In this document: positions 1 to 64,000 of the stretch, piece by piece
Position numbering within the stretch: position 1 is the stretch's first letter
How the letters are laid out: the number at the start of each line of letters is the position of its first letter
Origin: Candidatus Moraniibacteriota bacterium
Lineage (GTDB): Bacteria > Patescibacteriota > Minisyncoccia > Moranbacterales > GCA-2747515
Direction of reading: 5' to 3'
DNA length: 64,000 bases
NCBI GenBank assembly: GCA_942490825.1
Contig: CALNYG010000005.1
Location: forward strand, 6,240 to 70,239
Made by a program: the position numbers and the translations under genes
Notes under the pieces: generated by a model
What the model was told of the DNA's origin: nothing
The model's database searches: none
The model's input: the letters and a program-made list of their open reading frames with translations, nothing else

Positions 1-407
1 CTTTCCAGGGTTCTGATAAAGTGGAGGAAGCTGATATTTCAAAATCAAAAGCTCAATTCCTTTATACTGAAGAAAATGGCTTGGCTTTCATGGATAATGA
101 AACTTTTGATCAGTTCACTATCGAAAAAGAATCTCTTGGAGATACTCCTGACTATTTAACTGAAGGACTTGAAGTTACTATGTTAAATTTCAATGACAGC
201 CCGATCAATGTTGAATTACCTGTTAAAGTAATTTTAGAAGTAACTGAAGCTCCTCCGGGGCTAAAAGGAGATACTCAATCTGGCGGTGATAAATTAGTTA
301 CAACTGAAACGGGATTACAAATAACGACTCCCCTATTTGTTGAAACTGGAGACAAAATTATTGTAAATACTGAACGAGGAGAATACGTGAGCAAACATCA
401 AGAATAA
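1..407 (+). CDS. efp: Elongation factor P, C-terminal part (5' end lies outside the window)
   Basis: The frame is open from the window edge. The translation FQGSDKVEEADISKSKAQFLYTEENGLAFMDNETFDQFTI...GDTQSGGDKLVTTETGLQITTPLFVETGDKIIVNTERGEYVSK matches EF-P domains II-III. TAA stop at 405-407. Confidence 0.9.
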   Translation, partial: FQGSDKVEEADISKSKAQFLYTEENGLAFMDNETFDQFTIEKESLGDTPDYLTEGLEVTMLNFNDSPINVELPVKVILEVTEAPPGLKGDTQSGGDKLVTTETGLQITTPLFVETGDKIIVNTERGEYVSKHQE

Positions 408-434
408 GAATTCAGTAAGAATTTTTAGATATTT

Positions 435-470
435 AAAATCACTTCATTTATTTGAAGTGATTTTAATTTT
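435..470 (+). terminator. Intrinsic terminator after efp
   Basis: Hairpin atcacttca (438-446) / tgaagtgat (453-461) with loop tttatt, followed by a T-run. Confidence 0.6.
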
Positions 471-499
471 GTTTTAAAATTTTTACATAAAAAAATATT

Positions 500-516
500 G
501 TGCTCGCCGCACGGGC
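500..516 (+). repeat. GC-rich 17-mer GTGCTCGCCGCACGGGC, copy 1 of 5
   Basis: Exact 17-mer followed by TTTTT. The same word occurs at 6826 and 26699 (+) and as its reverse complement at 3265 and 34971. Confidence 0.9.
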
Positions 517-571
517 TTTTTAGGATTCAAGTTTTTTCGAAATTCTAAAAATTTTTTGTTATTCGATTTGC

Positions 572-807
572 ATGTCATTCCGGAAAATATATTTTCTTTT
601 GTAGAAGCGTCGATTTATCGCGTTTTATAGATAGAAAATAATTTATCCGGAATCTAGGAAACTTTAAGATTAATAATAAATTTAAAGCTTGGTTATTATC
701 TAATGGTTTCTAGATACCTGATAGACGAATTTAAATCAATTGCTACGCCTTGCACCATACGGTACAGGACTACGCTCTTGAATAAATTCTATCTTCCAGC
801 ATGACAA
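572..807. repeat. Nested-palindrome intergenic element (ATGTCAT...ATGACA family), long variant
   Basis: ATGTCAT, then a long hairpin (TTCCGGAAAATATATTTTCT...AGAAAATAATTTATCCGGAA), then ATCTAGG. An AT-rich centre containing aactttaag follows. Then CTAGAT, a second hairpin (GATAGACGAATTTA...TAAATTCTATC), and CATGACA. Confidence 0.75.
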
Positions 808-857
808 ACATATAATCATCTTAAATTTTAATTCACAAAAAATTACAAAATAAAAAA

Positions 858-885
858 GACAGTAAATAACCTACTGTCTTTTTTT
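858..885. terminator. Bidirectional hairpin terminator
   Basis: gacagta / tactgtc stem flanked by an A-run upstream and a T-run downstream. Confidence 0.5.
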
Positions 886-1047
886 GATCTTTCGATCTAA
901 CACCGTTCTATTTAATTATTCTATCTAATAAATTTTTATTATCCAAATCTTTTTATTTTTTATTTTGTTAAATTTAAATAATATAAATTTAAATAAGTAA
1001 ATATAATTGGCATTATTATGTTTTTTATACACAATCTAACTAAGCAA

Positions 1048-1248
1048 TTAAATTAAGCCTATCAAATTGAAAAGTGACATAGCCATCGCTGGCACTAAAG
1101 CCAATAGAATTGCAAAATGAAATTCTTCATTACTACCCATTGTTTGAGATTTTTTTTCTTTAGTTTCTCCTTCTTCTGATGGCTTATTGTCATCTTCTGG
1201 ATTACAACAACCTCCACACTTAGGACAAACTTTTGTTTCTTCTAACAT
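1048..1248 (-). CDS. Small Cys-rich protein with C-terminal membrane anchor (hypothetical)
   Basis: 66-aa ORF with an ATG start. It has a CPKCGGCC motif, an acidic/lysine-rich linker and a hydrophobic tail FHFAILLALVPAMAMSLFNLIGLI. Confidence 0.5.
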   Translation of the reverse strand: MLEETKVCPKCGGCCNPEDDNKPSEEGETKEKKSQTMGSNEEFHFAILLALVPAMAMSLFNLIGLI

Positions 1249-1423
1249 ATGTTTTTGTTTCTATTTAATTAATCAAATTTTTTCAGAGATAAGCTTTTTA
1301 TTCAACATATTTCAAATCTATTTCAATTGACTTGTCATTCCCGTCTTACTTACCCGTCGGCAAACAAAGCGAAAACTTTTTTTAAAAAACCAAAACAGAT
1401 CCTAGATAAGTCTACTTAAAAAA

Positions 1424-1509
1424 CAAAAAATCGGAACCGTCCCATGGACGATCACCCGATCTTTAACTCATCACCCTTATAGTATATCACTGAATTAAGT
1501 TCTTGTCAA
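1424..1509 (-). promoter_or_regulatory. Consensus-like promoter plus a ~50-nt hairpin-terminated leader or small RNA
   Basis: On the minus strand, TTGACA (1509-1504) is followed by a 17-nt spacer and TATACT (1486-1481). Next comes the nested hairpin ATCGG-GTGAT-CGTCC-ATG-GGACG-GTT-CCGAT (1460-1430), followed by T6. Confidence 0.4.
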
Positions 1510-1617
1510 CTTAGCTTAATCACGCTATTATTAATTTAATAAACTTATTGAAAATATTTGGCTTAAATAAGCCATTTTCAGGAATAATTAGAAAAATAAT
1601 TTTGTTAAAAAATCTCA

Positions 1618-3102
1618 ATGAACAAACTAGACATGAATAAATTTAAAATACCTAAAGAAGTTACTGAAATAATAAGTAAATTACAAAAAAATAATTTTGA
1701 AGCTTTTGTGGTTGGTGGCTGTGTACGTGACCTAATGACTGATCGTGAACCTAAAGACTGGGACATGACTACAAACGCAAAGCCAGAAGAAATTCAAGAA
1801 ATATTTCCTGACAGTTTCTATGAAAACAATTTTGGAACAGTTGGGATAAAAGTAGATCCTTTTTTAAAAACTGGTAAAGAGGATCGTGAGCACGATGTGA
1901 TTGAAGCAACTACTTATCGAATAGAAACAACTTATTCTGACCGTCGTCGACCTGATGAGATTGAATTTGCTGAGACTTTGGAGGAAGATCTTTCTCGTCG
2001 TGACTTTACTATGAATGCTTTAGCGTTATCTGTGCAAAATGATGAAATTGAATTAACTGATTTATTTGATGGAAAAAAAGATATTGAAAATAAATTAATT
2101 AAAGCTGTTGGAAATGCCAATAAAAGATTTAATGAAGATGCTTTACGAATGATGCGAGCTATCCGATTTGCTGCAGAATTAGGATTTGAAATTGAAGAAA
2201 AAACTTTTCAAGCCATTCAAAAAAATAATGATTTAATTAAACTTATTTCTATTGAAAGAATAAAGGATGAATTTTCAAAAATTATTCTCAGTGAGCATCC
2301 AAAACATGGAGTTGAATTACTTCAAGAAACTGGATTATTGAAATATATTGTTCCTGAATTAGAAACTGGAATTAATGTTAAGCAAAATCATCATCACATT
2401 TACACAGTTTGGGAACATAATTTGAGAGCGTTAGAAAGTTGTCCAAATGAAAACTTATCCGTTCGTTTAGCTGCTCTCTTTCATGATATTGGAAAACCTG
2501 AAGCGAAAAGAATAAAGAGTGGAGCGGCTACTTTTTATAATCATGAACATATTAGTGCTTACATGACAAAAAAGATTTTAAAAAGATTACACTTTTCAAA
2601 TGCAATTATTGAGAAAACAACATTATTAGTTAAAAATCACATGTTCTACTATAGCGTTGGAGAAGTTACTGAAGCAGCAGTTCGAAGAATTATAAAAAAA
2701 GTTGGCTTGGAAAATATGAGAGATTTGATTGACTTACGGATTGGAGATCGTCTTGGTTCTGGTGTACCGAAAGCAAAACCTTACAAGTTACGTCATTTTG
2801 AATATTTGGTGGAGAAAGTTTCAACTGATCCTGTTAGTGTTAAGATGCTAAAATTGAATGGTGACATAATGATCAAAGAAATGAATTTTAAACCAGGTCC
2901 TAAAATTGGTGCCATTTTGGAAATTTTATTGGCTGAAACTATTGATGATCCTGAAAAGAATACGTTAGAATATCTTTCTGAACGTGCTGAAAGTTTACGA
3001 AATGAAGATGTTGATCAGTTAAAAAGTATTGCAAAGAAATATATTAAAGAAAAACAACAGGTTGATAAACAGGAGATAAAGAAAAAGTATTGGGTGAAAT
3101 AG
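1618..3102 (+). CDS. cca: CCA-adding tRNA nucleotidyltransferase (PolyA-pol family head plus HD domain)
   Basis: 494 aa. N-terminal GGCVRDLMTDREPKDWDMTT and RRDFTMNALA nucleotidyltransferase motifs. The HD-domain region contains LFHDIGKP. Confidence 0.85.
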   Translation: MNKLDMNKFKIPKEVTEIISKLQKNNFEAFVVGGCVRDLMTDREPKDWDMTTNAKPEEIQEIFPDSFYENNFGTVGIKVDPFLKTGKEDREHDVIEATTYRIETTYSDRRRPDEIEFAETLEEDLSRRDFTMNALALSVQNDEIELTDLFDGKKDIENKLIKAVGNANKRFNEDALRMMRAIRFAAELGFEIEEKTFQAIQKNNDLIKLISIERIKDEFSKIILSEHPKHGVELLQETGLLKYIVPELETGINVKQNHHHIYTVWEHNLRALESCPNENLSVRLAALFHDIGKPEAKRIKSGAATFYNHEHISAYMTKKILKRLHFSNAIIEKTTLLVKNHMFYYSVGEVTEAAVRRIIKKVGLENMRDLIDLRIGDRLGSGVPKAKPYKLRHFEYLVEKVSTDPVSVKMLKLNGDIMIKEMNFKPGPKIGAILEILLAETIDDPEKNTLEYLSERAESLRNEDVDQLKSIAKKYIKEKQQVDKQEIKKKYWVK

Positions 3103-3107
3103 GAAGT

Positions 3108-3281
3108 ATGTCATCCTCGCGAAGGCGGGGATCCAGGTGTGTAGAACTTTAAGCTTTTTTATAAACTAAAATTTATTTACAAACTTTAAATTTAATTTTC
3201 CTGGATTACCGACAAATTTTTTACAAAAATTTTCGAGAATGATATTAACAAAAAATGGTGAAAAGCCCGTGCGGCGAGCAC
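3108..3281. repeat. Nested-palindrome element joined to a reverse-complement 17-mer copy
   Basis: ATGTCAT-CCTCGC-gaag-GCGGGG-ATCCAGG ... CCTGGAT ... AATGATAT, then gcccgtgcggcgagcac at 3265-3281. Confidence 0.8.
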
Positions 3282-3312
3282 AAAAAAAATTTAAAATTAA
3301 TTAATAAAATAT

Positions 3313-3609
3313 ATGAAATTTAAAATTGAAAATGTTCGATCTAATCCGACTACTCTTTTACGCAGAGCTGGTTATACTTTTCAGCATAAATTGGATAATG
3401 GTGAGATGAGCTTTGTTCGTCCGATGGCTCGGGGTGGTTATCCTCGTTTTCATATGTATGTTAGGGTTGATGGTGTGAATATGGAGATTAGTTTTCATCT
3501 TGATCAGAAAAGGCATACTTATGGTGATGAGACTCGGCATCATGGGGAGTATGAGGAGAGTGGTGCTCTTGAGGAGGAGGCTGGGAGGTTGAAGATGTTT
3601 TTGAGATAA
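3313..3609 (+). CDS. Hypothetical protein with atypical G/T-ending codon usage
   Basis: 98-aa ORF with an ATG start. It uses 9 GAG versus 1 GAA, plus AGG/CGG/GGG/GTG codons, unlike neighbouring genes. No family recognised. Confidence 0.55.
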   Translation: MKFKIENVRSNPTTLLRRAGYTFQHKLDNGEMSFVRPMARGGYPRFHMYVRVDGVNMEISFHLDQKRHTYGDETRHHGEYEESGALEEEAGRLKMFLR

Positions 3610-3681
3610 AAAATAAGTCTTTACATTAAAGCTATTATCTTATAAACTTGAATAATACTAATTTAAATTTAATCAAAAAAT

Positions 3682-4461
3682 ATGAACTTTTTAATAATTA
3701 TTTTTTCAATAGGTTTTGTTTTCAGCGTATTAACTGGTGGTCTTTTTCTGAACTTTATATTGAAAATTTTAAAATTGGAAAAATTCAAGTATAAAAAATC
3801 TGTTTTATTTGTTTTTATCTACATATTTTTTTCATTTATTTTATATATAACCTTCAGCTTATTTATAAAATCAGAAATAATTCTATTTATAATATCCTTA
3901 ATCTTGGGATTTATTGTTTTTTATTATCTACTAAAAAGATATTTAGATTTAAACTGGAAAAAATCACTTAAAGTATATGCTCTTTATAATTTATTTAATT
4001 TAGCATTATTTATAATGCTCATAATTGTTGTATTTTTTGTTAGATTAAACATGTATGAACCATTTGTTTTAAGAGGTGCTAGCATGGAGCCAACTTACAA
4101 AAACAATGACTATCTTATAATAAATAAAATTGATAAAGATTTTAAAAGAAATGATGTTGTAGTCTATGAAAATAAAGATAATTTTTTAGTTTCCAGAATA
4201 ATAGGATTGCCAAATGATAAAATAGAAATAAAAGATGGAAAAGTATTTTTAAATGAAAATATTTTAAATGAAGATTTTATAAACATAGAAACTAAAGGCA
4301 AATTTTATTTAACGCTTAAAGAAAATGAGTATTTTGTCTTAGGAGACAATAGAAATAAAAGTCTTGACTCTAGAAGCCTTGGTCCAATAAACAAAGACAG
4401 TATTCGAGGAAAAATATTTTACGAAAACTCAGAATTAATGAATTTAAAAAGCGGTAACTAA
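3682..4461 (+). CDS. lepB: Signal peptidase I homolog with a multi-TM N-terminal extension; the box D lysine is replaced by serine
   Basis: GASMEPTY (box B serine), NDVVVY (box C), LVSRIIGLPNDKI (box D, normally KR(I/V)IGLPGD) and GDNRNKSLDSR (box E). Confidence 0.8.
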   Translation: MNFLIIIFSIGFVFSVLTGGLFLNFILKILKLEKFKYKKSVLFVFIYIFFSFILYITFSLFIKSEIILFIISLILGFIVFYYLLKRYLDLNWKKSLKVYALYNLFNLALFIMLIIVVFFVRLNMYEPFVLRGASMEPTYKNNDYLIINKIDKDFKRNDVVVYENKDNFLVSRIIGLPNDKIEIKDGKVFLNENILNEDFINIETKGKFYLTLKENEYFVLGDNRNKSLDSRSLGPINKDSIRGKIFYENSELMNLKSGN

Positions 4462-4472
4462 ACCGCTTTTTT
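4446..4472 (+). terminator. Intrinsic terminator overlapping the lepB stop
   Basis: gcggt (4451-4455) / accgc (4462-4466) followed by T6. Confidence 0.55.
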
Positions 4473-4495
4473 AATTTCAAAATTTTTCAAAAACT

Positions 4496-4906
4496 TTATT
4501 TATTCAATTTAGCTAAAATAAATCCAGCCACAAATCCATTAACTGTTCCCATAATACCCCAACTCAAAATCATAACAAAAGGCAAATTAAAACTACTAAA
4601 ATTAATCAAAAATGTAGGCAAAACTAAAACAAGAAAATAAATAGTTCCAAAATTAATACCCTTTTTCAAAATACTTCCTGTAAATAATTGTTTTACCTTA
4701 TCCCAAATCCAAGCCAAGCCAAAGCCTAATATGATTGGATACAAAAAGAATAACATCATAATAGGATCATCCCAAGGTCTGAAAACATCTGCCATATAAG
4801 CGTTTTTCAAAACCGGAAAAACCGCACTCAATGCTTGATTTAACAGCATATTCACAATGCCCATCACAATACCTGTAATTAAACCTGTCCAAAATATTTT
4901 TTTCAT
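4496..4906 (-). CDS. Integral membrane protein (hypothetical)
   Basis: 136 aa with about four hydrophobic segments. No family recognised. Confidence 0.55.
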   Translation of the reverse strand: MKKIFWTGLITGIVMGIVNMLLNQALSAVFPVLKNAYMADVFRPWDDPIMMLFFLYPIILGFGLAWIWDKVKQLFTGSILKKGINFGTIYFLVLVLPTFLINFSSFNLPFVMILSWGIMGTVNGFVAGFILAKLNK

Positions 4907-4961
4907 TTTTTCATTTTTTAACTAATTATACTTTTATTATAAACTATTCTTTAATAAAAAC

Positions 4962-4992
4962 AAAAAGTCGCTAGAAAAACCAGCGACTTTTT
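4962..4992 (-). terminator. Terminator after typA (bidirectional hairpin)
   Basis: agtcgct / agcgact stem flanked by an A-run and a T-run. Confidence 0.6.
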
Positions 4993-5014
4993 AAATTCAA
5001 AATTGTCCAAGAAC

Positions 5015-6793
5015 CTATTTATTTCTCTTTGCCTTTACACGATCATTCTCTTTCAATCCCATCTTTCTTAACCGAACACTCTCTGGAGTAACCTCCAAAT
5101 ACTCATCACCAGTCATAACTTCCAAACCTTTCTCAATATTAATCGTAATGGGAGGAGTCAAATTAATAGCCTCATCAGTTCCACTAGATCGCATATTAGT
5201 CAATTGTTTACCCTTAATAGGATTAACCGTCATTTCATCACCTTTAGAAGTATTACCAATAACCTGACCTTCATAAACCTGAGTACTCGCTCCAATGTAC
5301 AAAGCACCTCGGTTTTGCAAATTATACAAAGCAAAGCCTAAAGCTTTTCCAGTCTCACCAGAAATCATAGAACCAGCTGCACGTCTCACAACATCACCAG
5401 CATACGGACGGAACTCAATAAATCGACTAGACAAAATTCCCATTCCCTTAGTATCAACAATGAATTCATTTCGATAACCTAAAACACCTCGAGTTGGAAT
5501 TTCAAAAGTCATTCTAACACCATCATTCTCATGTTGCATATTAGTCATAATACCTTTACGCTTTCCTAACTTTTCAATAATCGCTCCTGAAAATTCTTCT
5601 GGCACAGAAATAATCATTTCCTCAAACGGCTCTTGTTTCTTTCCGTCAACTTCTTTAATGATAACTCGTGGCTGAGAAACTTGAATTTCAAAACCTTCAC
5701 GACGCATGTTCTCTAAAAGAACCGCAACATGCAACTCCCCACGACCATAAACTGTAAAATTAGCTCCTGTGAAATCAACTTTCAAACCAACGTTAACCTC
5801 TAACTCTTTTTCTAAACGCTCACGAATTTGTTCTCGAGTAACAAATTTTCCCTCTTTTCCAGCAAACGGTGAATCGTTAACTAAGAATTCCAAAGCAATT
5901 GTCGGCTCATCAACAGTAATATTTGGCAATAATTCTGCATTCTCATCAGCACAAACAGTTTCTCCAATGTCAATATCATCAATACCAGCAATCAACACAA
6001 TATCACCTGCTTCAGCCTGTTCAACTTCTTTTCGAGCTGTACCTTCAAAAACAAAAATTTTAATAATTTTCTTATTTCTATCTTCTTTACCTTCTGATTT
6101 AACAATAACATTTCCAATTTTAAGCGTACCTTCATAAATACGAGCTACAGCCAAACGTCCTAAAAAGTCATCATAAGCTAAACTAAAAGGCTGTAATCTC
6201 AAAGGAGCTTCAGTATCACTTTTAGCAGGTTCAACATGATCAATAATCTGATCAAGTAATGGCGTCATGTCTTCACTATCATCTTCTGGTTTTTTCTTGG
6301 CAATTCCATCTCTACCGATTGAATAAATTATAGGAAAATCTAGCTGTTCATCATTAGCACCTAAATCTAAAAATAATTCATAAATTTCTTCCTCAACTTC
6401 ACCCAATCTAGAAGCAGGTTTATCAATTTTATTAATCACAACCAAAGGTTTATGACCAATTTCTAAAGATTTTTTCAACACAAAACGAGTCTGTGGCATT
6501 GGACCTTCTTGGGCATCAACTACCAACATAACACTATCAATTGAACGCAAAACACGTTCCACCTCTGAACCGAAATCAGCATGTCCTGGAGTATCCACGA
6601 TGTTAATTTTTGTATCTTTATAAAAAACAACTGTATTCTTTGCGTAAATTGTAATTCCACGTTCTTTCTCAATATCGTCATTATCCATGCTTTCATCTGC
6701 ACCTTTTGCTCCAGTTTGTTGCATGATTGCATCTGTAATAGTTGTCTTACCATGATCAACGTGAGCGATGATCGCTATATTTCGTATTTCCAT
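5015..6793 (-). CDS. typA: Translational GTPase TypA/BipA
   Basis: 592 aa. G1 [10 protein letters not shown]3 DTPGHADF, G4 NKID, and EF-G-like domains through to the C-terminus. Confidence 0.95.
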
Positions 6794-6825
6794 ATTTTTT
6801 TAAATTAAAAGCTTTGATTAATATT

Positions 6826-6842
6826 GTGCTCGCCGCACGGGC
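6826..6842 (+). repeat. GC-rich 17-mer, copy 3
   Basis: Exact GTGCTCGCCGCACGGGC, 33 nt upstream of the typA start on the opposite strand. Confidence 0.9.
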
Positions 6843-7025
6843 TTTTAGACTATATATTTTGATTTTGTACAAATAAATTCTTTAAAAAATATTGCTAGTT
6901 TTAAAAAAGTTATATTTTAAAAATCAAAATTTGTCTAAAAAATTAAACATAAATAAAAAACCGCAACACCTGCGATTTATTTATAATAGCTTAAAGGCTA
7001 AAGAAAGTCAATCGTTTTTGGCTCT

Positions 7026-7847
7026 TTAACATCTTTGGGCAACTAAATTTAAGAAAATTGTCATCGGAAGAATACAAAATAATAATCTTTTACAAAAACG
7101 TTCAACATTTCTAATCCCAAAATGATTCCTTTTAATTCTTTCAAAATGATTATGAATTCCTTCAGTATAAGCATTAGTTGTTTTAGATAAATAATAATTT
7201 AATATTTCATCAAACCATCTTGTTAATGTATTAGCCAAATCTTTCATATATTTTGATTCTGAAGTTTTGCAAAGACTGATGACATATTTTAATTGTTTTT
7301 GGGCTTCTTTTCTATTACTTTTCCAATATACTTTTCTGAGTTGATGAATTATTTTCCAACTTTGTTTTAACTTAGGAACTTTAACAAAAACTTTTTCTAA
7401 TTTATTAAATTCTTCAATTGTTAATTTGTGTGTAGGTATCATCAGTAATTTATTTATTTTATAAGATTCATTGTTGATGTCTTGAAAAACTTTCTTTTGT
7501 TCTTTTAATAAAAAGACAGCCCACTGAATTATATGAAAATGATCAATCACAATAACCGCATTAGGAAAACATTCTTTAATAATAGCTGGAAAAAAAGAGT
7601 CCATATCAATACATACTTCTTTAACTGCTAATCTAAATTTTAAATCAATTTTTAATAATTCTTTCAGCAATTCTTTTTGTGATAAATTTGGTAGAACACC
7701 TATCACCTCATTATCAATTAAATTAGTAATGTTAAAAACTTGTTTTCTTTTGCTAACTCCTTTGCCATCCATTCCAATTCTTTGAATAGATTTATCCCAA
7801 ATTAATGAAGTATTTACCATTTCATCAATCATTCTCAGAGCCGACAT
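7026..7847 (-). CDS. ISL3 transposase, DDE catalytic part (orfB)
   Basis: GMDGKG...CIDMDSFF...VIVIDHFHIIQ...TNAYTEGIHNHFERIKRNHFGIRNVERF matches the ISL3 DDE_Tnp pattern. Confidence 0.85.
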   Translation of the reverse strand: MSALRMIDEMVNTSLIWDKSIQRIGMDGKGVSKRKQVFNITNLIDNEVIGVLPNLSQKELLKELLKIDLKFRLAVKEVCIDMDSFFPAIIKECFPNAVIVIDHFHIIQWAVFLLKEQKKVFQDINNESYKINKLLMIPTHKLTIEEFNKLEKVFVKVPKLKQSWKIIHQLRKVYWKSNRKEAQKQLKYVISLCKTSESKYMKDLANTLTRWFDEILNYYLSKTTNAYTEGIHNHFERIKRNHFGIRNVERFCKRLLFCILPMTIFLNLVAQRC

Positions 7848-7900
7848 AATGCTTATCTGTCTAGATCTAGCTAGTCCGCTATATGTGGTTTCTCTTAATT

Positions 7901-8221
7901 CTATGACAGAGTTTTTTTAAAAGCTGTGCTCATTTGTTGCCCTTTTTTAACTTGAGGTAAAGATTCCCAAAGTTTCTTTTTATGTTTAGAAAAATAAAAT
8001 CTTCTTTGAGTAATAGCTATAAAAACTTTTTTATTTTCAAACATAGAATGAGCAATTATTCTATTTCTTTTTTGATTAATTTTTTTACTTACCTCATTTT
8101 TTAATTTAAATGAATTCTTTTGTAAATGACAATGTAAAATTATTTTATCATTTTTTTCTTCAAATTTATCTAAAATATATCCTTCTAAATTGAATATTTT
8201 TTTAATCTCTTTTTTTTGCAT
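7901..8221 (-). CDS. ISL3 transposase, N-terminal part (orfA)
   Basis: 106 aa. It ends at a T4A7 run, and orfB is open in the -1 frame from that run. Confidence 0.75.
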   Translation of the reverse strand: MQKKEIKKIFNLEGYILDKFEEKNDKIILHCHLQKNSFKLKNEVSKKINQKRNRIIAHSMFENKKVFIAITQRRFYFSKHKKKLWESLPQVKKGQQMSTAFKKTLS

Positions 8222-8389
8222 TTTTAAAATATTAAATTATTAAAATAACTTAATATTTAAGCATAGAATTTAACAAATTTCAATACTTAGCTTTGCCCAA
8301 AGATGTTAAAGAGCCGAAAAATCCAAAAACTCAACCCCAAAACAACCCCAATCCAAACAAAAAATAAAAAACACCCCATCAAAATAACA

Positions 8390-8417
8390 TTGACATCAGC
8401 AAAAGCAAGAGTATAAT
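8390..8417 (+). promoter_or_regulatory. Sigma70-type promoter for the sugar genes
   Basis: TTGACA (8390-8395), a 16-nt spacer, then TATAAT (8412-8417), about 30 nt before the ATG at 8448. Confidence 0.55.
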
Positions 8418-8447
8418 TATAGCTGGTAATTCCCACACAATAAAATC

Positions 8448-9338
8448 ATGAATTCAAATAAAAAAATAGTAGCAATCGGAGAAATCTTATGGGACATTTT
8501 CCCAAATAAAAAACACTTAGGTGGCGCGCCGTTCAATTTCGCTTATCATTGCAAACAATTAGGTTTAGATCCAGTAGTCATCAGCGCCATTGGCGAAGAC
8601 AAATTAGGAAATGAAATAATTAAAAATGTTAAAAAAGCGAATCTTGATGATAAATTTATAGAGAGAATAAATTTTCCAACAGGAACAGTCCAAGTCTCTT
8701 TAAGTAATGGTCAGCCAGAGTATGAAATTTTAGAAAATGTTGCTTGGGATAATATTGGCTTTAAAGAAGAATTCGAAGAATTGGCAAAAAACACAGGAGT
8801 AGTTTGTTTTGGAAGTTTAGCTAGTCGTTCGTTTAATAAAACCAGTAAAACAGTTGAAAAATTTCTCAAATTACTTTCTAATGATACTATAAAGATATTT
8901 GATATTAATTTAAGACAACATTACTATTCAAAAGAATTGATTGAAAAATTTTTAAAGTTATCAGATGTTCTAAAAATTAATGACGAAGAGATTGAAATTG
9001 TAGTAGACTTATTTGGATGGAAAGAGTTAGATGAAGACGAATTGTTAAATAAATTTTACAAAGAGTTTGATCTTAATCTAATTATTTTAACTAAGGGAAA
9101 TAAAGGCAGTGTACTTTTTGACAGGGAAAACAAGAGTGAACAATCAGCATTAAAAGTGGAAAATTTTGCAGATGCAGTTGGGGCAGGAGATTCTTTTACA
9201 GCAACGGTTGCCTATGGTTTAATTAATGATTGGGATTTAGAAAAAATAAATATAGTTGCTAATAAAGTTGCGGCAATAGTTTGTTCTAACGCTGGAGGAA
9301 CTCCAGAATTAAGTAATATCAAAGAAATTTTACAATAA
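8448..9338 (+). CDS. PfkB-family sugar kinase (fructokinase-like)
   Basis: 296 aa. N-terminal GEILWD...GGAPFNFA and C-terminal DAVGAGDSFTA, NAGG motifs typical of the ribokinase/PfkB family. Confidence 0.8.
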   Translation: MNSNKKIVAIGEILWDIFPNKKHLGGAPFNFAYHCKQLGLDPVVISAIGEDKLGNEIIKNVKKANLDDKFIERINFPTGTVQVSLSNGQPEYEILENVAWDNIGFKEEFEELAKNTGVVCFGSLASRSFNKTSKTVEKFLKLLSNDTIKIFDINLRQHYYSKELIEKFLKLSDVLKINDEEIEIVVDLFGWKELDEDELLNKFYKEFDLNLIILTKGNKGSVLFDRENKSEQSALKVENFADAVGAGDSFTATVAYGLINDWDLEKINIVANKVAAIVCSNAGGTPELSNIKEILQ

Positions 9339-9530
9339 AAATAGACTAGAATAGTATAAATTTAAGACTATGAATTTTACAATAAAGACAATCAAAATTA
9401 ATTCGATTAACAAGCTCTTGTTTAAAAAGAAGGCTTTGTGATTTTTATTTAGATGAATGTTGCAAAGTCCTTTATAATTTAGAGGACTTTTTATTTTAGC
9501 ATGATATAATTTAAGAATAACTTTAAAAAT

Positions 9531-11069
9531 ATGAAAATAGAAAATAAAATACAATTAATAACTTATCCAGATAGTTTGGGTAAAAATTTAAAAGATTTAG
9601 ATTACGTTTTAGGTAAATATTTAAAAGATGCAATTGGTGGTGTACATTTATTACCTTATTATCCTTCATCAGGAGATAGGGGTTTTGCACCTTTGACGCA
9701 TAAAGAGGTTTCTCCAGAATTTGGAACTTGGGAAGATGTAAAAAAAATCTCATCTAAATATACTCTAATGAGTGATTTAATGGTAAATCATGTTTCTTCT
9801 AAATCTGAGTATGTTCAAGATTATTTAGAAAAAGGATCAAAGTCAAAATATGCAGAATTTTTTGTAACGAGTGAAAAATTTTCTCGGAGATTTTTACCGC
9901 ATAGAAAAAGTACCTCACCTTTATTAAAAAAAATTGAAACTTTTATAAACAATCTGAGACGTTGGGACAAAATTTTCCATATTGAAGGTATAAATAGATT
10001 CGATGCTAAAAAACTTTATCGACCACGACCGAAGAGTCCATTGAAACCATTTGTCTTTACAGATGGCAATATTAAACATTTGTGGTGTTCTTTTACAAAA
10101 GATCAAGTAGATTTAGATGTGATGAATCCAGATGTCAAAAGACTTTTAGTTGAATATATTGAAACTTTAGCAAAAAATGGAACAAAAATTTTACGAGTTG
10201 ATGCGGCAGGTTATACGGTAAAGAAAAGAGGGACGAGTAGCTTTATGATTCCAGAAACATATAGATTCATTAGTTGGTTAGGTGAAATTGCACATAAAAA
10301 TGATATTTCAATGTTATTAGAAATTCATGGACATTACAAACAACAAATTAAACTAGCAGAAACTGAAAATGTTGATTATGTTTACGACTTCCAAATTCCA
10401 CTTTTAGCAATTCACGCTATTTATAATAAAAGAACCGACTTAATTAAAAAGTGGATTGAAGTTCGCCCGAATAATGCAATCGTTGTTTTTGACACACACG
10501 ATGGCTTGCCCGTTGTTGATTTAGAAGAATTGCTTTCGGAGGTAGAGCTGAATAAATTAAAAAGTGATATTCTAAAACATGGCGGAAATGAAGCTCTTCG
10601 TGCTTCAGGTTCTAATTCCAAAAATGTCGATACATATCAAATAAATTGTACATATTATTCTGCTTTAGATGAAAATGATGATTCTTATATTGTAACGCGA
10701 GCGATTCAAATTTTTCTTCCAGGCATTCCGCAAATTTATTATGATGGTTTGTTGGCGGGCGTAAATGATGTTGCAAAATTAAATAAAACTGGAATTGGAA
10801 GAGATATTTTAAGACGAGATTATGATTTAAAAATGATTGAAAAAGCTTTTGAAAAAGGAGTTGTTAAAAGATTATTAAAGTTAATGAAGTTTCGAAATAA
10901 TCATCTAGCATTTAATGGTAAATTTTCTTTGTTAGATTCTTCTCATTCCACATTGAAAATGCGTTGGGAAAATGGTGCTGATTTTTGTGAGGCTGATATT
11001 GATTTAAAAAAATATAAAGTTGAGATTCATTATTCAACCGAAGAAGGGAGAATAATTGAAGTTTTATAG
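9531..11069 (+). CDS. Sucrose phosphorylase-type GH13 glucosyl phosphorylase
   Basis: 512 aa. The N-terminus QLITYPDSLG...LPYYPSSGDRGFAPLTHKEVSPEFGTWEDV...DLMVNHVS and the RVDAAGY and HD regions match the sucrose phosphorylase subfamily. Confidence 0.8.
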   Translation: MKIENKIQLITYPDSLGKNLKDLDYVLGKYLKDAIGGVHLLPYYPSSGDRGFAPLTHKEVSPEFGTWEDVKKISSKYTLMSDLMVNHVSSKSEYVQDYLEKGSKSKYAEFFVTSEKFSRRFLPHRKSTSPLLKKIETFINNLRRWDKIFHIEGINRFDAKKLYRPRPKSPLKPFVFTDGNIKHLWCSFTKDQVDLDVMNPDVKRLLVEYIETLAKNGTKILRVDAAGYTVKKRGTSSFMIPETYRFISWLGEIAHKNDISMLLEIHGHYKQQIKLAETENVDYVYDFQIPLLAIHAIYNKRTDLIKKWIEVRPNNAIVVFDTHDGLPVVDLEELLSEVELNKLKSDILKHGGNEALRASGSNSKNVDTYQINCTYYSALDENDDSYIVTRAIQIFLPGIPQIYYDGLLAGVNDVAKLNKTGIGRDILRRDYDLKMIEKAFEKGVVKRLLKLMKFRNNHLAFNGKFSLLDSSHSTLKMRWENGADFCEADIDLKKYKVEIHYSTEEGRIIEVL

Positions 11070-11781
11070 TCTGTATTTTAAGACTTGAAATTTAGTTTCG
11101 ATTAACTTTAAAATAATCACTTTTAAATAAATTATCACTGTCTAAGGTGAAAATAATATCCTTTCTAAATAAATATTCCTTGATTATCATTTTAAATGAT
11201 TAGACCTCTTTGGAAGTCATGCCTATGTCATTTTGATTGGAACATAACAAAACAAAAAAATCTCAAAGTTCTAGTATAATCTTAAGCTTTTAAGATTTCT
11301 CCACTCCATATTTTAAAATCTCGTTTAAAAATATTCCAGTTCAGATGGTATAATACCATTTCCAAATAACTATTACTCATTTAAATATTTTTAATGTTAG
11401 ATTTTAAATATATTAGAAAGCGAAATTAATTTATTTAATGGGTAGCGGTTAATTTAAAAAGGTATAATTTAAAGTTTCCGAAGATGTCTATTAATATTTA
11501 TGCAATTTGTATCACGAATAAATATTTAAAAATGAGAGGAAATTAATTGAAAATCGTATAATTTATTTATAAAACAGGATTATTTTTCAGTTTGTTGATA
11601 ATTTAAATTTATCAAAGACAGTCATTCACGGTCAATTAATTCAATAAAATTAGTTCTAAAACAAGTATCAGACAGAATAAAAAACGAGGCTCTTTAACAT
11701 CTTTGGGCAAAGCTAAGTATTGAAATTTGTTAAATTCTATGCTTAAATATTAAGTTATTTTAATAATTTAATATTTTAAAA

Positions 11782-12102
11782 ATGCAAAAAAAAGAGATTA
11801 AAAAAATATTCAATTTAGAAGGATATATTTTAGATAAATTTGAAGAAAAAAATGATAAAATAATTTTACATTGTCATTTACAAAAGAATTCATTTAAATT
11901 AAAAAATGAGGTAAGTAAAAAAATTAATCAAAAAAGAAATAGAATAATTGCTCATTCTATGTTTGAAAATAAAAAAGTTTTTATAGCTATTACTCAAAGA
12001 AGATTTTATTTTTCTAAACATAAAAAGAAACTTTGGGAATCTTTACCTCAAGTTAAAAAAGGGCAACAAATGAGCACAGCTTTTAAAAAAACTCTGTCAT
12101 AG
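11782..12102 (+). CDS. ISL3 transposase orfA (copy 2)
   Basis: The protein is identical to orfA of copies 1 and 3. The A7 run lies at 12085-12091. Confidence 0.75.
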   Translation: MQKKEIKKIFNLEGYILDKFEEKNDKIILHCHLQKNSFKLKNEVSKKINQKRNRIIAHSMFENKKVFIAITQRRFYFSKHKKKLWESLPQVKKGQQMSTAFKKTLS

Positions 12103-12155
12103 AATTAAGAGAAACCACATATAGCGGACTAGCTAGATCTAGACAGATAAGCATT

Positions 12156-12977
12156 ATGTCGGCTCTGAGAATGATTGATGAAATGGTAAATACTTCATTA
12201 ATTTGGGATAAATCTATTCAAAGAATTGGAATGGATGGCAAAGGAGTTAGCAAAAGAAAACAAGTTTTTAACATTACTAATTTAATTGATAATGAGGTGA
12301 TAGGTGTTCTACCAAATTTATCACAAAAAGAATTGCTGAAAGAATTATTAAAAATTGATTTAAAATTTAGATTAGCAGTTAAAGAAGTATGTATTGATAT
12401 GGACTCTTTTTTTCCAGCTATTATTAAAGAATGTTTTCCTAATGCGGTTATTGTGATTGATCATTTTCATGTAATTCAGTGGGCTGTCTTTTTATTAAAA
12501 GAACAAAAGAAAGTTTTTCAAGACATCAACAATGAATCTTATAAAATAAATAAATTACTGATGATACCTACACACAAATTAACAATTGAAGAATTTAATA
12601 AATTAGAAAAAGTTTTTGTTAAAGTTCCTAAGTTAAAACAAAGTTGGAAAATAATTCATCAACTCAGAAAAGTATATTGGAAAAATAACAGAAAAGAAGC
12701 TCAAAAACAATTAAAATATGTCATCAGTCTTTGTAAAACTTCAGAATCAAAATATATGAAAGATTTAGCTAATACATTAACAAGATGGTTTGATGAAATA
12801 TTAAATTATTATTTATCTAAAACAACTAATGCTTATACTAAAGGAATTCATAATCATTTTGAAAGAATTAAAAGGAATCATTTTGGGATTAGGAATGTTG
12901 AACGTTTTTGTAAAAGATTATTATTTTGTATTCTTCCGATGACAATTTTCTTAAATTTAGTTGCCCAAAGATGTTAA
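12156..12977 (+). CDS. ISL3 transposase orfB (copy 2), with a TKG variant of the TEG motif
   Basis: Same as copies 1 and 3 except HFHV for HFHI, and AAA (Lys) at 12840-12842 where copies 1 and 3 encode Glu in NAYTEGIHN. Confidence 0.8.
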   Translation: MSALRMIDEMVNTSLIWDKSIQRIGMDGKGVSKRKQVFNITNLIDNEVIGVLPNLSQKELLKELLKIDLKFRLAVKEVCIDMDSFFPAIIKECFPNAVIVIDHFHVIQWAVFLLKEQKKVFQDINNESYKINKLLMIPTHKLTIEEFNKLEKVFVKVPKLKQSWKIIHQLRKVYWKNNRKEAQKQLKYVISLCKTSESKYMKDLANTLTRWFDEILNYYLSKTTNAYTKGIHNHFERIKRNHFGIRNVERFCKRLLFCILPMTIFLNLVAQRC

Positions 12978-13073
12978 AGAGCCGATTTTTCTTGACTTTT
13001 TTGGGTTTTGGTGATATTTTTTATTTAGATTAGAATTGTTCATTTATATTAAAATTCAATAGGAGGATTTGGT

Positions 13074-13526
13074 GTGAATCTGACAAAAAAAGAATCCAGA
13101 ATGAAAAAAGAACTTCTTAGAAGAACTTTTATATTTCTGGATAAGACTAATAATGTTAAGTGTCATCTAAAGGAAAATCCTGAAGATATTTTTCAACTGA
13201 TATTAACGTCCGCCAGAAGAGAATTCCCCGCTTTTATCATTAAGCGTAGTCAGTTCAAACAACTTTATTATAATTTTTACTCTACTCTATTGATTGACTC
13301 GAACACTTTTAGAAAAAGAAGGTGTTTGCTTAAGTTCAGAGAAATAAGAATAAAAGGTATAAAGTATAAGCTGAGTGAAATAAAAGGTAGTTCCTGGTTA
13401 CTCGCAACTAATCTCAAGAATCCAGAAAAAACAAAGACTATCAAGCCTCGTGAATTTTTTCTGGTATTGAAGGGTAATGCGAGTAAAAGAAATAAGTATC
13501 CTCGTTTTTCAAGGAGGTCTCGATGA
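13074..13526 (+). CDS. Basic 150-aa hypothetical protein in a foreign-looking insert
   Basis: AGGAGG (13061-13066) lies 7 nt before a GTG start. The protein is K/R-rich with no family recognised. Its TGA stop overlaps the next ATG. Confidence 0.5.
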   Translation: MNLTKKESRMKKELLRRTFIFLDKTNNVKCHLKENPEDIFQLILTSARREFPAFIIKRSQFKQLYYNFYSTLLIDSNTFRKRRCLLKFREIRIKGIKYKLSEIKGSSWLLATNLKNPEKTKTIKPREFFLVLKGNASKRNKYPRFSRRSR

Positions 13527-13570
13527 TGACTCATCAGCCTGATACTGTTACCGTGATAAAGAATCTTTGA
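13523..13570 (+). CDS. Possible 15-aa coupled micro-ORF (MMTHQPDTVTVIKNL)
   Basis: AAGGAGG (13511-13517) lies 5 nt before the ATG. There is an ATGA start/stop overlap with the upstream ORF. Confidence 0.25.
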   Translation: MMTHQPDTVTVIKNL

Positions 13571-13690
13571 TAAATTAATGAGTCAACTATTTTATCAATT
13601 GACTGAGCTTCCTATGCACATGCTTACTGAGGACAGTGCGATACATTTTTACTTATTTTTATGGAAAAGCCTGTGAAATAAACCTATACT

Positions 13691-13735
13691 GCCCTATTGC
13701 ATGTTATGCGACGGGGCTTTTTTATTTTTTGTTTG
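13691..13735 (+). terminator. Plus-strand intrinsic terminator closing the insert
   Basis: GCCC...GGGC outer stem with an inner TGCAT/ATGC pairing, followed by TTTTTTATTTTTT. No T-run follows the hairpin on the minus strand. Confidence 0.5.
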
Positions 13736-14762
13736 GATTGGGGTTGTTTTGGGGTTGTTTTGGTTGAGGGTTATTTTTTTTGACCTTATTTACTAAAACT
13801 ATAAAAAGATATAGAACTAAAATCGAATTCTTTAAATTTAAATCATTCATAGTTGAATATCCATGGGCTATCTTATGTCTCAACTTAACGCCTAGCTGAG
13901 AAAAAAATGTAAATTTGATTTGTTCACAAAAATTTTCTCCCCAAACTTTTCGAACGCTGTCATCATCAAAAAATCTTTCATTTAAAGTTATGTCTCGCAT
14001 CCATATATTATTACCTTTACCCTTCTGATTTCCTGTTGCAATAGTATTTATATCTAAACCTAGGCCTTGATTTAAGTCTAAAAAAACTTTTTCAAATTTT
14101 GGAACTAAAATATGCAAAAAAGAAACAAAATCTTCATTGAAAAATCTATTTAAAGCAATTTTTAAAATTTCTAAAAATTCCCCAGTAAAAATTTCTTTTG
14201 AATCAAAATAATCAACTAAACATATTTCATTTAATTTATTATCTTTTTTCATCTTATCAAAAATTGGATATAGATAAAAAATTAGAACAATATCTTGATT
14301 AAAAGTATAATTTGTATTAAACCAACTTAAATCATAATCATCTCCTGATTGTACAATATTTCCTTGATCATCATAAGTTGATGAATTAGCTAGTTCACGA
14401 ATTACCGATCTAGTATTTTTACAAATTCCTTTAACATTTTTAAAATTTGGACAAAATAAAAACTCATTTCTGCCTATCTCATCTAAAACATTAGAAATTT
14501 CATCCATTTCTAAAATAAAATTTATTTCTTTTAAGATTTTATCCGTTGGAATTTTAATATCAAAAGAAAGTTCAGAAAATCCTTTCATTGTATCAACATT
14601 CATTTTTCTAATCTTACTCTTACAAAAAATCTTATCTTTTTTACCACCCTTATTTTCATTTAACTTTTTTAAAACTTCTTGATATTCAATAGATGCCTCC
14701 CAAAACTTTTTTTCATTTTCAAATTCTTTGGCTTTATCAAAAATTTTATTTTTATTACTCAT
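13722..14762 (-). CDS. HEPN-motif protein (DUF4209-like) with a Pro/Asn/Gln-rich tail
   Basis: 346 aa. C-terminal GVKLRHKIAHGYS contains an R-x4-H HEPN motif, and LVPKFEKVF lies upstream of it. The tail is KKNNPQPKQPQNNPNPNKK. Confidence 0.65.
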   Translation of the reverse strand: MSNKNKIFDKAKEFENEKKFWEASIEYQEVLKKLNENKGGKKDKIFCKSKIRKMNVDTMKGFSELSFDIKIPTDKILKEINFILEMDEISNVLDEIGRNEFLFCPNFKNVKGICKNTRSVIRELANSSTYDDQGNIVQSGDDYDLSWFNTNYTFNQDIVLIFYLYPIFDKMKKDNKLNEICLVDYFDSKEIFTGEFLEILKIALNRFFNEDFVSFLHILVPKFEKVFLDLNQGLGLDINTIATGNQKGKGNNIWMRDITLNERFFDDDSVRKVWGENFCEQIKFTFFSQLGVKLRHKIAHGYSTMNDLNLKNSILVLYLFIVLVNKVKKNNPQPKQPQNNPNPNKK

Positions 14763-14841
14763 ATTTCTAAAATTAAAAAATTACCTCCCCACTTTCTGAA
14801 CAAGGAAGCATACTCCCTTGTTCCGTAAAACTTCAATTTCA

Positions 14842-14928
14842 CTAAATAGCCTCCACAATCCCAATCTCCTCCGCACTCAATCCATAAATCCCATAAACCA
14901 AATCATCAATTTTCTCTTCAAAACCCAC
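14842..14928 (-). pseudogene. Relic 3' end of a restriction-modification methyltransferase/endonuclease gene
   Basis: Only 28 codons remain: VGFEEKIDDLVYGIYGLSAEEIGIVEAI then a stop. This is the characteristic C-terminal (D)xLVYxLYGL(T/S)xEEIxIVE tail of type IIG/type I-like MTases. A stop codon sits immediately upstream. Codons are G-ending. Confidence 0.5.
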
Positions 14929-15011
14929 AATTCAATTCTACAATCATTCAAAAAATAAATCCAATTTCGCAAAAAACAAAAAAGACTAGCAAGTGACTAG
15001 TCTCTACAAAT

Positions 15012-17048
15012 TTAATCAATTTTCTCAATCTCCCCAGAACTACCATCAATCCTAACCCGATCACCCAACTTAAACTCTTTCAAAGAAACACCCACCACAA
15101 CTGGAACACTCTTCTCCCTCGCCATAATCGCCAAATGCGATAACATCCCACCTTTACTCGAAATAATCCCCTCAACTCGTTCAAAATATTCAGTCAAATC
15201 AGGAGATAAAATCTCAGTATAAACAATTACTTTATTATTCAAAACATTTTTAACATCCTTAACATCCACCAAAATACCTTCCGCAACACCGCTGGACACA
15301 CCTTGTACCACAGAATTTTCCTCCACAACAGAACTAGTCAACTTACTCGGAAAATTAAATTTATTAAAACTATCATATTTTTGCTTTCTTTCTAGACACA
15401 AAGATTCCGTAACCTCATCACTTAAAATTTCACCCAATTCCGCAAAATAACTATTTTTTTCATTTTCAAAATTATTCTTCCTTGCAAATTTTAAAATATT
15501 ATTTCGCAAAGCAGTAATATTTTTCACAGTCAGCCACCTGCCCAACTCTCTCAAATGATTAAAAACGATCGCCTCTTTTATTTTTGGAGAAAAAACTTTA
15601 CGTTTATATTCTGGAATACCCCGCCACCAATCCAAAACTTTTTTATCAATCTCATTACTGAAATTAATATTATTCAGAAAATCAGATTCGTCAGCTAAAT
15701 TCAAAGAATTACCTTTCAATTCTGTTTGAGAAGCCTCTAGTTTATAATTCTTTAAATCAACAAATTGTGAAGATGAATTTAAAATATCAATAAAATTAAC
15801 TTTTTCTTTTTTTAAAATTAATTCAACCTTTTTAATAGAAGCACTTGCCAACAAATTTATTTCAAAAATTAATTTATATTCTTTTAAAAAAGTTTTCAAA
15901 CAAGTTTCAATATCTTGAACAAAGATTTCTTTCGACTCAAAATTTTCTCTCAACTTTAAAAATAATTCATCATATTTTTTAGTCAAAATTTTATTTAAAG
16001 AAAATAAATTTTTAATCGTAACAAAAGACTCTGACCAATAAGACCATTTCAATGAAAAATCTTTATTCTGCAAAAACGAATATGCTGGCAACAAACCTTG
16101 AATTTCCTCCTCCTTATCAACAAACGATTCATTTCCGATAATTTTTAGAAAATTTTTACTTTCGTAACTAACATTATACTTTTTATACACCTTCGCTACT
16201 GGTCCCTGATCTGCATAAATTAAACTTAAAATATTCTGAACAATATTAGTCGGTCTCGGAGCAATTTCTGAAACTTCTGTTTTTTCATAAAAATATTTTT
16301 CATCTTCAGACAAAATGTTATCTAAAAATTTAATTTGTTCATACTGATCTTTTGATATAGTGGTAATAGTTCTAGATTGCAATAAATAAAGCTTATCATC
16401 TTTCAAGCACCATTCGATGTCTTGCGGAAAAAAATATTCATTTTCTATTTTTTTAAAAGATTCAATTAAATTATTTTCAGTAAAAAACTTTGGAAGTTCA
16501 ATATTTTTTTCGTCCCAATAAAAAGATTTTTTTGTAGGCGTCACTTGTCCACTAACAATTTTTTCACCTTCACAATTAGCATGTTCAATTACCATTTCCC
16601 GATTACCCTTAGGATTTCTAGTAAAAGCAACTCCTGATACATCTGCCAAAATATATCTTTGAACAATAATTGAAAATTGACTTAGATCTTTGTTCAAAAA
16701 AGAATATGCCTGTTCTAGCACTTCATAAATATTTTTTTCTAAATCTTCAGCTAAAACATTTGTCTTAGTCAAAAACTGGCCAGCCATTGAACACTTTTCA
16801 CAATCCTCGACCAAAGCACTCGATCGTACCGCATATAAATCGCACTTAAGCTCAGCTGATATTTCACTGACAATTTCATCTCGAAAAGGTTTACTAGAAA
16901 ATAATTTTTTAGAAATGTTGTTAGGCAATGCCACAAATTCAGGTACATTAAAACCTTTGTTGGAAAGTTTCGCTAAACTAGTAGTTTTATTACCTAAAAG
17001 ATTTTTGCAATTTTCAATATCTTTTATTTTTACAATTCTATTTTTCAT
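15012..17048 (-). CDS. PEP-utilising enzyme family protein (N-terminal ATP-grasp, central domain of unknown specificity, C-terminal swivelling His domain)
   Basis: 678 aa. LGNKTTSLAKLSNKGFNVPEFVAL and AVRSSALVEDC are PPDK_N-like. The C-terminus has SSKGGMLSHLAIMAREKSVPVVVG, the phosphohistidine mobile domain. There is no PEP/pyruvate TIM-barrel domain. Confidence 0.75.
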   Translation of the reverse strand: MKNRIVKIKDIENCKNLLGNKTTSLAKLSNKGFNVPEFVALPNNISKKLFSSKPFRDEIVSEISAELKCDLYAVRSSALVEDCEKCSMAGQFLTKTNVLAEDLEKNIYEVLEQAYSFLNKDLSQFSIIVQRYILADVSGVAFTRNPKGNREMVIEHANCEGEKIVSGQVTPTKKSFYWDEKNIELPKFFTENNLIESFKKIENEYFFPQDIEWCLKDDKLYLLQSRTITTISKDQYEQIKFLDNILSEDEKYFYEKTEVSEIAPRPTNIVQNILSLIYADQGPVAKVYKKYNVSYESKNFLKIIGNESFVDKEEEIQGLLPAYSFLQNKDFSLKWSYWSESFVTIKNLFSLNKILTKKYDELFLKLRENFESKEIFVQDIETCLKTFLKEYKLIFEINLLASASIKKVELILKKEKVNFIDILNSSSQFVDLKNYKLEASQTELKGNSLNLADESDFLNNINFSNEIDKKVLDWWRGIPEYKRKVFSPKIKEAIVFNHLRELGRWLTVKNITALRNNILKFARKNNFENEKNSYFAELGEILSDEVTESLCLERKQKYDSFNKFNFPSKLTSSVVEENSVVQGVSSGVAEGILVDVKDVKNVLNNKVIVYTEILSPDLTEYFERVEGIISSKGGMLSHLAIMAREKSVPVVVGVSLKEFKLGDRVRIDGSSGEIEKID

Positions 17049-18639
17049 ATTCCCAAGGTTTATTATATCTTCCTAAAAATTTATGTCCTCGATTCTCTAG
17101 TTCAATTGCGGCTAGCTTTGCATCAAAACAATTTACATAACCATCACAAACAGTAACAACTTCACTGTTAGCTGGTATTTGTGAAAAAGCCTTTTCTATT
17201 TCAATACTAGGTGTGTGCATAATTGGAATATTAAAACTACCTTCAATATGACTTTTTTCAAATTTGAATGGCTCTCGACTATCTACTAAAATTTTACCTT
17301 CATTTACTTTCTGTTTAATTTCACTTGTTGTAAAAACTTTTTTATATTTTTCATCATCATACTTTTCTACAAAATCAATATTACCATTCCAGCTACCACC
17401 AAAATCAACCCATCCGCTAGCACCATTCTCTAGATAAAATGAAACGATCTTTTTTGTTCGTAAAAACTCCGTCACTTCTTTTCCTCTAATTCCTGACCAA
17501 CAAAGTACATAAACATATTTATCTTTTGGCACTTCTATCCACCTCCCCGCTTTCAAATCTGCAAAACGAATATGAACACTATCATTAAAATGACCATTTT
17601 CGTACTCAATATTTTCTCTAGCATCTAAAATTATATAATCGTCTCTGCCACCATTCGTAATATTTTTAAAATCTTGATTGGTAATCATTATATTTCTTTC
17701 TTTATTAACATTAAAAAAAGAATATTCTTGATCAATCACTTTTTCACTAGAAGACATATCAATTTTTTTCTCTTTAATCAAGCCTTCAGTTAAAATTTTA
17801 ACTTCAGATTTTTCTATTTTAACGGGAGCATCATTTTGAATTTTTAATGTCATAAGTACACCATATCGAGTAAATTTATCACCTTCATGTAAAGTTAACT
17901 CAATAGATGATTTTTCATTGTCTATTCGAACTAATTTATTTAATGTAATTTTATCTACACTTTCATACCAATTTTGAAAAGTGCTAAAATCAACACTTTG
18001 CTTAGACATGCTATAAGCTTCTTGCAAATTTTGTATAGCAATATTTTTATAATACTTATTAATAAAATTTGATACTAAGTCATCACTTTCAATTTTTGAA
18101 ACAAATTTCTCAGAAGATATGTCAATATTTATATTTTCATTATCTCCAATATTTAATTTATCATTTTTGTCCAATGATATCTCATATTGATAAGCCTCTA
18201 ATTCTTCATCATTAAATTTTTCTAAATTTTCATCAGATTCACTATCTATAAATATCTCATGTTTTTTACTCTCCTCAAGCCATTTTTCATATTCTCCTTT
18301 CTGTTTATTATGTGCATAAAGATATGAAATTATTAAAGAAATAATGATGATAAAAACAAATATTACAGAGATTGTTATTTTTGGATACTTCAATAAATAA
18401 AATTTCTGTTTAAAAAACTGATACATCGCTCCAAAAAATGCAATAAAAAACATTGCAATAATTGAAAAAAATTGAGCAACCTGAGCACCTATACTAAATA
18501 TAAAATCTGGTGGAATCACCGCGTTAGTTATTTTTGTGTTAAAAATGAAAAAGATGATACAAAAATATAGTAGTATTCCTTTAATCTTTGTATTTTTTGT
18601 TTTTTTGTTTATGATTCTTTTTTTGAATATATTTGGCAT
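17038..18639 (-). CDS. Membrane protein with tandem C-terminal rhodanese domains
   Basis: N-terminal TM segments are followed by two rhodanese-like modules (ILDARENIEYENGHF...LCWSGIRG and LVDSREPFKFEKSHIEGSFNIP...VCDGYVNC). The ATG is at 18639, and the ORF stays open to a TTG at 18663. It overlaps the downstream gene by 11 nt. Confidence 0.7.
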   Translation of the reverse strand: MPNIFKKRIINKKTKNTKIKGILLYFCIIFFIFNTKITNAVIPPDFIFSIGAQVAQFFSIIAMFFIAFFGAMYQFFKQKFYLLKYPKITISVIFVFIIIISLIISYLYAHNKQKGEYEKWLEESKKHEIFIDSESDENLEKFNDEELEAYQYEISLDKNDKLNIGDNENINIDISSEKFVSKIESDDLVSNFINKYYKNIAIQNLQEAYSMSKQSVDFSTFQNWYESVDKITLNKLVRIDNEKSSIELTLHEGDKFTRYGVLMTLKIQNDAPVKIEKSEVKILTEGLIKEKKIDMSSSEKVIDQEYSFFNVNKERNIMITNQDFKNITNGGRDDYIILDARENIEYENGHFNDSVHIRFADLKAGRWIEVPKDKYVYVLCWSGIRGKEVTEFLRTKKIVSFYLENGASGWVDFGGSWNGNIDFVEKYDDEKYKKVFTTSEIKQKVNEGKILVDSREPFKFEKSHIEGSFNIPIMHTPSIEIEKAFSQIPANSEVVTVCDGYVNCFDAKLAAIELENRGHKFLGRYNKPWEYEK

Positions 18640-18749
18640 GAGTTTTTTGTAAAAATTAAACAAGGGATAATGACCTCCTGTTCATGAAATTATAAATTAA
18701 CTGATGTTTTTATTTTACAATTTTTAGAGAAATAAAGCGAATTTAAAAC

Positions 18750-18775
18750 CAAAAAAAAGCGTGATTAATCACGCT
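18750..18775 (-). terminator. Terminator after 5S rRNA
   Basis: agcgtga / tcacgct hairpin followed, on the minus strand, by T8. Confidence 0.6.
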
Positions 18776-18820
18776 TAAATAAAAGAAAAAAACACTTTAT
18801 TTAAAAGTTAGATACACAAT

Positions 18821-18930
18821 GTCTAGCACTGACCTACTCTCACCAAAAAAGGCTACCATCGGCGCTAAAGAGCTTAACTACTGAGTTCGGTATGGGATCA
18901 GGTGTAACATCTTTGCTAGAAACACTAGAC
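18821..18930 (-). rRNA. rrf: 5S ribosomal RNA
   Basis: The reverse complement contains CCCATACCGAACTCAGTAGTTAAGC and GCGCCGATGGTAG, with terminal helix I pairing (GTCTAG.../...CTAGAC). Confidence 0.9.
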
Positions 18931-19047
18931 ATTCTACATCCAACACAAAATTAAATAAAGCGTTTTAAAAAATTACAAGATAGTTATAATGCTATTTTCA
19001 TCAAATTTTCCTAAAATGTCAATTCTAAAAAGACAAATAAAAGAAAA

Positions 19048-22203
<3,156 letters not shown>

Positions 22204-22629
22204 TCTTTCTTCTACTTGAATTAAAAAAGAATTGACAATTAAGAAAAACTTGATTGCATTTCAATTTCTAATTACGTTATTTTATATTTTTAGATAAATG
22301 AATGAAAATTGCATTATTATACCAAAACTAATCAACTACTCTTATTCTTAAAATAAAGTATAAGAGGTTTTTTAGTAATGGTATTACCTATCTTGTAAAT
22401 TATACTCGAAAATATTTTCCGCAGAAATAAATCTTGAATAAATTCTGTATAACTTACTAACAAATTTTTAAAGTTCGTAATTGTGCGGAAATAATTATTT
22501 TAAATTATTTAAAATAATTATTTACTCACAATTTTTAAGGCAATAAAAAAACAAGGACTTAGCCACTATCCTAGTTTAACTGCTTTTTCTACGAAAGTCA
22601 AATTGAATCTCTCTCAAAGCAATATTACT

Positions 22630-22657
22630 AATATATCAGATTATAAATTCTTGTCAA
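22630..22657 (-). promoter_or_regulatory. Candidate promoter for the 23S-5S operon
   Basis: On the minus strand, TTGACA (22657-22652) is followed by a 16-nt spacer and TATATT (22635-22630), about 430 nt upstream of the mature 23S 5' end. Confidence 0.3.
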
Positions 22658-22884
22658 GTTTTTATAAATTAATATAACAATATCTAAAGATTTTTATGTC
22701 TCATATTAAATTTTATAGCCTTTTTATTTTTTAAAATATCTTCATTTTTTAAAAATCTTTATCTTTTTTTAAGCTGAAAGTTATAAAATACAATAGGGAT
22801 TTTATAAATTATTTTAAAGTATTTTCTTCTGTTTCAATGAATTCTTTAAAAAAATCTATCTTTTTTCTGCCTATATCTTGTATT

Positions 22885-23844
22885 TTAATTATTATACATC
22901 AAATTTCCTTCAAACATAATACCAGGACCATTTAGTTCTAAAGAATTATTATATTCCACGCTAAATGCACTAGAAAATTGACTGGAACTATTTTGAAATT
23001 TTTTATTTACCTCCCCTAGTCCATAATTAACAACATTAGATATTGCTGACATTGTGAATGCTTGAATTAAAGTTGAAAAGGCCTCTGAGTCACTATTAGC
23101 AATTGCGTCTAATGGTAAAGTCACTCCTTTAATTTGCAGTTCTGCAACCACTCCTGCTGGCAAAGTTATATTACCATCTGAATCTGTTATAGGTAAAAAC
23201 CCCCCGTTAGACGATTGTGCTACACCTTGTGCAGTTAATTGGAGCTCAGCAGTTGTTTCTGCTAAATGCCTCTCAGTAGCCATTGCTAAGCCTACTGGGG
23301 TATTGAGCGGGTTATTCATCATCGTCTCAAAACAATCCCAGTTACCCTGACTAAATAAACCCTCTAATGGATCGCATATATCCATAATATCAACCTCAGC
23401 TTGAACATTACCGTCAATCACAACTTGACCAATATTTGATAAATATTGAGGATAAGAAAGATTAACACCTTCAGCACTTGCATCAACATTTGCAGAAATA
23501 TAGTTTCCTGAAGTTTGGCCTTTTAATGTTGTTGTTAAAAAACCTTCAGTTGATACTTGAGCCTGAACATAAGGTTCTTCAATTAAAAAATCTCTGTAAT
23601 TTGTGATATATTTTGGCGAATTACTTCCATTTGCTAACGATGATTGAATGGTGTTCTGTATTTGTTTAATTGCCGCCATCTTTGCCGCTGCATTAATTGC
23701 AATTCTTAGCTCTATTCTAATTTCCCTACTTACCTCTATCGCAATATCACTAGCCACATTTGACCATACACCAGCATCTACATTCTTTGTGTTTATATTA
23801 AACACAAAGAATAAAAATAAAATAAATAAAATATTTTTCTTCAT
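22885..23844 (-). CDS. Secreted hypothetical protein
   Basis: 319 aa with an N-terminal signal peptide (MKKNILFILFLFFVFNINTKNVDA). No family recognised. Confidence 0.6.
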   Translation of the reverse strand: MKKNILFILFLFFVFNINTKNVDAGVWSNVASDIAIEVSREIRIELRIAINAAAKMAAIKQIQNTIQSSLANGSNSPKYITNYRDFLIEEPYVQAQVSTEGFLTTTLKGQTSGNYISANVDASAEGVNLSYPQYLSNIGQVVIDGNVQAEVDIMDICDPLEGLFSQGNWDCFETMMNNPLNTPVGLAMATERHLAETTAELQLTAQGVAQSSNGGFLPITDSDGNITLPAGVVAELQIKGVTLPLDAIANSDSEAFSTLIQAFTMSAISNVVNYGLGEVNKKFQNSSSQFSSAFSVEYNNSLELNGPGIMFEGNLMYNN

Positions 23845-23848
23845 AGAG

Positions 23849-24856
23849 CTATAAGTTTAGAAATGATCCCTCAATCTCATATTCATTCATAACAGTATTA
23901 ACATTATTTAAAAAATTATCAGATAATTCTAATAATCCCTGCAACTTAGTTAAAGTTACAATCATAGACATTGCATCACTATCTGTATTTTTATATTCTT
24001 TACCGGCGTAAATGCTTTCTATATAACGTAAAATATATAGTCCTTGAAAATGCAATTCCGCTAATTCTTCTGGAACTTCTACGTCTTGCATTTCCTCCTC
24101 AGCTTTTATAGCGTTATCTGCTAAATCTTCAAAAAATTTTGTATTATTTAAATCAGAAGAAAAAACCTTCGAATTTGCCAAAACTTCTACTCCGAATTCT
24201 TCTGCTGATTTATTAAAAAAACCGTCAGGAAAATTTGTCATAAAAACATATGAAATTGCCGTAAAGTATTCGATTGCATCTTCCTTTTCTTTAGCTTTTC
24301 TTTTCTCTTTAGATAATTTTGTATAATCTTGCTCCTTAACATTAATCTCTGACAAATTAATTTCTATATTTTCAAAAGATACAGACTCATTTACAGAACT
24401 TGAAACCAGATCTGTAATATCTTCAGTTGAAATTTCTTCTTCACCCTCTTCTTGAGCATCACCAATATAGTCTACTAATTCTTTTGATAGTTTTTGTGTA
24501 AGATTTTTATCATCTATTGCTGCTGAATCAATTTCCATTTTACTTTCTTCATTATCAACAATCCGATCCCCTGGTGCAGGAATTAATGGATCATAACCAC
24601 TCTCTATTTCAACACCATCTGAATAACCGTCTCCGTCTGAGTCTCTATTGTTTATATCTGTTCCAAAAGATTCTTCTTCGCTATTACTTAATCCATCACC
24701 ATCAAAATCTTCAAACACACTCTTTTTCATTTCTCCATTATCGTCTGCTAAAGAGAAAAAACTTAAAGACGCTACAGTCAAAATAACTGCAACAATAAAA
24801 ATGTATAAATTAGTTTTATTTTTTTTATTTTGTTTCATAGAATAAATAAAGATCAT
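23849..24856 (-). CDS. Secreted acidic protein with calcium-binding Asp-rich repeats
   Basis: N-terminal TM/signal segment. DFDGDGLSNSEEESFGTDINNRDSDGDGYSDGVE resembles thrombospondin type-3-like DxDxDG repeats. It lies 4 nt from the downstream gene. Confidence 0.6.
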   Translation of the reverse strand: MIFIYSMKQNKKNKTNLYIFIVAVILTVASLSFFSLADDNGEMKKSVFEDFDGDGLSNSEEESFGTDINNRDSDGDGYSDGVEIESGYDPLIPAPGDRIVDNEESKMEIDSAAIDDKNLTQKLSKELVDYIGDAQEEGEEEISTEDITDLVSSSVNESVSFENIEINLSEINVKEQDYTKLSKEKRKAKEKEDAIEYFTAISYVFMTNFPDGFFNKSAEEFGVEVLANSKVFSSDLNNTKFFEDLADNAIKAEEEMQDVEVPEELAELHFQGLYILRYIESIYAGKEYKNTDSDAMSMIVTLTKLQGLLELSDNFLNNVNTVMNEYEIEGSFLNL

Positions 24857-25067
24857 TCATCTGTTAAAAATTATACCACACAAAAAAGTTAAAGTTAAAC
24901 TAGAAAATATTCTAAAAACAACTATAATTTTTTATATAGAATACAAATGAAAGATATTAAAAGCTAATTTTAAAAATAAAATATTATTCGCCTCTTCCTA
25001 ATAATTATTTATTAGCCATTCTACTTGTCTAAAAGTCTAATTTAGTATAACTTAAATATAAGGAGAA

Positions 25068-25140
25068 GTTCCCATAGTTCAATTGGATAGAACAAGTCCC
25101 TCCTAAGGATTAGATCCAGGTTCGACTCCTGGTGGGAGCA
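25068..25140 (+). tRNA. tRNA-Arg (anticodon CCT)
   Basis: The cloverleaf folds by hand: acceptor GTTCCCA/TGGGAGC, D stem GTTC/GAAC, anticodon loop CT-CCT-AA, T arm CCAGG-TTCGACT-CCTGG. No CCA is encoded. Confidence 0.85.
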
Positions 25141-25155
25141 CAAGAATTAATTTTC

Positions 25156-25184
25156 AACCTGCCTGCCGAATAGGCAGGTTTTCA
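25156..25184 (+). terminator. Terminator after tRNA-Arg
   Basis: cctgcc / ggcagg stem followed by TTTT. Confidence 0.55.
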
Positions 25185-25270
25185 AGTAAAATTTGTAGAA
25201 CCATAAATAATTTAAAACCTAATCAAAACTAGTGACCAGTTACTGATTACTAGTTACTAAACTAAAACAT

Positions 25271-25606
25271 ATGTCCGAAAGAATAAGAAAAGTAAATTCA
25301 CTGCTATTTCATGAATTATCTGCTTTAATAAATAAAGATGTTGACTTTAAAAATGGAGTATTTATCACAATCTCTAGAGTTGACACGACTCCTGATCTAC
25401 GATATTCTAACATATTCGTTAAAGTATTTCCGAATAAAGAAAATAATTACGGAATCAAAACATTAGAACATGAAAGAAATCATTTACAAAAAATTCTCCA
25501 CAAAAAATTACATTTAAAAATTCTACCAAAAATAAGCTTTCACGAAGATTTGACTGGAGAAACTTTTGATAATTTAGAAAGAATTCTTTTTGAAGAAGGT
25601 GAATAA
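25271..25606 (+). CDS. rbfA: Ribosome-binding factor A
   Basis: 111 aa. RIRKVNSLLFHELSALI...ITISRVDTTPDLRYSNIFV matches the RbfA KH-like fold signature. Confidence 0.85.
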   Translation: MSERIRKVNSLLFHELSALINKDVDFKNGVFITISRVDTTPDLRYSNIFVKVFPNKENNYGIKTLEHERNHLQKILHKKLHLKILPKISFHEDLTGETFDNLERILFEEGE

Positions 25607-25698
25607 ATATTTAAAAATATATTAAAATAAAAGATAATTTTTTGAAAAAATAAAAACTCCTAGAAAGATTTAATAAACTTCATCAGAATCCAAATACC

Positions 25699-26676
25699 AT
25701 GCAAGCCACTGATCAATTTTACAAAGAGTTTCACTCACTAGATTACGTCTTAAAAAAAGCTAAAAGCATATTAATTATTTCTCATACTTTTCCTGATCCA
25801 GATACTGCAGGAAGTGCTGTTGCTTTATCAGAATTTTTAAAAAGTCATTACGAAAAAGAATCAACTTTAGCTTGCTTTGACGATTTTCCAGAATTTTTAA
25901 AACCGCTTCTTGGCAATGTTAAATTTAATCATCCAGAAGAAATCGATTTAAAAAAATTTGATGTTGTGATTGGTTGTGATAGTGTTGGACGTGGCATGGA
26001 CAGAATAGCAAATGATCTTTCAAAAAATTGCATCACTGTTGCTATTGATCATCATCCTGATATCGATCTTGAAACTGATATTAAAATAATTGATCCTAAT
26101 TACGCTGCTACCTGCGAGGCACTTTATGATTTCTTTAATTATCTTCGGGGAAAAATAAATAAAAATATCGCCACTGCCCTACTAACTGGAATCGTAGGAG
26201 ATACTGGTGCTTTTCAGCATTCAAATACTTCCGCTCATGTACTAGCAATCTCTTCGGAATTAGTTAACGCTGGGGCACCGATCGCAAAAATTATTGATCA
26301 CACTTTTGCTAACAAAAAAATTGACACTTTAAAATTTTGGGGCAAGGCCATTGAAAAAACTAAGTTTTTTACTGAAAGTGGATTAGCGGTCACTGCCATT
26401 ACTCAAGAAGATATTAATTCTCAGGGAGTGGCACCTGAAAGCACCAGTGACATCGCTAACATATTAACAACTATTCCTGGAATTAAAGTGGCTGTGATTA
26501 TTTCTCAAATTACACCCGATACTATCAAAGGAAGTTTACGCACCGAAAAACATGCTAATATAAATGTTTCTAAAATTGCTCAAACTTTAGGTGGAGGCGG
26601 TCATAAATTAGCTAGCGGATTTGAAATGCCAGGTAGAATAATTATTTCAGAGAATGGTAATTGGGAGATTGTTTAA
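25699..26676 (+). CDS. DHH/DHHA1 phosphoesterase (NrnA-like)
   Basis: 325 aa. Motifs ISHTFPDPDTAGSA, DHHPD and GGGGHKLASG. Confidence 0.8.
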   Translation: MQATDQFYKEFHSLDYVLKKAKSILIISHTFPDPDTAGSAVALSEFLKSHYEKESTLACFDDFPEFLKPLLGNVKFNHPEEIDLKKFDVVIGCDSVGRGMDRIANDLSKNCITVAIDHHPDIDLETDIKIIDPNYAATCEALYDFFNYLRGKINKNIATALLTGIVGDTGAFQHSNTSAHVLAISSELVNAGAPIAKIIDHTFANKKIDTLKFWGKAIEKTKFFTESGLAVTAITQEDINSQGVAPESTSDIANILTTIPGIKVAVIISQITPDTIKGSLRTEKHANINVSKIAQTLGGGGHKLASGFEMPGRIIISENGNWEIV

Positions 26677-26698
26677 TTTTGTTTGAAGAAGAATTCGA

Positions 26699-26715
26699 GT
26701 GCTCGCCGCACGGGC
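26699..26715 (+). repeat. GC-rich 17-mer, copy 4
   Basis: Exact GTGCTCGCCGCACGGGC followed by TTTTT, 23 nt after the stop of the DHH gene. Confidence 0.9.
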
Positions 26716-26756
26716 TTTTTACCATTTAACATTTTTCGAAATTCCAAAACTTACCT

Positions 26757-27044
26757 GTCATTCTGAACGTATTAAATTTATCGCAGATAAATTTATGAAG
26801 TGAAGAATCCCCTACAGAGAATCACAAAACCCTAAGTCATGTCATCCTTAAAAATTATTTTGTAATGAAATGGAAAAATAATTTATCCCCCAGGGGATCT
26901 TCTCTTGCTACGCAATTCACCTTGATTCAGGATCTCAGATTAAAGTTAAATTGAAAGCTTATCGCTAATCTTAAAGTTTCTTAGATTCCGGATAATTTTT
27001 TAAATTTTTCTGCAAAAAACCTAAAAAATTTCCGGAATGACATG
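26757..27044. repeat. Composite of nested-palindrome modules (one half module plus a full element in reverse orientation)
   Basis: It starts with TGTCAT-TCTGAACGT...GAAGTGAAGA-ATCC. A full element then runs from CATGTCATCC at 26838 to TTCCGGAATGACATG at 27044. Its reverse complement shares CATGTCATTCCGGAAA...TTATCCGGAATCTA(A/G)GAAACTTTAAGATTA with the element at 572. Confidence 0.7.
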
Positions 27045-27179
27045 TCTAAATAATCTCGAAAAATCTAATCATCTAATTGTCTAATAATCTACCTGTTTAG
27101 CCATATTGACGCTTTCTTTTTATTTTGGTAATCTTATACTTGTAAGGTTATTTGAAAATTTATTTATTATTTCAGAAAT

Positions 27180-27250
27180 GGTCCGATGGCCGAGTGGTTA
27201 GGCAGAGGTCTGCAAAACCTTGTACGGCGGTTCAAATCCGCCTCGGACCT
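27180..27250 (+). tRNA. tRNA-Cys (anticodon GCA)
   Basis: Acceptor GGTCCGA/TCGGACC, anticodon stem-loop GAGGT-CTGCAAA-ACCTT, T arm GGCGG-TTCAAAT-CCGCC. Confidence 0.85.
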
Positions 27251-27273
27251 CAGGATTTAATTTGAAAATTATT

Positions 27274-27378
27274 TGTCATTTCGACTGGAGAGTAGCGGAA
27301 CGGAGAAATCTCAAAACTTTCAGAAAATCCTAAAAATTGGAATCTCTTGGTTTAGTTAAAATTAAGTTTGGAATGATA
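27274..27378. repeat. Short nested-palindrome family member between two tRNAs
   Basis: TGTCAT-TTCGACTGGAGAGTAGCGGAACGGAGAA-ATCTC...aaacttt...GAATGATA. Confidence 0.55.
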
Positions 27379-27390
27379 TAAATAAAATAT

Positions 27391-27476
27391 GCCTCGGTGG
27401 TGGAATTGGTAGACACGAAGGACTTAAAATCCTTTGCTATTTATATGGCGTGAGAGTTCGAGTCTCTCCCGAGGCA
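27391..27476 (+). tRNA. tRNA-Leu (anticodon TAA), long variable arm
   Basis: Acceptor GCCTCGG/CCGAGGC, anticodon loop CT-TAA-AA, a long variable arm, and T arm GAGAG-TTCGAGT-CTCTC. Confidence 0.85.
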
Positions 27477-27481
27477 CAAAG

Positions 27482-27515
27482 AAAAAACACTCTTCTTAAC
27501 TGGAAGAGTGTTTTT
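27482..27515. terminator. Bidirectional terminator (tRNA-Leu and the RM gene)
   Basis: cactcttc / gaagagtg stem flanked by A6 and T5. Confidence 0.6.
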
Positions 27516-27525
27516 ATTAATCTTT

Positions 27526-30396
27526 TTATTTACCCCAAATAAAATCTAATTTACTTTGAATCTTTTTTTCAAAAATATCTATTATATTATTATTTTGATA
27601 CAATAATATTTCTTCATTTCTTATACTTTCAATGATCTCCTTTTGTTTTTTGATACTAGGCAAAGCAATTTCTAACTCATCTAAATCTCTTGGACTCACG
27701 CCTGATTGTCTTGCTCTCTCAGATAAAGAAATGATATGTTTTTGAACAGAATCTGAAATTAAAAAATAATATAACCAACCTTTTAATAATTTTTTTTCAT
27801 TAGGAATTGTTTTTATTAAAGCTACATTATAAGCACCCTTTTTACCTTTTAATATTTGAAAAACAGGTGGTCCATATCTTCCAATCATTATATCTGTTTC
27901 ATTACATGTCTTATGTCTTTCTTTCATTGGAATATAAACCGCTCTATTGTCAGATTTATAATCTCTAATTTGTAATAATCTTATATAATCTTCTCTGTGT
28001 GAATTTTTAAAAGTAGATTTTGGAGGTTGGGTTCCGCCTTCGTATTTACAAATCTTACCCAATTTGATTTTCTCCCATTTATTATTAATTTCAATATTTG
28101 GTTTATAATTTTTAATTATCTGTCTTGCTCCCTCAATAATTTTACTATAATTATCTAATTCTTTTACAATTTCTTTTTGTACTTTAATTGGTGGAAGGGG
28201 GAATTTAAAATTTTCAATATCCGATAATTTCAAAGATGGATAATTTTGATTAATTGTTAATTTTTTAGAATCCACATTACACAAAATATAAAATAAAAAC
28301 TTTGTTAATATTTTTTCTTCATTTGCTTCAATTGTTGCAAGGTGACTGGATACATACCCATCCACGCCCAAAATTGATCTGTGATTTAAAAAAGTAGAAG
28401 CACCACTCTTTGGAATTAAAATAGTATTTTTAGTAATCAACCTTAGTTTTTCTACTCCTTTTTCATTTAGCTTATCTCTTGACTTTGTTAGACTTGTTGT
28501 TATATGTGAAACCGCAACATCTGAAGTTCTAAAAAATGGATATTTACCATTTTTAAAAAAATCTTGATTCTGTGGAGCTGAATTTCCTGCTCCAACTTTT
28601 GCAATATCAGATATTTTTGTTAGCTTCCATACTACACTTCCATAATCAAACATTTTTTTATAACGACTCCCGACAAGAACTAAATTATTTTTTTTCACTT
28701 CCTCCATATAAATTTTAGAAAACCCTAATTTTAAAAGATCATCTGAATCTTGTTTTTCTGGATTTCTATATTCTAAAAATTTTTGTAAATCATTTTTTCC
28801 TTCTATTTTTGTTCTATGGCTATCCAAACTAAATCCGTCATTTTTAACATCAAAATACCAAAAATATTCTTGTGTCTTTTTCTGCTTAACATTAGTACAA
28901 TATAAAATATTAGTCTTTACACCTGTATATGGAAGAAAAACGCCTTGAGGCAAAGAAATTACGCTCTGCAGAGTGCATCTATCAAGCAAATACTCTCTTG
29001 TTTTTTGTAAATCTTTGCGAAACAAAAAACCCTCAGGTACAACTAAAGCCATCCTTCCATTTTCACTTGTTTTATCAATTGCTTTTATACAATGTTGAAT
29101 ACAAATGCTATCTCCATTCGTACTAGGTAAATCATAATATGATCCATATTCTGTTTTTTGAGAATAAGGCATGTTTGTAATTACAATATCATATCCATTA
29201 TCCTCAGCACCTCCTTCAACTGGATTTTTTAAACTATTTTTTTGTTGTATTCCACTATGTCCATCCCCAATAAGAATCATATTCATTTTAGTAATTCTTG
29301 CTGTGGTTGTAATTTCATTCCCAAATAAAGTATTTTCTTTTAATTGTTTCCAGTTTCTTTTTGTGCGAGCCATGCCACGAGAAACATATTTAAAAGTCTC
29401 AATAAGAGTTCCTCCTGTTCCACAAAAAGGATCATAAATAGTTTCTCCAATTTGAGGATTTAAAAGCTTTACCATCAATTTAACAATATGACGAGGTGTA
29501 AAATATTCACCAAGATCATTTTTTGTTGCTGTTGATTGCTTTAAAAAATATTCAAAAGAATCTCCTTTAATATCAGAATCAATATTAATAAGATTTAAAG
29601 GATCTAACTTTTCAATTATTTTTGTAAGAGTTTCTGGATTTTGTATTGTTAATTCAGTAAAAATATCTTTATCTTCATATAAATCACCAATTTCTGGTAA
29701 GACAATTTTATTTATGTGAGACAATAAATCCTTTCCCATCTTTTCTTTCCAATTACTCCACCTTAGATGTTTATCTAAAATTGTTTTTTCTCCGTTTTTT
29801 TCCTTCAAATCTTCAATTTCACCTATCAATTTTAAGAAAAGAATATTTGAAAATTCTCCAAATCTTTCGATTCCTGCTCTAAAGCCCTCATCTCTTAGTA
29901 AATCATTTGAATCTTCAAAAATTCTTATAAGTTGTTTTCTATCATAAATAACTTCTTCTGAAATCGTATTTACCTCATTATTTTCAATAAATTTTAATAT
30001 CTCAAATTCCCTGATAAGTTCATCAACTTCATCACCATTTAAAATTAATGGTTTATTTATTTTAGTATGTAAAGTTTTATAATAAATTCCATCAGTAGCA
30101 AAAACAATATTAACCCCTAAAATATTAGCATATTCACAACCTTGAATTATTGCTTCATCAAGATTTTCTCCTGGTTTTTTAGTTTCAATAATTGCAATTG
30201 GTTCTTTTATATCACAATCACTTGAATATAAAACGTAGTCGGGTCTTTTACCTTTTAATTTTTTTCTTTCTTCAACTGTTCTTGTAGTCTCTTGAAAAAC
30301 ATTACATTTTTTTCCATTAACAAGATCCCACCCCAGATTTTTAAGTTGTTCATCAACTAAAGTTCTAACACCCTGTTCTGTTTGAAATGTTTTCAT
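27526..30396 (-). CDS. Single-polypeptide restriction-modification enzyme: PD-(D/E)xK nuclease, gamma-class N6-adenine methyltransferase and two target-recognition domains
   Basis: N-terminal RPDYVLY...IAIIETKK (HSDR_N-type nuclease). MTase motifs GEYFTPRHIV, YDPFCGTGG and ITNMPYS. The C-terminal ~370 aa hold two HsdS-like TRDs separated by a conserved spacer. No helicase/ATPase domain. The ATG is at 30396, and the ORF stays open to a TTG at 30414. Confidence 0.8.
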   Translation of the reverse strand: MKTFQTEQGVRTLVDEQLKNLGWDLVNGKKCNVFQETTRTVEERKKLKGKRPDYVLYSSDCDIKEPIAIIETKKPGENLDEAIIQGCEYANILGVNIVFATDGIYYKTLHTKINKPLILNGDEVDELIREFEILKFIENNEVNTISEEVIYDRKQLIRIFEDSNDLLRDEGFRAGIERFGEFSNILFLKLIGEIEDLKEKNGEKTILDKHLRWSNWKEKMGKDLLSHINKIVLPEIGDLYEDKDIFTELTIQNPETLTKIIEKLDPLNLINIDSDIKGDSFEYFLKQSTATKNDLGEYFTPRHIVKLMVKLLNPQIGETIYDPFCGTGGTLIETFKYVSRGMARTKRNWKQLKENTLFGNEITTTARITKMNMILIGDGHSGIQQKNSLKNPVEGGAEDNGYDIVITNMPYSQKTEYGSYYDLPSTNGDSICIQHCIKAIDKTSENGRMALVVPEGFLFRKDLQKTREYLLDRCTLQSVISLPQGVFLPYTGVKTNILYCTNVKQKKTQEYFWYFDVKNDGFSLDSHRTKIEGKNDLQKFLEYRNPEKQDSDDLLKLGFSKIYMEEVKKNNLVLVGSRYKKMFDYGSVVWKLTKISDIAKVGAGNSAPQNQDFFKNGKYPFFRTSDVAVSHITTSLTKSRDKLNEKGVEKLRLITKNTILIPKSGASTFLNHRSILGVDGYVSSHLATIEANEEKILTKFLFYILCNVDSKKLTINQNYPSLKLSDIENFKFPLPPIKVQKEIVKELDNYSKIIEGARQIIKNYKPNIEINNKWEKIKLGKICKYEGGTQPPKSTFKNSHREDYIRLLQIRDYKSDNRAVYIPMKERHKTCNETDIMIGRYGPPVFQILKGKKGAYNVALIKTIPNEKKLLKGWLYYFLISDSVQKHIISLSERARQSGVSPRDLDELEIALPSIKKQKEIIESIRNEEILLYQNNNIIDIFEKKIQSKLDFIWGK

Positions 30397-30473
30397 AAAT
30401 ATATATTTTAACAACGAAAAAATCTTATTATATTATAACATAATAAGAAATTACGATTTATTTTTAAAATAAA

Positions 30474-31643
30474 CTAACCACCAATCCCCTCATAAACCTC
30501 CAAAGTCTCCTTCGCCGTCTTCTGCCAACTAAAATCCTTAGCTCTCTCAAAACCCTTCTCAGCAAACTCATCTCTCAATTCAATATCACTCGCAAATTCA
30601 CCCATAGCCTTAGCAATCTTCCTCGTATCTTCAGGATTAACCAATAACGCACCATCGCCCGCAATCTCCCTAACAGCAGGAATATCACTTAAAATAGCTG
30701 GCGTCTTCGTAGCAAACGCCTCTAAAATTGTTGCTCCAAAACCTTCATATAACGACGGCAAAACAAAAAATTTAGCATGTTTAAATAGAGGAACCAATTC
30801 ATCACCAATCACATAATCCGCAAATTTAACATCTTTACCTAAATCCATATCTTTAACAATCTCCTTAGCATCCTGCGTCAACTTCCCTAATTTTCCAGCC
30901 AAGAGTAATTGATAATCACATTTTTCTTTACCTATCTTTTTCATTCGAGCATCTTTAAAAAGAGAAAAAGCATACAAAAACTTTGTCACATTTTTAACTG
31001 AATCAATAGTTCCTAAAAACAAAATATACTTTTTATTAATTCCAAATTTTCGAGGAATTTTTTTAGTATTACCATTTATTTCCTGAAGAAAACGTTTATC
31101 AACTCCACCATAAATTACAGAAATCTCTTCTTCTTTTAGTTTAAAAAATTCTTTCAAATCTCTTTTAATAGTTTTTGAAACCGCAATAACGTGATCTGAT
31201 TTTTTAGCCATGAAATGCTTTCGTGACTTAGCTCTCGCTCGCTCCATAGATTTATAACAATCAGGCACTTTATAAACACCTAGGTCATGAAAGGTTGTCA
31301 AAACTTTTCCTTGATAACTTTTCGGAATTTTTACATCCGATGAAGTAACATGCAATAAATCCAATTTTTCCTTAGATAAAGTAATGTTCATTATAAGTTC
31401 TCTATAAATTCCAGGAAAATAAATTTTATATTTATAAAAAGGATAAGAAACTATTTTAACATTTTCTTGCTCAAATTTTAAAATATCTTTTTGACGAACT
31501 TTTGAATCAAAAAATAAAACGTATTCATTTTTTTTGTCCAAATCTAAAATATTTTTAATTAACTGCAAAGTATAATGACCAGATCCAATGGCATCATCTT
31601 TGTGTGGATTTAAAATTGTCCGAGCATCAATTCCTATTTTCAT
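30474..31643 (-). CDS. Glycosyltransferase family 4
   Basis: 389 aa with the C-terminal EGFGATILEAFATKTPAILSDIPAVREIAGDGALLVNP signature. Confidence 0.8.
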   Translation of the reverse strand: MKIGIDARTILNPHKDDAIGSGHYTLQLIKNILDLDKKNEYVLFFDSKVRQKDILKFEQENVKIVSYPFYKYKIYFPGIYRELIMNITLSKEKLDLLHVTSSDVKIPKSYQGKVLTTFHDLGVYKVPDCYKSMERARAKSRKHFMAKKSDHVIAVSKTIKRDLKEFFKLKEEEISVIYGGVDKRFLQEINGNTKKIPRKFGINKKYILFLGTIDSVKNVTKFLYAFSLFKDARMKKIGKEKCDYQLLLAGKLGKLTQDAKEIVKDMDLGKDVKFADYVIGDELVPLFKHAKFFVLPSLYEGFGATILEAFATKTPAILSDIPAVREIAGDGALLVNPEDTRKIAKAMGEFASDIELRDEFAEKGFERAKDFSWQKTAKETLEVYEGIGG

Positions 31644-31697
31644 AATAATAGATTATTAGATATTTAGATTATTAGAATGATAAATTTTATACTAATC

Positions 31698-31834
31698 ATG
31701 TCATCCCCGCGTAGGCGGGGATCTAGGTACGTAAAAATTTAAGTTATATTATAAGTTAAATTTTATTTGCAAACTATTAGTTCAATTCTCCTGGATTCCC
31801 TTCCCTTTCGCTACGCTCCAGCCGGGAATAACAT
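31698..31834. repeat. 137-nt nested-palindrome element (canonical form)
   Basis: ATGTCAT-CCCCGC-gtag-GCGGGG-ATCTAGG, a 75-nt AT-rich centre, then CCTGGAT-TCCC...GGGA-ATAACAT. Confidence 0.85.
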
Positions 31835-31850
31835 ATTATATTTATCTCCG

Positions 31851-33582
31851 CTACATTCTCTCAACCGTCTCAATTCCCAGTAAATTCAAGCCATTTTTTA
31901 ATGTCACAGCCACTGTTTTAGTCAAAGCTAAATTATATTTATAATCATTATTTTCTTCATCAAGAATTCTTGTTTTAGCATAGAATGAATTAAACTCTGA
32001 AGCTAATTCATACAAAAAAACTGCGATATAATGAGAAGAATATTCTTGCAAAGACTGTTCAACCACTTCTGGAAAAGTAGCCAGAATTTTTTCTATTTTA
32101 GAAACCTTACCATTTTTCGATTCCTCATCGAAATCAAAACTTTCAATTTCACTTTTTCTTAAAATTGAACTACATCTCACAAAAGTATATTGCAAATACG
32201 GTCCGGAATTTCCTTCAAAATTAATTGATTTTTCTTCATCGTAAATAATGTCTTTCCCTGCTGTTACTTTTAAAATTGAATATTTAATTGCTCCAATTGC
32301 TACTTTTTTTGCTACTTCTAACTTTTCTTTTTCGTCTGTAATTTCTTCTCCCATTTTATCGGAGATAACTTGTGCTGTTTTTTCAACCCAATCTTTAGCT
32401 CTGACAATATCTCCTGTTCGAGAAGACATTTTTCCTGTCGCCAATCTTAAAGTTCCGTGTGATAAGTGAACAGTTTTTTCTTCCCATTCTTTATTTATAA
32501 ATCCAGCTGCTTTTTTTACCACTTCAAAGTATTGTTTCTGTTCATCACTAGTTACAGTCAATGAAATATCTGGATTATATTTTTCCCATTTTTTTGCAAA
32601 TAATCCGATATCTTTCGCTTCGTAAGTTGGCAATCCTTCTGAATTAATAAAAACTCGATCATGTAAACCATATTTACTTCCGGGAAAAATAATTGCCCCT
32701 TGAGATTTTTCGAAAACCTTTCCGATATTTTCTCTAACTAATTCCTCTCCCTCTTCAAAAGTAGAACTTTCTAAAAAATAATGATCAAACTCAGAACCTA
32801 ATAATTTATAAATTTCATCGAAATATTCTAAACTCCACTTTTTCCCTAAATCATAAATTTCATTTTGTTCTTTGTCTTCACCAGTATAAACTAACTTATT
32901 TATTTTCGTAATTTCTTTTTTAATGTCATCATTTTCCGAAAAATTCTTTTCTCCAAAAGCATAACATTTTCCTAAAAAAGCTTGCTTGTCCCACACAGAA
33001 CTTTCATCTGACGGCATTTCTTCTGTAATGTTTTTTATTCCCCATAATGTTTTTGATACGTGCATTCCAACATCTCCTTGAAAAGTAACTTGTTTTGCGT
33101 CCGCTCCGGAAAACTGTGCAATTCTAAAAAGTGACTCGCCGATAGTATTTGTCATCACATGCCCGATGTGAAATTCTTTAAATAAATTTGGATCGGTATG
33201 TTCTGCTAAAAACATTTTATTTTTTAAGGAATCATTACTTCCCCAAGTTTCTTCATTTTTTAGAATGTTTTGTAATAAATTTGCGAAGTATTTTTTTGTA
33301 AAACTAAAATTAACGTAACCTCCGACTGCTTCAACTTTTGAGAATAATTCTTTGGTTTGCTGGTTTGAATTTAATTCTTCGGCTAATTCTTCGGCAATTT
33401 GTATTGGTGATTTTCGTAATTCTTTGGCTAATTGAAAAGATAAATTGGTTGTCCAGTCTCCATGGTCTAAGCTTTTTGGTCGTTCTAGAATTATTTTTGA
33501 AATTTGAAAATTACTCCAAGTTTCTTTTTCCTGAAGGTTTTTTTGCTGATTGTTTTATTAAATTGGTTATTTCTTTTTGCAT
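31851..33582 (-). CDS. argS: Arginyl-tRNA synthetase, reading frame interrupted at an A7 run near the 5' end
   Basis: HIGH motif (FHIGHVM) and KMSS(R) motif. The N-terminal domain sequence (ILERPKSLDHGDWTTNLSFQLAKELRKSP) is in frame with the body, but that frame has no start codon. The ATG at 33582 (MQKEITNLIKQSAKK) is in the +1-shifted frame. The frames meet at T7/A7 33538-33544. Confidence 0.85.
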
Positions 33583-33605
33583 AATGTTTTTATAAAATTA
33601 TCTTT

Positions 33606-33965
33606 TTACCATTTTATTTTTTTCCGTAATGGATCAATTATTAACATTATAATAATATTAAATAAAGACAAAAAAATGTACAACATTACTACAACAGATA
33701 TGTAAGATTTATCACTAAAATATACACTTAAAATAAAATTGATAGCTAGTGGCAATACTACTAAGAAAGCATTGTAAATAAAATTATATTTTTTATTTTT
33801 TCTGTAATAAGAATTTATAAAAACTAATATTCCTCCAATAAAGAAAAGTATCGGTAATCGAGCGATAGACAAATTTAAATATTTGAAAATTAAAAACCAA
33901 CATAAAATAAACGGTAATGAGCTTGAGCTCAAAAAATATATTACTTTTTCTTTTGTGATTTTCAT
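33606..33965 (-). CDS. Small integral membrane protein (hypothetical)
   Basis: 119 aa with about four hydrophobic helices. Confidence 0.5.
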   Translation of the reverse strand: MKITKEKVIYFLSSSSLPFILCWFLIFKYLNLSIARLPILFFIGGILVFINSYYRKNKKYNFIYNAFLVVLPLAINFILSVYFSDKSYISVVVMLYIFLSLFNIIIMLIIDPLRKKIKW

Positions 33966-34026
33966 AAAAAACGCTTTAAATCAAACTAAATCTTACATCT
34001 ACTCTACCATTTAGTCGCTAAAAAAT

Positions 34027-34143
34027 AAAGTAGAGAACGGTTTTAAGCCATTCCCTACTTTCTCATACGCCGGAAGTAGTGTGTCGTAGACCACTGCTTT
34101 CGTAACGTTTCGAAACGGGTGGTTTATGACACACCCATTCCGG
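34027..34143 (-). other. GC-enriched structured intergenic element: long hairpin containing a GTCAT-hairpin module, followed by a terminator
   Basis: CCGGAAGTAGTGTGTC (34070...) pairs with GACACACCCATTCCGG (...34143). The inner pairing is ACCAC/GTGGT around the palindrome CGTTTCGAAACG. On the minus strand a second hairpin (34061-34027) is followed by ATTTTTT. Confidence 0.5.
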
Positions 34144-34155
34144 CTAAATTTATCT

Positions 34156-34542
34156 TTAACCAAAAAATCCAAAAACAGATTTTTTCTCTCCTTTCTCAAT
34201 TTCAAAACCCTCTCTTTTCCATTCTGTAATTCCACCATCAACATTGTAGCAATTTTCAAAACCTTGAGTTTTTAAAAGATGACAAGCGATTTGTGAACGA
34301 TTTCCTGTTGCACAATAAATATAAAGTGAATCATTTTTATCAAAATCTAAATCTTTATTTTGTAATTCATTCAATGGAATATTGATTGTACCTGCAATTT
34401 TTTCAGATTGATTTTCTGCTTTCGTCCGCACGTCAATTACAAATTCTGTTTTAATTTCTCCACTTTGTATTTTTTCGTGTAATTCTTTTACGTTTATGTT
34501 TTTCATAAATTTAAATATCTTTATAAAGTTCTTTATTTTCAC
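34156..34542 (-). CDS. Single-domain rhodanese sulfurtransferase
   Basis: 128 aa with the active-site loop YCATGNRS. Confidence 0.8.
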   Translation of the reverse strand: MKIKNFIKIFKFMKNINVKELHEKIQSGEIKTEFVIDVRTKAENQSEKIAGTINIPLNELQNKDLDFDKNDSLYIYCATGNRSQIACHLLKTQGFENCYNVDGGITEWKREGFEIEKGEKKSVFGFFG

Positions 34543-34945
34543 CTATAATATTAATTAACCAAAATTTCAAAATTTTTATAATAACAGTATTGCGAATATT
34601 TTTAATTGGAAAAACATACCCTTCTTTTATTACAACTATTTTTCTATCTTCAATTTCTTTATCTATACATTTAACGGAATGTCTTAAATTAAATATTCTC
34701 AAATAATTTACTTTTTCACCAGTAGGCATTCCATTTTTTGAGCTTTTCCAAATATCAATAAATCTATCTGCAAAATGTTTTCCTAAATAATTGCTGATAG
34801 TAGGTCTATTTTCTTTCAGTAGAAATTTAGATATTTGAAAAATCTTGATCACACTAGGAATTACACTAAAAATCATCAAAATTAAAATACTCCAAATAAT
34901 ATTACCCAATATCCAATTTATAACACTTTCTATGTTTTCTGGCAT
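34511..34945 (-). CDS. Membrane-anchored hypothetical protein
   Basis: 144 aa with one N-terminal TM. It overlaps the rhodanese gene by 32 nt. Confidence 0.45.
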   Translation of the reverse strand: MPENIESVINWILGNIIWSILILMIFSVIPSVIKIFQISKFLLKENRPTISNYLGKHFADRFIDIWKSSKNGMPTGEKVNYLRIFNLRHSVKCIDKEIEDRKIVVIKEGYVFPIKNIRNTVIIKILKFWLINIIGENKELYKDI

Positions 34946-34970
34946 AAATATTTAATCTTTAATTTAAAAA

Positions 34971-34987
34971 GCCCGTGCGGCGAGCAC
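34971..34987 (-). repeat. GC-rich 17-mer, copy 5 (reverse complement on the plus strand)
   Basis: gcccgtgcggcgagcac, lying between two co-directional minus-strand genes. Confidence 0.9.
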
Positions 34988-34995
34988 TTTTTTTA

Positions 34996-36279
34996 TTAAA
35001 ACTCTAAAACTTCTCCAATCTGTGGAACATGAACATTCGATTTAGTATTTTCTCTTGCATATCTACACACCGATTCCAATGAATTAATATCACCATGATT
35101 TAAAATTAAATTTTTGTGTGAAATAGTTTTAATCAAATTGTGAATTGCACCTTGTCCATAATGAGCTGAAAAATCGAACTTACGAATGTGACATTTTGCC
35201 TGGGTGACTTTTCCGTGATTGTAAAAAAGATGATCTTCGAAAAGAGAACGTCCTCGAGTTCCCTTCGTTTGATAACCTGTGAAAATGATGTAGTTATTTT
35301 TTTCTTTAATATATTGACCAGCATAAGAAACTGATGGACCACCTTGAATCATACCTGAAGTTGTGACGATCACACAACCTTTTTCTTTGGCAATTTTCTC
35401 TCGCTCATTAAATTTAACTAAATGAACTCTGTTGAAAATTCGCCTCAAAGCACTTTTATTTTTTACGTATAAATCACTGGAATTTAAAATTGTTTCGGTC
35501 ATTGTTCGTGCCATTCCGTCGAGATAAATTTTAATGTTCTGTGGCAAAGATGCTAAAACTGTTAAAATTTCTTGTGATCGTCCAACGCCAAAAACTGGAA
35601 CTAACGCTGAACCACCTAATTTAATTGCTTCGTGAACGGATTGTAATAAGCCCTGTTCGGAAATTTTTCGATTTGGGTGTTCTCGATCGCCATAAGTTGC
35701 TTCTGCGATTAGAACGTCGATTTCGCCTAAATTGCCAATGGATGCTGGAACCATTAAATTGGTTTTTTCGGTGTTAATATCTGCGGTGTAAAATATTTTC
35801 TTTCCTTCTAATTCGAGTAAAACTGAAGCTCCTCCTGGAATATGTCCTGAATTGAAAAATTTGAATTTTACTTTTCCGTCTTTGGTTGTGTGTAAATTAT
35901 TGTACTCGATTAAATGGACGTCTTGTTTTACTTTTCCGAGATCTGAACCTTCGTAAGCTGGATGAGTTTTTCGTAATTTTTCAATGTGATAGGCGTCTTT
36001 GAGAAGTTTTTGGGTTATGCTCCAAGTTAGTTCGGTGGTGTATATTTGGCATTTTAAATTGTTGTGTTCGAAAAATGGTAATGCGCCTGAGTGATCCATG
36101 TGGGCGTGGGAAAGGAAAACTGCGTCGATGTCTGGGATGTCGTTTAGGAATTCTGGGTATTGGACTCCGCCTTGGATGAATTTTACTCCTGAATCTAGTA
36201 GGTATCTTTGTCCTTGGCTTTCGATTTCGATACAGCTTTTTCCGACTTCTCGTGCTGCACCGTGGAATATTATTTTCAT
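34996..36279 (-). CDS. MBL-fold beta-CASP hydrolase (RNA-processing nuclease family)
   Basis: 427 aa with the HAHMDHSG metallo-beta-lactamase motif. Size and C-terminal region are consistent with beta-CASP enzymes. Confidence 0.75.
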   Translation of the reverse strand: MKIIFHGAAREVGKSCIEIESQGQRYLLDSGVKFIQGGVQYPEFLNDIPDIDAVFLSHAHMDHSGALPFFEHNNLKCQIYTTELTWSITQKLLKDAYHIEKLRKTHPAYEGSDLGKVKQDVHLIEYNNLHTTKDGKVKFKFFNSGHIPGGASVLLELEGKKIFYTADINTEKTNLMVPASIGNLGEIDVLIAEATYGDREHPNRKISEQGLLQSVHEAIKLGGSALVPVFGVGRSQEILTVLASLPQNIKIYLDGMARTMTETILNSSDLYVKNKSALRRIFNRVHLVKFNEREKIAKEKGCVIVTTSGMIQGGPSVSYAGQYIKEKNNYIIFTGYQTKGTRGRSLFEDHLFYNHGKVTQAKCHIRKFDFSAHYGQGAIHNLIKTISHKNLILNHGDINSLESVCRYARENTKSNVHVPQIGEVLEF

Positions 36280-36289
36280 GATTTTGTTT

Positions 36290-36748
36290 TTAATTTTTTA
36301 AATTTATTTTTCTGAAATGTTTTGAAATAATTACAAGTGTCATTAATATAAATAATGCTATATAAACAAAAACAAATCCAAAAAACTTTGAATCTTCTGA
36401 AAGTCTTTCTGGAAAAGTCATTATTACATAAAGAAAATATATCGGTTTATAAAAAAGAATGTAAAATATATGTAAAAATAAATCTTTATTTTTCATGTCA
36501 TAAAAATTATTTTTTTCCTTCTTATAAAAACCTCCCCTAAAAGATTCATATATAAAAACTAATAGTTGTAAGAATATAACCAAATCTAAAGCATAACTAA
36601 AATCTTTTAAAATTATAGATCCTATAAAGATCAATAATCCAACAGCAAAAAAGATTGTCTTTTTAAAACCTGATAAATACACATTCAAAAAACTTATTAA
36701 ACTTGACGTAATGAGTATAAAAAATACGTAATGAATATAAATAGACAT
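36290..36748 (-). CDS. Integral membrane protein (hypothetical)
   Basis: 152 aa, multi-TM. Confidence 0.5.
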   Translation of the reverse strand: MSIYIHYVFFILITSSLISFLNVYLSGFKKTIFFAVGLLIFIGSIILKDFSYALDLVIFLQLLVFIYESFRGGFYKKEKNNFYDMKNKDLFLHIFYILFYKPIYFLYVIMTFPERLSEDSKFFGFVFVYIALFILMTLVIISKHFRKINLKN

Positions 36749-36762
36749 AAATTTTTATTATT

Positions 36763-37611
36763 TTACAAATCTTCCATCATCGGAACATCACCAATAAACT
36801 CAGAAACCAAACCTAAATTCTCAAAATAATTAACCATTTCCATGCAAGCAAACTTTTCTGTAGAATAGTGTGTCCCACCCAAAACATTAATTTCATTCCT
36901 CTCCGCAAATTCATGAACCTCTTTTGAAAAATCATTTTTAACCGTTACTCCTGTAATTAAAGTTTTCACATCATTTTCAAGCATCTCTTTCAAAACATCC
37001 ATATCATTTCCACCACCAGCTGCAAATGCTATTATTTTACCTTTAATATTTTTCTCACCATGTTGATATAATTTAACTTCATGACCAACCGCACTTTCAA
37101 ATTTATTTTTTAAACATTCAACACTCTCACAATCTGTTTTACCTAAAGCCCCAGCCAAAGCTCCAAAATAAGGTGCAAAAGGTTTTTCAACTTTAGCATT
37201 TAAAGCCTTTGCTAAAGTATTACTCGTGGAATATTCGCTAAAATTATCCAAAGGCACGTGTAAATTATAAATAGAAATTTTTTTCTCTTTAAATTTTTGC
37301 AATAGACTTTTATTCATTTGTTTAAAAACATCCGGAATTGTAATATCCCAAATTGCAGGATGATGAACAAAAAGCATTGCATTTTCGACATTATCATCTA
37401 ATATTTTTTGCATGACTTTATCAGATGGAAAAACTGCAGTATAAACTTTTTCAATTTCAGTTGTAAAATCACAAACCAATCCCATTGATCTTTTTTGAAA
37501 ATTATCACAAATAAATTCTTCAACTGATTTCATATGCTGAAACCAATCATCACTTAATTCAGTAGTGATAAAATCTCTTTCTAATTGTTCGTACAATTTT
37601 TTAGATTCCAT
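36763..37611 (-). CDS. NIF3-family dinuclear metal centre protein
   Basis: 282 aa with VHHPAIW near the N-terminal third and GGTHYSTE near the C-terminus. Confidence 0.8.
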   Translation of the reverse strand: MESKKLYEQLERDFITTELSDDWFQHMKSVEEFICDNFQKRSMGLVCDFTTEIEKVYTAVFPSDKVMQKILDDNVENAMLFVHHPAIWDITIPDVFKQMNKSLLQKFKEKKISIYNLHVPLDNFSEYSTSNTLAKALNAKVEKPFAPYFGALAGALGKTDCESVECLKNKFESAVGHEVKLYQHGEKNIKGKIIAFAAGGGNDMDVLKEMLENDVKTLITGVTVKNDFSKEVHEFAERNEINVLGGTHYSTEKFACMEMVNYFENLGLVSEFIGDVPMMEDL

Positions 37612-37751
37612 AAATAAAAAGTTTATTTAATTATATTTTTATTCTACCAAAAATAAAAACTCTTGAATAGAAAAAAGTTTTAACACTACTAATTTATTAT
37701 TTTCTATACTATAATATTAAGTATTATAATTATAAAATAAAAAATAAATTC

Positions 37752-39071
37752 ATGGATAAGAAAACTTTAATAATAGCATTGAGCATAGTAATCATTACAT
37801 CATCCATTGTAATTTCTACAATATTTTCTTTGCAAAAGAAAAATACCATTTCCCAACCAAAAAATTTAATCGAACAACAAGACAATCTTAGAAATAAAAA
37901 CTTATCCAACACAAGCACAAACACTAATAGTCAAGATCAAGTGGTCGAATCAAGTGGTTTTAATTGTACTCAAGTTTATAATGACCTATTCCAAAAAGCC
38001 CAAAGAGATTTCCAGAAATGTGGTGTATTTACAGAAAATATTTCTTGTGATGATAGTCAAAGTCAAAAACCTAAAACTCAGAAAAATTTAGTAATAATTC
38101 TAGATTCTTCAGGATCAATGGCGGGACAGATCGGTGGAAGAAGTAAAATTGATATTGCTAAAGAAGCAGCCTGGAAGTTTTTAGATGATATGAATGGAAG
38201 CGATGTTAAATTAAGCATACTAGTTTATGGACATAAAGGAAGCAACAGTGCCTCTCATAAACAATTATCTTGCAGTAGTATTGATGAGATTTATTACTTT
38301 GGAGAATTAGACAGCCAGTTAGCCAAAGATAAAATAAATCAATTTAATCCAACCGGCTGGACACCCATTGCCGACTCTTTAGAAAAAGCTAGTGACATTT
38401 TAATTAAAAATTCTCAACAAGGCGATGATAATTCTATTCTTTTAATTAGCGATGGTAAAGAAACTTGTGATGGAGATCCTGTTGCCAAAGCAGCTGAATT
38501 AAAAAATTCTGATGGAATTATTACTAATGTTATAGCCTTTGATGTAGAAGGTGATGTAAAAAATCAATTAAAAAATATTTCACAGAGTGGTGGTGGAACT
38601 TTTTATTCGGCTAACAGCATGCAAGAAATGTTTGATGCCCTAGCTCAAGAGCGAGAAAAGTATTGGCAGAAATATGCCTGTGAATCAGAGCAGTGGAGCG
38701 AGTGGCTAGATAAAAGTCTGGATTTAAATTTTATTGGACATACTTGTGCTTCTGACCTGCATTGGGAACAATGGGATATGATAGATATGGGAACAAATAT
38801 GATGAACGATCTTCCAGTGGAATGCAAGGCAAGTGTTGCTGATGCATATAAAACATTGAGGTACCAAATAATTAGAGAATCTTTAATTAAAAATTATATT
38901 CAAACTTATTTTAAAGTTAACAGCACAATGAAAGGACAAGAAATTTGGAAATCTGATACTGATAATAACGAATTAATTAATAATTTAAAGAGCGACTGGA
39001 ATCATCAGTGGGATGCTGATTTAAGCTGGGATTGGGTAAATAAAGAAGTTAAAAAAGCTTCAGAATTATAG
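37752..39071 (+). CDS. Membrane-anchored von Willebrand factor A domain protein
   Basis: N-terminal TM. The MIDAS motif is LDSSGSM, followed by GGRSKIDIAK. Confidence 0.75.
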   Translation: MDKKTLIIALSIVIITSSIVISTIFSLQKKNTISQPKNLIEQQDNLRNKNLSNTSTNTNSQDQVVESSGFNCTQVYNDLFQKAQRDFQKCGVFTENISCDDSQSQKPKTQKNLVIILDSSGSMAGQIGGRSKIDIAKEAAWKFLDDMNGSDVKLSILVYGHKGSNSASHKQLSCSSIDEIYYFGELDSQLAKDKINQFNPTGWTPIADSLEKASDILIKNSQQGDDNSILLISDGKETCDGDPVAKAAELKNSDGIITNVIAFDVEGDVKNQLKNISQSGGGTFYSANSMQEMFDALAQEREKYWQKYACESEQWSEWLDKSLDLNFIGHTCASDLHWEQWDMIDMGTNMMNDLPVECKASVADAYKTLRYQIIRESLIKNYIQTYFKVNSTMKGQEIWKSDTDNNELINNLKSDWNHQWDADLSWDWVNKEVKKASEL

Positions 39072-39148
39072 GTTGCATAAATTATTTGATGTGATATGTT
39101 TAATTAAGTGTTTTAATAAATATTTTTAATAATTAAAAAAATAAGGTT

Positions 39149-39844
39149 ATGAAAAAGATTAGTTTAATAACGGGAGCGTTAGTGTTTTCATTCATTCTTA
39201 GTGGATGTATGGGAATTAGCAAAGCTCCAGAAAAAGAATCAGTTAATGTAAATGGAGATTCTATACATATCGAAACTCCAGACGGAAGCATGACTGTGGA
39301 TTCAAATGGAATAAATGTTCAAACTCCAGATGGAAACATGACTGTAGATTCATCAAAAGTACAACAAACAGTAAAAGTTGAAAATGCAAGTATTTCAAAT
39401 AATGTTAATACTGGAGGTTCTACTAATTCAGTAGTTGTTAGCGGAAAAAATGAAAAAAATACTCAGGTCAAGACAGCTCCTTCAAATACTTTGCCATCAG
39501 GTGTTGATTTAGATACAGAAATAACATGTAAAATTGCTAACACAGGGACAGCTTATGCTCAGGATGGCTATGCTGGATGTACATTACACAATACTGGAAC
39601 AAGAGCTGCATCTTATGAGCTTAAATATAATAAAACTGGATGTAGCATCAGTAATGATGGTAGACCAACTACTGCAGGAAAAGTTTCTTGTAAATATAGT
39701 CAACAAACAAATATATTAGAAGCTAGTGATGGAATATCTAGTTGTAAAGTTGATATAACTAACAAAAAAGTTATCTATAACAGTCCAGCTTCTAGTTGTG
39801 AAATAGATGTTGAATCAGGAATTTTTAATAAAACAGTTAAATAA
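39149..39844 (+). CDS. Lipoprotein (hypothetical) with an internal TPDG(S/N)MTVDS repeat
   Basis: Lipobox LSGC after the signal peptide. 231 aa. Confidence 0.6.
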   Translation: MKKISLITGALVFSFILSGCMGISKAPEKESVNVNGDSIHIETPDGSMTVDSNGINVQTPDGNMTVDSSKVQQTVKVENASISNNVNTGGSTNSVVVSGKNEKNTQVKTAPSNTLPSGVDLDTEITCKIANTGTAYAQDGYAGCTLHNTGTRAASYELKYNKTGCSISNDGRPTTAGKVSCKYSQQTNILEASDGISSCKVDITNKKVIYNSPASSCEIDVESGIFNKTVK

Positions 39845-39849
39845 AATCT

Positions 39850-40314
39850 ATGAAAGAATTAAAAATAAATAAAGGAATTTTATTTTGTGCATTTGTAACG
39901 TTTCTTGCTAGTTTTATGCCCTGGATAGTTTCATCTTACTCTACAATTGTTGTCAATGGAGTAATGATTCAAGGAAATTGGAATGGTGGTTGGTATGGTC
40001 CAGCATTATTTTCTAGTATAGCTGCATTATTATTTATTATTTTATGGCTATTACCTAAGTTTAATGTTGACTTAAAAAATATTGAGGAAAGCTATTTCTT
40101 AATTCAAAAGATTTTATCTACCTTGATGGTAGTTGGTCCAATTCTATGGTTCATTGGTTCTCAAAATAATATTTTTTATTTAGGAGTTGGTTTCTATGTT
40201 ACAGTTATTTCAGGTATTATTGCAGTACTTTTTTCATTCACTCAGAAGGAACCAACCACCTCTACTATAAGCTCAGGTGATAATAATCAAGAAAGTGATT
40301 CAAGTAAGAATTAA
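39850..40314 (+). CDS. Integral membrane protein (hypothetical)
   Basis: 154 aa with four hydrophobic segments. It lies 5 nt after the lipoprotein gene. Confidence 0.55.
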   Translation: MKELKINKGILFCAFVTFLASFMPWIVSSYSTIVVNGVMIQGNWNGGWYGPALFSSIAALLFIILWLLPKFNVDLKNIEESYFLIQKILSTLMVVGPILWFIGSQNNIFYLGVGFYVTVISGIIAVLFSFTQKEPTTSTISSGDNNQESDSSKN

Positions 40315-40341
40315 GTTTTACTTACAATTTTCTTGCTACAT

Positions 40342-40377
40342 AAAAGTCTTTTGAATTTTTTATTCAAAAGACTTTTT
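40342..40377. terminator. Bidirectional terminator between convergent genes
   Basis: aaaagtcttttgaa / ttcaaaagactttt, a perfect 14-bp stem. Confidence 0.65.
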
Positions 40378-40518
40378 AATTATTATAAAAATAAATATTA
40401 TTAAATAAAAAAAGCAGATAATAAAAATCATCTACTTTTTCTAAAAAATCTATTTTCTTTTAATTCCAATTTTATTAAAAATAACAACCCTTACATAATA
40501 ACTTTAGCTATAAAAATT

Positions 40519-41178
40519 CTATTCAATTAAACCATCTTTTAAATTTATTCTACGAGAAGCAAAGCTAGCTGTGTAATCATCATGAGTAACTAAAATAATT
40601 GTCTTTCCAGAATCATTAAGTTCTTTAAATATACTCATGACTTCCTTGCCCGACTTACTATCTAAATTTCCAGTTGGCTCATCGGCTAAAATAATCTCTG
40701 GATCATTAATAAGTGCTCGAGCAATTGCAACTCTCTGCTTTTGTCCGCCAGAAAGTTCATTGGGACGATGATCAAATCTTTCCCCCAATCCAATTTTTTT
40801 TAAAATTTCTTTAGCTTTAAAAATATCTTCATTTCCTGCATAAAAACTGGGCAAAGAAACATTTTCTAAAACAGTTAAATCAGGAATAAGATTAAAACTT
40901 TGAAACACAAATCCTAAATATTTATTTCTAACTATTGCTAATTCATCTTCACTAAGTTTTGCAACATTGTCATTATTTAAAAAATAATCACCTTTTTCAG
41001 GAGTATCTAAACAACCCAAAACATTTAATAAAGTTGTTTTACCTGATCCAGATGGACCCATTAAAACAATAAACTCACCTTTTTTGATTTCAACATCTAC
41101 ACCTTTAATAATTGGTACAAAAACTTTACCCAGTTGATAACCTTTGTGTACTTCCTTAAGTGAAATGATATTTTCCAT
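40519..41178 (-). CDS. ABC transporter ATP-binding protein (MacB/LolD type)
   Basis: Walker A GPSGSGKTT, signature LSGGQKQR, Walker B ILADEPTGNLD. Confidence 0.9.
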   Translation of the reverse strand: MENIISLKEVHKGYQLGKVFVPIIKGVDVEIKKGEFIVLMGPSGSGKTTLLNVLGCLDTPEKGDYFLNNDNVAKLSEDELAIVRNKYLGFVFQSFNLIPDLTVLENVSLPSFYAGNEDIFKAKEILKKIGLGERFDHRPNELSGGQKQRVAIARALINDPEIILADEPTGNLDSKSGKEVMSIFKELNDSGKTIILVTHDDYTASFASRRINLKDGLIE

Positions 41179-41184
41179 AAAAAA

Positions 41185-42375
41185 TTATTTTACAATAATT
41201 ACTTCTTCTCCGACTTTTAATCCAGATTTTATTTCCACTTTTTTTAAATTAGTAAATCCAGTTGTTACTTCCCTATTTTCCAGTCCATTTTCAGTTTTAA
41301 CAATTACTATTTTTTTACCGTCTTTACTGCGAACTGCCTCGCTAGAAATAACTAGAACGTCTTTAACTTCTCCTGATACTAAATCGGCAGTTCCTGACAT
41401 GTCACTTAAAAACTTTTTATCTGATTCATTAATAGAAATGATTACTTTATAACTAGCTAGATCATTAGCGTCTAACTCAGCCACAGGAGAAACAAAAATA
41501 ACTTGTCCTTCAAACTTTTGCTCAGGATAAGCGTCTAATTCAATATACGTTTTCATTTCTGGTTCTATTTGTAAAGCCTCCATATCTTCAACATAAGACT
41601 CAAACCAAAAACTCTCCGGATCAACTAAAACAATAAATGAATCACCGGATACTTTATCTCCACCAACAACACTTCCAATTGTTCCATTAATTTGAGCTAC
41701 TATAACATTATCAACTGGGGAAGTTATTTCGTATTTATCATATGCCTCTTGAGATGCAGCATAGGAGGATTGACTTTTTTCAAGTTGATATTTAGAATTT
41801 TGATAACTTTCTTCAATTTGCTCAAGTTGTTTTTTAGAATTTTTTATGTCAGCTTCAGCAGAATCTTTTTTAATTTTCTGAGAAAGAGCTTGTGAAGAAT
41901 CTTTTCCGTATAATTCAACATATTTATCATATAAGTCATCTTCATTATCTTTTTTTTCTTTAGCCGCTTTATATGTATCTTTTTTAATTTTATAATCAAC
42001 ACCTTCTTTTGAAAGTCTTTCGGAATTTAATACGCTTGATTCTAAATCAGCTCTTGATTGTGCTACCCTATTATCTTCAGAACTAGAATCGGAACTAGCT
42101 AAAACCTTATTTTTATTTACTTTATCACCTAATTTTACATAAATATTATTTACAGTTCCCGGATTAAGAAATTCCATTTTCCATGTATCAAAAATAATAC
42201 TACCGTCAACGGATATCGCTGTTTGGATGTCACCTTTGACAACTTTTTCTGTATCATATTCTAACTCTGAAGAAGTATCTTTTTTGAAAAAAATAAAATA
42301 AATTCCAATAATAAAAATTAATATTCCCAATGTATAAAATATTTTTTTCTTATGTTTTTTAATTATTGCTTTCAT
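41185..42375 (-). CDS. Periplasmic adaptor (membrane fusion protein, HlyD/MacA type)
   Basis: N-terminal TM, a long coiled-coil region, and a beta-barrel C-terminal part. It is adjacent to the ABC ATPase. Confidence 0.75.
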   Translation of the reverse strand: MKAIIKKHKKKIFYTLGILIFIIGIYFIFFKKDTSSELEYDTEKVVKGDIQTAISVDGSIIFDTWKMEFLNPGTVNNIYVKLGDKVNKNKVLASSDSSSEDNRVAQSRADLESSVLNSERLSKEGVDYKIKKDTYKAAKEKKDNEDDLYDKYVELYGKDSSQALSQKIKKDSAEADIKNSKKQLEQIEESYQNSKYQLEKSQSSYAASQEAYDKYEITSPVDNVIVAQINGTIGSVVGGDKVSGDSFIVLVDPESFWFESYVEDMEALQIEPEMKTYIELDAYPEQKFEGQVIFVSPVAELDANDLASYKVIISINESDKKFLSDMSGTADLVSGEVKDVLVISSEAVRSKDGKKIVIVKTENGLENREVTTGFTNLKKVEIKSGLKVGEEVIIVK

Positions 42376-42458
42376 TATTTATTTTATTAAAAATGATTTA
42401 AATGTTTTATTTTAATACTTGTTTATTTTTTAAAATTTAATTATAAAATTTTATTAAA

Positions 42459-42935
42459 TTAAATTCCTTTAATTTTTATAGTCTCAATATTATCTCCACT
42501 TTTCCAAACAGAAATATAAGCTCCTTTTTTCAATTCTTCAAAACTAGCTTTCATCACATTTCCTGAACCATCGCCAGTTCCTTTAATAATTAATGTTCCT
42601 ACTGGTATTTCCATAGAAATGTCCTTTGTCTGAATATTTTCTTTTTCTTCTGTTTTTAGAGCTTGTCTTTCTTCCTGAGTCATATTCTGACGTTCTTCCT
42701 TTTTCTCAGCTTGTTCTTCTTCAGAAAGAATATCTAGTCCTATTTCATTTTTAATAACTATCTTATTTCCATCTGTTAAAGAAATTATTCCATTAAGATC
42801 TGCCGGACGACTTGGTGTAACAACTTCTGACTCTTCACTTAAAAGATCTGTTAATTGATCTGATTCTGATTTTTCACCACACCCAGAAAAAATGATGATA
42901 CTACTTAAAACAAAAAACATCATTAATATTTTCAT
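42459..42935 (-). CDS. Lipoprotein (hypothetical)
   Basis: Lipobox FSGC. 158 aa. Confidence 0.55.
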   Translation of the reverse strand: MKILMMFFVLSSIIIFSGCGEKSESDQLTDLLSEESEVVTPSRPADLNGIISLTDGNKIVIKNEIGLDILSEEEQAEKKEERQNMTQEERQALKTEEKENIQTKDISMEIPVGTLIIKGTGDGSGNVMKASFEELKKGAYISVWKSGDNIETIKIKGI

Positions 42936-43061
42936 ATTTTTATTTAAAAAAATTATTTAATTAAACTAACTCATTTCACCTAATGCTATTATATTACATA
43001 GTACGTTTTAATTCAAAAAATATTTCATTTTATAAAAAATAAATTTAAATATTTTATCAAA

Positions 43062-44282
43062 CTATTCGTATCTCAACGTATCAATTGGTTTCAATTTAGA
43101 AGCTTGGACTGATGGATAGTATCCGAAAAAAACTCCAATTGCAACGGTAAAAAAAATAGAGAGTAAATAACTCCACCAAATAAAAATAATGTCCAGACCA
43201 TAAATCTTCAATATATAAAAAATTCCTGTGGCTAAAAATAATCCGACTCCCGCACCAAAAATACTTAAAATAACTGATTCTAATAAAAATTGTAACATAA
43301 TATAAAGTTTTTTAGCACCAATAGCTTTACGAATTCCAATTTCCTTAGTTCTCTCTTTAACGATAATATGCATTACATTCATAATTCCAATTCCTCCCAC
43401 TAAAAGAACAATAAATCCGACACTTCCTAAAAGTAATGACATCGTTCTGGCACTATCTTTAGCTGATTGAACATTTGCACCCATATCTCGTAAACGAAAA
43501 TCTTCAGGAACTCCCGGACGAATACCATGTTCTTTACGTAAAATTTGCCCTGCATCATTCATAGCTAAATCAATCACATTAACGCTCGTGGCTTCCAAAT
43601 TTAAATTAAATTTTCCACTTTTTCCCAACGCATATCTATATGAAGATGAATATGGCATAATCACACTTTCATCAATTGATATTGGACCTATAGAACCTCC
43701 CTTGTATTTTGCTACACCTATAATTTCAAATTGTTTTTTACCAATTCTAATTGATTCACCAATAACATCAGCATCTCTGGTGCCATATAATTCCTCAACA
43801 ACAGTCGCTCCTAAAACAGCGACTTTCAAATGATCATCTTCTTCTTCTTGATTGAAAAATCTACCTGATTCAAGTTCTAGGCTAACGATTTCTTTAACTT
43901 CAGGAAAACTTCCGAGAATCCCAGACTGAAATAAATTATCATTATTACTAACTTGTACTTTACCTGTTAACTGAGGAACTGCTCGTGAAATATTTTCACT
44001 CTCAAGCAAACTATCAATATCATCAGAACTTAATTTCGATTTTTGTCCTTCCGATGTTGAAGGAGCATTTACAAAAATAGTAGTTACGCTCATATTAGAA
44101 TATTGTTCTTCAATTTTAGAACTGGCTCCGGCACCCATTTCAATTACTAAAACAATAGTAGCTGCTCCAATAATAATACCCAGAGATGTTAAGAAGGATC
44201 GAGCCTTATTTTTATGTAAACTTCTCCAAGCTAGTTTTAAAGTTCCTTTTTGTATATAAAATGATTTATTCTTTTTATTCAT
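43062..44282 (-). CDS. ABC transporter permease (MacB/FtsX family)
   Basis: 406 aa with a MacB_PCD-like periplasmic domain and a C-terminal FtsX 3-TM module ending PIDTLRYE. Confidence 0.85.
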   Translation of the reverse strand: MNKKNKSFYIQKGTLKLAWRSLHKNKARSFLTSLGIIIGAATIVLVIEMGAGASSKIEEQYSNMSVTTIFVNAPSTSEGQKSKLSSDDIDSLLESENISRAVPQLTGKVQVSNNDNLFQSGILGSFPEVKEIVSLELESGRFFNQEEEDDHLKVAVLGATVVEELYGTRDADVIGESIRIGKKQFEIIGVAKYKGGSIGPISIDESVIMPYSSSYRYALGKSGKFNLNLEATSVNVIDLAMNDAGQILRKEHGIRPGVPEDFRLRDMGANVQSAKDSARTMSLLLGSVGFIVLLVGGIGIMNVMHIIVKERTKEIGIRKAIGAKKLYIMLQFLLESVILSIFGAGVGLFLATGIFYILKIYGLDIIFIWWSYLLSIFFTVAIGVFFGYYPSVQASKLKPIDTLRYE

Positions 44283-44314
44283 TATTTTATTTTTTAGAAT
44301 TTAACATTAGATAC

Positions 44315-44557
44315 CTATTTATTCTTTACTTTTATTCTATCAAAAATAATCGCCATTGGACAATAACCAGTCAAAGAAAAATTCATAAACATCACCCCCA
44401 CAAAAATCGTAAAATAAATAAATTTAATATTAACTTTCAAAGCTAAAACAGCCGAAATAAAAATAAAAAATCCACCCACTAAATAAACCATTCTTTCAAT
44501 ATACCAATGATCAGTTTTAATTCGATAAAGTTTTTTATCTTTAAATTCTTTTTGCAT
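44315..44557 (-). CDS. DUF2892-type small membrane protein
   Basis: 80 aa. ERMVYLVGG followed by two TM helices, as in YgaP-C-like proteins. Confidence 0.55.
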   Translation of the reverse strand: MQKEFKDKKLYRIKTDHWYIERMVYLVGGFFIFISAVLALKVNIKFIYFTIFVGVMFMNFSLTGYCPMAIIFDRIKVKNK

Positions 44558-44587
44558 ATTTTTTAAGTTTAAAAAATTATTCCTAGT

Positions 44588-44724
44588 ATGTTATCCCCGC
44601 GTAGGCGGGGATCCAGAAACATAAAATTATAAGTTAAATTATAAACTAAAGTTATTTTGTAGACTTAAAATTTAGTTATCCTGGACTCCCTTCCACTTCA
44701 TTTCGTTACGTCCGGGAAAGACAT
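44588..44724. repeat. 137-nt nested-palindrome element (canonical form)
   Basis: ATGTTAT-CCCCGC-gtag-GCGGGG-ATCCAG, AT-rich centre, then CCTGGA-CTCCC...GGGA-AAGACAT. It has the same length and architecture as the element at 31698-31834. Confidence 0.85.
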
Positions 44725-44763
44725 AAATTTTTAATATTATGAATCTTAAACCTCTACCGCTAA

Positions 44764-47700
44764 TTACTTTTCCCAATTATTTTTCTCTGAAATGTAATAA
44801 AGAATTGGGAAAATAACTAAAGTCAAAAATGACGATATCGACAAGCCCAGTGCAATTGACCATGCTAATCCTTCCCAAACAGGATCTGAAATGATTGTTA
44901 AAGAACCTAAAATTGTTGTCATCGAGGTTAATAAAATTGGCATAAAACGAGTCCTTCCGGATTCAATCAAAGCATCTTTAATTGAATAATTTTTCTTTTT
45001 TAAATCATTAATATGTTCCAAAAGAATAATCGCATTATTAACCACAATTCCTGCCAAAGCAATTACACCAATCATTGAGGTTGCATTAAAATAAGTTCCC
45101 TTGATAAAACCTAGTAAAGCGAACCCAGGCAAAACTCCAATCAAAGCTAAAGGAATTGTTCCCATAACTAGCAACGGAATTTTTAAAGATTCAAACTGTG
45201 CCACCAAAACAAAATAAATCAAAAATATCGCCACTGCCATTGCAATTCCTAAATCTCGAAAAACTTCCAGAGTTAACTTCCACTCACCATCAATTTTAAT
45301 GGAAAATTCTTCGCCAGTTTTTTTATCCTGATAATTAATTTGAAACAAAGACCATGAGGTTACCTTTCCATTCCCATTTGGTAAAGTGTAATTTAACAGA
45401 GGTTTAAAAATATCTATCACACCATAGGTCACACTCCGATCTCCCATTTCTGCAAAAATATAATTGGTTTTTTCCCGCTGATCAGAAAAAATTGTAGCTG
45501 ATGTTTCTTGATTTATTTTTGTGACTAATTCACTAAACGGAATATTTTCTCCTTGATTATTTGGAATATAAATATTTTCTAAATCAACTTTTTCATTATG
45601 ACTTTCTTTTGAAAAATCTAAAATAATAAATTCCCTTTCCGTCTTGCGTAAATTTTCCTGATTATTTTCATGATACAAACTAACTTTCATTCCACTTAAA
45701 GCAATTCTTAAAGTTTGATTAATTTGGGTAACAGAAACTCCTGAAAGACTGGCTTTTTCTCGATCAATTTCATAAACAAATTCTAAACCTTTTTCTTCCA
45801 ATGAAGAATCTACATCAACTACTTGATTAATTTCTGAAACTTTATCTTGAATGTCCTGAGTGATTTGATTTAAAACTTGTTGATTTTCTCCTTGAATTTT
45901 TAACAAGAAAGTTGAAAGAACTGGTGGTCCTGGAGGATCTTGAATTATCTGCATTTTTAAATCAGGATAATTTTTCAACTGATCATTCATTTTTTCTCGT
46001 AATCTTAAAACTATTTTTTCTGAACTGATTTTACGATCATCTGAATGAGTCAAATTAATTTTTAAAGTTGCTTGATTTTCGCCTACTCGCCCTTCGCTTC
46101 CTTTGAATAATCCATTAAAATCAATGATTTGAGCCTCACCAATAAAACCTTGAATATTCTTTGCTTCACTTTCATTTTCTAAAATTAACTTTTCAATTTC
46201 TTCAGCTACTTGATTGGTTTTTTCAAAAGAAGTATTTGTTGGTAAATCTAAATAAACGTAAAATTGTTCCATGTCCGCAATCGGCAACATTCTAAATTTC
46301 ACTATTTTAAGGGCTGGCAACAAAACTGAAATGAAAAATAAAATAGTAGCTACAATTAAAATTTTATTTTGTAACTTTTTTTTATTTAAAATTGAACTTA
46401 ATATTTCACTGTATTTATTTTTAACTTTATTCATTTTAGTAATGAAAAAGTTTTCCTTTTGATGAACGTCGCTTTCTTTTTTAATAAAAAGATTTATTAA
46501 AAAAGGAATTGAAGTAAACGCTACAAACATGGAAACTATTAAAGCAACCGGCACAAAAAATGAAATCGGTCCCATGTACGGTCCCATCATTCCTGTGATG
46601 TAGGCCATTGGTACAAAAGCTAAAACTGTAGTAATCGTTGACATAATTAAACCATTTCCCACTTCATCCACTGCTCTAATTGAAATTAATTTTTTATCTT
46701 TAACATTTCCTGACTTTAGTAAACGTAAAATATTTTCAACAACAACCGTTGCACTGTCTACCAAAAGACCCAGTGATAAAATCAAAGCGAAAAGTGTAAT
46801 CCGATTCACTGTTTGTCCTGCTAAATTTCCAATACCAAAAATTGTTGCTAGAGTTAGAGGAATAGAAATAGAAACTACTAATGCACTTCGCCATCCCAGA
46901 AATAAAAATAGAATTAAAGATACGATTGCAATGGAAGTGAAAAGATTTTTAGTTAATCCCATTACTGCTTCTGAGGCTACTTGTCCTTCATTTCGCAAAA
47001 TGTTAATCTCAACATTATTTGGAATAGTTTTTTGTTTTAAATTTTCTACCTCTTGTAAAATTGAATCGGAAACAACCGTTGCATTTACTCCTTTTAATTT
47101 AGAAATCGCGATATAAACGCTAGAATCATTTTGTTTATCTTTTTCAAAAAAATTAACTTTATTATTTATTTCTCCAATTGAATATGAAATTTCTGCAACG
47201 TCTTCTAAATACAAAATGCTTTTTCCAGAATCACGTAAAACTAATTTTTTCAAATCATTTTCATTTCGAATATTGCCTTGAATTTTAACTGGAAAATTAT
47301 TTACATCACTACTAATATTTCCTGCATTTACATTTCCATTACTATTTAAAATTGCTTGATAAATTTCTAAAGTTGAAATATTATAAACATTCAACTTATT
47401 CTGATCTAAATTTACTCGTAACTCTCGAGCCTGTCCGCCCTTAACTTCAATTTGTGAAGTTCCTTCTGTTAACTTTAGTTTATCTTTTAAATCAAAAGCT
47501 AAAGCTCGCAAGGAATCTTGTGAAAATTGATTGGATGAAAGTCCTATGGTAACAATCGGCACATTGTCAGGATCGATAGTTTTAATAATTGGATTATTAG
47601 CTCCTAATGGTTTCAAATCAATATTTTCTTCCATTTTTTGCGTTAATTCAACTTTTGCATCCTCTAAATTTTCGCCAATGTAATATTGAACTGTAACGAT

Positions 47701-48009
47701 ACTTGCTCCGCCATCTCGAGATTGAGACATGACTTTATCAACTTTTGGCAATTCTTTAACTTTATCTTCCATCGGTCGAGTAATTAATTCGTAGACTTCA
47801 TCGCTACTTGCTCCTGGAAATTCTGTAATAATATTAAAAGCTGGTGCTACAATTTCTGGATTATATTGTTTTGGCATAATTGCAAAAGAGAAAATTCCCC
47901 AGGCAAAAATAGCTAAAATTGTGATTATGCTCAACTCTTTATTATAAACAAATATTTTAGCTAGCTTTCCAGCAAAACCTAATTTGTTATTTTTTATTTG
48001 TTGTTGCAT
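44764..48009 (-). CDS. RND-family efflux transporter (AcrB/CzcA/CusA superfamily)
   Basis: 1081 aa with a 12-TM plus two large periplasmic loops architecture and typical RND sequence throughout. Confidence 0.9.
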   Translation of the reverse strand: MQQQIKNNKLGFAGKLAKIFVYNKELSIITILAIFAWGIFSFAIMPKQYNPEIVAPAFNIITEFPGASSDEVYELITRPMEDKVKELPKVDKVMSQSRDGGASIVTVQYYIGENLEDAKVELTQKMEENIDLKPLGANNPIIKTIDPDNVPIVTIGLSSNQFSQDSLRALAFDLKDKLKLTEGTSQIEVKGGQARELRVNLDQNKLNVYNISTLEIYQAILNSNGNVNAGNISSDVNNFPVKIQGNIRNENDLKKLVLRDSGKSILYLEDVAEISYSIGEINNKVNFFEKDKQNDSSVYIAISKLKGVNATVVSDSILQEVENLKQKTIPNNVEINILRNEGQVASEAVMGLTKNLFTSIAIVSLILFLFLGWRSALVVSISIPLTLATIFGIGNLAGQTVNRITLFALILSLGLLVDSATVVVENILRLLKSGNVKDKKLISIRAVDEVGNGLIMSTITTVLAFVPMAYITGMMGPYMGPISFFVPVALIVSMFVAFTSIPFLINLFIKKESDVHQKENFFITKMNKVKNKYSEILSSILNKKKLQNKILIVATILFFISVLLPALKIVKFRMLPIADMEQFYVYLDLPTNTSFEKTNQVAEEIEKLILENESEAKNIQGFIGEAQIIDFNGLFKGSEGRVGENQATLKINLTHSDDRKISSEKIVLRLREKMNDQLKNYPDLKMQIIQDPPGPPVLSTFLLKIQGENQQVLNQITQDIQDKVSEINQVVDVDSSLEEKGLEFVYEIDREKASLSGVSVTQINQTLRIALSGMKVSLYHENNQENLRKTEREFIILDFSKESHNEKVDLENIYIPNNQGENIPFSELVTKINQETSATIFSDQREKTNYIFAEMGDRSVTYGVIDIFKPLLNYTLPNGNGKVTSWSLFQINYQDKKTGEEFSIKIDGEWKLTLEVFRDLGIAMAVAIFLIYFVLVAQFESLKIPLLVMGTIPLALIGVLPGFALLGFIKGTYFNATSMIGVIALAGIVVNNAIILLEHINDLKKKNYSIKDALIESGRTRFMPILLTSMTTILGSLTIISDPVWEGLAWSIALGLSISSFLTLVIFPILYYISEKNNWEK

Positions 48010-48215
48010 AAATTTTTATAATTAGTTTTTAATAAAAAGTTAATTATCTTTTAAGAAATTTTAGATTAATAAACATCCTTGAGGAAAGCCTTGGATTTGC
48101 CATTTTCTTACTTTGCTCGAAAACGAGGTACTTTAATCGAAATTGATTTATAGTATTTTCTGCCAAAAAGGTCGGGGAATTTAACCTTATAGATATTAAA
48201 ACATTCTAAATTAAA

Positions 48216-49271
48216 TTATTTTTCTAAATACTTAGCGATCCAAAAAGAACTTGGGATTTGAATAAAATAAGACAAAGCGATTGGAATTGTAATCATTGAT
48301 AAACGTTCATCTTGAAAAATCAAAGAAATTCCTAAACCTAAAGCTAAAGTAATATAACGCAAATAACTTCCCCAAATAAAAGATTTTCCTTTATCCGAAT
48401 TTAAGAAAAATTTATAAATAAAAATAACTAAGCCTAATGTTAATCCGTAATAAATAAATAATGGTAAGATTAATTTTATAATTATTATCGGCTGATCAAA
48501 AATTACTAAGTTATTATTTAAGCTCATTAGTAAAAATAAAACAATTATTAATCCTAAATTACTAAATTTGCCAAAGTTAGATTTTATTTTATTAAAATAT
48601 TCTTGACCTTTAAATTTAATAATTGTTTTTTGGGTAAAAAAAGCTAAAATTAAAGGTATGACTACAATAAAAAATACTGGCAAAGCTATTTTAAATGGAC
48701 TAATTGATCCTCCCAATCCACAAGATGCCACTCCTTGAGTCATCTGTTCAGCCACACAAGATTCTCCACTACTAGCACTTCTTACAAAGTTATTTTCTAA
48801 ATTAGAATCTAACTTAGCCATTGTTGTAGAAATTACAAAGGGTACAATTAAAATAGCTAACAATAAATTAAAAATTATTATTCCAATAGTTGTTGGCATA
48901 TCAGCTTTAGATTTTAAAGCCCAAGTAGTCACCATTCCACCTCCTGGCAAAACTGATAATAAAATTAAACCTGTCCACAAAGCTGGTTGATCTTGTAGAA
49001 AAAAATAGCCTAAACCAATAGCTAACAATGGAGAAAAAATAAAATTTATTAAAACAGAAAGTAATATAATTTTATAACTTTTAACTGAGTCTTTAAGTCT
49101 ATTAAAACCTAGGGGAACTAATGAGGGATAAACCATAAATACAGCAGCTAACAGACAGATTAATGATGTAAAATTTAAACCTCCCCAAATTTTAACCTGT
49201 GCTAAACCTAAAATTATTGAGGCAGAAATCCACCAAAATAAATTTTTTTGTATATTATCTAAAATTTTCAT
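48216..49271 (-). CDS. BASS/ACR3-superfamily permease (bile acid:sodium symporter fold)
   Basis: 351 aa with about 10 TM. It carries the LLSVLPGGGMVTTWALKSKADMPTT signature and a Cys-containing loop, SGESCVAEQMTQGVASCG. Confidence 0.7.
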   Translation of the reverse strand: MKILDNIQKNLFWWISASIILGLAQVKIWGGLNFTSLICLLAAVFMVYPSLVPLGFNRLKDSVKSYKIILLSVLINFIFSPLLAIGLGYFFLQDQPALWTGLILLSVLPGGGMVTTWALKSKADMPTTIGIIIFNLLLAILIVPFVISTTMAKLDSNLENNFVRSASSGESCVAEQMTQGVASCGLGGSISPFKIALPVFFIVVIPLILAFFTQKTIIKFKGQEYFNKIKSNFGKFSNLGLIIVLFLLMSLNNNLVIFDQPIIIIKLILPLFIYYGLTLGLVIFIYKFFLNSDKGKSFIWGSYLRYITLALGLGISLIFQDERLSMITIPIALSYFIQIPSSFWIAKYLEK

Positions 49272-49299
49272 GTTTTTATTAATAAAAAATTAATTATTT

Positions 49300-50472
49300 T
49301 TAATTCTCAATAACCTCATCCTCATCCTTCAAATAAAACTGACCTTCGACAACTATTTTCTCACCTTCAGAAACTCCTGAAATAATTTCTATTTTATCAT
49401 CGCCAATAAAACCAATCTCTATTTTTTTCTTCTGCACAATATTATTTTCATCTGCTACAAAAACAAAATTGTCATAATATTCTTTTACTAAAGATTCTTG
49501 CGGAATAGTTAAAACATTTTCTTTCCTCTCAGTTTCGATAAAAACTTTTACAAATTTTCCCAATCTAAAATCTGCACTTTCTTCAATTGCAATTTTGACT
49601 AAAGATTTACGAGTGACTTTATCAGTCATCGGACTAATAGAAATTATCTCGCCTTCAAAGTTTTTCTGTTCATCATCCGAAGAAATTTTAACTTTTTGAC
49701 TCTCTGATAAAAATTCAACTAAATCTTCAGAAACTGAAATGTTAATTTCTTTCTTTTCAGATTTTGCAATTGAAAAAACTGATTGATTTGGAGACGCTAA
49801 ACTTCCCATGCTTACATTTTTTGAAGTAATTATTCCTGAGTAAGGTGCTTTAATGTAACGATTATTTGCCTGACTTTGAGCGATTTTCAACTGACTTTCC
49901 ACTGAAGTTAAGTTAGCCTCAGTTGACTGCACTTGTAAATCACCCATTTTTTTTACACTTTTTACTGCCTCTTCAGCTTGCTTTACTCCTTTTTTTGCAA
50001 TATCTAATTCATCCTTACTAGCATCACTCTTTTTCAAAACATCATATTCTTTTTCATTTTTTTTCAAATCAGACTTTGCCTCATCAACTGCCTGATCATA
50101 GTAATCATCCGCCTCATCAACTACTAATTTTATTGAGTCAACATTATCTTGAACTGCACTTACTTGAGTTAAAATTTCGTTTCCGTCTAAAACTGCTAAA
50201 ATTTCTCCTTTATAAACTTTATCCCCTTCTTTTTTACGGATATCAATAACATAACCCGACATTTTAGAATGAATAGCGGTTTCTTCTTCTCCGGAAACTA
50301 TGGATGAAAATTGAGATACTTTTTCAATCTTATTATTCTCAACTATTTGAGTTTTTACATTTTTAACTGTTTTATTTTCTGAATCATCATCTTTATCTTT
50401 TTTAAAAACAAAAATCGAAAAAATAGATAATACTAAAAATAAAATTAATATAAATAAAATCTTCTTTTTCAT
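49300..50472 (-). CDS. RND efflux periplasmic adaptor subunit
   Basis: 390 aa with an N-terminal TM, biotinyl-lipoyl-like and coiled-coil hairpin segments, and a beta-barrel C-terminus. Confidence 0.8.
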   Translation of the reverse strand: MKKKILFILILFLVLSIFSIFVFKKDKDDDSENKTVKNVKTQIVENNKIEKVSQFSSIVSGEEETAIHSKMSGYVIDIRKKEGDKVYKGEILAVLDGNEILTQVSAVQDNVDSIKLVVDEADDYYDQAVDEAKSDLKKNEKEYDVLKKSDASKDELDIAKKGVKQAEEAVKSVKKMGDLQVQSTEANLTSVESQLKIAQSQANNRYIKAPYSGIITSKNVSMGSLASPNQSVFSIAKSEKKEINISVSEDLVEFLSESQKVKISSDDEQKNFEGEIISISPMTDKVTRKSLVKIAIEESADFRLGKFVKVFIETERKENVLTIPQESLVKEYYDNFVFVADENNIVQKKKIEIGFIGDDKIEIISGVSEGEKIVVEGQFYLKDEDEVIEN

Positions 50473-50540
50473 ATAATTATTAAATTAATTTTAAGAATTA
50501 AAATTAAGAACGAAACATTAACATCTCTAAAAATCTAGCT

Positions 50541-50620
50541 GTCTATTTGTCTAAATGTCTAAATGTCTAAATGTCTAAATGTCTAAATGTCTAAATGTCT
50601 AAATGTCTAAATGTCTATTT
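50541..50620. repeat. Tandem 8-bp repeat, 10 units
   Basis: gtctattt, then 8 x gtctaaat, then gtctattt. The last unit contains the stop codon of the CsoR-like gene. Confidence 0.95.
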
Positions 50621-50884
50621 ATCCTGAGCTGTCTTAATTACTTTCAAAATATCTTGTTTAAACTTTTTGTCTTTATTTTTATTTCCTACAATGCACTTAT
50701 TCAAATGACCTCCTAAAATTGATAAATTAGCTGATTTTAATAATCCAATCACGGCCAAGTTTTGTTGCACTACACTAAAACAATCTTTTTCATCTTCCTC
50801 CAACTCTACTTTTTCAATTATTTTCTCTAAACTAGTTTTAGCTTTTTTTAAAGCAATTGCTACTTTTTTTTGTTGTGCATCCAT
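50615..50884 (-). CDS. csoR: CsoR/RcnR-family metal-sensing repressor (C-H-C signature)
   Basis: ...EKDCFSVVQQNLAVIGLLKSANLSILGGHLNKCIV has Cys, then His, then Cys 4 residues later, with CsoR spacing. The start is placed at the MDAQQ ATG (50884). An upstream ATG at 50935 is also open but would put the palindrome inside the CDS. Confidence 0.65.
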   Translation of the reverse strand: MDAQQKKVAIALKKAKTSLEKIIEKVELEEDEKDCFSVVQQNLAVIGLLKSANLSILGGHLNKCIVGNKNKDKKFKQDILKVIKTAQDK

Positions 50885-50902
50885 ATTTTCAAAGTTAATT
50901 TT

Positions 50903-50943
50903 ATACCTACCCCTATGGTACAGGTATGTTAACATTTTGTCAA
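50903..50943 (-). promoter_or_regulatory. Promoter with an overlapping CsoR-type operator palindrome
   Basis: On the minus strand, TTGACA (50943-50938) is followed by 17 nt and TACCAT (50920-50915). The inverted repeat ATACCT-N13-AGGTAT (50903-50927), with a CCCCTATGG core, resembles ATACC...GGTAT CsoR boxes. Confidence 0.45.
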
Positions 50944-50963
50944 TAGCACTTTAAAACCGACAA

Positions 50964-50995
50964 AATAAAAAACAACGCTTTCACGTTGTTTTTGT
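50964..50995 (-). terminator. Terminator after hpf
   Basis: aacaacg / cgttgtt stem followed, on the minus strand, by a T-run. Confidence 0.6.
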
Positions 50996-51020
50996 TTAAA
51001 TTAAAATATCATTTTAGAAA

Positions 51021-51377
51021 TTAAAATCTGGCATCCTCATCAATAGTCATTTTCTTTTTGATAGACCTACCTCCTCTTTCTTTTAAATCTCTATTCTTTT
51101 CTTTAAATCTTCTAATTTGTTTTTTTAATTCTTCTTCAATAATATCTATGCACTCATTGAAAGTTACACCATGATTTTCTGCTTGAAAATCAACATCTTT
51201 TTCGGAAAAAATAGAGACTTTCATGAAAACTTTATTGTTTTCTTTTCTATTGGAAACTTCTACTTTTACTTCTGATATTTCTAATAATTTTTCTACTGAG
51301 TTTATTTTGTCTTCTATATACTTAGTTACTTCCTTTTCTAAAGGGTCTATGTTCTTATAATAGTATTTTATATTCAT
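51021..51377 (-). CDS. hpf: Ribosome hibernation promoting factor (HPF/RaiA family, short form)
   Basis: 118 aa. The LEKEVTKYIEDKINSVEKLL...VEVS...VSIF...AENHGVTFNECIDIIEEELKKQIRRFKEK pattern is typical of the sigma54-modulation/HPF fold. Confidence 0.8.
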   Translation of the reverse strand: MNIKYYYKNIDPLEKEVTKYIEDKINSVEKLLEISEVKVEVSNRKENNKVFMKVSIFSEKDVDFQAENHGVTFNECIDIIEEELKKQIRRFKEKNRDLKERGGRSIKKKMTIDEDARF

Positions 51378-52096
51378 TGTTTTGGTTGCTTAATTTTTAA
51401 TTAATTTACTGTTGCTTTTATTTTAGCATATTTTGGCTTGTTTTTTAAGCTGTTTATTTTTGTTTTGATTATTAATGTAAGATTTGGTTATTTTTTAGTT
51501 TTTTAAAAGTGTTTTTTATTCTGCTTTGTGATTGTTTTGGGATTGGGTTGATTGGAAGTTATTTTTTAAATTTTTTATACTTATTTAACTGAGCATCATT
51601 TATCTTTTTAATTAAATCATAAGAGACAACTTTGGGGGATTTTCTTTCAGCAACTTCTTTAACAAAATTTATTTTTCTTTTAAATTCATTTTGATTATTA
51701 TATGAAGCATCCGTCCATTTTTTAAGAACTAACACAAAAGCTCCTTTGCTTATTTTTCTTAAATCTGTAATTGAAATATTTTTAATTTTGCTTTTGTTAT
51801 TTTTTTGAAGTTCTTTAATATTCTCATCAAAATGAGAAACTAACCCTAAACTTTTTGAAGTTCCAAAAAAATGAACTAGATTATTTCTTAAATCTACTAA
51901 ATTTTTCGAACTAAAATTTCTTCTCTTTGGATTGTTTTTTATCCAATCATTATTTTCACATAAACAAAATTCATCAAAAAATAATCTCATTGAATTTTCA
52001 GAAGCATCTCTTAATTTTAATTCATCGCTAGTTTCATTTTTATATGCTGTCCAAAAAGTTCTCAAAATTTCTAATTTTGCAAATAATACAGGCTCT

Positions 52097-52918
52097 TTAA
52101 CATCTTTGGGCAACTAAATTTAAGAAAATTGTCATCGGAAGAATACAAAATAATAATCTTTTACAAAAACGTTCAACATTTCTAATCCCAAAATGATTCC
52201 TTTTAATTCTTTCAAAATGATTATGAATTCCTTCAGTATAAGCATTAGTTGTTTTAGATAAATAATAATTTAATATTTCATCAAACCATCTTGTTAATGT
52301 ATTAGCCAAATCTTTCATATATTTTGATTCTGAAGTTTTACAAAGACTGATGACATATTTTAATTGTTTTTGAGCTTCTTTTCTGTTATTTTTCCAATAT
52401 ACTTTTCTGAGTTGATGAATTATTTTCCAACTTTGTTTTAACTTAGGAACTTTAACAAAAACTTTTTCTAATTTATTAAATTCTTCAATTGTTAATTTGT
52501 GTGTAGGTATCATCAGTAATTTATTTATTTTATAAGATTCATTGTTGATGTCTTGAAAAACTTTCTTTTGTTCTTTTAATAAAAAGACAGCCCACTGAAT
52601 TATATGAAAATGATCAATCACAATAACCGCATTAGGAAAACATTCTTTAATAATAGCTGGAAAAAAAGAGTCCATATCAATACATACTTCTTTAACTGCT
52701 AATCTAAATTTTAAATCAATTTTTAATAATTCTTTCAGCAATTCTTTTTGTGATAAATTTGGTAGAACACCTATCACCTCATTATCAATTAAATTAGTAA
52801 TGTTAAAAACTTGTTTTCTTTTGCTAACTCCTTTGCCATCCATTCCAATTCTTTGAATAGATTTATCCCAAATTAATGAAGTATTTACCATTTCATCAAT
52901 CATTCTCAGAGCCGACAT
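52097..52918 (-). CDS. ISL3 transposase orfB (copy 3)
   Basis: 273 aa with the TEG motif intact. Confidence 0.85.
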   Translation of the reverse strand: MSALRMIDEMVNTSLIWDKSIQRIGMDGKGVSKRKQVFNITNLIDNEVIGVLPNLSQKELLKELLKIDLKFRLAVKEVCIDMDSFFPAIIKECFPNAVIVIDHFHIIQWAVFLLKEQKKVFQDINNESYKINKLLMIPTHKLTIEEFNKLEKVFVKVPKLKQSWKIIHQLRKVYWKNNRKEAQKQLKYVISLCKTSESKYMKDLANTLTRWFDEILNYYLSKTTNAYTEGIHNHFERIKRNHFGIRNVERFCKRLLFCILPMTIFLNLVAQRC

Positions 52919-52971
52919 AATGCTTATCTGTCTAGATCTAGCTAGTCCGCTATATGTGGTTTCTCTTAATT

Positions 52972-53292
52972 CTATGACAGAGTTTTTTTAAAAGCTGTGC
53001 TCATTTGTTGCCCTTTTTTAACTTGAGGTAAAGATTCCCAAAGTTTCTTTTTATGTTTAGAAAAATAAAATCTTCTTTGAGTAATAGCTATAAAAACTTT
53101 TTTATTTTCAAACATAGAATGAGCAATTATTCTATTTCTTTTTTGATTAATTTTTTTACTTACCTCATTTTTTAATTTAAATGAATTCTTTTGTAAATGA
53201 CAATGTAAAATTATTTTATCATTTTTTTCTTCAAATTTATCTAAAATATATCCTTCTAAATTGAATATTTTTTTAATCTCTTTTTTTTGCAT
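52972..53292 (-). CDS. ISL3 transposase orfA (copy 3)
   Basis: Identical 106-aa product. T7 run at 52983-52989. Confidence 0.75.
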   Translation of the reverse strand: MQKKEIKKIFNLEGYILDKFEEKNDKIILHCHLQKNSFKLKNEVSKKINQKRNRIIAHSMFENKKVFIAITQRRFYFSKHKKKLWESLPQVKKGQQMSTAFKKTLS

Positions 53293-53610
53293 TTTTAAAA
53301 TATTAAATTATTAAAATAACTTAATATTTAAGCATAGAATTTAACAAATTTCAATACTTAGCTTTGCCCAAAGATGTTAAAGAGCCATAATACAATAGCA
53401 TAAGATCTCACCGGCAAATTAAACTCTAGTTTTTTACTAATCAAATTTGGATTTTCTGAAGCTTTATAATTAAAATCAATCTTTGCTTCTTTTAATTTAT
53501 TGCTAAGAAATAATGTTAAATCCATCATTTCTAAAAAGCTTTTTCTTAAATCTTCTAGCTGGTTTTGAAAATTTAAAGGGACCCTTCAACAAAGTGTGTC
53601 CATCGCCCAT

Positions 53611-54804
53611 TTAACCTTTCTTAATTTTATTAAAATATTTAAAATTAGAAACAGGATATTTCATATAATTTTTTTCTTCAAACTCCTTAATAACCATAAA
53701 TACATAGTCCAATAATCTTTCGGGAGATTCAAATGATAATTTATTCTTTGTAGTTTTTCTAATTTGCCTATTCAAATTTTCAATTGAATTAGTTGTATAA
53801 ATCATTCTTCTTACTCGAGGATTGAATTTAATATATGTAAAATAATATTCAATTTCTGTAAAATGATTTTTAAAATTTGGATATTTTGTTTTCCATTTTT
53901 CTAAAAAATTATTTACTTTTTTCAAGGCTTTTTCAATTGTATCATTTTCTTCAAAATTATTAAATATTTCTTTTAAATCTTCTCCTATTTCTTTTTTATC
54001 TTTCGGTCTTGTTTTGTTTAAAATATTTCTTTGTTTATGAACTACGCACTTTTGAAATTCTCCTTGGGGATATATTTCTAAAAATACATTTTCTAAATTT
54101 TTTAATCCATCAGCTACAAATAAATCTATTTGTTGAACACCTCTTTCTTCTCTTAAATCTTGCAATAATTCTTTCCAAAATTCTGCTGATTCGGTTGGAT
54201 TTTGACTTAAACAAAGCAATTCTCGTCTATTATCTTCTCTTACTCCAAAAGCAATAAATACACCTTCCTTAGCGTATTCATCACCTCTTCGCACAGTAAT
54301 GAAAATTACATCTCCATAAACAACTTTGTAATGTTTTTCTAATTTGGAATTTTGCCAAGCTATTCTAAATTTATTAAATACTTTTGCTAAATTAGATATC
54401 TTAGCAGGAGACATGTTTTCTTCAAAAATTTCATTTAAAAATTCATTAATGTCATTGGAAGTCATTCCTTTTTTATATAAAGATAAAGCTATTTCATCTA
54501 CTTTTTCTCTGTTAATTTTTAAAAGTTCTAGTGTTGCTGGAGAGAATAATCCTGTTCTAGTTCTTGGAATATGAACAAGTAATGAGTTTTTTGATAATGA
54601 ATTCATAGCTCTTCCGTATGATCCATTTCCTTTATCTTTTTTAGTTTTATTAATATCTTCTAAATACTCATCTCTTTCTATTAGCATTAAGGTTTCTATT
54701 GTTTTTCCTATGAATTTATCCATTGATAAATCTTCTAGATTTTCTCTTAAGTTTTTTATGTTTTTTTCTAATAATTCTTCGGTTCTATTTTTCTTGTCTG
54801 ACAT
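53611..54804 (-). CDS. IS256-family (Mutator-type) transposase
   Basis: 397 aa. YGDVIFITVR...LFVADGLKNLENVF...QKCVVHKQRNILNK...IYTTNSIENLNRQIRK matches the IS256/MULE DDE pattern. Confidence 0.9.
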   Translation of the reverse strand: MSDKKNRTEELLEKNIKNLRENLEDLSMDKFIGKTIETLMLIERDEYLEDINKTKKDKGNGSYGRAMNSLSKNSLLVHIPRTRTGLFSPATLELLKINREKVDEIALSLYKKGMTSNDINEFLNEIFEENMSPAKISNLAKVFNKFRIAWQNSKLEKHYKVVYGDVIFITVRRGDEYAKEGVFIAFGVREDNRRELLCLSQNPTESAEFWKELLQDLREERGVQQIDLFVADGLKNLENVFLEIYPQGEFQKCVVHKQRNILNKTRPKDKKEIGEDLKEIFNNFEENDTIEKALKKVNNFLEKWKTKYPNFKNHFTEIEYYFTYIKFNPRVRRMIYTTNSIENLNRQIRKTTKNKLSFESPERLLDYVFMVIKEFEEKNYMKYPVSNFKYFNKIKKG

Positions 54805-54963
54805 GATTTTATTATTAAATTTATTAATTTAATTTTACTATCAGACACAATTTTGTGAAGGGTCTCAATAATTCTTCGGTTCTATTTTTCTTGTCTGACA
54901 TGATTTTATTATTAAATTTATTAATTTAATTTTACTATCAGACACAATTTTGTGAAGGGTCTC
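54770..54963. repeat. Perfect 97-bp tandem duplication of the IS256 end
   Basis: 54770-54866 and 54867-54963 are identical. Each unit holds the terminal IR plus the first 35 nt of the transposase ORF. Confidence 0.95.
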
Positions 54964-55032
54964 CAATAATTTTAAAGCTCTTAATTCTTATTCTACAATT
55001 TTTAAAAGAAAAAATCTAATTTTTACAAAAAT

Positions 55033-55060
55033 AAAAACCCACTCCGAAAAGTGGGTTTTT
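55033..55060. terminator. Terminator after rpoC
   Basis: aaaaacccac / gtgggttttt, a perfect 10-bp stem with an 8-nt loop, flanked by T-runs on the minus strand. Confidence 0.7.
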
Positions 55061-55086
55061 AAAAAGATCAGTTTATCCAATCAAGT

Positions 55087-58000
55087 CTATTCTTTTTTTT
55101 CTGCTTTTTCTGCCTTTCCGCCACGGAAACCAGTTCCAGCAGGAATAAGCCGACCAATAATCACATTCTCCTTTAGACCTCTCAAACGATCCTCTTTACC
55201 AGTTACAGCTGCATTAATAAGAACCTGAGCAGTCTGCTGGAATGAAGCTGAACTCAAGAATGATTCAGTAGAAAGAGCAACTTTAGTAATACCTAAAATC
55301 ATTTGATCTCCATCAGCCTCTTCACCATCAGTTTTCCCAACCTCATCATTAGCTTCAATAAATTCATCCCTCTCAATAATATCACCAGGTATCAATGTGG
55401 TATCACCCGATTCCACAATTTGAACACGAGATAACATTTGACGGATGATTACTTCAACATGCTTATCATTAATTGCCTCACCTTGAGACGCATAAATTTC
55501 CTGAATTTCTTTAACAATATAACGATGAACACTTTCTCGTCCCATAACACTATAAAGTTTTTTCAAATCAATATGACCATCATTAAGTTGAGATCCTTTT
55601 GTAATCAAATCACCAGTAGCAACCTTAATAGTTGATCCAGCTGAAATGTTATACTCTTTATTCTTAGCTTTCTTGTCAGTCCCTTCAACAATAACTTTAA
55701 TAAATTTACCACCATCATCATGAACATTTACTACTTTTCCATCAAGGTCACTAACAATAGACTCTCCCTTAGGAGGTCGAGCTTCAAAAATTTCTTCAAC
55801 ACGAGGCAAACCTTGTGTAATATCAGAACCAGCTACACCACCAACATGGAAAGTACGCATAGTCAACTGTGTTCCTGGCTCACCAATTGCCTGAGCAGCC
55901 ACTACACCAACTGATTGTCCTAATTCAACTACTCCTCCACGACCTAAATCAATTCCGTAACACTTCTGACAAACTCCTCGCTTAGTCTTACATGTTACAA
56001 TATTTCTTATTTTAATTTTCTTTAATTTAGATTTTTCAATAGCCTTAGATTCTTTGTCACCAATTAATTCACCCTTCTTTACAATCACTTTATCAGTTTT
56101 TGGATGAGTTATGTTTTCAACTGCTACTCGACCTTCAACTCGTAAAGAAAATTCCATACCTATTCGATCAGAATCTTCACGATAAATATACCCACCTTCT
56201 TTGTCTTTACAGTCTTCTTCAATTACAATAATATCTTGAGAAACGTCCACTAAACGTCGAGTCAAATAACCTGCAGTCGCTGTACGCAAAGCTATATCAG
56301 CCATACCCTTACGAGCTCCATGAGTAGAAATGAAATATTCCAATACATCTAACCCTTCTTTATATGAGCTTCTAACTGGTAATTCTAGAGTTTCACCTGT
56401 AGCTCCAGCCATCAAACCTTTCATACCTGTCATCTGTACGATAACTGACTCACTACCTCGAGCTTTAGAATGAGACATTGCGTAAACTGGACCTTCTTTA
56501 TCGATAGACTCCCTAATTGATTCTGTAATTTCTTCCTTAGCATTATTCCAAACTTCAATAGATCGGTTACGTCGCTCTTCGTTAGTAAGCAATCCCATAT
56601 TGTATTGCTCTTTAACTTCTTCAACTTTCTTTTTAGAGCGACTTATTATTTCTCCTTTATTTTCAGGAACAACTAAATCGTCCATTCCCCAACTAATTCC
56701 AGAATGAGTTACACTAGAAAATCCAAGGTCTTTTACTTTATCAATAAAAATAGCTGCCTCATCTTGACCAAATAATTCAATAATTTGAGCAAGAACCTCT
56801 TTCAATTCTTTTTTAGTAAACTCTTCATTAATAAATTGTAATTTTTTAGGTAAAATATCATTGAATAATGCCCGTCCTGCTGAAGTTGTATAAACTTTTT
56901 TATTGTATAAAAGTTTAATTTCAGCATTTACATCGATAACATCATTTTGATAAGCAGAAATTGCCTCATCCATATCAGCGAATAATTTACCCTCTCCTTT
57001 AGCTCCTTTTTTAATATGTGTTATATAATAAACACCTAAAACCAAATCTAAACTTGGAGTAGCAATCGGCTCACCATTAGCAGGCTTTAATAAGTTTTTA
57101 CTTGAAAGCATTAATTCTGCACATTCCTTTCTTGCCTCAGCTGTTAAAGGAACATGAACCGCCATCTGATCACCATCAAAGTCAGCATTAAAAGCTGCAC
57201 AAACCATTGGATGAACCTGAATAGCTTTACCTTCAATAAGAACTGGCTGGAAAGCCTGAATTGACAAACGATGCAAAGTTGGTGCACGATTTAACATTAC
57301 ATAATGATGTGGAATAATGTCATCCAAAATTTCATAAGCTTCTTCAGTTGCTAAATCAACCATTCGTCCAGCTGTACGCACATTATGAGCATACTCTCTT
57401 TCGATTAGTTTATTGATAATAAATGGCTTAAAAAACTCCAATGCCATCTTTTTAGGAATACCAGCTTGATGTAATTTTAGTTGAGGTCCAACCACAATCA
57501 CACTTCGCCCTGAATAATCAACACGTTTTCCTAATAAGTTTTGTCGAAAACGACCCTGTTTTCCCTTTAAGGAATCAGCTAAAGATCGTAATGCTCTCTT
57601 CTGTCCTGTTGAAGCTGCTACTGAAGCTTGTCCTCTTCGTGCACTATTATCAAAAAGTGCATCTACTGCTTCTTGCAACATTCTTTTTTCATTTCGAGCA
57701 ATAACTTCTGGCGCATTTAAACTAATCAATTTTTTCAATCGATTGTTTCGGTTAATAATTCTTCGATAAAGATCGTTTAAGTCAGATGTAGCAAACCTAC
57801 CTCCATCTAAAGCAACCATCGGTCTTAAATCTGGTGGAATAACTGGAATTACTGTTGGAAGCATCCACTCTAATTTCAATTCAGCTTTAACAATTCCTTG
57901 GAAAAATTTTAATCTCTTCAAAGCTTTTTTTCGTTGAATTGAATCCACTTCTTCTAATTCCGCTCGAATACCTTTGATAGTCTTGTCTACATCCATCTCT

Positions 58001-58680
58001 CTAAGAATATCTCTAATTGCTTCTGCTCCAATTCCAGCCTTAAAAGTCTGTCCAAAACTAGTTGATAATTTGAAATATTCTACTTCATTTAAAACTTGGT
58101 ATAAATTAATATTCTTTAAAGAATCTTTTTTGTCTTTATACTGAGCTTTTAATTCTTCAACTGCATCCTCATCCTCATTCTTTTTAAATTCTTTTAGTTT
58201 AGTTTTGTATTCGCTTTCTAAAGTTTCAAGTGCTTGTTTACGTGATTCTACATCAACATCAGTGATAATATAAGATGAAAAATAAATAACCTTTTCTAAA
58301 GCTTGCGGAGACATTCCTAAAGCTAATCCAATCTTACTTGGAATTCCTCGTAAAAACCAAATATGCGAAACTGGAACTGCTAATTCTATATGCCCCATTC
58401 TCTTTCGTCGAACGATGCTTCTAGTCACCTCAACTCCACATTTATCACAAACGATTCCCTTGTATCGAATACGCTTATATTTTCCACAATAACACTCCCA
58501 ATCTTTAGCTGGTCCAAAAATTCTTTCACAGAAAAGACCATCCATTTCGTAACGCTGAGTACGATAATTAATAGTTTCTGGCTTAGTAATTTCTCCATCT
58601 GACCATTTAAGAATAGCTTCTGGGCTAGCCAGTTTTAATCTAACTCTATCGAAATCATTAACTTTTGTTACATTCTCCAT
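55087..58680 (-). CDS. rpoC: DNA-directed RNA polymerase subunit beta'
   Basis: 1197 aa. Zn-finger CYCGKYKRIRYKGIVCDKCGVEV, catalytic NADFDGDQMAVH, and trigger-loop and bridge-helix regions are present. Confidence 0.97.
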   Translation of the reverse strand: MENVTKVNDFDRVRLKLASPEAILKWSDGEITKPETINYRTQRYEMDGLFCERIFGPAKDWECYCGKYKRIRYKGIVCDKCGVEVTRSIVRRKRMGHIELAVPVSHIWFLRGIPSKIGLALGMSPQALEKVIYFSSYIITDVDVESRKQALETLESEYKTKLKEFKKNEDEDAVEELKAQYKDKKDSLKNINLYQVLNEVEYFKLSTSFGQTFKAGIGAEAIRDILREMDVDKTIKGIRAELEEVDSIQRKKALKRLKFFQGIVKAELKLEWMLPTVIPVIPPDLRPMVALDGGRFATSDLNDLYRRIINRNNRLKKLISLNAPEVIARNEKRMLQEAVDALFDNSARRGQASVAASTGQKRALRSLADSLKGKQGRFRQNLLGKRVDYSGRSVIVVGPQLKLHQAGIPKKMALEFFKPFIINKLIEREYAHNVRTAGRMVDLATEEAYEILDDIIPHHYVMLNRAPTLHRLSIQAFQPVLIEGKAIQVHPMVCAAFNADFDGDQMAVHVPLTAEARKECAELMLSSKNLLKPANGEPIATPSLDLVLGVYYITHIKKGAKGEGKLFADMDEAISAYQNDVIDVNAEIKLLYNKKVYTTSAGRALFNDILPKKLQFINEEFTKKELKEVLAQIIELFGQDEAAIFIDKVKDLGFSSVTHSGISWGMDDLVVPENKGEIISRSKKKVEEVKEQYNMGLLTNEERRNRSIEVWNNAKEEITESIRESIDKEGPVYAMSHSKARGSESVIVQMTGMKGLMAGATGETLELPVRSSYKEGLDVLEYFISTHGARKGMADIALRTATAGYLTRRLVDVSQDIIVIEEDCKDKEGGYIYREDSDRIGMEFSLRVEGRVAVENITHPKTDKVIVKKGELIGDKESKAIEKSKLKKIKIRNIVTCKTKRGVCQKCYGIDLGRGGVVELGQSVGVVAAQAIGEPGTQLTMRTFHVGGVAGSDITQGLPRVEEIFEARPPKGESIVSDLDGKVVNVHDDGGKFIKVIVEGTDKKAKNKEYNISAGSTIKVATGDLITKGSQLNDGHIDLKKLYSVMGRESVHRYIVKEIQEIYASQGEAINDKHVEVIIRQMLSRVQIVESGDTTLIPGDIIERDEFIEANDEVGKTDGEEADGDQMILGITKVALSTESFLSSASFQQTAQVLINAAVTGKEDRLRGLKENVIIGRLIPAGTGFRGGKAEKAEKKE

Positions 58681-58724
58681 AGTTTTAATTTTAAGGTCAA
58701 TTATAAAGTTTAATTAAAAAGTAT

Positions 58725-61700
58725 TTATTTTTTTGAAGAGATCTCATCATCTCTATATTCCACTACTTTCTCTCCAACTAAATCAACTTCTAAACATAAA
58801 CCTTTCAATTCATTAACTAGAACATGGAAGGATGCTGGTAGATTAGGGCTCTTAATTGCTTCACCTTTAATAATAGATTCGTAAGCTTTTGAACGACCCA
58901 TCACATCATCAGATTTAATGGTTAACATTTCTTGTAGTGTATGAGCAGCACCATAACCTTCTAGTGCCCATACTTCCATCTCTCCGAAACGCTGTCCACC
59001 AAATTGAGCTTTTCCACCTAATGGTTGCTGAGTAATTAATGAGTATGGCCCAATTGAACGCATATGCATCTTATCATCAACTAAATGATTTAATTTCATT
59101 ATGTACATAACTCCAACCGTTGATGCATTATCAAACTCACGTCCAGTTTTACCATCAACTAACTTAATTTTTCCAGATTCTGGTAACCCTGCAATTCTTA
59201 ATTCGCTTTTAATATTTTCTTCTGTTGCTCCATCTAAAGCTGGAGTTGCCACCGTATATCCATTTTCTTTAGCTGCCCAACCTAAATGAGTTTCTAAAAG
59301 CTGCCCAATATTCATACGTGAAGCGATACCCAAAGCATTAAGCACCACATCAACTGGAGTACCATCTGGAAGATATGGCATATCTTCTACTGGAGCGATT
59401 CGAGAAATAACACCTTTGTTTCCATGACGTCCTGCCATCTTATCACCAACTGAAATTTTTCTTAATTGAACTACTGAAACTTGAATTTGCTGACTTACTC
59501 CAGTAGGTAATCGATCACCATTTTCACGAGAGAAAATTTTAATTCCAACAACTTTTCCGTACTCACCATGCGGTACATATAATGAAGAATCTTTAACGTC
59601 TCTTGATTTCTCACCAAAAATAGCTCGCAATAATCTTTCTTCAGCTGTTAAATCTCCCTCACCTTTTGGCGTGATTTTTCCTACTAAAATATCTCCTGAA
59701 GATACTTCTGCTCCAACTCGAATAATTCCTTCTTCGTCTAAATTCTTTAATCGATCTTCACCAATATTTGGAATATCCCTAGTTACTACCTCTGGTCCTA
59801 ACTTTGTATCTCGAACATCAATAGTAAAATCTTCAATATGAACTGAACTATATCTATCTTCGTGCAATAATTTTTCTGAAACAATAATCGCATCCTCAAA
59901 GTTATAACCTTCCCATGAAGTAAAAGCTACTACCATATTTTGACCTAAAGCTAATTCTCCTTTGTCAGTTGATGCACCATCAGCTAATAGAGCTCCTTTT
60001 TTAACTTTATCGCCTTTACTTACTCGAGGAACCTGATTCATGGAGGTCATACTATTTGACTTTGCAAAAGTTTGTAATAAGTATTCTCTATTAAATTTCT
60101 TTTTCTTTGCTCCTGCTGGAGCATCTTCCTCAATAACAACGTGATTTGCATCTACCTTAACAACTGTTCCAGGTCTAACTGCAATCACTGCCTGACCTGA
60201 GTCGGCTGCTGCTTTGTCCTCAATGCCTGTACCAACTAATGGTGCTTCTGGTTTTACACAAGAAACTGCCTGACGTTGCATATTTGAACCCATCAAAGCA
60301 CGGTTAGCATCATTATGTTCTAAGAAAGGTATTAAAGATGTGGCTACTGAAATACATTGTTTTGGAGAAACATCCATATATTGAATATTTTTTGCATCAG
60401 AAATATCTGGATGACCAAAAACACGTGCCTCAACTATTTTCTCTACAATATTTCTATCATCATCCAGCTTAACACCTCCGTGAGCAATGGACATTCTATC
60501 TTCAACACTTGCATTGATATATTCAATATCTTTTTCTACAAAAGGCTTGACTTCAACAGTTTCAATTTTTTCTTTAATAATTTTTTTAGCATCATTCTCA
60601 TCAATCTTAGCTCCTTTCTTTACTCCTGCAACTTCTTTTTCAAGAATTCTACCTACTAGTTCTTCAACTTTATTTTTTACTTCTTTTTTAACTTTAAAAT
60701 AAGGCGTCTCAATAAAACCGTATTCATTAATTCGTGCATAAGTAGCCAAATGTCCTACTAAACCAATATTTGGTCCCTCTGGAGTCTCTACTGGGCAGAT
60801 ACGTCCGTAATGACTATGATGAACATCACGCACCTCAAAACCAGCTCTTTCTCGAGTTAAACCACCTGGTCCTAAGGCTGACAAACGACGTTTATGCTCC
60901 AACTCAGCTAATGGATTAACCTGATCCATAAATTGTGAAAGCTGTGAAGATGAATAAAATTCTTTAATTGAAGCAGATACTGGTCGTGAATTAATCAACT
61001 GACCTGGCACTACTGTATTAATATCACAAGTGCTCATTCGATCCTTAATGTTTCGGATCATTCGAGCAAATCCAACCCTCATCTTATTTTGAACTAATTC
61101 ACCAACTCCTCGTACTCGTCGATTTCCTAGATGATCAATATCATCAGCTTTAGCCATTGGATCATCATTCATTCGAATAATTTCTTTGATAACAAGAACT
61201 AACTCATCCAAACTTAAAATTCTATTTTCTTCATTATTTTCTTTTTCAACTTCTAACCGTTGATTTAAACGATAACGTCCCACTGCTCCAAAATCATAAC
61301 GATCAAAATTAAAAAACATTGTATCAATCATTTGTCTCGCATTGTCTTCTGTTGCTAAATCTCCTGGACGAACACGCTTATAAACTTCTTTATAAGCCTC
61401 TCCCTGACTTTTAGTTATATCTTTAGCAATAGTTTCTTCAATGTAATCAACATTCTGCAACTCAATGTTATCAAAAGCTCTTTTAATTTCTTCATCTGTA
61501 CTCAAACCAAAAGCTCGTAAAAGAGTAGTGATTGGCATTTTACGTTTTCGATCAATCTTTACTGAAATCACGCCATCTACATCACTGTCAATTTCTAACC
61601 AAGCTCCTCGATTTGGAATTATTTTTGCTCCAAAAAGTTTTTTTCCTTTTTGATATTCCATAGAAAAGAATACTCCAGGTGAACGAATCAACTGAGAAAC

Positions 61701-62141
61701 TACAACTCTCTCTACTCCATTGATAATAAAAGTACCTCGATCAGTCATTACTGGAAAATCTCCAAAGTAAATTTCTTGCTCTTTGATTTCACCTGTTTTT
61801 TTAAAAACTAATTTTGCTTTAGCTCTCAAAGGTGCTTCAAAAGATATATTTTTGTTTCGAGCTGTTAACTCGTCACATTTAGTCTCATCTAAATAGTAAT
61901 CTTCTATACTTAATTCTAAATCTTTACCTACAAAATCCACAATTGGATTCATCTCTTCTAACAATTCTTGAAATCCTTTTTCTAGGAACCAATTATATGA
62001 ATTCACCTGAGCTTCAATTAGATTTGGTAATGAAACCGCTAATTGCTTCTTGAAAAACTTTCTCTTAGACATAGAAGAAGAAGCTCCAAAATTCTCCTTG
62101 ACTTTTAACTTTTTTTCTTTAACCATAAAAAGACGTTCCAT
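58725..62141 (-). CDS. rpoB: DNA-directed RNA polymerase subunit beta
   Basis: 1138 aa with conserved blocks FMDQVNPLAELEHKRRLSALGPGGL, GRHGNKGVISRI and SMNVGQ-like NIGQLLETHLGWA. An alternative ATG at 62126 is possible. Confidence 0.97.
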   Translation of the reverse strand: MERLFMVKEKKLKVKENFGASSSMSKRKFFKKQLAVSLPNLIEAQVNSYNWFLEKGFQELLEEMNPIVDFVGKDLELSIEDYYLDETKCDELTARNKNISFEAPLRAKAKLVFKKTGEIKEQEIYFGDFPVMTDRGTFIINGVERVVVSQLIRSPGVFFSMEYQKGKKLFGAKIIPNRGAWLEIDSDVDGVISVKIDRKRKMPITTLLRAFGLSTDEEIKRAFDNIELQNVDYIEETIAKDITKSQGEAYKEVYKRVRPGDLATEDNARQMIDTMFFNFDRYDFGAVGRYRLNQRLEVEKENNEENRILSLDELVLVIKEIIRMNDDPMAKADDIDHLGNRRVRGVGELVQNKMRVGFARMIRNIKDRMSTCDINTVVPGQLINSRPVSASIKEFYSSSQLSQFMDQVNPLAELEHKRRLSALGPGGLTRERAGFEVRDVHHSHYGRICPVETPEGPNIGLVGHLATYARINEYGFIETPYFKVKKEVKNKVEELVGRILEKEVAGVKKGAKIDENDAKKIIKEKIETVEVKPFVEKDIEYINASVEDRMSIAHGGVKLDDDRNIVEKIVEARVFGHPDISDAKNIQYMDVSPKQCISVATSLIPFLEHNDANRALMGSNMQRQAVSCVKPEAPLVGTGIEDKAAADSGQAVIAVRPGTVVKVDANHVVIEEDAPAGAKKKKFNREYLLQTFAKSNSMTSMNQVPRVSKGDKVKKGALLADGASTDKGELALGQNMVVAFTSWEGYNFEDAIIVSEKLLHEDRYSSVHIEDFTIDVRDTKLGPEVVTRDIPNIGEDRLKNLDEEGIIRVGAEVSSGDILVGKITPKGEGDLTAEERLLRAIFGEKSRDVKDSSLYVPHGEYGKVVGIKIFSRENGDRLPTGVSQQIQVSVVQLRKISVGDKMAGRHGNKGVISRIAPVEDMPYLPDGTPVDVVLNALGIASRMNIGQLLETHLGWAAKENGYTVATPALDGATEENIKSELRIAGLPESGKIKLVDGKTGREFDNASTVGVMYIMKLNHLVDDKMHMRSIGPYSLITQQPLGGKAQFGGQRFGEMEVWALEGYGAAHTLQEMLTIKSDDVMGRSKAYESIIKGEAIKSPNLPASFHVLVNELKGLCLEVDLVGEKVVEYRDDEISSKK

Positions 62142-62150
62142 TAGAAACTT

Positions 62151-62180
62151 ACTTGATTTTCTAACGCCTCAAAATCAAGT
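62151..62180 (-). promoter_or_regulatory. Perfect 10-bp hairpin in the rpoB 5' leader
   Basis: acttgatttt / aaaatcaagt with a 10-nt loop, ending 10 nt upstream of the rpoB ATG. Confidence 0.4.
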
Positions 62181-62347
62181 AATGAACTCCTAATAGAATT
62201 TTAACTTTTAATTATATTAAATTGGTTGAATGATTTTTTTTGCATCCCCCGTGTGTTCTTCAATGTAGATTATGTTCTACTTTAAAAAGTGTAACAGTGT
62301 TTTAAAATTGTGTCAAATTTTTACCTATAAATTATATAAGTTAATTT

Positions 62348-62758
62348 TTATTTTATCTGCTTAATGCTATCAAAGTATATACCAAAATCCTTATTTTTAT
62401 TATCTTCAGACACATGAAAAAAATTTTCGTAATCTTCATCTTCCAATTTATAACCAATATTTCTGATTATACATAATATATTATCATCGACATCAAGATT
62501 TAAGCCTTCCTCGCACCATTCAATGTCAGAATTAGAAATCTTGTAAGCATCAAAATCTTCTTTTGAAACAGAATTTATTTGTATCCACCCACAACTCCAA
62601 CCCATTCCTTCACCCAATGTACAATTAGATAAATCGGCATCGGTTTCAGAAGAGCTGTATAACATAATGTCTTTTACGTTCATATAATCTTCATCTGTTA
62701 TGTATCCTTTGTACTCTTTATAAGAATATTTCAAATCACCAGCAGTATCCCCTGTCAC
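62348..62758 (-). CDS. Acidic hypothetical protein, possibly 5'-truncated by IS256 copy B
   Basis: 136 aa from a GTG. The frame stays open up to the IS terminus at 62769 and hits a stop only inside the IS. Confidence 0.4.
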   Translation of the reverse strand: MTGDTAGDLKYSYKEYKGYITDEDYMNVKDIMLYSSSETDADLSNCTLGEGMGWSCGWIQINSVSKEDFDAYKISNSDIEWCEEGLNLDVDDNILCIIRNIGYKLEDEDYENFFHVSEDNKNKDFGIYFDSIKQIK

Positions 62759-62768
62759 CGAAAATTTT

Positions 62769-64000
62769 GAGACCCTTCACAAAATTGTGTCTGATAGTAA
62801 AATTAAATTAATAAATTTAATAATAAAATCATGTCAGACAAGAAAAATAGAACCGAAGAATTATTAGAAAAAAACATAAAAACTTAAGAGAAAATCTAGA
62901 TGATTTATCCATGGATAAATTCATAGGAAAAACAATAGAAACCTTAATGCTAATAGAAAGAGATGAGTATTTAGAAGATATTAATAAAACTAAAAAAGAT
63001 AAAGGAAATGGATCATACGGAAGAGCTATGAATTCATTATCAAAAAACTCATTACTTGTTCATATTCCAAGAACTAGAACAGGATTATTCTCTCCAGCAA
63101 CACTAGAACTTTTAAAAATTAACAGAGAAAAAGTAGATGAAATAGCTTTATCTTTATATAAAAAAGGAATGACTTCCAATGACATTAATGAATTTTTAAA
63201 TGAAATTTTTGAAGAAAACATGTCTCCTGCTAAGATATCTAATTTAGCAAAAGTATTTAATAAATTTAGAATAGCTTGGCAAAATTCCAAATTAGAAAAA
63301 CATTACAAAGTTGTTTATGGAGATGTAATTTTCATTACTGTGCGAAGAGGTGATGAATACGCTAAGGAAGGTGTATTTATTGCTTTTGGAGTAAGAGAAG
63401 ATAATAGACGAGAATTGCTTTGTTTAAGTCAAAATCCAACCGAATCAGCAGAATTTTGGAAAGAATTATTGCAAGATTTAAGAGAAGAAAGAGGTGTTCA
63501 ACAAATAGATTTATTTGTAGCTGATGGATTAAAAAATTTAGAAAATGTATTTTTAGAAATATATCCCCAAGGAGAATTTCAAAAGTGCGTAGTTCATAAA
63601 CAAAGAAATATTTTAAACAAAACAAGACCGAAAGATAAAAAAGAAATAGGAGAAGATTTAAAAGAAATATTTAATAATTTTGAAGAAAATGATACAATTG
63701 AAAAAGCCTTGAAAAAGTAAATAATTTTTTAGAAAAATGGAAAACAAAATATCCAAATTTTAAAAATCATTTTACAGAAATTGAATATTATTTTACATAT
63801 ATTAAATTCAATCCTCGAGTAAGAAGAATGATTTATACAACTAATTCAATTGAAAATTTGAATAGGCAAATTAGAAAAACTACAAAGAATAAATTATCAT
63901 TTGAATCTCCCGAAAGATTATTGGACTATGTATTTATGGTTATTAAGGAGTTTGAAGAAAAAAATTATATGAAATATCCTGTTTCTAATTTTAAATATTT
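62769..64000 (+). mobile_element. IS256-family insertion sequence, copy B (right end beyond the window), inverted relative to copy A
   Basis: It begins with GAGACCCTTCACAAAATTGTGTCTGATAG, identical to the copy A end, and is collinear with copy A to the window edge. Confidence 0.9.
62831..64000 (+). pseudogene. IS256-family transposase with two 1-nt homopolymer frameshifts
   Basis: A5 at 62878-62882 versus A6 in copy A, and A5 at 63712-63716 versus A6 in copy A. Each shift breaks the frame, and there are a few substitutions as well. Confidence 0.8.

Follow-up and report, generated by a model that had tools for sequence, protein, structure and literature searches.

The 64-kb window, that is, the whole stretch of Candidatus Moranbacteria (Patescibacteria) chromosome analysed here, carries a set of hairpin-ended repeats, and the question they raise is whether such elements are MITEs, structured RNAs or sites bound by a protein. 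The best current answer is that of a single-stranded DNA hairpin recognised by a protein and apparently behaving as a non-autonomous mobile or mosaic element, with a possible RNA by-product for which the Francisella sRNA FtrB is a precedent. More precisely, with a probability of about 0.75, the repeats consist of CGTC-tagged REP hairpins joined in inverted pairs (dimers), and their motif is also that of the NTS/SRM of the Ssn system. Elements of this kind are already known from many bacteria; what is new is the Moranbacteria host, a member of the Candidate Phyla Radiation (CPR), and some long-looped variants. The initial annotation of the window had recognised a modular family of hairpin-ended repeats at gene ends, which was borne out, and had found no function assigned to it, a statement that is outdated, since the arm corresponds to the CGTC-tagged REP (PMC3733652) and to the NTS/SRM target of Ssn nucleases (PMC11893778). 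Each arm is composed of an unpaired (T/C)GTC tag, a stem that opens with an A-T and a T-A pair, a loop, the second strand of the stem and a C-Y-A tail, and two arms face each other in a dimer, with their tags outward and an AT-rich spacer between them. Five two-armed elements (A1, A2, A3, B1 and B2), one lone arm and one degenerate dimer were found in the window.

Type A comprises three dimers, all of them on the forward strand. A1 (3108-3250) begins 5 nt past the stop codon of the gene for the CCA-adding enzyme, precedes an inverted 17-mer (3265-3281), and comprises a canonical left arm at 3109-3136, which reads TGTC-ATCCTCGC-GAAG-GCGGGGAT-CCAG, and a long-stem right arm at 3200-3246. A2 (31698-31834), flanked by argS and a GT4 glycosyltransferase gene, both on the minus strand, has its canonical left arm at 31699-31726 and a right arm at 31790-31834 that consists of an ATTCCC/GGGAAT stem closing a 21-nt loop. 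A3 (44588-44724) is located within an efflux operon, with the RND permease on one side and an 80-aa ORF on the other, and its arms lie at 44589-44616 (canonical, tag TGTT) and 44680-44724. The three read as they had been described at first, including the shared length of 137 nt of A2 and A3, and they represent copies of a whole element, with a mean column identity of 81% and spacers of 63 nt in every case. Their left arms share the 8-bp stem ATCCCCGC/GCGGGGAT, closed by the loop GAAG in A1 and GTAG in A2 and A3.

These left arms match in every respect the CGTC-1 family reported by Di Nocera, De Gregorio and Rocco (2013, BMC Genomics 14:522, PMC3733652), whose CGTC REPs present a CGTC or TGTC tag, an 8-9 bp stem starting with AT, a loop of 4-5 nt and a CCA tail, and occur mostly as inverted dimers with 20-100 bp spacers near the 3′ ends of ORFs. 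The correspondence includes the tag, the 8-bp AT-starting stem, the 4-nt loop, the CCA/CTA tail, the inverted dimers with a conserved spacer in the 20-100 bp range and the intergenic placement near ORF 3′ ends, while the host differs, being a Patescibacteria genome at 29% GC, whereas the paper reported five other phyla. A covariance model trained solely on partner arms from other phyla recovered the A1, A2 and A3 left arms at 41-43 bits (42.9, 41.7 and 41.2 bits, respectively), with E-values from 4e-10 (3.7e-10 for A1) to 1e-9. Moreover, the SRM pattern published by Chenal et al. (2025), HGTCWYN(0-2)YYVSBRHN(0-5)WNVSBRGN(0-2)RNCYNB, matched 3109-3136 and 31699-31726, two occurrences against 0.015 per dinucleotide shuffle, and the A3 left arm (44589-44616) missed it by one base, GTT instead of GTC.

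Chenal et al. (2025, Nat Commun 16:2388, PMC11893778) demonstrated that the NTS, CGTCATTCCCGCGMAVGCGGGAATCYRG, is bound and cut by SsnA only in its single-stranded DNA form, on one strand and upstream of the motif, and that genes for Ssn, a family of GIY-YIG nucleases, often have flanking copies of the motif. Relative to the NTS, the A left arms show one compensated change (T:A to C:G) and T for C at the first tag base, to which A1 adds a T-G stem position. As with NTS/SRM, dRS3 and NIMEs, the repeats of the window are clustered as mosaics beside other repeats; unlike the NTS/SRM system, no ssn gene and no NTS-ssn-NTS unit were present in the 64 kb, and about seven arms with a clear hairpin were counted over this length, against hundreds per genome in Neisseria. 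CGTC REPs also correspond to the Neisseria dRS3 and the Rickettsia RPE-4/6 (PMC3733652). According to Di Nocera et al. (PMC3733652), RPE-4/RPE-6 and the Wolbachia CGTC-4 have the arm grammar also seen in the present elements. The setting is likewise an AT-rich reduced genome in a host-dependent bacterium; in contrast to RPEs, none of the repeats in the window interrupts a protein gene in frame.

The remaining arms depart from this geometry to different extents. TGTC or TGTT directly precedes the stem in the left arms, in the lone arm and in four of the seven right or partner arms, and the right arms of A1 and of the degenerate, D-type dimer read TATC at this position. The stem reaches 8 bp in the A and B left arms and only 5-6 bp in the A2 and A3 right arms and the D arm, the 4-nt loop is confined to the three A left arms, the other loops measuring 21-61 nt and often folding on themselves, and the tails read CCA, CTA, CCA, CTA and CTA. 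The strict CGTC/SRM geometry was observed only in the three A left arms, and the other arms, in which the basal stem is 5-6 bp long or the loop spans 21-61 nt, gave E > 1 with the covariance model. Such stems and loops, in the partner arms as well as in types B and D, lie outside the published ranges and, together with the joining of two unlike arms in each dimer, distinguish the window from CGTC-1.

B1 (572-807, forward strand), which reads as initially described, has a left arm at 573-658 (TGTC-ATTCCGGA-61 nt structured loop-TCCGGAAT-CTAGG), a spacer containing AACTTTAAG and a long imperfect hairpin as its right arm (710-806). B2 occupies the minus strand from 27044 to 26839, with its left arm at 27042-26980 (TGTC-ATTCCGGA-38 nt-TCCGGAAT-CTAAG) and its right arm, which includes the stripped hairpin ATCCCC-CA-GGGGAT, at 26839-26905. 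Both elements have in common the left arm, with its 8-bp stem ATTCCGGA/TCCGGAAT, and the word ATCTARGAAACTTTAAGATTA. The stretch 26757-27044, listed at first as a composite, resolves into B2 and the lone arm at 26756-26812 on the forward strand (TGTC-ATTCT...AGAAT-CCC, with an inner 10-bp AT hairpin; z -2.2), which lies about 40 nt past the 17-mer at 26699-26715. The D-type dimer (27274-27378, forward strand), placed between tRNA-Cys and tRNA-Leu, has a left arm TGTC-ATTTC...GAAAT-CTC and a right end terminating in GGAATGATA; it is a degenerate member that folds no better than shuffles (z +1.8) but has a 78%-identical homologue elsewhere in a relative. The word AACTTTAAG, described as frequent in the central part, was found in three of the five dimers. 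Two supposed fragments do not belong to the family: at 1330-1350 there is a tag-like word that lacks structure (z +1.5) and is kept at the same place in a relative, and 34070-34143 is a strong hairpin (z -4.8) without the arm grammar, at whose site a relative has an unrelated palindrome. An intragenic candidate at 42679-42734 folds no better than chance.

Whole elements fold better than shuffled sequences, with z values from -3.1 to -4.5, but the predicted shapes differ. The cloverleaf-like, four-way fold first proposed for the family was recovered as the minimum-energy structure of B1 and B2, and as the centroid of B1 only, whereas A1 is predicted to form a single long hairpin and A2 and A3 separate local hairpins, so that it is not a family property. 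The 7-bp outer pairing attributed to each member is exact only in B2, where it extends to 8 bp (CATGTCAT/ATGACATG), amounts to six of seven positions in A1 and A2 and is weaker in A3, which has a wobble and a mismatch. Both the outer and the inner pairing follow simply from the inverted placement of two conserved arms, from tag to tail. The compensated stem changes, in turn, could not be established from the three window copies alone and were confirmed on 66 partner arms from other phyla, gathered without any requirement for pairing: 97.3% of the cells pair, six of the eight pairs show double changes, and none of 500 shuffles equalled this.

Comparison with close relatives revealed the insertion polymorphism that the initial annotation had proposed to look for, elements being present, absent or swapped at orthologous sites, which indicates that they turn over quickly. 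In the relative L121, a different dimer occupies the A1 site and B1 is absent; in L128, A3 is absent at the orthologous site and the A2 site carries different arms. The D-type homologue of L128, the one clean insertion, measures 159 nt, lies at a different locus and is absent at window positions 42936-43061; it reaches 23-29 nt past both tags, has its own outer inverted repeat and shows TA at both junctions. Therefore, the predicted Ssn nick sites do not by themselves delimit the mobile unit. L121 carries a dimer with a GTCATTGCGAGG... arm, which presumably resembles the rickettsial RPEs.

Among the other explanations, the elements could be genes or cis-elements for a structured RNA (an sRNA, a terminator or an mRNA-stabilising 3′ hairpin), with the compensated changes reflecting selection on RNA structure, which seems unlikely. 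The position of elements 5-40 nt past stop codons, the T-G position of the A1 stem, equivalent to a G-U pair at the RNA level, and the transcription of many REPs argued for by Di Nocera et al. (PMC3733652) are in its favour, as is the Rfam FtrB model (RF02748), which matches A2 at 41.5 bits. FtrB is a Northern-verified 115-nt Francisella sRNA that contains GUCAUUCCCGCGUAGGCGGGAAUCUC and has in common with the elements the hairpin and a comparable AT-rich stretch (UAAGUUAAAU), and it is a case in which an element of this kind accumulates as stable RNA. However, it is described as Francisella-specific, the score lies below the Rfam gathering score of 66 and concerns A2 alone, and A1 and A3 gave no match to the model at E up to 1. 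Furthermore, A1 is sense and A2 and A3 are antisense to the upstream gene, no cloverleaf is common to the members, the elements come and go between close relatives, and SsnA binds the motif as single-stranded DNA and not as RNA (PMC11893778).

Mobilisation as REP/REPIN-type repeats by a RAYT, an IS200/IS605-like tyrosine transposase, rather than by Ssn, is a less probable account still. REPINs and BIMEs have the same architecture of two inverted hairpin repeats around a spacer, in which the whole may fold as one long hairpin, they lack target duplications, and they are non-autonomous and thought to act as single-stranded DNA, an analogy also drawn by Chenal et al. (PMC11893778). Nevertheless, the RAYT-linked REP tag is GTAG, against (C/T)GTC in the window, where the GTAG of A2 and A3 sits in the loop and not at the foot of the hairpin and is GAAG in A1; no transposase was found in association with CGTC REPs by Di Nocera et al. 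(PMC3733652), and no Y1 transposase was found in the window or in about 85 kb of relatives' DNA. The partner also differs, a Y1 HUH transposase in one case and a GIY-YIG nuclease in the other, and REPIN populations are usually lineage-specific, whereas the arm sequence of the window is nearly identical across phyla. Finally, an origin as ordinary MITEs, derived by deletion from a DDE insertion sequence whose transposase would mobilise them via terminal inverted repeats, is very improbable, since the three ISL3 and two IS256-family copies of the window, the inverted ends, the insertion polymorphism and the TA at both junctions of the L128 insertion are outweighed by ISL3 ends (GGCTCTTTAACATCTTTGGGCAA; the comparison covers the ISL3 ends) unrelated to the tags, by ends that are self-folding hairpins common to several phyla instead of lineage-specific terminal repeats, by the lack of a consistent target duplication around dimers in other genomes, among the matches listed, and by the expectation of a junction TA by chance at 29% GC.

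For the CGTC-tagged dimers, homology with the Ssn systems suggests that every arm would fold into a hairpin whenever the DNA becomes single-stranded, as in replication, repair or DNA uptake, that exactly one arm per strand, at the 5′ outer end, would be in the readable orientation, and that a small Ssn-family GIY-YIG nuclease would bind this hairpin and the following C and nick a few nucleotides 5′ of the tag. The elements would then be hot spots for nicking, recombination, gain and loss, of which the observed part is the occurrence of relatives with different arms or none at the same sites, and their spread is likely that of non-autonomous units comparable to REPINs or NIMEs, with compensatory change keeping the hairpin shape while loops and spacers become richer in AT. 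Given their position directly behind stop codons, they may in addition be transcribed and serve as 3′ hairpins of mRNAs. Regarding the enzyme, a motif scan, tblastn and Pfam searches on small ORFs detected no GIY-YIG ORF in the 64-kb window. The only small GIY-YIG family found in Moranbacteria consists of 81-aa genes located beside tRNA-Glu and not between SRM hairpins, so that a cognate Ssn in this lineage is hypothetical. It is conceivable, albeit doubtful, that these dimers constitute an active mobile mosaic system based on single-stranded DNA and served by something other than a conventional ssn gene between SRM copies. The 81-aa gene, conserved in the clade, which lies between a half-copy and a full copy of tRNA-Glu, might be a domesticated Ssn acting in trans, or another enzyme might move and swap the arms. 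If so, arm-by-arm replacement at fixed intergenic sites would amount to nick-induced gene conversion between copies and not to classical transposition.

The range of the CGTC-REP/Ssn-motif family now includes the CPR, whose genomes, of about 1 Mb, are thought to be poor in repeat DNA and are mostly MAGs; for this last reason, surveys of the family based on RefSeq probably under-sampled them. The elements account for spurious small ORFs in MAGs of Moranbacteria and for the variability of their intergenic spacers, and the same-site differences among close relatives offer a route to working out how such repeats move. Moreover, a hairpin of 75% GC, nearly identical to the proteobacterial consensus, is kept within a genome of 29% GC, which points to recent transfer or to a strong constraint from outside, for instance by a conserved binding protein. 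The 24-mer GTYATCCYCGCGNAGGCGGGGATC was found at no fewer than 120 loci of the genome collection, in many phyla and at 37-74% GC, its hosts among the matches listed comprising Proteobacteria, Planctomycetes, Bacteroidota, Chloroflexi, Gemmatimonas, Omnitrophota, Gracilibacteria, Wolfebacteria and Moraniibacteriota. Among the 146 matches listed, an inverted partner was perfect in 70 and had at most six mismatches in 87, and the median spacer between perfect partners was about 40 nt. Viral contigs, too, commonly carry the motif.

Five elements of the window are built of two inverted arms, with the tags pointing outward and an AT-rich spacer between them. As read from the coordinates and from the mapping of key words, each arm comprises TGTC (once TGTT), a stem beginning with AT, a loop, a return stem ending in AT, and then C-Y-A. 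Type A is represented by three copies on the forward strand, A1 (3108-3250), A2 (31698-31834) and A3 (44588-44724), which lie 5-40 nt 3' of stop codons and are copies of each other over the whole element (column identity 81%). Their left arm is TGTC-ATCCYCGC-GNAG-GCGGGGAT-CYAG, and each of the three has a spacer of exactly 63 nt; the right arm of A1 is a long AT stem, and in that of A2 and A3 a loop of 21-23 nt tops a short basal stem (ATTCCC/GGGAAT in A2). The two type B dimers, B1 (572-807, forward strand) and B2 (27044-26839, reverse strand), carry a left arm of the form TGTC-ATTCCGGA-(61 or 38 nt, itself paired)-TCCGGAAT-CTARG, followed by AAACTTTAAGATTA. There is also a lone arm at 26756-26812, placed, as is B1, after a 17-mer repeat, and a degenerate dimer (type D) between tRNA-Cys and tRNA-Leu at 27274-27378. 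TTAGAT/ATCTAA-rich stretches of about 50 nt were observed at 31650-31697 and 27045-27100, directly outside the A2 and B2 tags, and a tandem array of about ten ATGTCTAA octamers occupies 50515-50625; larger mosaic repeats may surround the hairpin dimers.

The window arms can be assigned firmly, with a probability of about 0.9, to a known family, that of the CGTC-tagged REPs and the NTS/SRM hairpins. CGTC REPs were defined by Di Nocera et al. 2013 (PMC3733652) by the tag CGTC, often TGTC, a stem of 8-9 bp with an almost invariable AT start, a loop of 4-5 nt and a tail close to CCA. Inverted dimers with spacers of 20-100 bp predominate, near the 3' ends of ORFs, and the family was found in five phyla, equated with Neisseria dRS3 and Rickettsia RPE-4/RPE-6, and described as 'apparently lacking a dedicated transposase'. 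Chenal et al. 2025 (PMC11893778) renamed the extended dRS3 as NTS (CGTCATTCCCGCGMAVGCGGGAATCYRG), generalised it to the SRM pattern and characterized SsnA, a single-domain GIY-YIG protein of 94 aa that binds and cuts NTS exclusively as single-stranded DNA and exclusively on the strand with the tag, a few nucleotides upstream. In N. meningitidis, transformation by NTS-bearing DNA was lowered by SsnA, and the motif often flanks Ssn genes in an IS-like layout. Two changes separate the type A left arm from NTS, one compensated pair (T:A to C:G) and a T in place of C at the first base of the tag; the stem of A1 has an additional T-G position. The initial annotation knew of no assigned function; the family has in fact been known since 2013 and its protein partner was identified in 2025. 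A literature search with peptide words (IPAFAGMT and similar) gave no match. The novelty lies in the CPR host, in the variants with long loops and mixed arms, and in the turnover data obtained for individual sites.

The family proposed from the sequence was real and correctly described in outline, as indicated by SRM enrichment, covariance-model matches and folds that beat shuffles. The published degenerate SRM pattern matched twice in the window, compared with 0.015 matches per dinucleotide shuffle, and a stricter detector (GTC, a perfect AT-initial arm of at least 6 nt, a loop of at most 80 nt, the return arm, then C) found 5 sites where 1.0 was expected. Folded as DNA, the whole elements beat their shuffles, with z of -3.5, -3.7, -3.4, -4.5 and -3.1. 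The four-way, cloverleaf-like shape that had been suggested is not common to the family: it is the minimum-energy structure of B1 and B2, but the centroid retains it in B1 only, and A1 folds as a single long hairpin and A2 and A3 as independent hairpins. The pairing of the outer ATGTCAT/ATGACAT and inner ATCCAGG/CCTGGAT sequences follows automatically from the inversion of two tag-to-tail arms. The type D element folded no better than shuffles (z +1.8), and its membership is therefore based on a homologue found elsewhere, in an insertion of the related contig L128.

Two fragments originally counted as members were discarded. That at 1330-1350 is an unstructured word (z +1.5) kept in place in a relative, and that at 34070-34143 folds into a strong hairpin (z -4.8) but does not follow the arm grammar. 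Two further candidates of the structural detector look like chance, namely 42679-42734, which is coding (z -0.7), and 40969-40989. Around the first fragment, the non-coding stretch GTCATTCCCGTCTTACTTACCCGTCGG..AAACAAAGCGAAAAC upstream of the CCA enzyme gene (1330-1400) is preserved nearly base for base in an 89% relative (L121, 9703-9775), with no predicted structure and no Rfam match. The second fragment is a 74-nt hairpin between two conserved genes, and at L128 17150-17190 an unrelated perfect 17-bp palindrome (TTCTGTAGAGAACGCAG/CTGCGTTCTCTACAGAA) replaces it, with both flanks kept.

The arm is widely distributed. A scan of a species-representative genome collection with GTYATCCYCGCGNAGGCGGGGATC returned at least 120 loci, and the hosts among the matches listed included Alpha-, Beta-, Gamma- and Deltaproteobacteria, Planctomycetes, Bacteroidota, Chloroflexi, Gemmatimonas, Omnitrophota, Cloacimonadota, Fibrobacter and four CPR genomes (Gracilibacteria, Moraniibacteriota, Wolfebacteria and an unclassified Patescibacteria), with GC contents from 37% to 74%. 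A perfectly palindromic inverted partner was present in 70 of the 146 listed matches, at 11-350 nt (median about 40 nt); when pairing was not required, a partner with at most 6 mismatches was present in 87 of them. Among 66 distinct partners collected without any pairing requirement, the 8-bp stem was paired in 97.3% of cells and both sides had changed in 6 of the 8 stem pairs, the third pair being U-A in 31, C-G in 24, G-C in 4 and A-U in 1. None of 500 shuffles and no slid register came close to the observed pairing, and the hairpin is therefore under selection. The compensated changes noticed initially (the CCTCGC, CCCCGC and TCCGGA variants) are borne out by these foreign partners, the three window copies alone being insufficient. 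A covariance model built from the 66 foreign arms gave scores of 41-43 bits (E 4e-10 to 1e-9) for the three type A left arms; nothing else in the window fell below E 0.4.

In other phyla, 28 of the 146 listed canonical arms had one to three tandem 'stutter' copies in front of them, repeating every 18-22 nt (L002, L004, L013, L018, L028, L051, L058, L084, L117 and others), each consisting of a flank of 4-8 nt and GTCATCCCCGC(G), which corresponds to the hairpin's 5' half. No such copies lay downstream of any of the 146 listed arms, and the published accounts consulted give no explanation for them; they could be the footprint of nicking or of replication slippage at the hairpin. The canonical arm GTYATYCCCGCGNAGGCGGGRATC was also found, with a slightly broadened pattern that covered the ATTCCC stem, on at least 120 viral or proviral contigs of IMG/VR (L137-L216), some with arrays of 5-13 copies, and phages or prophages are a possible route by which the motif spreads between phyla.

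Insertion polymorphism, which the initial annotation had named as a check, was observed as empty, filled and swapped sites in L121 and L128, two contigs syntenic with the window at 87-89% protein identity and possibly from different organisms. After the CCA enzyme gene, A1 and a 17-mer in the window correspond in L121 to another dimer, whose arms read GTCATTGCGAGG.../...GCAATGAC and which forms a single hairpin of 128 nt (z -9.8); at this place, a dimer is absent from more distant relatives (71-74% identity). After EF-P, where the window carries B1, L121 lacks it and has other DNA, including a 101-aa ORF. The spacer between the RND permease and an 80-aa ORF measures 206 nt with A3 in the window and 62 nt without it in L128. 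Between argS and GT4, L128 shares the outer ends of A2 and differs in the arms, one lacking the GC hairpin and the other being the long type of B1. Finally, the spacer between MacB and a 158-aa ORF, empty in the window (42936-43061), holds in L128 a clean 159-nt insertion homologous to the type D element, which reaches 23-29 nt past the tags, carries an outer inverted repeat of its own (TAGATYTCTTAAAAACC) and shows TA at either junction. These differences indicate rapid gain, loss and remodelling of the elements.

Among other explanations, a role as RNA is suggested by the position of the elements and by a match of A2, below threshold, to FtrB of Rfam, a Francisella sRNA that has been verified and contains the same hairpin; it would be at most a secondary property, because the elements are of mixed orientation relative to the flanking genes, vary in presence and absence, and Ssn does not bind RNA. 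The idea of a MITE agrees with the insertion polymorphism between relatives, but ISL3, of which the window has three copies (besides two of the IS256 family), is excluded as the parent, its ends being unrelated to the elements. A RAYT/REPIN system calls for a GTAG tag together with a Y1 transposase, neither of which is present in the window or in the loci examined in the relatives.

For the CGTC REP and NTS/SRM dimers, whose arms are identified from their sequence, we infer a working model from Chenal et al. As single-stranded DNA, each strand of a dimer would present one readable arm at its 5' outer end, and an Ssn-type nuclease would nick just outside each dimer end, once per strand; the dimer would therefore be, as we propose, a natural unit of excision, copying or recombination. 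Such an Ssn-driven mechanism is plausible in this lineage, if still tentative. The boundaries of the L128 insertion do not match the predicted nick sites, and no GIY-YIG ORF was found in the window, whether by two motif searches of the ORFs in six frames, by tblastn with two small GIY-YIG proteins or by Pfam on small ORFs. A Moraniibacteriota MAG (L030) has a GIY-YIG ORF close to a dimer; this ORF was considered as the cognate Ssn and rejected as evidence, because its family is tied to tRNA-Glu, lacks flanking SRM hairpins and shows in PDB and NCBIfam only generic similarity to UPF0213 and group-I-intron endonucleases. In three Moranbacteria (36-56% GC), this 81-aa single-domain gene is invariably flanked by a duplicated 5' half and the intact copy of tRNA-Glu(UUC) (L030 1830-2250; L130 2400-2830; L136 2400-2830). 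It has about 200 homologues, and of those with a named source many are from Moranbacteria, Parcubacteria or Patescibacteria; the gene resembles a conserved endonuclease cassette placed at a tRNA gene.

The 17-mer GTGCTCGCCGCACGGGC, which TTTT usually follows, has five copies in the window (500-516, 3265-3281 on the reverse strand, 6826-6842, 26699-26715 and 34971-34987 on the reverse strand). Three of these copies have a hairpin element within 60 nt, and two have about 45 nt of extra flank in common. With five copies in 16 kb of L121, two in L128 and none in relatives of 71-74% identity, it is a genus-level repeat, and it is not simply a terminator, since its orientation at 3265 does not fit the flanking genes. 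A metagenome scan with the 17-mer GTGCTCGCCGCACGGGCTWT gave four matches, all in DNA of 51-68% GC, and these are taken as chance; the window itself has 29-30% GC.

By homologues of the CCA-adding enzyme and of a MacB-type permease, the window belongs to Candidatus Moranbacteria; for the permease, a 100% identical protein is encoded on an NCBI contig of 374 kb. The window also contains a 23S-5S pair without 16S nearby. The 23S rRNA match (19042-22208, reverse strand) spans 3167 nt against a model of 2925 positions, pointing to a gene with about 240 nt of insertions, and is followed by the 5S gene; in the relative L123, a 23S_rRNA_IVP protein is encoded beside the CCA enzyme gene. The argS gene (31854-33584, reverse strand) is in one frame with its 576-aa orthologue from residue 14 on (88% identity), and its first 13 or so codons (MQKEITNLIKQSAKK...) lie in another frame, the switch falling at an A-run near 33545-33560; this reflects either a frameshift or a homopolymer assembly error. 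At 54770-54963, at the edge of an IS256-family transposase gene, a 97-nt unit is perfectly duplicated in tandem, and an inverted copy is found at 62766-62882.

Follow-up and report, generated by a model that had tools for sequence, protein, structure and literature searches.

Homologous recombination between inverted IS copies is known to cause inversions, recognisable by exchanged target-site duplications, in Lactococcus lactis (IS905) and, as IS-bounded inversions, in Bordetella, Yersinia and Pseudomonas. Members of the ISL3 family are approximately 1.2–1.5 kb long and carry terminal inverted repeats starting with GGCTCTT (ISfinder description). IS26 and Tn4401 invert DNA by intramolecular replicative transposition "in trans" (He et al. 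2015, PMC4471558), and IS30 dimers do so by intramolecular transposition (PMC9333248). [quoted passage not shown] In Enterococcus faecium, an ISL3 element donates an outward-directed −35 hexamer (TTGACA) to neighbouring promoters (PMC13216065).

The 64-kb stretch of DNA analysed here (referred to below as the window; all coordinates are positions within it) contains three ISL3 and two IS256 copies. The ISL3 copies c1 (7020-8315, − strand), c2 (11688-12983, + strand, i.e. inverted with respect to c1) and c3 (52091-53386, − strand) agree with the family in length (1,296 bp) and in their termini, which are perfect 23-bp inverted repeats (GGCTCTTTAACATCTTTGGGCAA). These termini occur exactly six times in the window, compared with 0 expected. 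The transposase of c1 was identified as DDE_Tnp_ISL3 (Pfam PF01610, E=3.8e-45, profile positions 1-239 of 240). An exact-protein look-up of the ISL3 transposase returned no match, and a terminal-repeat scan revealed only relatives of 67-75% nucleotide identity.

In place of the single ORF of ~400 aa usual in ISL3, the transposase is split into two ORFs (106 aa and 273-296 aa; 7901-8221 and 7026-7847 in c1, 11782-12102 and 12156-12977 in c2), with a −1 frame overlap at TTTAAAAAAA. The two-ORF layout is kept in the relatives of 67-75% nucleotide identity, and a conceptual −1 fusion of the c2 ORFs gave a gap-free alignment to the single-ORF homologue P0176 (397 aa). The split transposase is a variant within the ISL3 family and no reason for exclusion from it. 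An A7 slippery run within the c2 transposase genes (12085-12091) is the putative frameshift site. Judging from these reading frames, the transposase of this ISL3 clade may be produced via a conserved −1 frameshift, a side finding that, like the insertion beside hexamers treated below, is more unusual than the inversion and would matter more if confirmed. The candidate slippage region of the transposase mRNA is TTTAAAAAAAC.

Copies c1 and c2 are not bordered by direct repeats. The former lies between tcgttttt (7012-7019) and gaaaaatc (8316-8323), the latter between aaaaacga (11680-11687) and gatttttc (12984-12991); letters and positions are the same as those listed in the first-pass annotation of this DNA. 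The reverse complement of 7012-7019 is identical to 11680-11687 and that of 8316-8323 to 12984-12991, i.e. the octamers are exchanged between the two copies. Re-inversion of 8316-11687 in silico yielded tcgttttt-IS-tcgttttt and gatttttc-IS-gatttttc. The 8-bp target-site duplications of ISL3 are direct for c3, and for c1 and c2 only after re-inversion. In the restored order, tcgttttt (7012-7019) is the left copy of the duplication of one insertion (IS-A), made at the typA promoter, and aaaaacga is its displaced copy; gaaaaatc is the displaced copy and gatttttc (12984-12991) the right copy of the duplication of a second insertion (IS-B). The first-pass annotation had read this pattern as the result of inversion between inverted IS copies, which is supported by the exactness of the swap and by the recovery of both duplications on re-inversion. 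The required octamers have per-position frequencies of 4.7e-5 and 1.25e-4 in the window (+ strand), and the chance of finding both at two fixed positions is therefore ~6e-9.

Copy c3, a simple insertion interrupting an ORF (52083..53394 with its duplications), provided a control of the 8-bp rule. It is bordered by the clean direct duplication already ascribed to it, ATAATACA (52083-52090 and 53387-53394), and excision in silico of c3 together with one ATAATACA restored an open frame of 240 codons spanning the insertion point, which validated the rule in this genome. Related ISL3 elements also generate 8-bp duplications (ATTTTTTT in L075, ACGAAAAA in L056).

The left outer neighbour of the structure is the typA/bipA GTPase gene (5015..6793, − strand; 592-aa ORF, 96% identical to TypA of the sister genome L002). 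The consensus scan assigned to it a promoter-like site, TTGACT-17-TATTAT (6983..7011, − strand), the TTGACT of which abuts tcgttttt; this site (TTGACTTT) is present in L002 too. On the right, a promoter-like sequence TTGACT-17-TATTTT (12992..13020, + strand) abuts gatttttc and faces away from the IS. Downstream of it lies ORF 13074-13526, with AGGAGG as its ribosome-binding site and without a Pfam match, and the right outer neighbour is a DUF4209-like gene (13722..14762, − strand; E=1.4e-4, at the gathering threshold).

We consider it likely that homologous recombination between two independently inserted, inverted ISL3 copies inverted the 3.4-kb segment between them. IS-A would have inserted at the typA promoter, 8 bp upstream of its TTGACT, with tcgttttt as the duplicated octamer. 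Independently, IS-B would have inserted 8 bp upstream of the oppositely facing TTGACT before ORF 13074-13526, where gatttttc became duplicated. The inverted copies would in this way have come to bracket the fructokinase and sucrose phosphorylase genes. Two near-identical inverted copies do bound the segment (arms 7020-8315 and 11688-12983, 99.4% identical), and recombination between them would have flipped the DNA between the crossover points, leaving each IS with one octamer of each original duplication. The event itself and the place of the crossover are what we infer: most simply, the exchange would have occurred in a 783-bp difference-free stretch of ISL3, and the SNP pattern places it most simply outside IS positions 144-513, with no finer placement. 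The unique segment (8316..11687; 3,372 bp) would then be inverted relative to its state when both IS copies had inserted. A 59-bp repeat at its left end (8324..8382, + strand) shares 90% identity with the 3' end of the DUF4209-like gene (13722-14762), where its match is the reverse complement of 13701-13757, and after re-inversion this homology extends ~11-19 nt across the IS-B site. This is a weak hint that positions 8316 and 12992 may once have been contiguous.

An unlikely alternative, although the most probable of the three considered, is that the deposited orientation is an arbitrary assembly choice or one of two co-existing isomers, and that all or most cells carry direct duplications. 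A unique segment between near-identical inverted repeats can be traversed either way in an assembly graph, and the four junctions between flanks and IS ends are identical in both orientations (the outer flanks join the IS end downstream of the transposase gene, the inner flanks the other end). Short reads therefore cannot decide, and this includes the short-read junction mapping proposed in the first-pass annotation; only reads spanning the whole 1.3-kb IS discriminate. Moreover, related IS copies on short metagenome contigs had mismatched flanks, typical of repeat-induced chimeras. Against an assembly choice speaks the structure of the genome assembly, with its few very large, IS-rich contigs (374, 290, 187, 182 and 149 kb; at least 12 transposase variants of this ISL3), which would be hard to obtain without long reads. 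These contigs suggest that the genome was assembled from long reads, and such reads would span the 6-kb structure. In addition, copy-specific SNPs separated by 369 nt form a phased haplotype that recurs in another copy. The locus is probably a flip-flop polymorphism.

Inverted 8-bp repeats on two inverted copies are equally the outcome of a one-step inversion driven by the transposase, which the first-pass annotation did not raise and in which a single ISL3 copy or tandem dimer attacks a target 3.4 kb away on the same molecule. Such an event predicts exactly the observed octamer pattern (PMC4471558), copy-out-paste-in elements can invert DNA via dimer junctions (PMC9333248), and junctions of the type IS tip-8 nt-IS tip (tandem dimer or circle) were found for a related Komeilibacteria element, in contigs L058 and L062. 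However, the resulting sisters would be born identical, whereas among the three window copies the greatest divergence is that between c1 and c2, with 8 SNPs as against 4 between c1 and c3 and 4 between c2 and c3. The independent origin of c1 and c2 was also evident from their transposases, compared by means of protein-level markers. ORF2 of c1 is identical to P0250 and carries N177S, which recurs in P0252 (149-kb contig of the same genome); ORF2 of c2 is identical to P0251 and carries I106V and E229K, which co-occur in P0241 (187-kb contig of the same genome); ORF2 of c3 is identical to P0247 and represents the consensus type. Since the two copies form the most divergent pair and each has markers in common with copies on other contigs, they inserted separately and stem from different IS sub-lineages, which is what the recombination model requires, and are not the sister copies expected of IS26-type or IS-dimer inversion. 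The reviews consulted, furthermore, list ISL3 as presumed copy-out-paste-in and not as a replicative cointegrate element of the Tn3/IS6 type. Taking both sides together, we regard a one-step inversion as highly improbable.

Synteny was analysed by a typA-anchored scan with one genome per species (46 loci). Only L002 was found to have common neighbours, and the other fetched typA loci had no further shared gene. The 3' end of the DUF4209-like gene is conserved beside typA in L002, in the same order and orientation as in the outer flanks here, and the rearrangement is therefore limited to the IS-bounded segment. Between these two genes L002 has neither the sugar genes nor ISL3 copies; the ancestral orientation thus cannot be read from this sole syntenic relative. 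At this spot it contains a different element, an IS200-like/REP-associated transposase gene, and the DNA beside typA forms a variable island rich in IS elements. No genome or contig searched has the un-inverted or IS-free arrangement, and the empty-site A pattern gave 0 matches in JGI metagenomes. The expected IS-free sequences are AAAGTCAATCGTTTTTTATTCTGTCTGA for the IS-A and GGGGTTGAGTTTTTGGATTTTTCTTGACTTTTTTGGG for the IS-B empty site. It is scarcely credible that IS-fructokinase-sucrose phosphorylase-IS arrived as a single mobile unit (a composite transposon), which would explain why L002 has nothing of this unit between its typA and DUF4209-like genes and would agree with the Tn5/Tn10-like architecture of inverted IS copies with matching ends outward: the outer flanks tcgttttt and gatttttc do not form a direct duplication, L002 has its own element in this generally variable region, and each outer octamer pairs with an inner one, which shows that, at the time of the IS insertions, the inner DNA was already contiguous with the chromosome.

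The inverted segment carries genes for a fructokinase-like sugar kinase of the PfkB family (8448..9338, + strand; Pfam PF00294, E=1.7e-37) and a GH13 sucrose phosphorylase (9531..11069, + strand; Pfam PF00128); homologues of the latter in Moranbacteria and other Patescibacteria are annotated as sucrose phosphorylases. An identical fructokinase gene was detected on a 1.5-kb Logan contig of run ERR9669538 (100%, 1,487 bp), which does not reach either junction; a literature search for this run found no paper. The closest sucrose phosphorylase outside this genome (85% identical) is encoded on a 3.6-kb Logan contig where a gene for an MscS channel lies upstream; no fructokinase was called on that side, and the flanks show no homology. 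Exact-protein look-ups of sucP, typA and ORF 13074 returned no match. Longer ORF totals hinted at genetic code 4, which was rejected: the real genes have no in-frame TGA, and the organism, a Candidatus Moraniibacteriota, uses the standard code.

The flip places both sugar genes on the strand that encodes fewer ORFs; of the 37 non-IS ORFs included in the skew test, 28 are on the − strand, to which re-inversion moves both genes. Their third-position GC skew (0.13) is intermediate between that of the − strand genes (0.35) and the + strand genes (−0.02), and the inversion is therefore neither polarised nor dated by GC skew. A consensus promoter, TTGACA-16-TATAAT (8390..8417, + strand; 12/12 consensus matches), precedes the fructokinase gene inside the segment and thus moves with it. 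Because of this, and because each flank still joins the same type of IS end, the inversion was probably neutral for expression.

Of 35 distinct flanks of this ISL3 clade, 11 have TTGAC at an offset of 8 from the IS tip; the only occurrence at another offset was a single one at offset 7. The same IS end faces the hexamer in c1 and c2, and likewise in c3, which lies beside TTGCAA. The mutual inversion of c1 and c2 is accounted for by insertion of the clade beside TTGAC(A/T), as their hexamers are divergently oriented. A broader reading, which we hold to be possible although it falls short of likely, is that the CPR ISL3 clade is a targeted IS, the 8-bp duplication of which abuts TTGAC(A/T), the −35 consensus, so that it parks upstream of promoters without destroying them and produces its transposase by a conserved −1 frameshift. 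Insertion at two outward-facing promoters would then create, within a genome that is streamlined in other respects, an invertible and potentially composite-like mobilisable cassette bracketed by inverted copies, with the inversion as a by-product.

The inversion alone is one more IS-mediated case, of value mainly for annotation, and it gives a traceable reason for the location of the sugar genes on the minority strand. The locus also indicates that at least a dozen active-looking IS copies can be present in a CPR bacterium with a small genome (~1.2 Mb or more) and can undergo recombination with one another. If confirmed, an ISL3 clade that combines insertion beside a −35-like hexamer with a frameshift-controlled transposase would provide a case for the study of target choice in copy-out-paste-in transposition, and hexamer targeting would help to predict where such elements rearrange genomes.

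Compared with the described systems, the inversion is a real, well-supported instance of a known and ordinary type of rearrangement. It resembles the IS905-type inversions in its inverted, near-identical IS copies, its reciprocally swapped direct repeats and their restoration by re-inversion, but differs in the small-genome CPR host, in the size of the segment (only 3.4 kb) and in having no un-inverted relative. IS26/Tn4401 and IS30 generate the same end product, i.e. an inverted segment enclosed by inverted IS copies whose 8-bp repeats are inverted; here, however, the copies are not sisters, and ISL3 has reported circular intermediates, not cointegrate-type replication. As in the composite transposons Tn5 and Tn10, an inverted IS pair brackets a cargo, in this case genes for sucrose use, and mobilisation by the outer ends is possible in principle, although the outer ends here have no common duplication and the evidence indicates that the cargo preceded both IS insertions. 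The E. faecium element belongs to the same family and likewise has a TTGACA-like hexamer at the IS/flank boundary. In that case the hexamer is inside the IS, whereas here it is outside both the IS and the 8-bp duplication, and is therefore part of the target and not of the element.

The window carries three complete copies of a 1,296-bp element, c1 (7020-8315), c2 (11688-12983, in the opposite orientation to c1) and c3 (52091-53386). Perfect 23-bp terminal inverted repeats, GGCTCTTTAACATCTTTGGGCAA, are present at both ends of each copy, and exactly six such termini were detected in the window, against an expectation of zero. The larger transposase ORF contains a full DDE_Tnp_ISL3 domain (E=3.8e-45), which places the element in the ISL3 family of insertion sequences. 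Copy c3 (52083-53394 including the duplications) interrupts an ORF and, as the first-pass annotation had described, is bordered on both sides by an 8-bp direct duplication, ATAATACA. When c3 is excised together with one ATAATACA, an open frame of 240 codons is restored, and the 8-bp rule is thus valid for the element in this genome. The restored frame seems to be truncated near position 53585 by an adjacent IS256-family element. Two inverted copies of the latter (approximately 53578-54868, about 190 bp from c3, and 62767-64000, extending past the window end; Transposase_mut, E=5.7e-71) bracket about 7.9 kb with two very large ORFs (55087-58680 and 58725-62141).

Copies c1 and c2 enclose a segment (8316-11687) whose borders are swapped. 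All four octamers reported in the first-pass annotation were found at exactly the positions assigned to them there: the reverse complement of 7012-7019 is identical to 11680-11687, and that of 8316-8323 to 12984-12991. Re-inversion of 8316-11687 in silico generated tcgttttt-IS-tcgttttt and gatttttc-IS-gatttttc, also as claimed. The octamer swap is real and far beyond chance; given the per-position frequencies of the two required octamers in the window (4.7e-5 and 1.25e-4), the probability of both matching by coincidence is about 6e-9.

The explanation originally put forward for the swap, recombination between the IS copies, is the best supported, since the markers of c1 and c2 differ and re-inversion restores the duplications. 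Two ISL3 elements would have inserted independently, and c1 and c2, lying in inverted orientation, would then have undergone homologous recombination with each other, a course of events that we consider quite probable. The two copies differ from each other at 8 sites and each differs from c3 at only 4; IS positions 250, 283, 295 and 299 are private to c1, and positions 91, 144, 217 and 513 to c2. At the protein level, ORF2 of c1, c2 and c3 exactly matches the transposase variants P0250, P0251 and P0247, respectively, of the 374-kb contig of the source assembly. The non-synonymous c2 markers I106V and E229K co-occur in P0241, encoded by a copy on the 187-kb contig, and the c1 marker N177S recurs in P0252, encoded by a copy on the 149-kb contig, as well as in a fragment from ENA. 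Because the markers of each recur in other copies, the simplest reading is that c1 and c2 belong to different IS sub-lineages with other members and represent separate insertions. The presence of the c2 marker pair (positions 144-513) in another copy means that c2 need not be a recombinant; most simply, the crossover would thus lie outside 144-513, either in the difference-free 783 bp (IS positions 514-1296) or within the initial 90 bp.

The main residual doubt is that the assembler picked the orientation of the segment arbitrarily. None of the four flank/IS-end junctions is altered by an exchange within the IS (in either orientation, the IS end downstream of the transposase gene borders the outer flanks and the opposite end the inner flanks); the orientations can therefore be told apart only by reads or contigs that cross an entire 1.3-kb copy. 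However, the source NCBI assembly consists of very large contigs (including those of 374, 290, 187, 182 and 149 kb), with at least 12 near-identical IS copies in the genome, at least 12 protein variants of the ISL3 transposase and five IS copies in the 64-kb window, and the copy-specific SNPs are coherently phased. We infer that this is a long-read assembly, which would have spanned the 6-kb structure.

A one-step inversion driven by the transposase, through intramolecular replicative transposition or intramolecular attack by an IS dimer, is disfavoured. [quoted passage not shown] On contigs from two samples (L058, 1-110, and L062, 1-75), a related Komeilibacteria ISL3 element shows an IS tip, ACGAAAAA and the other IS tip, preceding a full IS copy with ACGAAAAA as its duplication; judged from its sequence, this is a tandem IS dimer or a circle junction. 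Such a tip-8 nt-tip junction keeps the one-step event mechanistically possible for the ISL3 family, but under such an event c1 and c2 would be sister copies, whereas they carry 8 differences in separate marker sets. Arrival as a composite transposon is ruled out: c1, the segment and c2 share the architecture of Tn5/Tn10-like elements, but the outer octamers differ.

Positions 8324-8382 (59 bp) duplicate, at 90% identity, the 3' end of the DUF4209-like gene (13722-14762, minus strand) beyond c2. After re-inversion, the alignment of this copy with its paralogue continues for 11 bases, 9 of them matching, past the junction of the insertion with the gatttttc duplication, and this homology weakly suggests that positions 8316 and 12992 were formerly contiguous. 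The paralogous stretch (13701-13757) comprises the final ~22 codons of the gene together with sequence downstream of it (~100 nt in a gapped alignment). In the re-inverted arrangement the 59-bp copies are direct repeats ~780 bp apart that bracket the ORF 13074-13526; they could have arisen by partial tandem duplication or through an old integration.

Within the segment, a consensus promoter (8390-8417) and plus-strand genes for a PfkB sugar kinase (8448-9338) and a sucrose phosphorylase (9531-11069) were identified. Of the 37 non-IS ORFs included in a skew test, 28 lie on the minus strand, where re-inversion would also place the sugar genes. Third-position GC skew is 0.35 for minus-strand and -0.02 for plus-strand genes, and the value for the two sugar genes, 0.13 (CI -0.03 to 0.28), falls between these classes. 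The sugar-gene promoter moves with the segment and the flanks keep the same type of IS end; hence, we expect local transcription to be unchanged and the chief effect of the flip to be the coding-strand orientation of the sugar genes. The host lineage, Candidatus Moraniibacteriota, belongs to the CPR/Patescibacteria, and real genes without in-frame TGA indicate the standard genetic code. The 23S rRNA gene (19042-22208), which is followed by 5S, is 3,167 nt long whereas the model has 2,925 nt, so that an insertion or intron is probable; the 64-kb window gave no match to 16S rRNA.

Among 46 typA loci (typA-anchored scan, one genome per species), neighbouring genes are shared with the window only in L002 (JAGLWU010000017.1), whose TypA is 96% identical. 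Homology covers typA (5015-6793, minus strand in the window) and its promoter and ends at window position 7012; beyond this point L002 carries an IS200-like (Y1_Tnp) gene (5393-5953), possibly REP-associated and bracketed by GTAGGGGTTTGCCA(A/G)TGGCAAACCCCTAC palindromes, and then the 3' end of the DUF4209-like gene, whose relative orientation matches that in the window. The collinear outer flanks limit the rearrangement to the IS-bounded segment. The sugar genes and ISL3 copies are absent from L002, so none of the 46 loci shows the ancestral orientation of the sugar genes, and the refuting comparison proposed in the first-pass annotation neither contradicts nor upholds the inversion; the IS-free sequence of the typA-promoter insertion site had no match in JGI metagenomes. 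An MmeI-like restriction-modification gene of L002 has evidently been lost or replaced in the lineage of the window, which retains an 89-bp remnant of its 3' end (14832-14920 versus L002 3892-3980, 81% identical) between the DUF4209-like and PPDK-like genes. The region next to typA is a variable island. The Y1_Tnp element stops 6 nt upstream of the typA TTGACT hexamer, the one beside which c1 sits in the window, which makes this spot a landing place that different mobile elements share. The stretch that separates the typA start from the promoter-like site contains a terminator-like hairpin (6958-6978) with a T-run; this hairpin could serve as a leader or attenuator.

The transposase is split at TTT AAA AAA A (12082-12104 in c2, with equivalents in c1, c3, L050, L051 and L053) into ORF1 (~106 aa) and ORF2 in the -1 frame. 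This layout is kept in relatives of 67-75% nucleotide identity, and a conceptual -1 fusion aligns without gaps with a 397-aa single-ORF homologue (48% identity). The split looks like programmed frameshifting or transcriptional slippage, not decay.

Outward from the IS tip, the outer flanks of c1 and c2 both consist of the 8-bp duplication followed by TTGACTTT. The c1 hexamer is the -35 of the typA promoter (TTGACT-17-TATTAT, conserved in L002), and that of c2 belongs to a TTGACT-17-TATTTT site upstream of the ORF 13074-13526. Of 35 distinct flanks of the IS clade, taken from the window and from contigs of metagenomes and genomes, 11 have TTGAC at offset 8 and one has it at offset 7; all other offsets up to 48 nt lack it, and TTG stands at offset 8 in 5 more flanks (window 7004-7011, 12992-12999 and 52075-52082; loci L050-L053 and L055-L075). 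The motif is found at either IS end, and in c1, c2 and c3 the same end faces the hexamer. The element thus appears to insert with a staggered cut abutting a TTGAC(A/T) hexamer, which suggests sequence-specific insertion beside -35-like hexamers. Insertion next to two hexamers facing away from each other would account for the inverted orientation of c1 and c2 and would create the substrate of the flip.

IS-mediated inversion is a well-known phenomenon, and the window adds one more case, in an unusual host; greater novelty lies in two leads, the target motif and the conserved frameshift. The apparent targeting of TTGAC(A/T) was new to us, and the literature searched revealed only ISL3 elements with an outward -35 inside the IS (PMC13216065). 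In those elements the -35 lies within the IS, whereas in the copies described here the hexamer lies beyond the 8-bp duplication.
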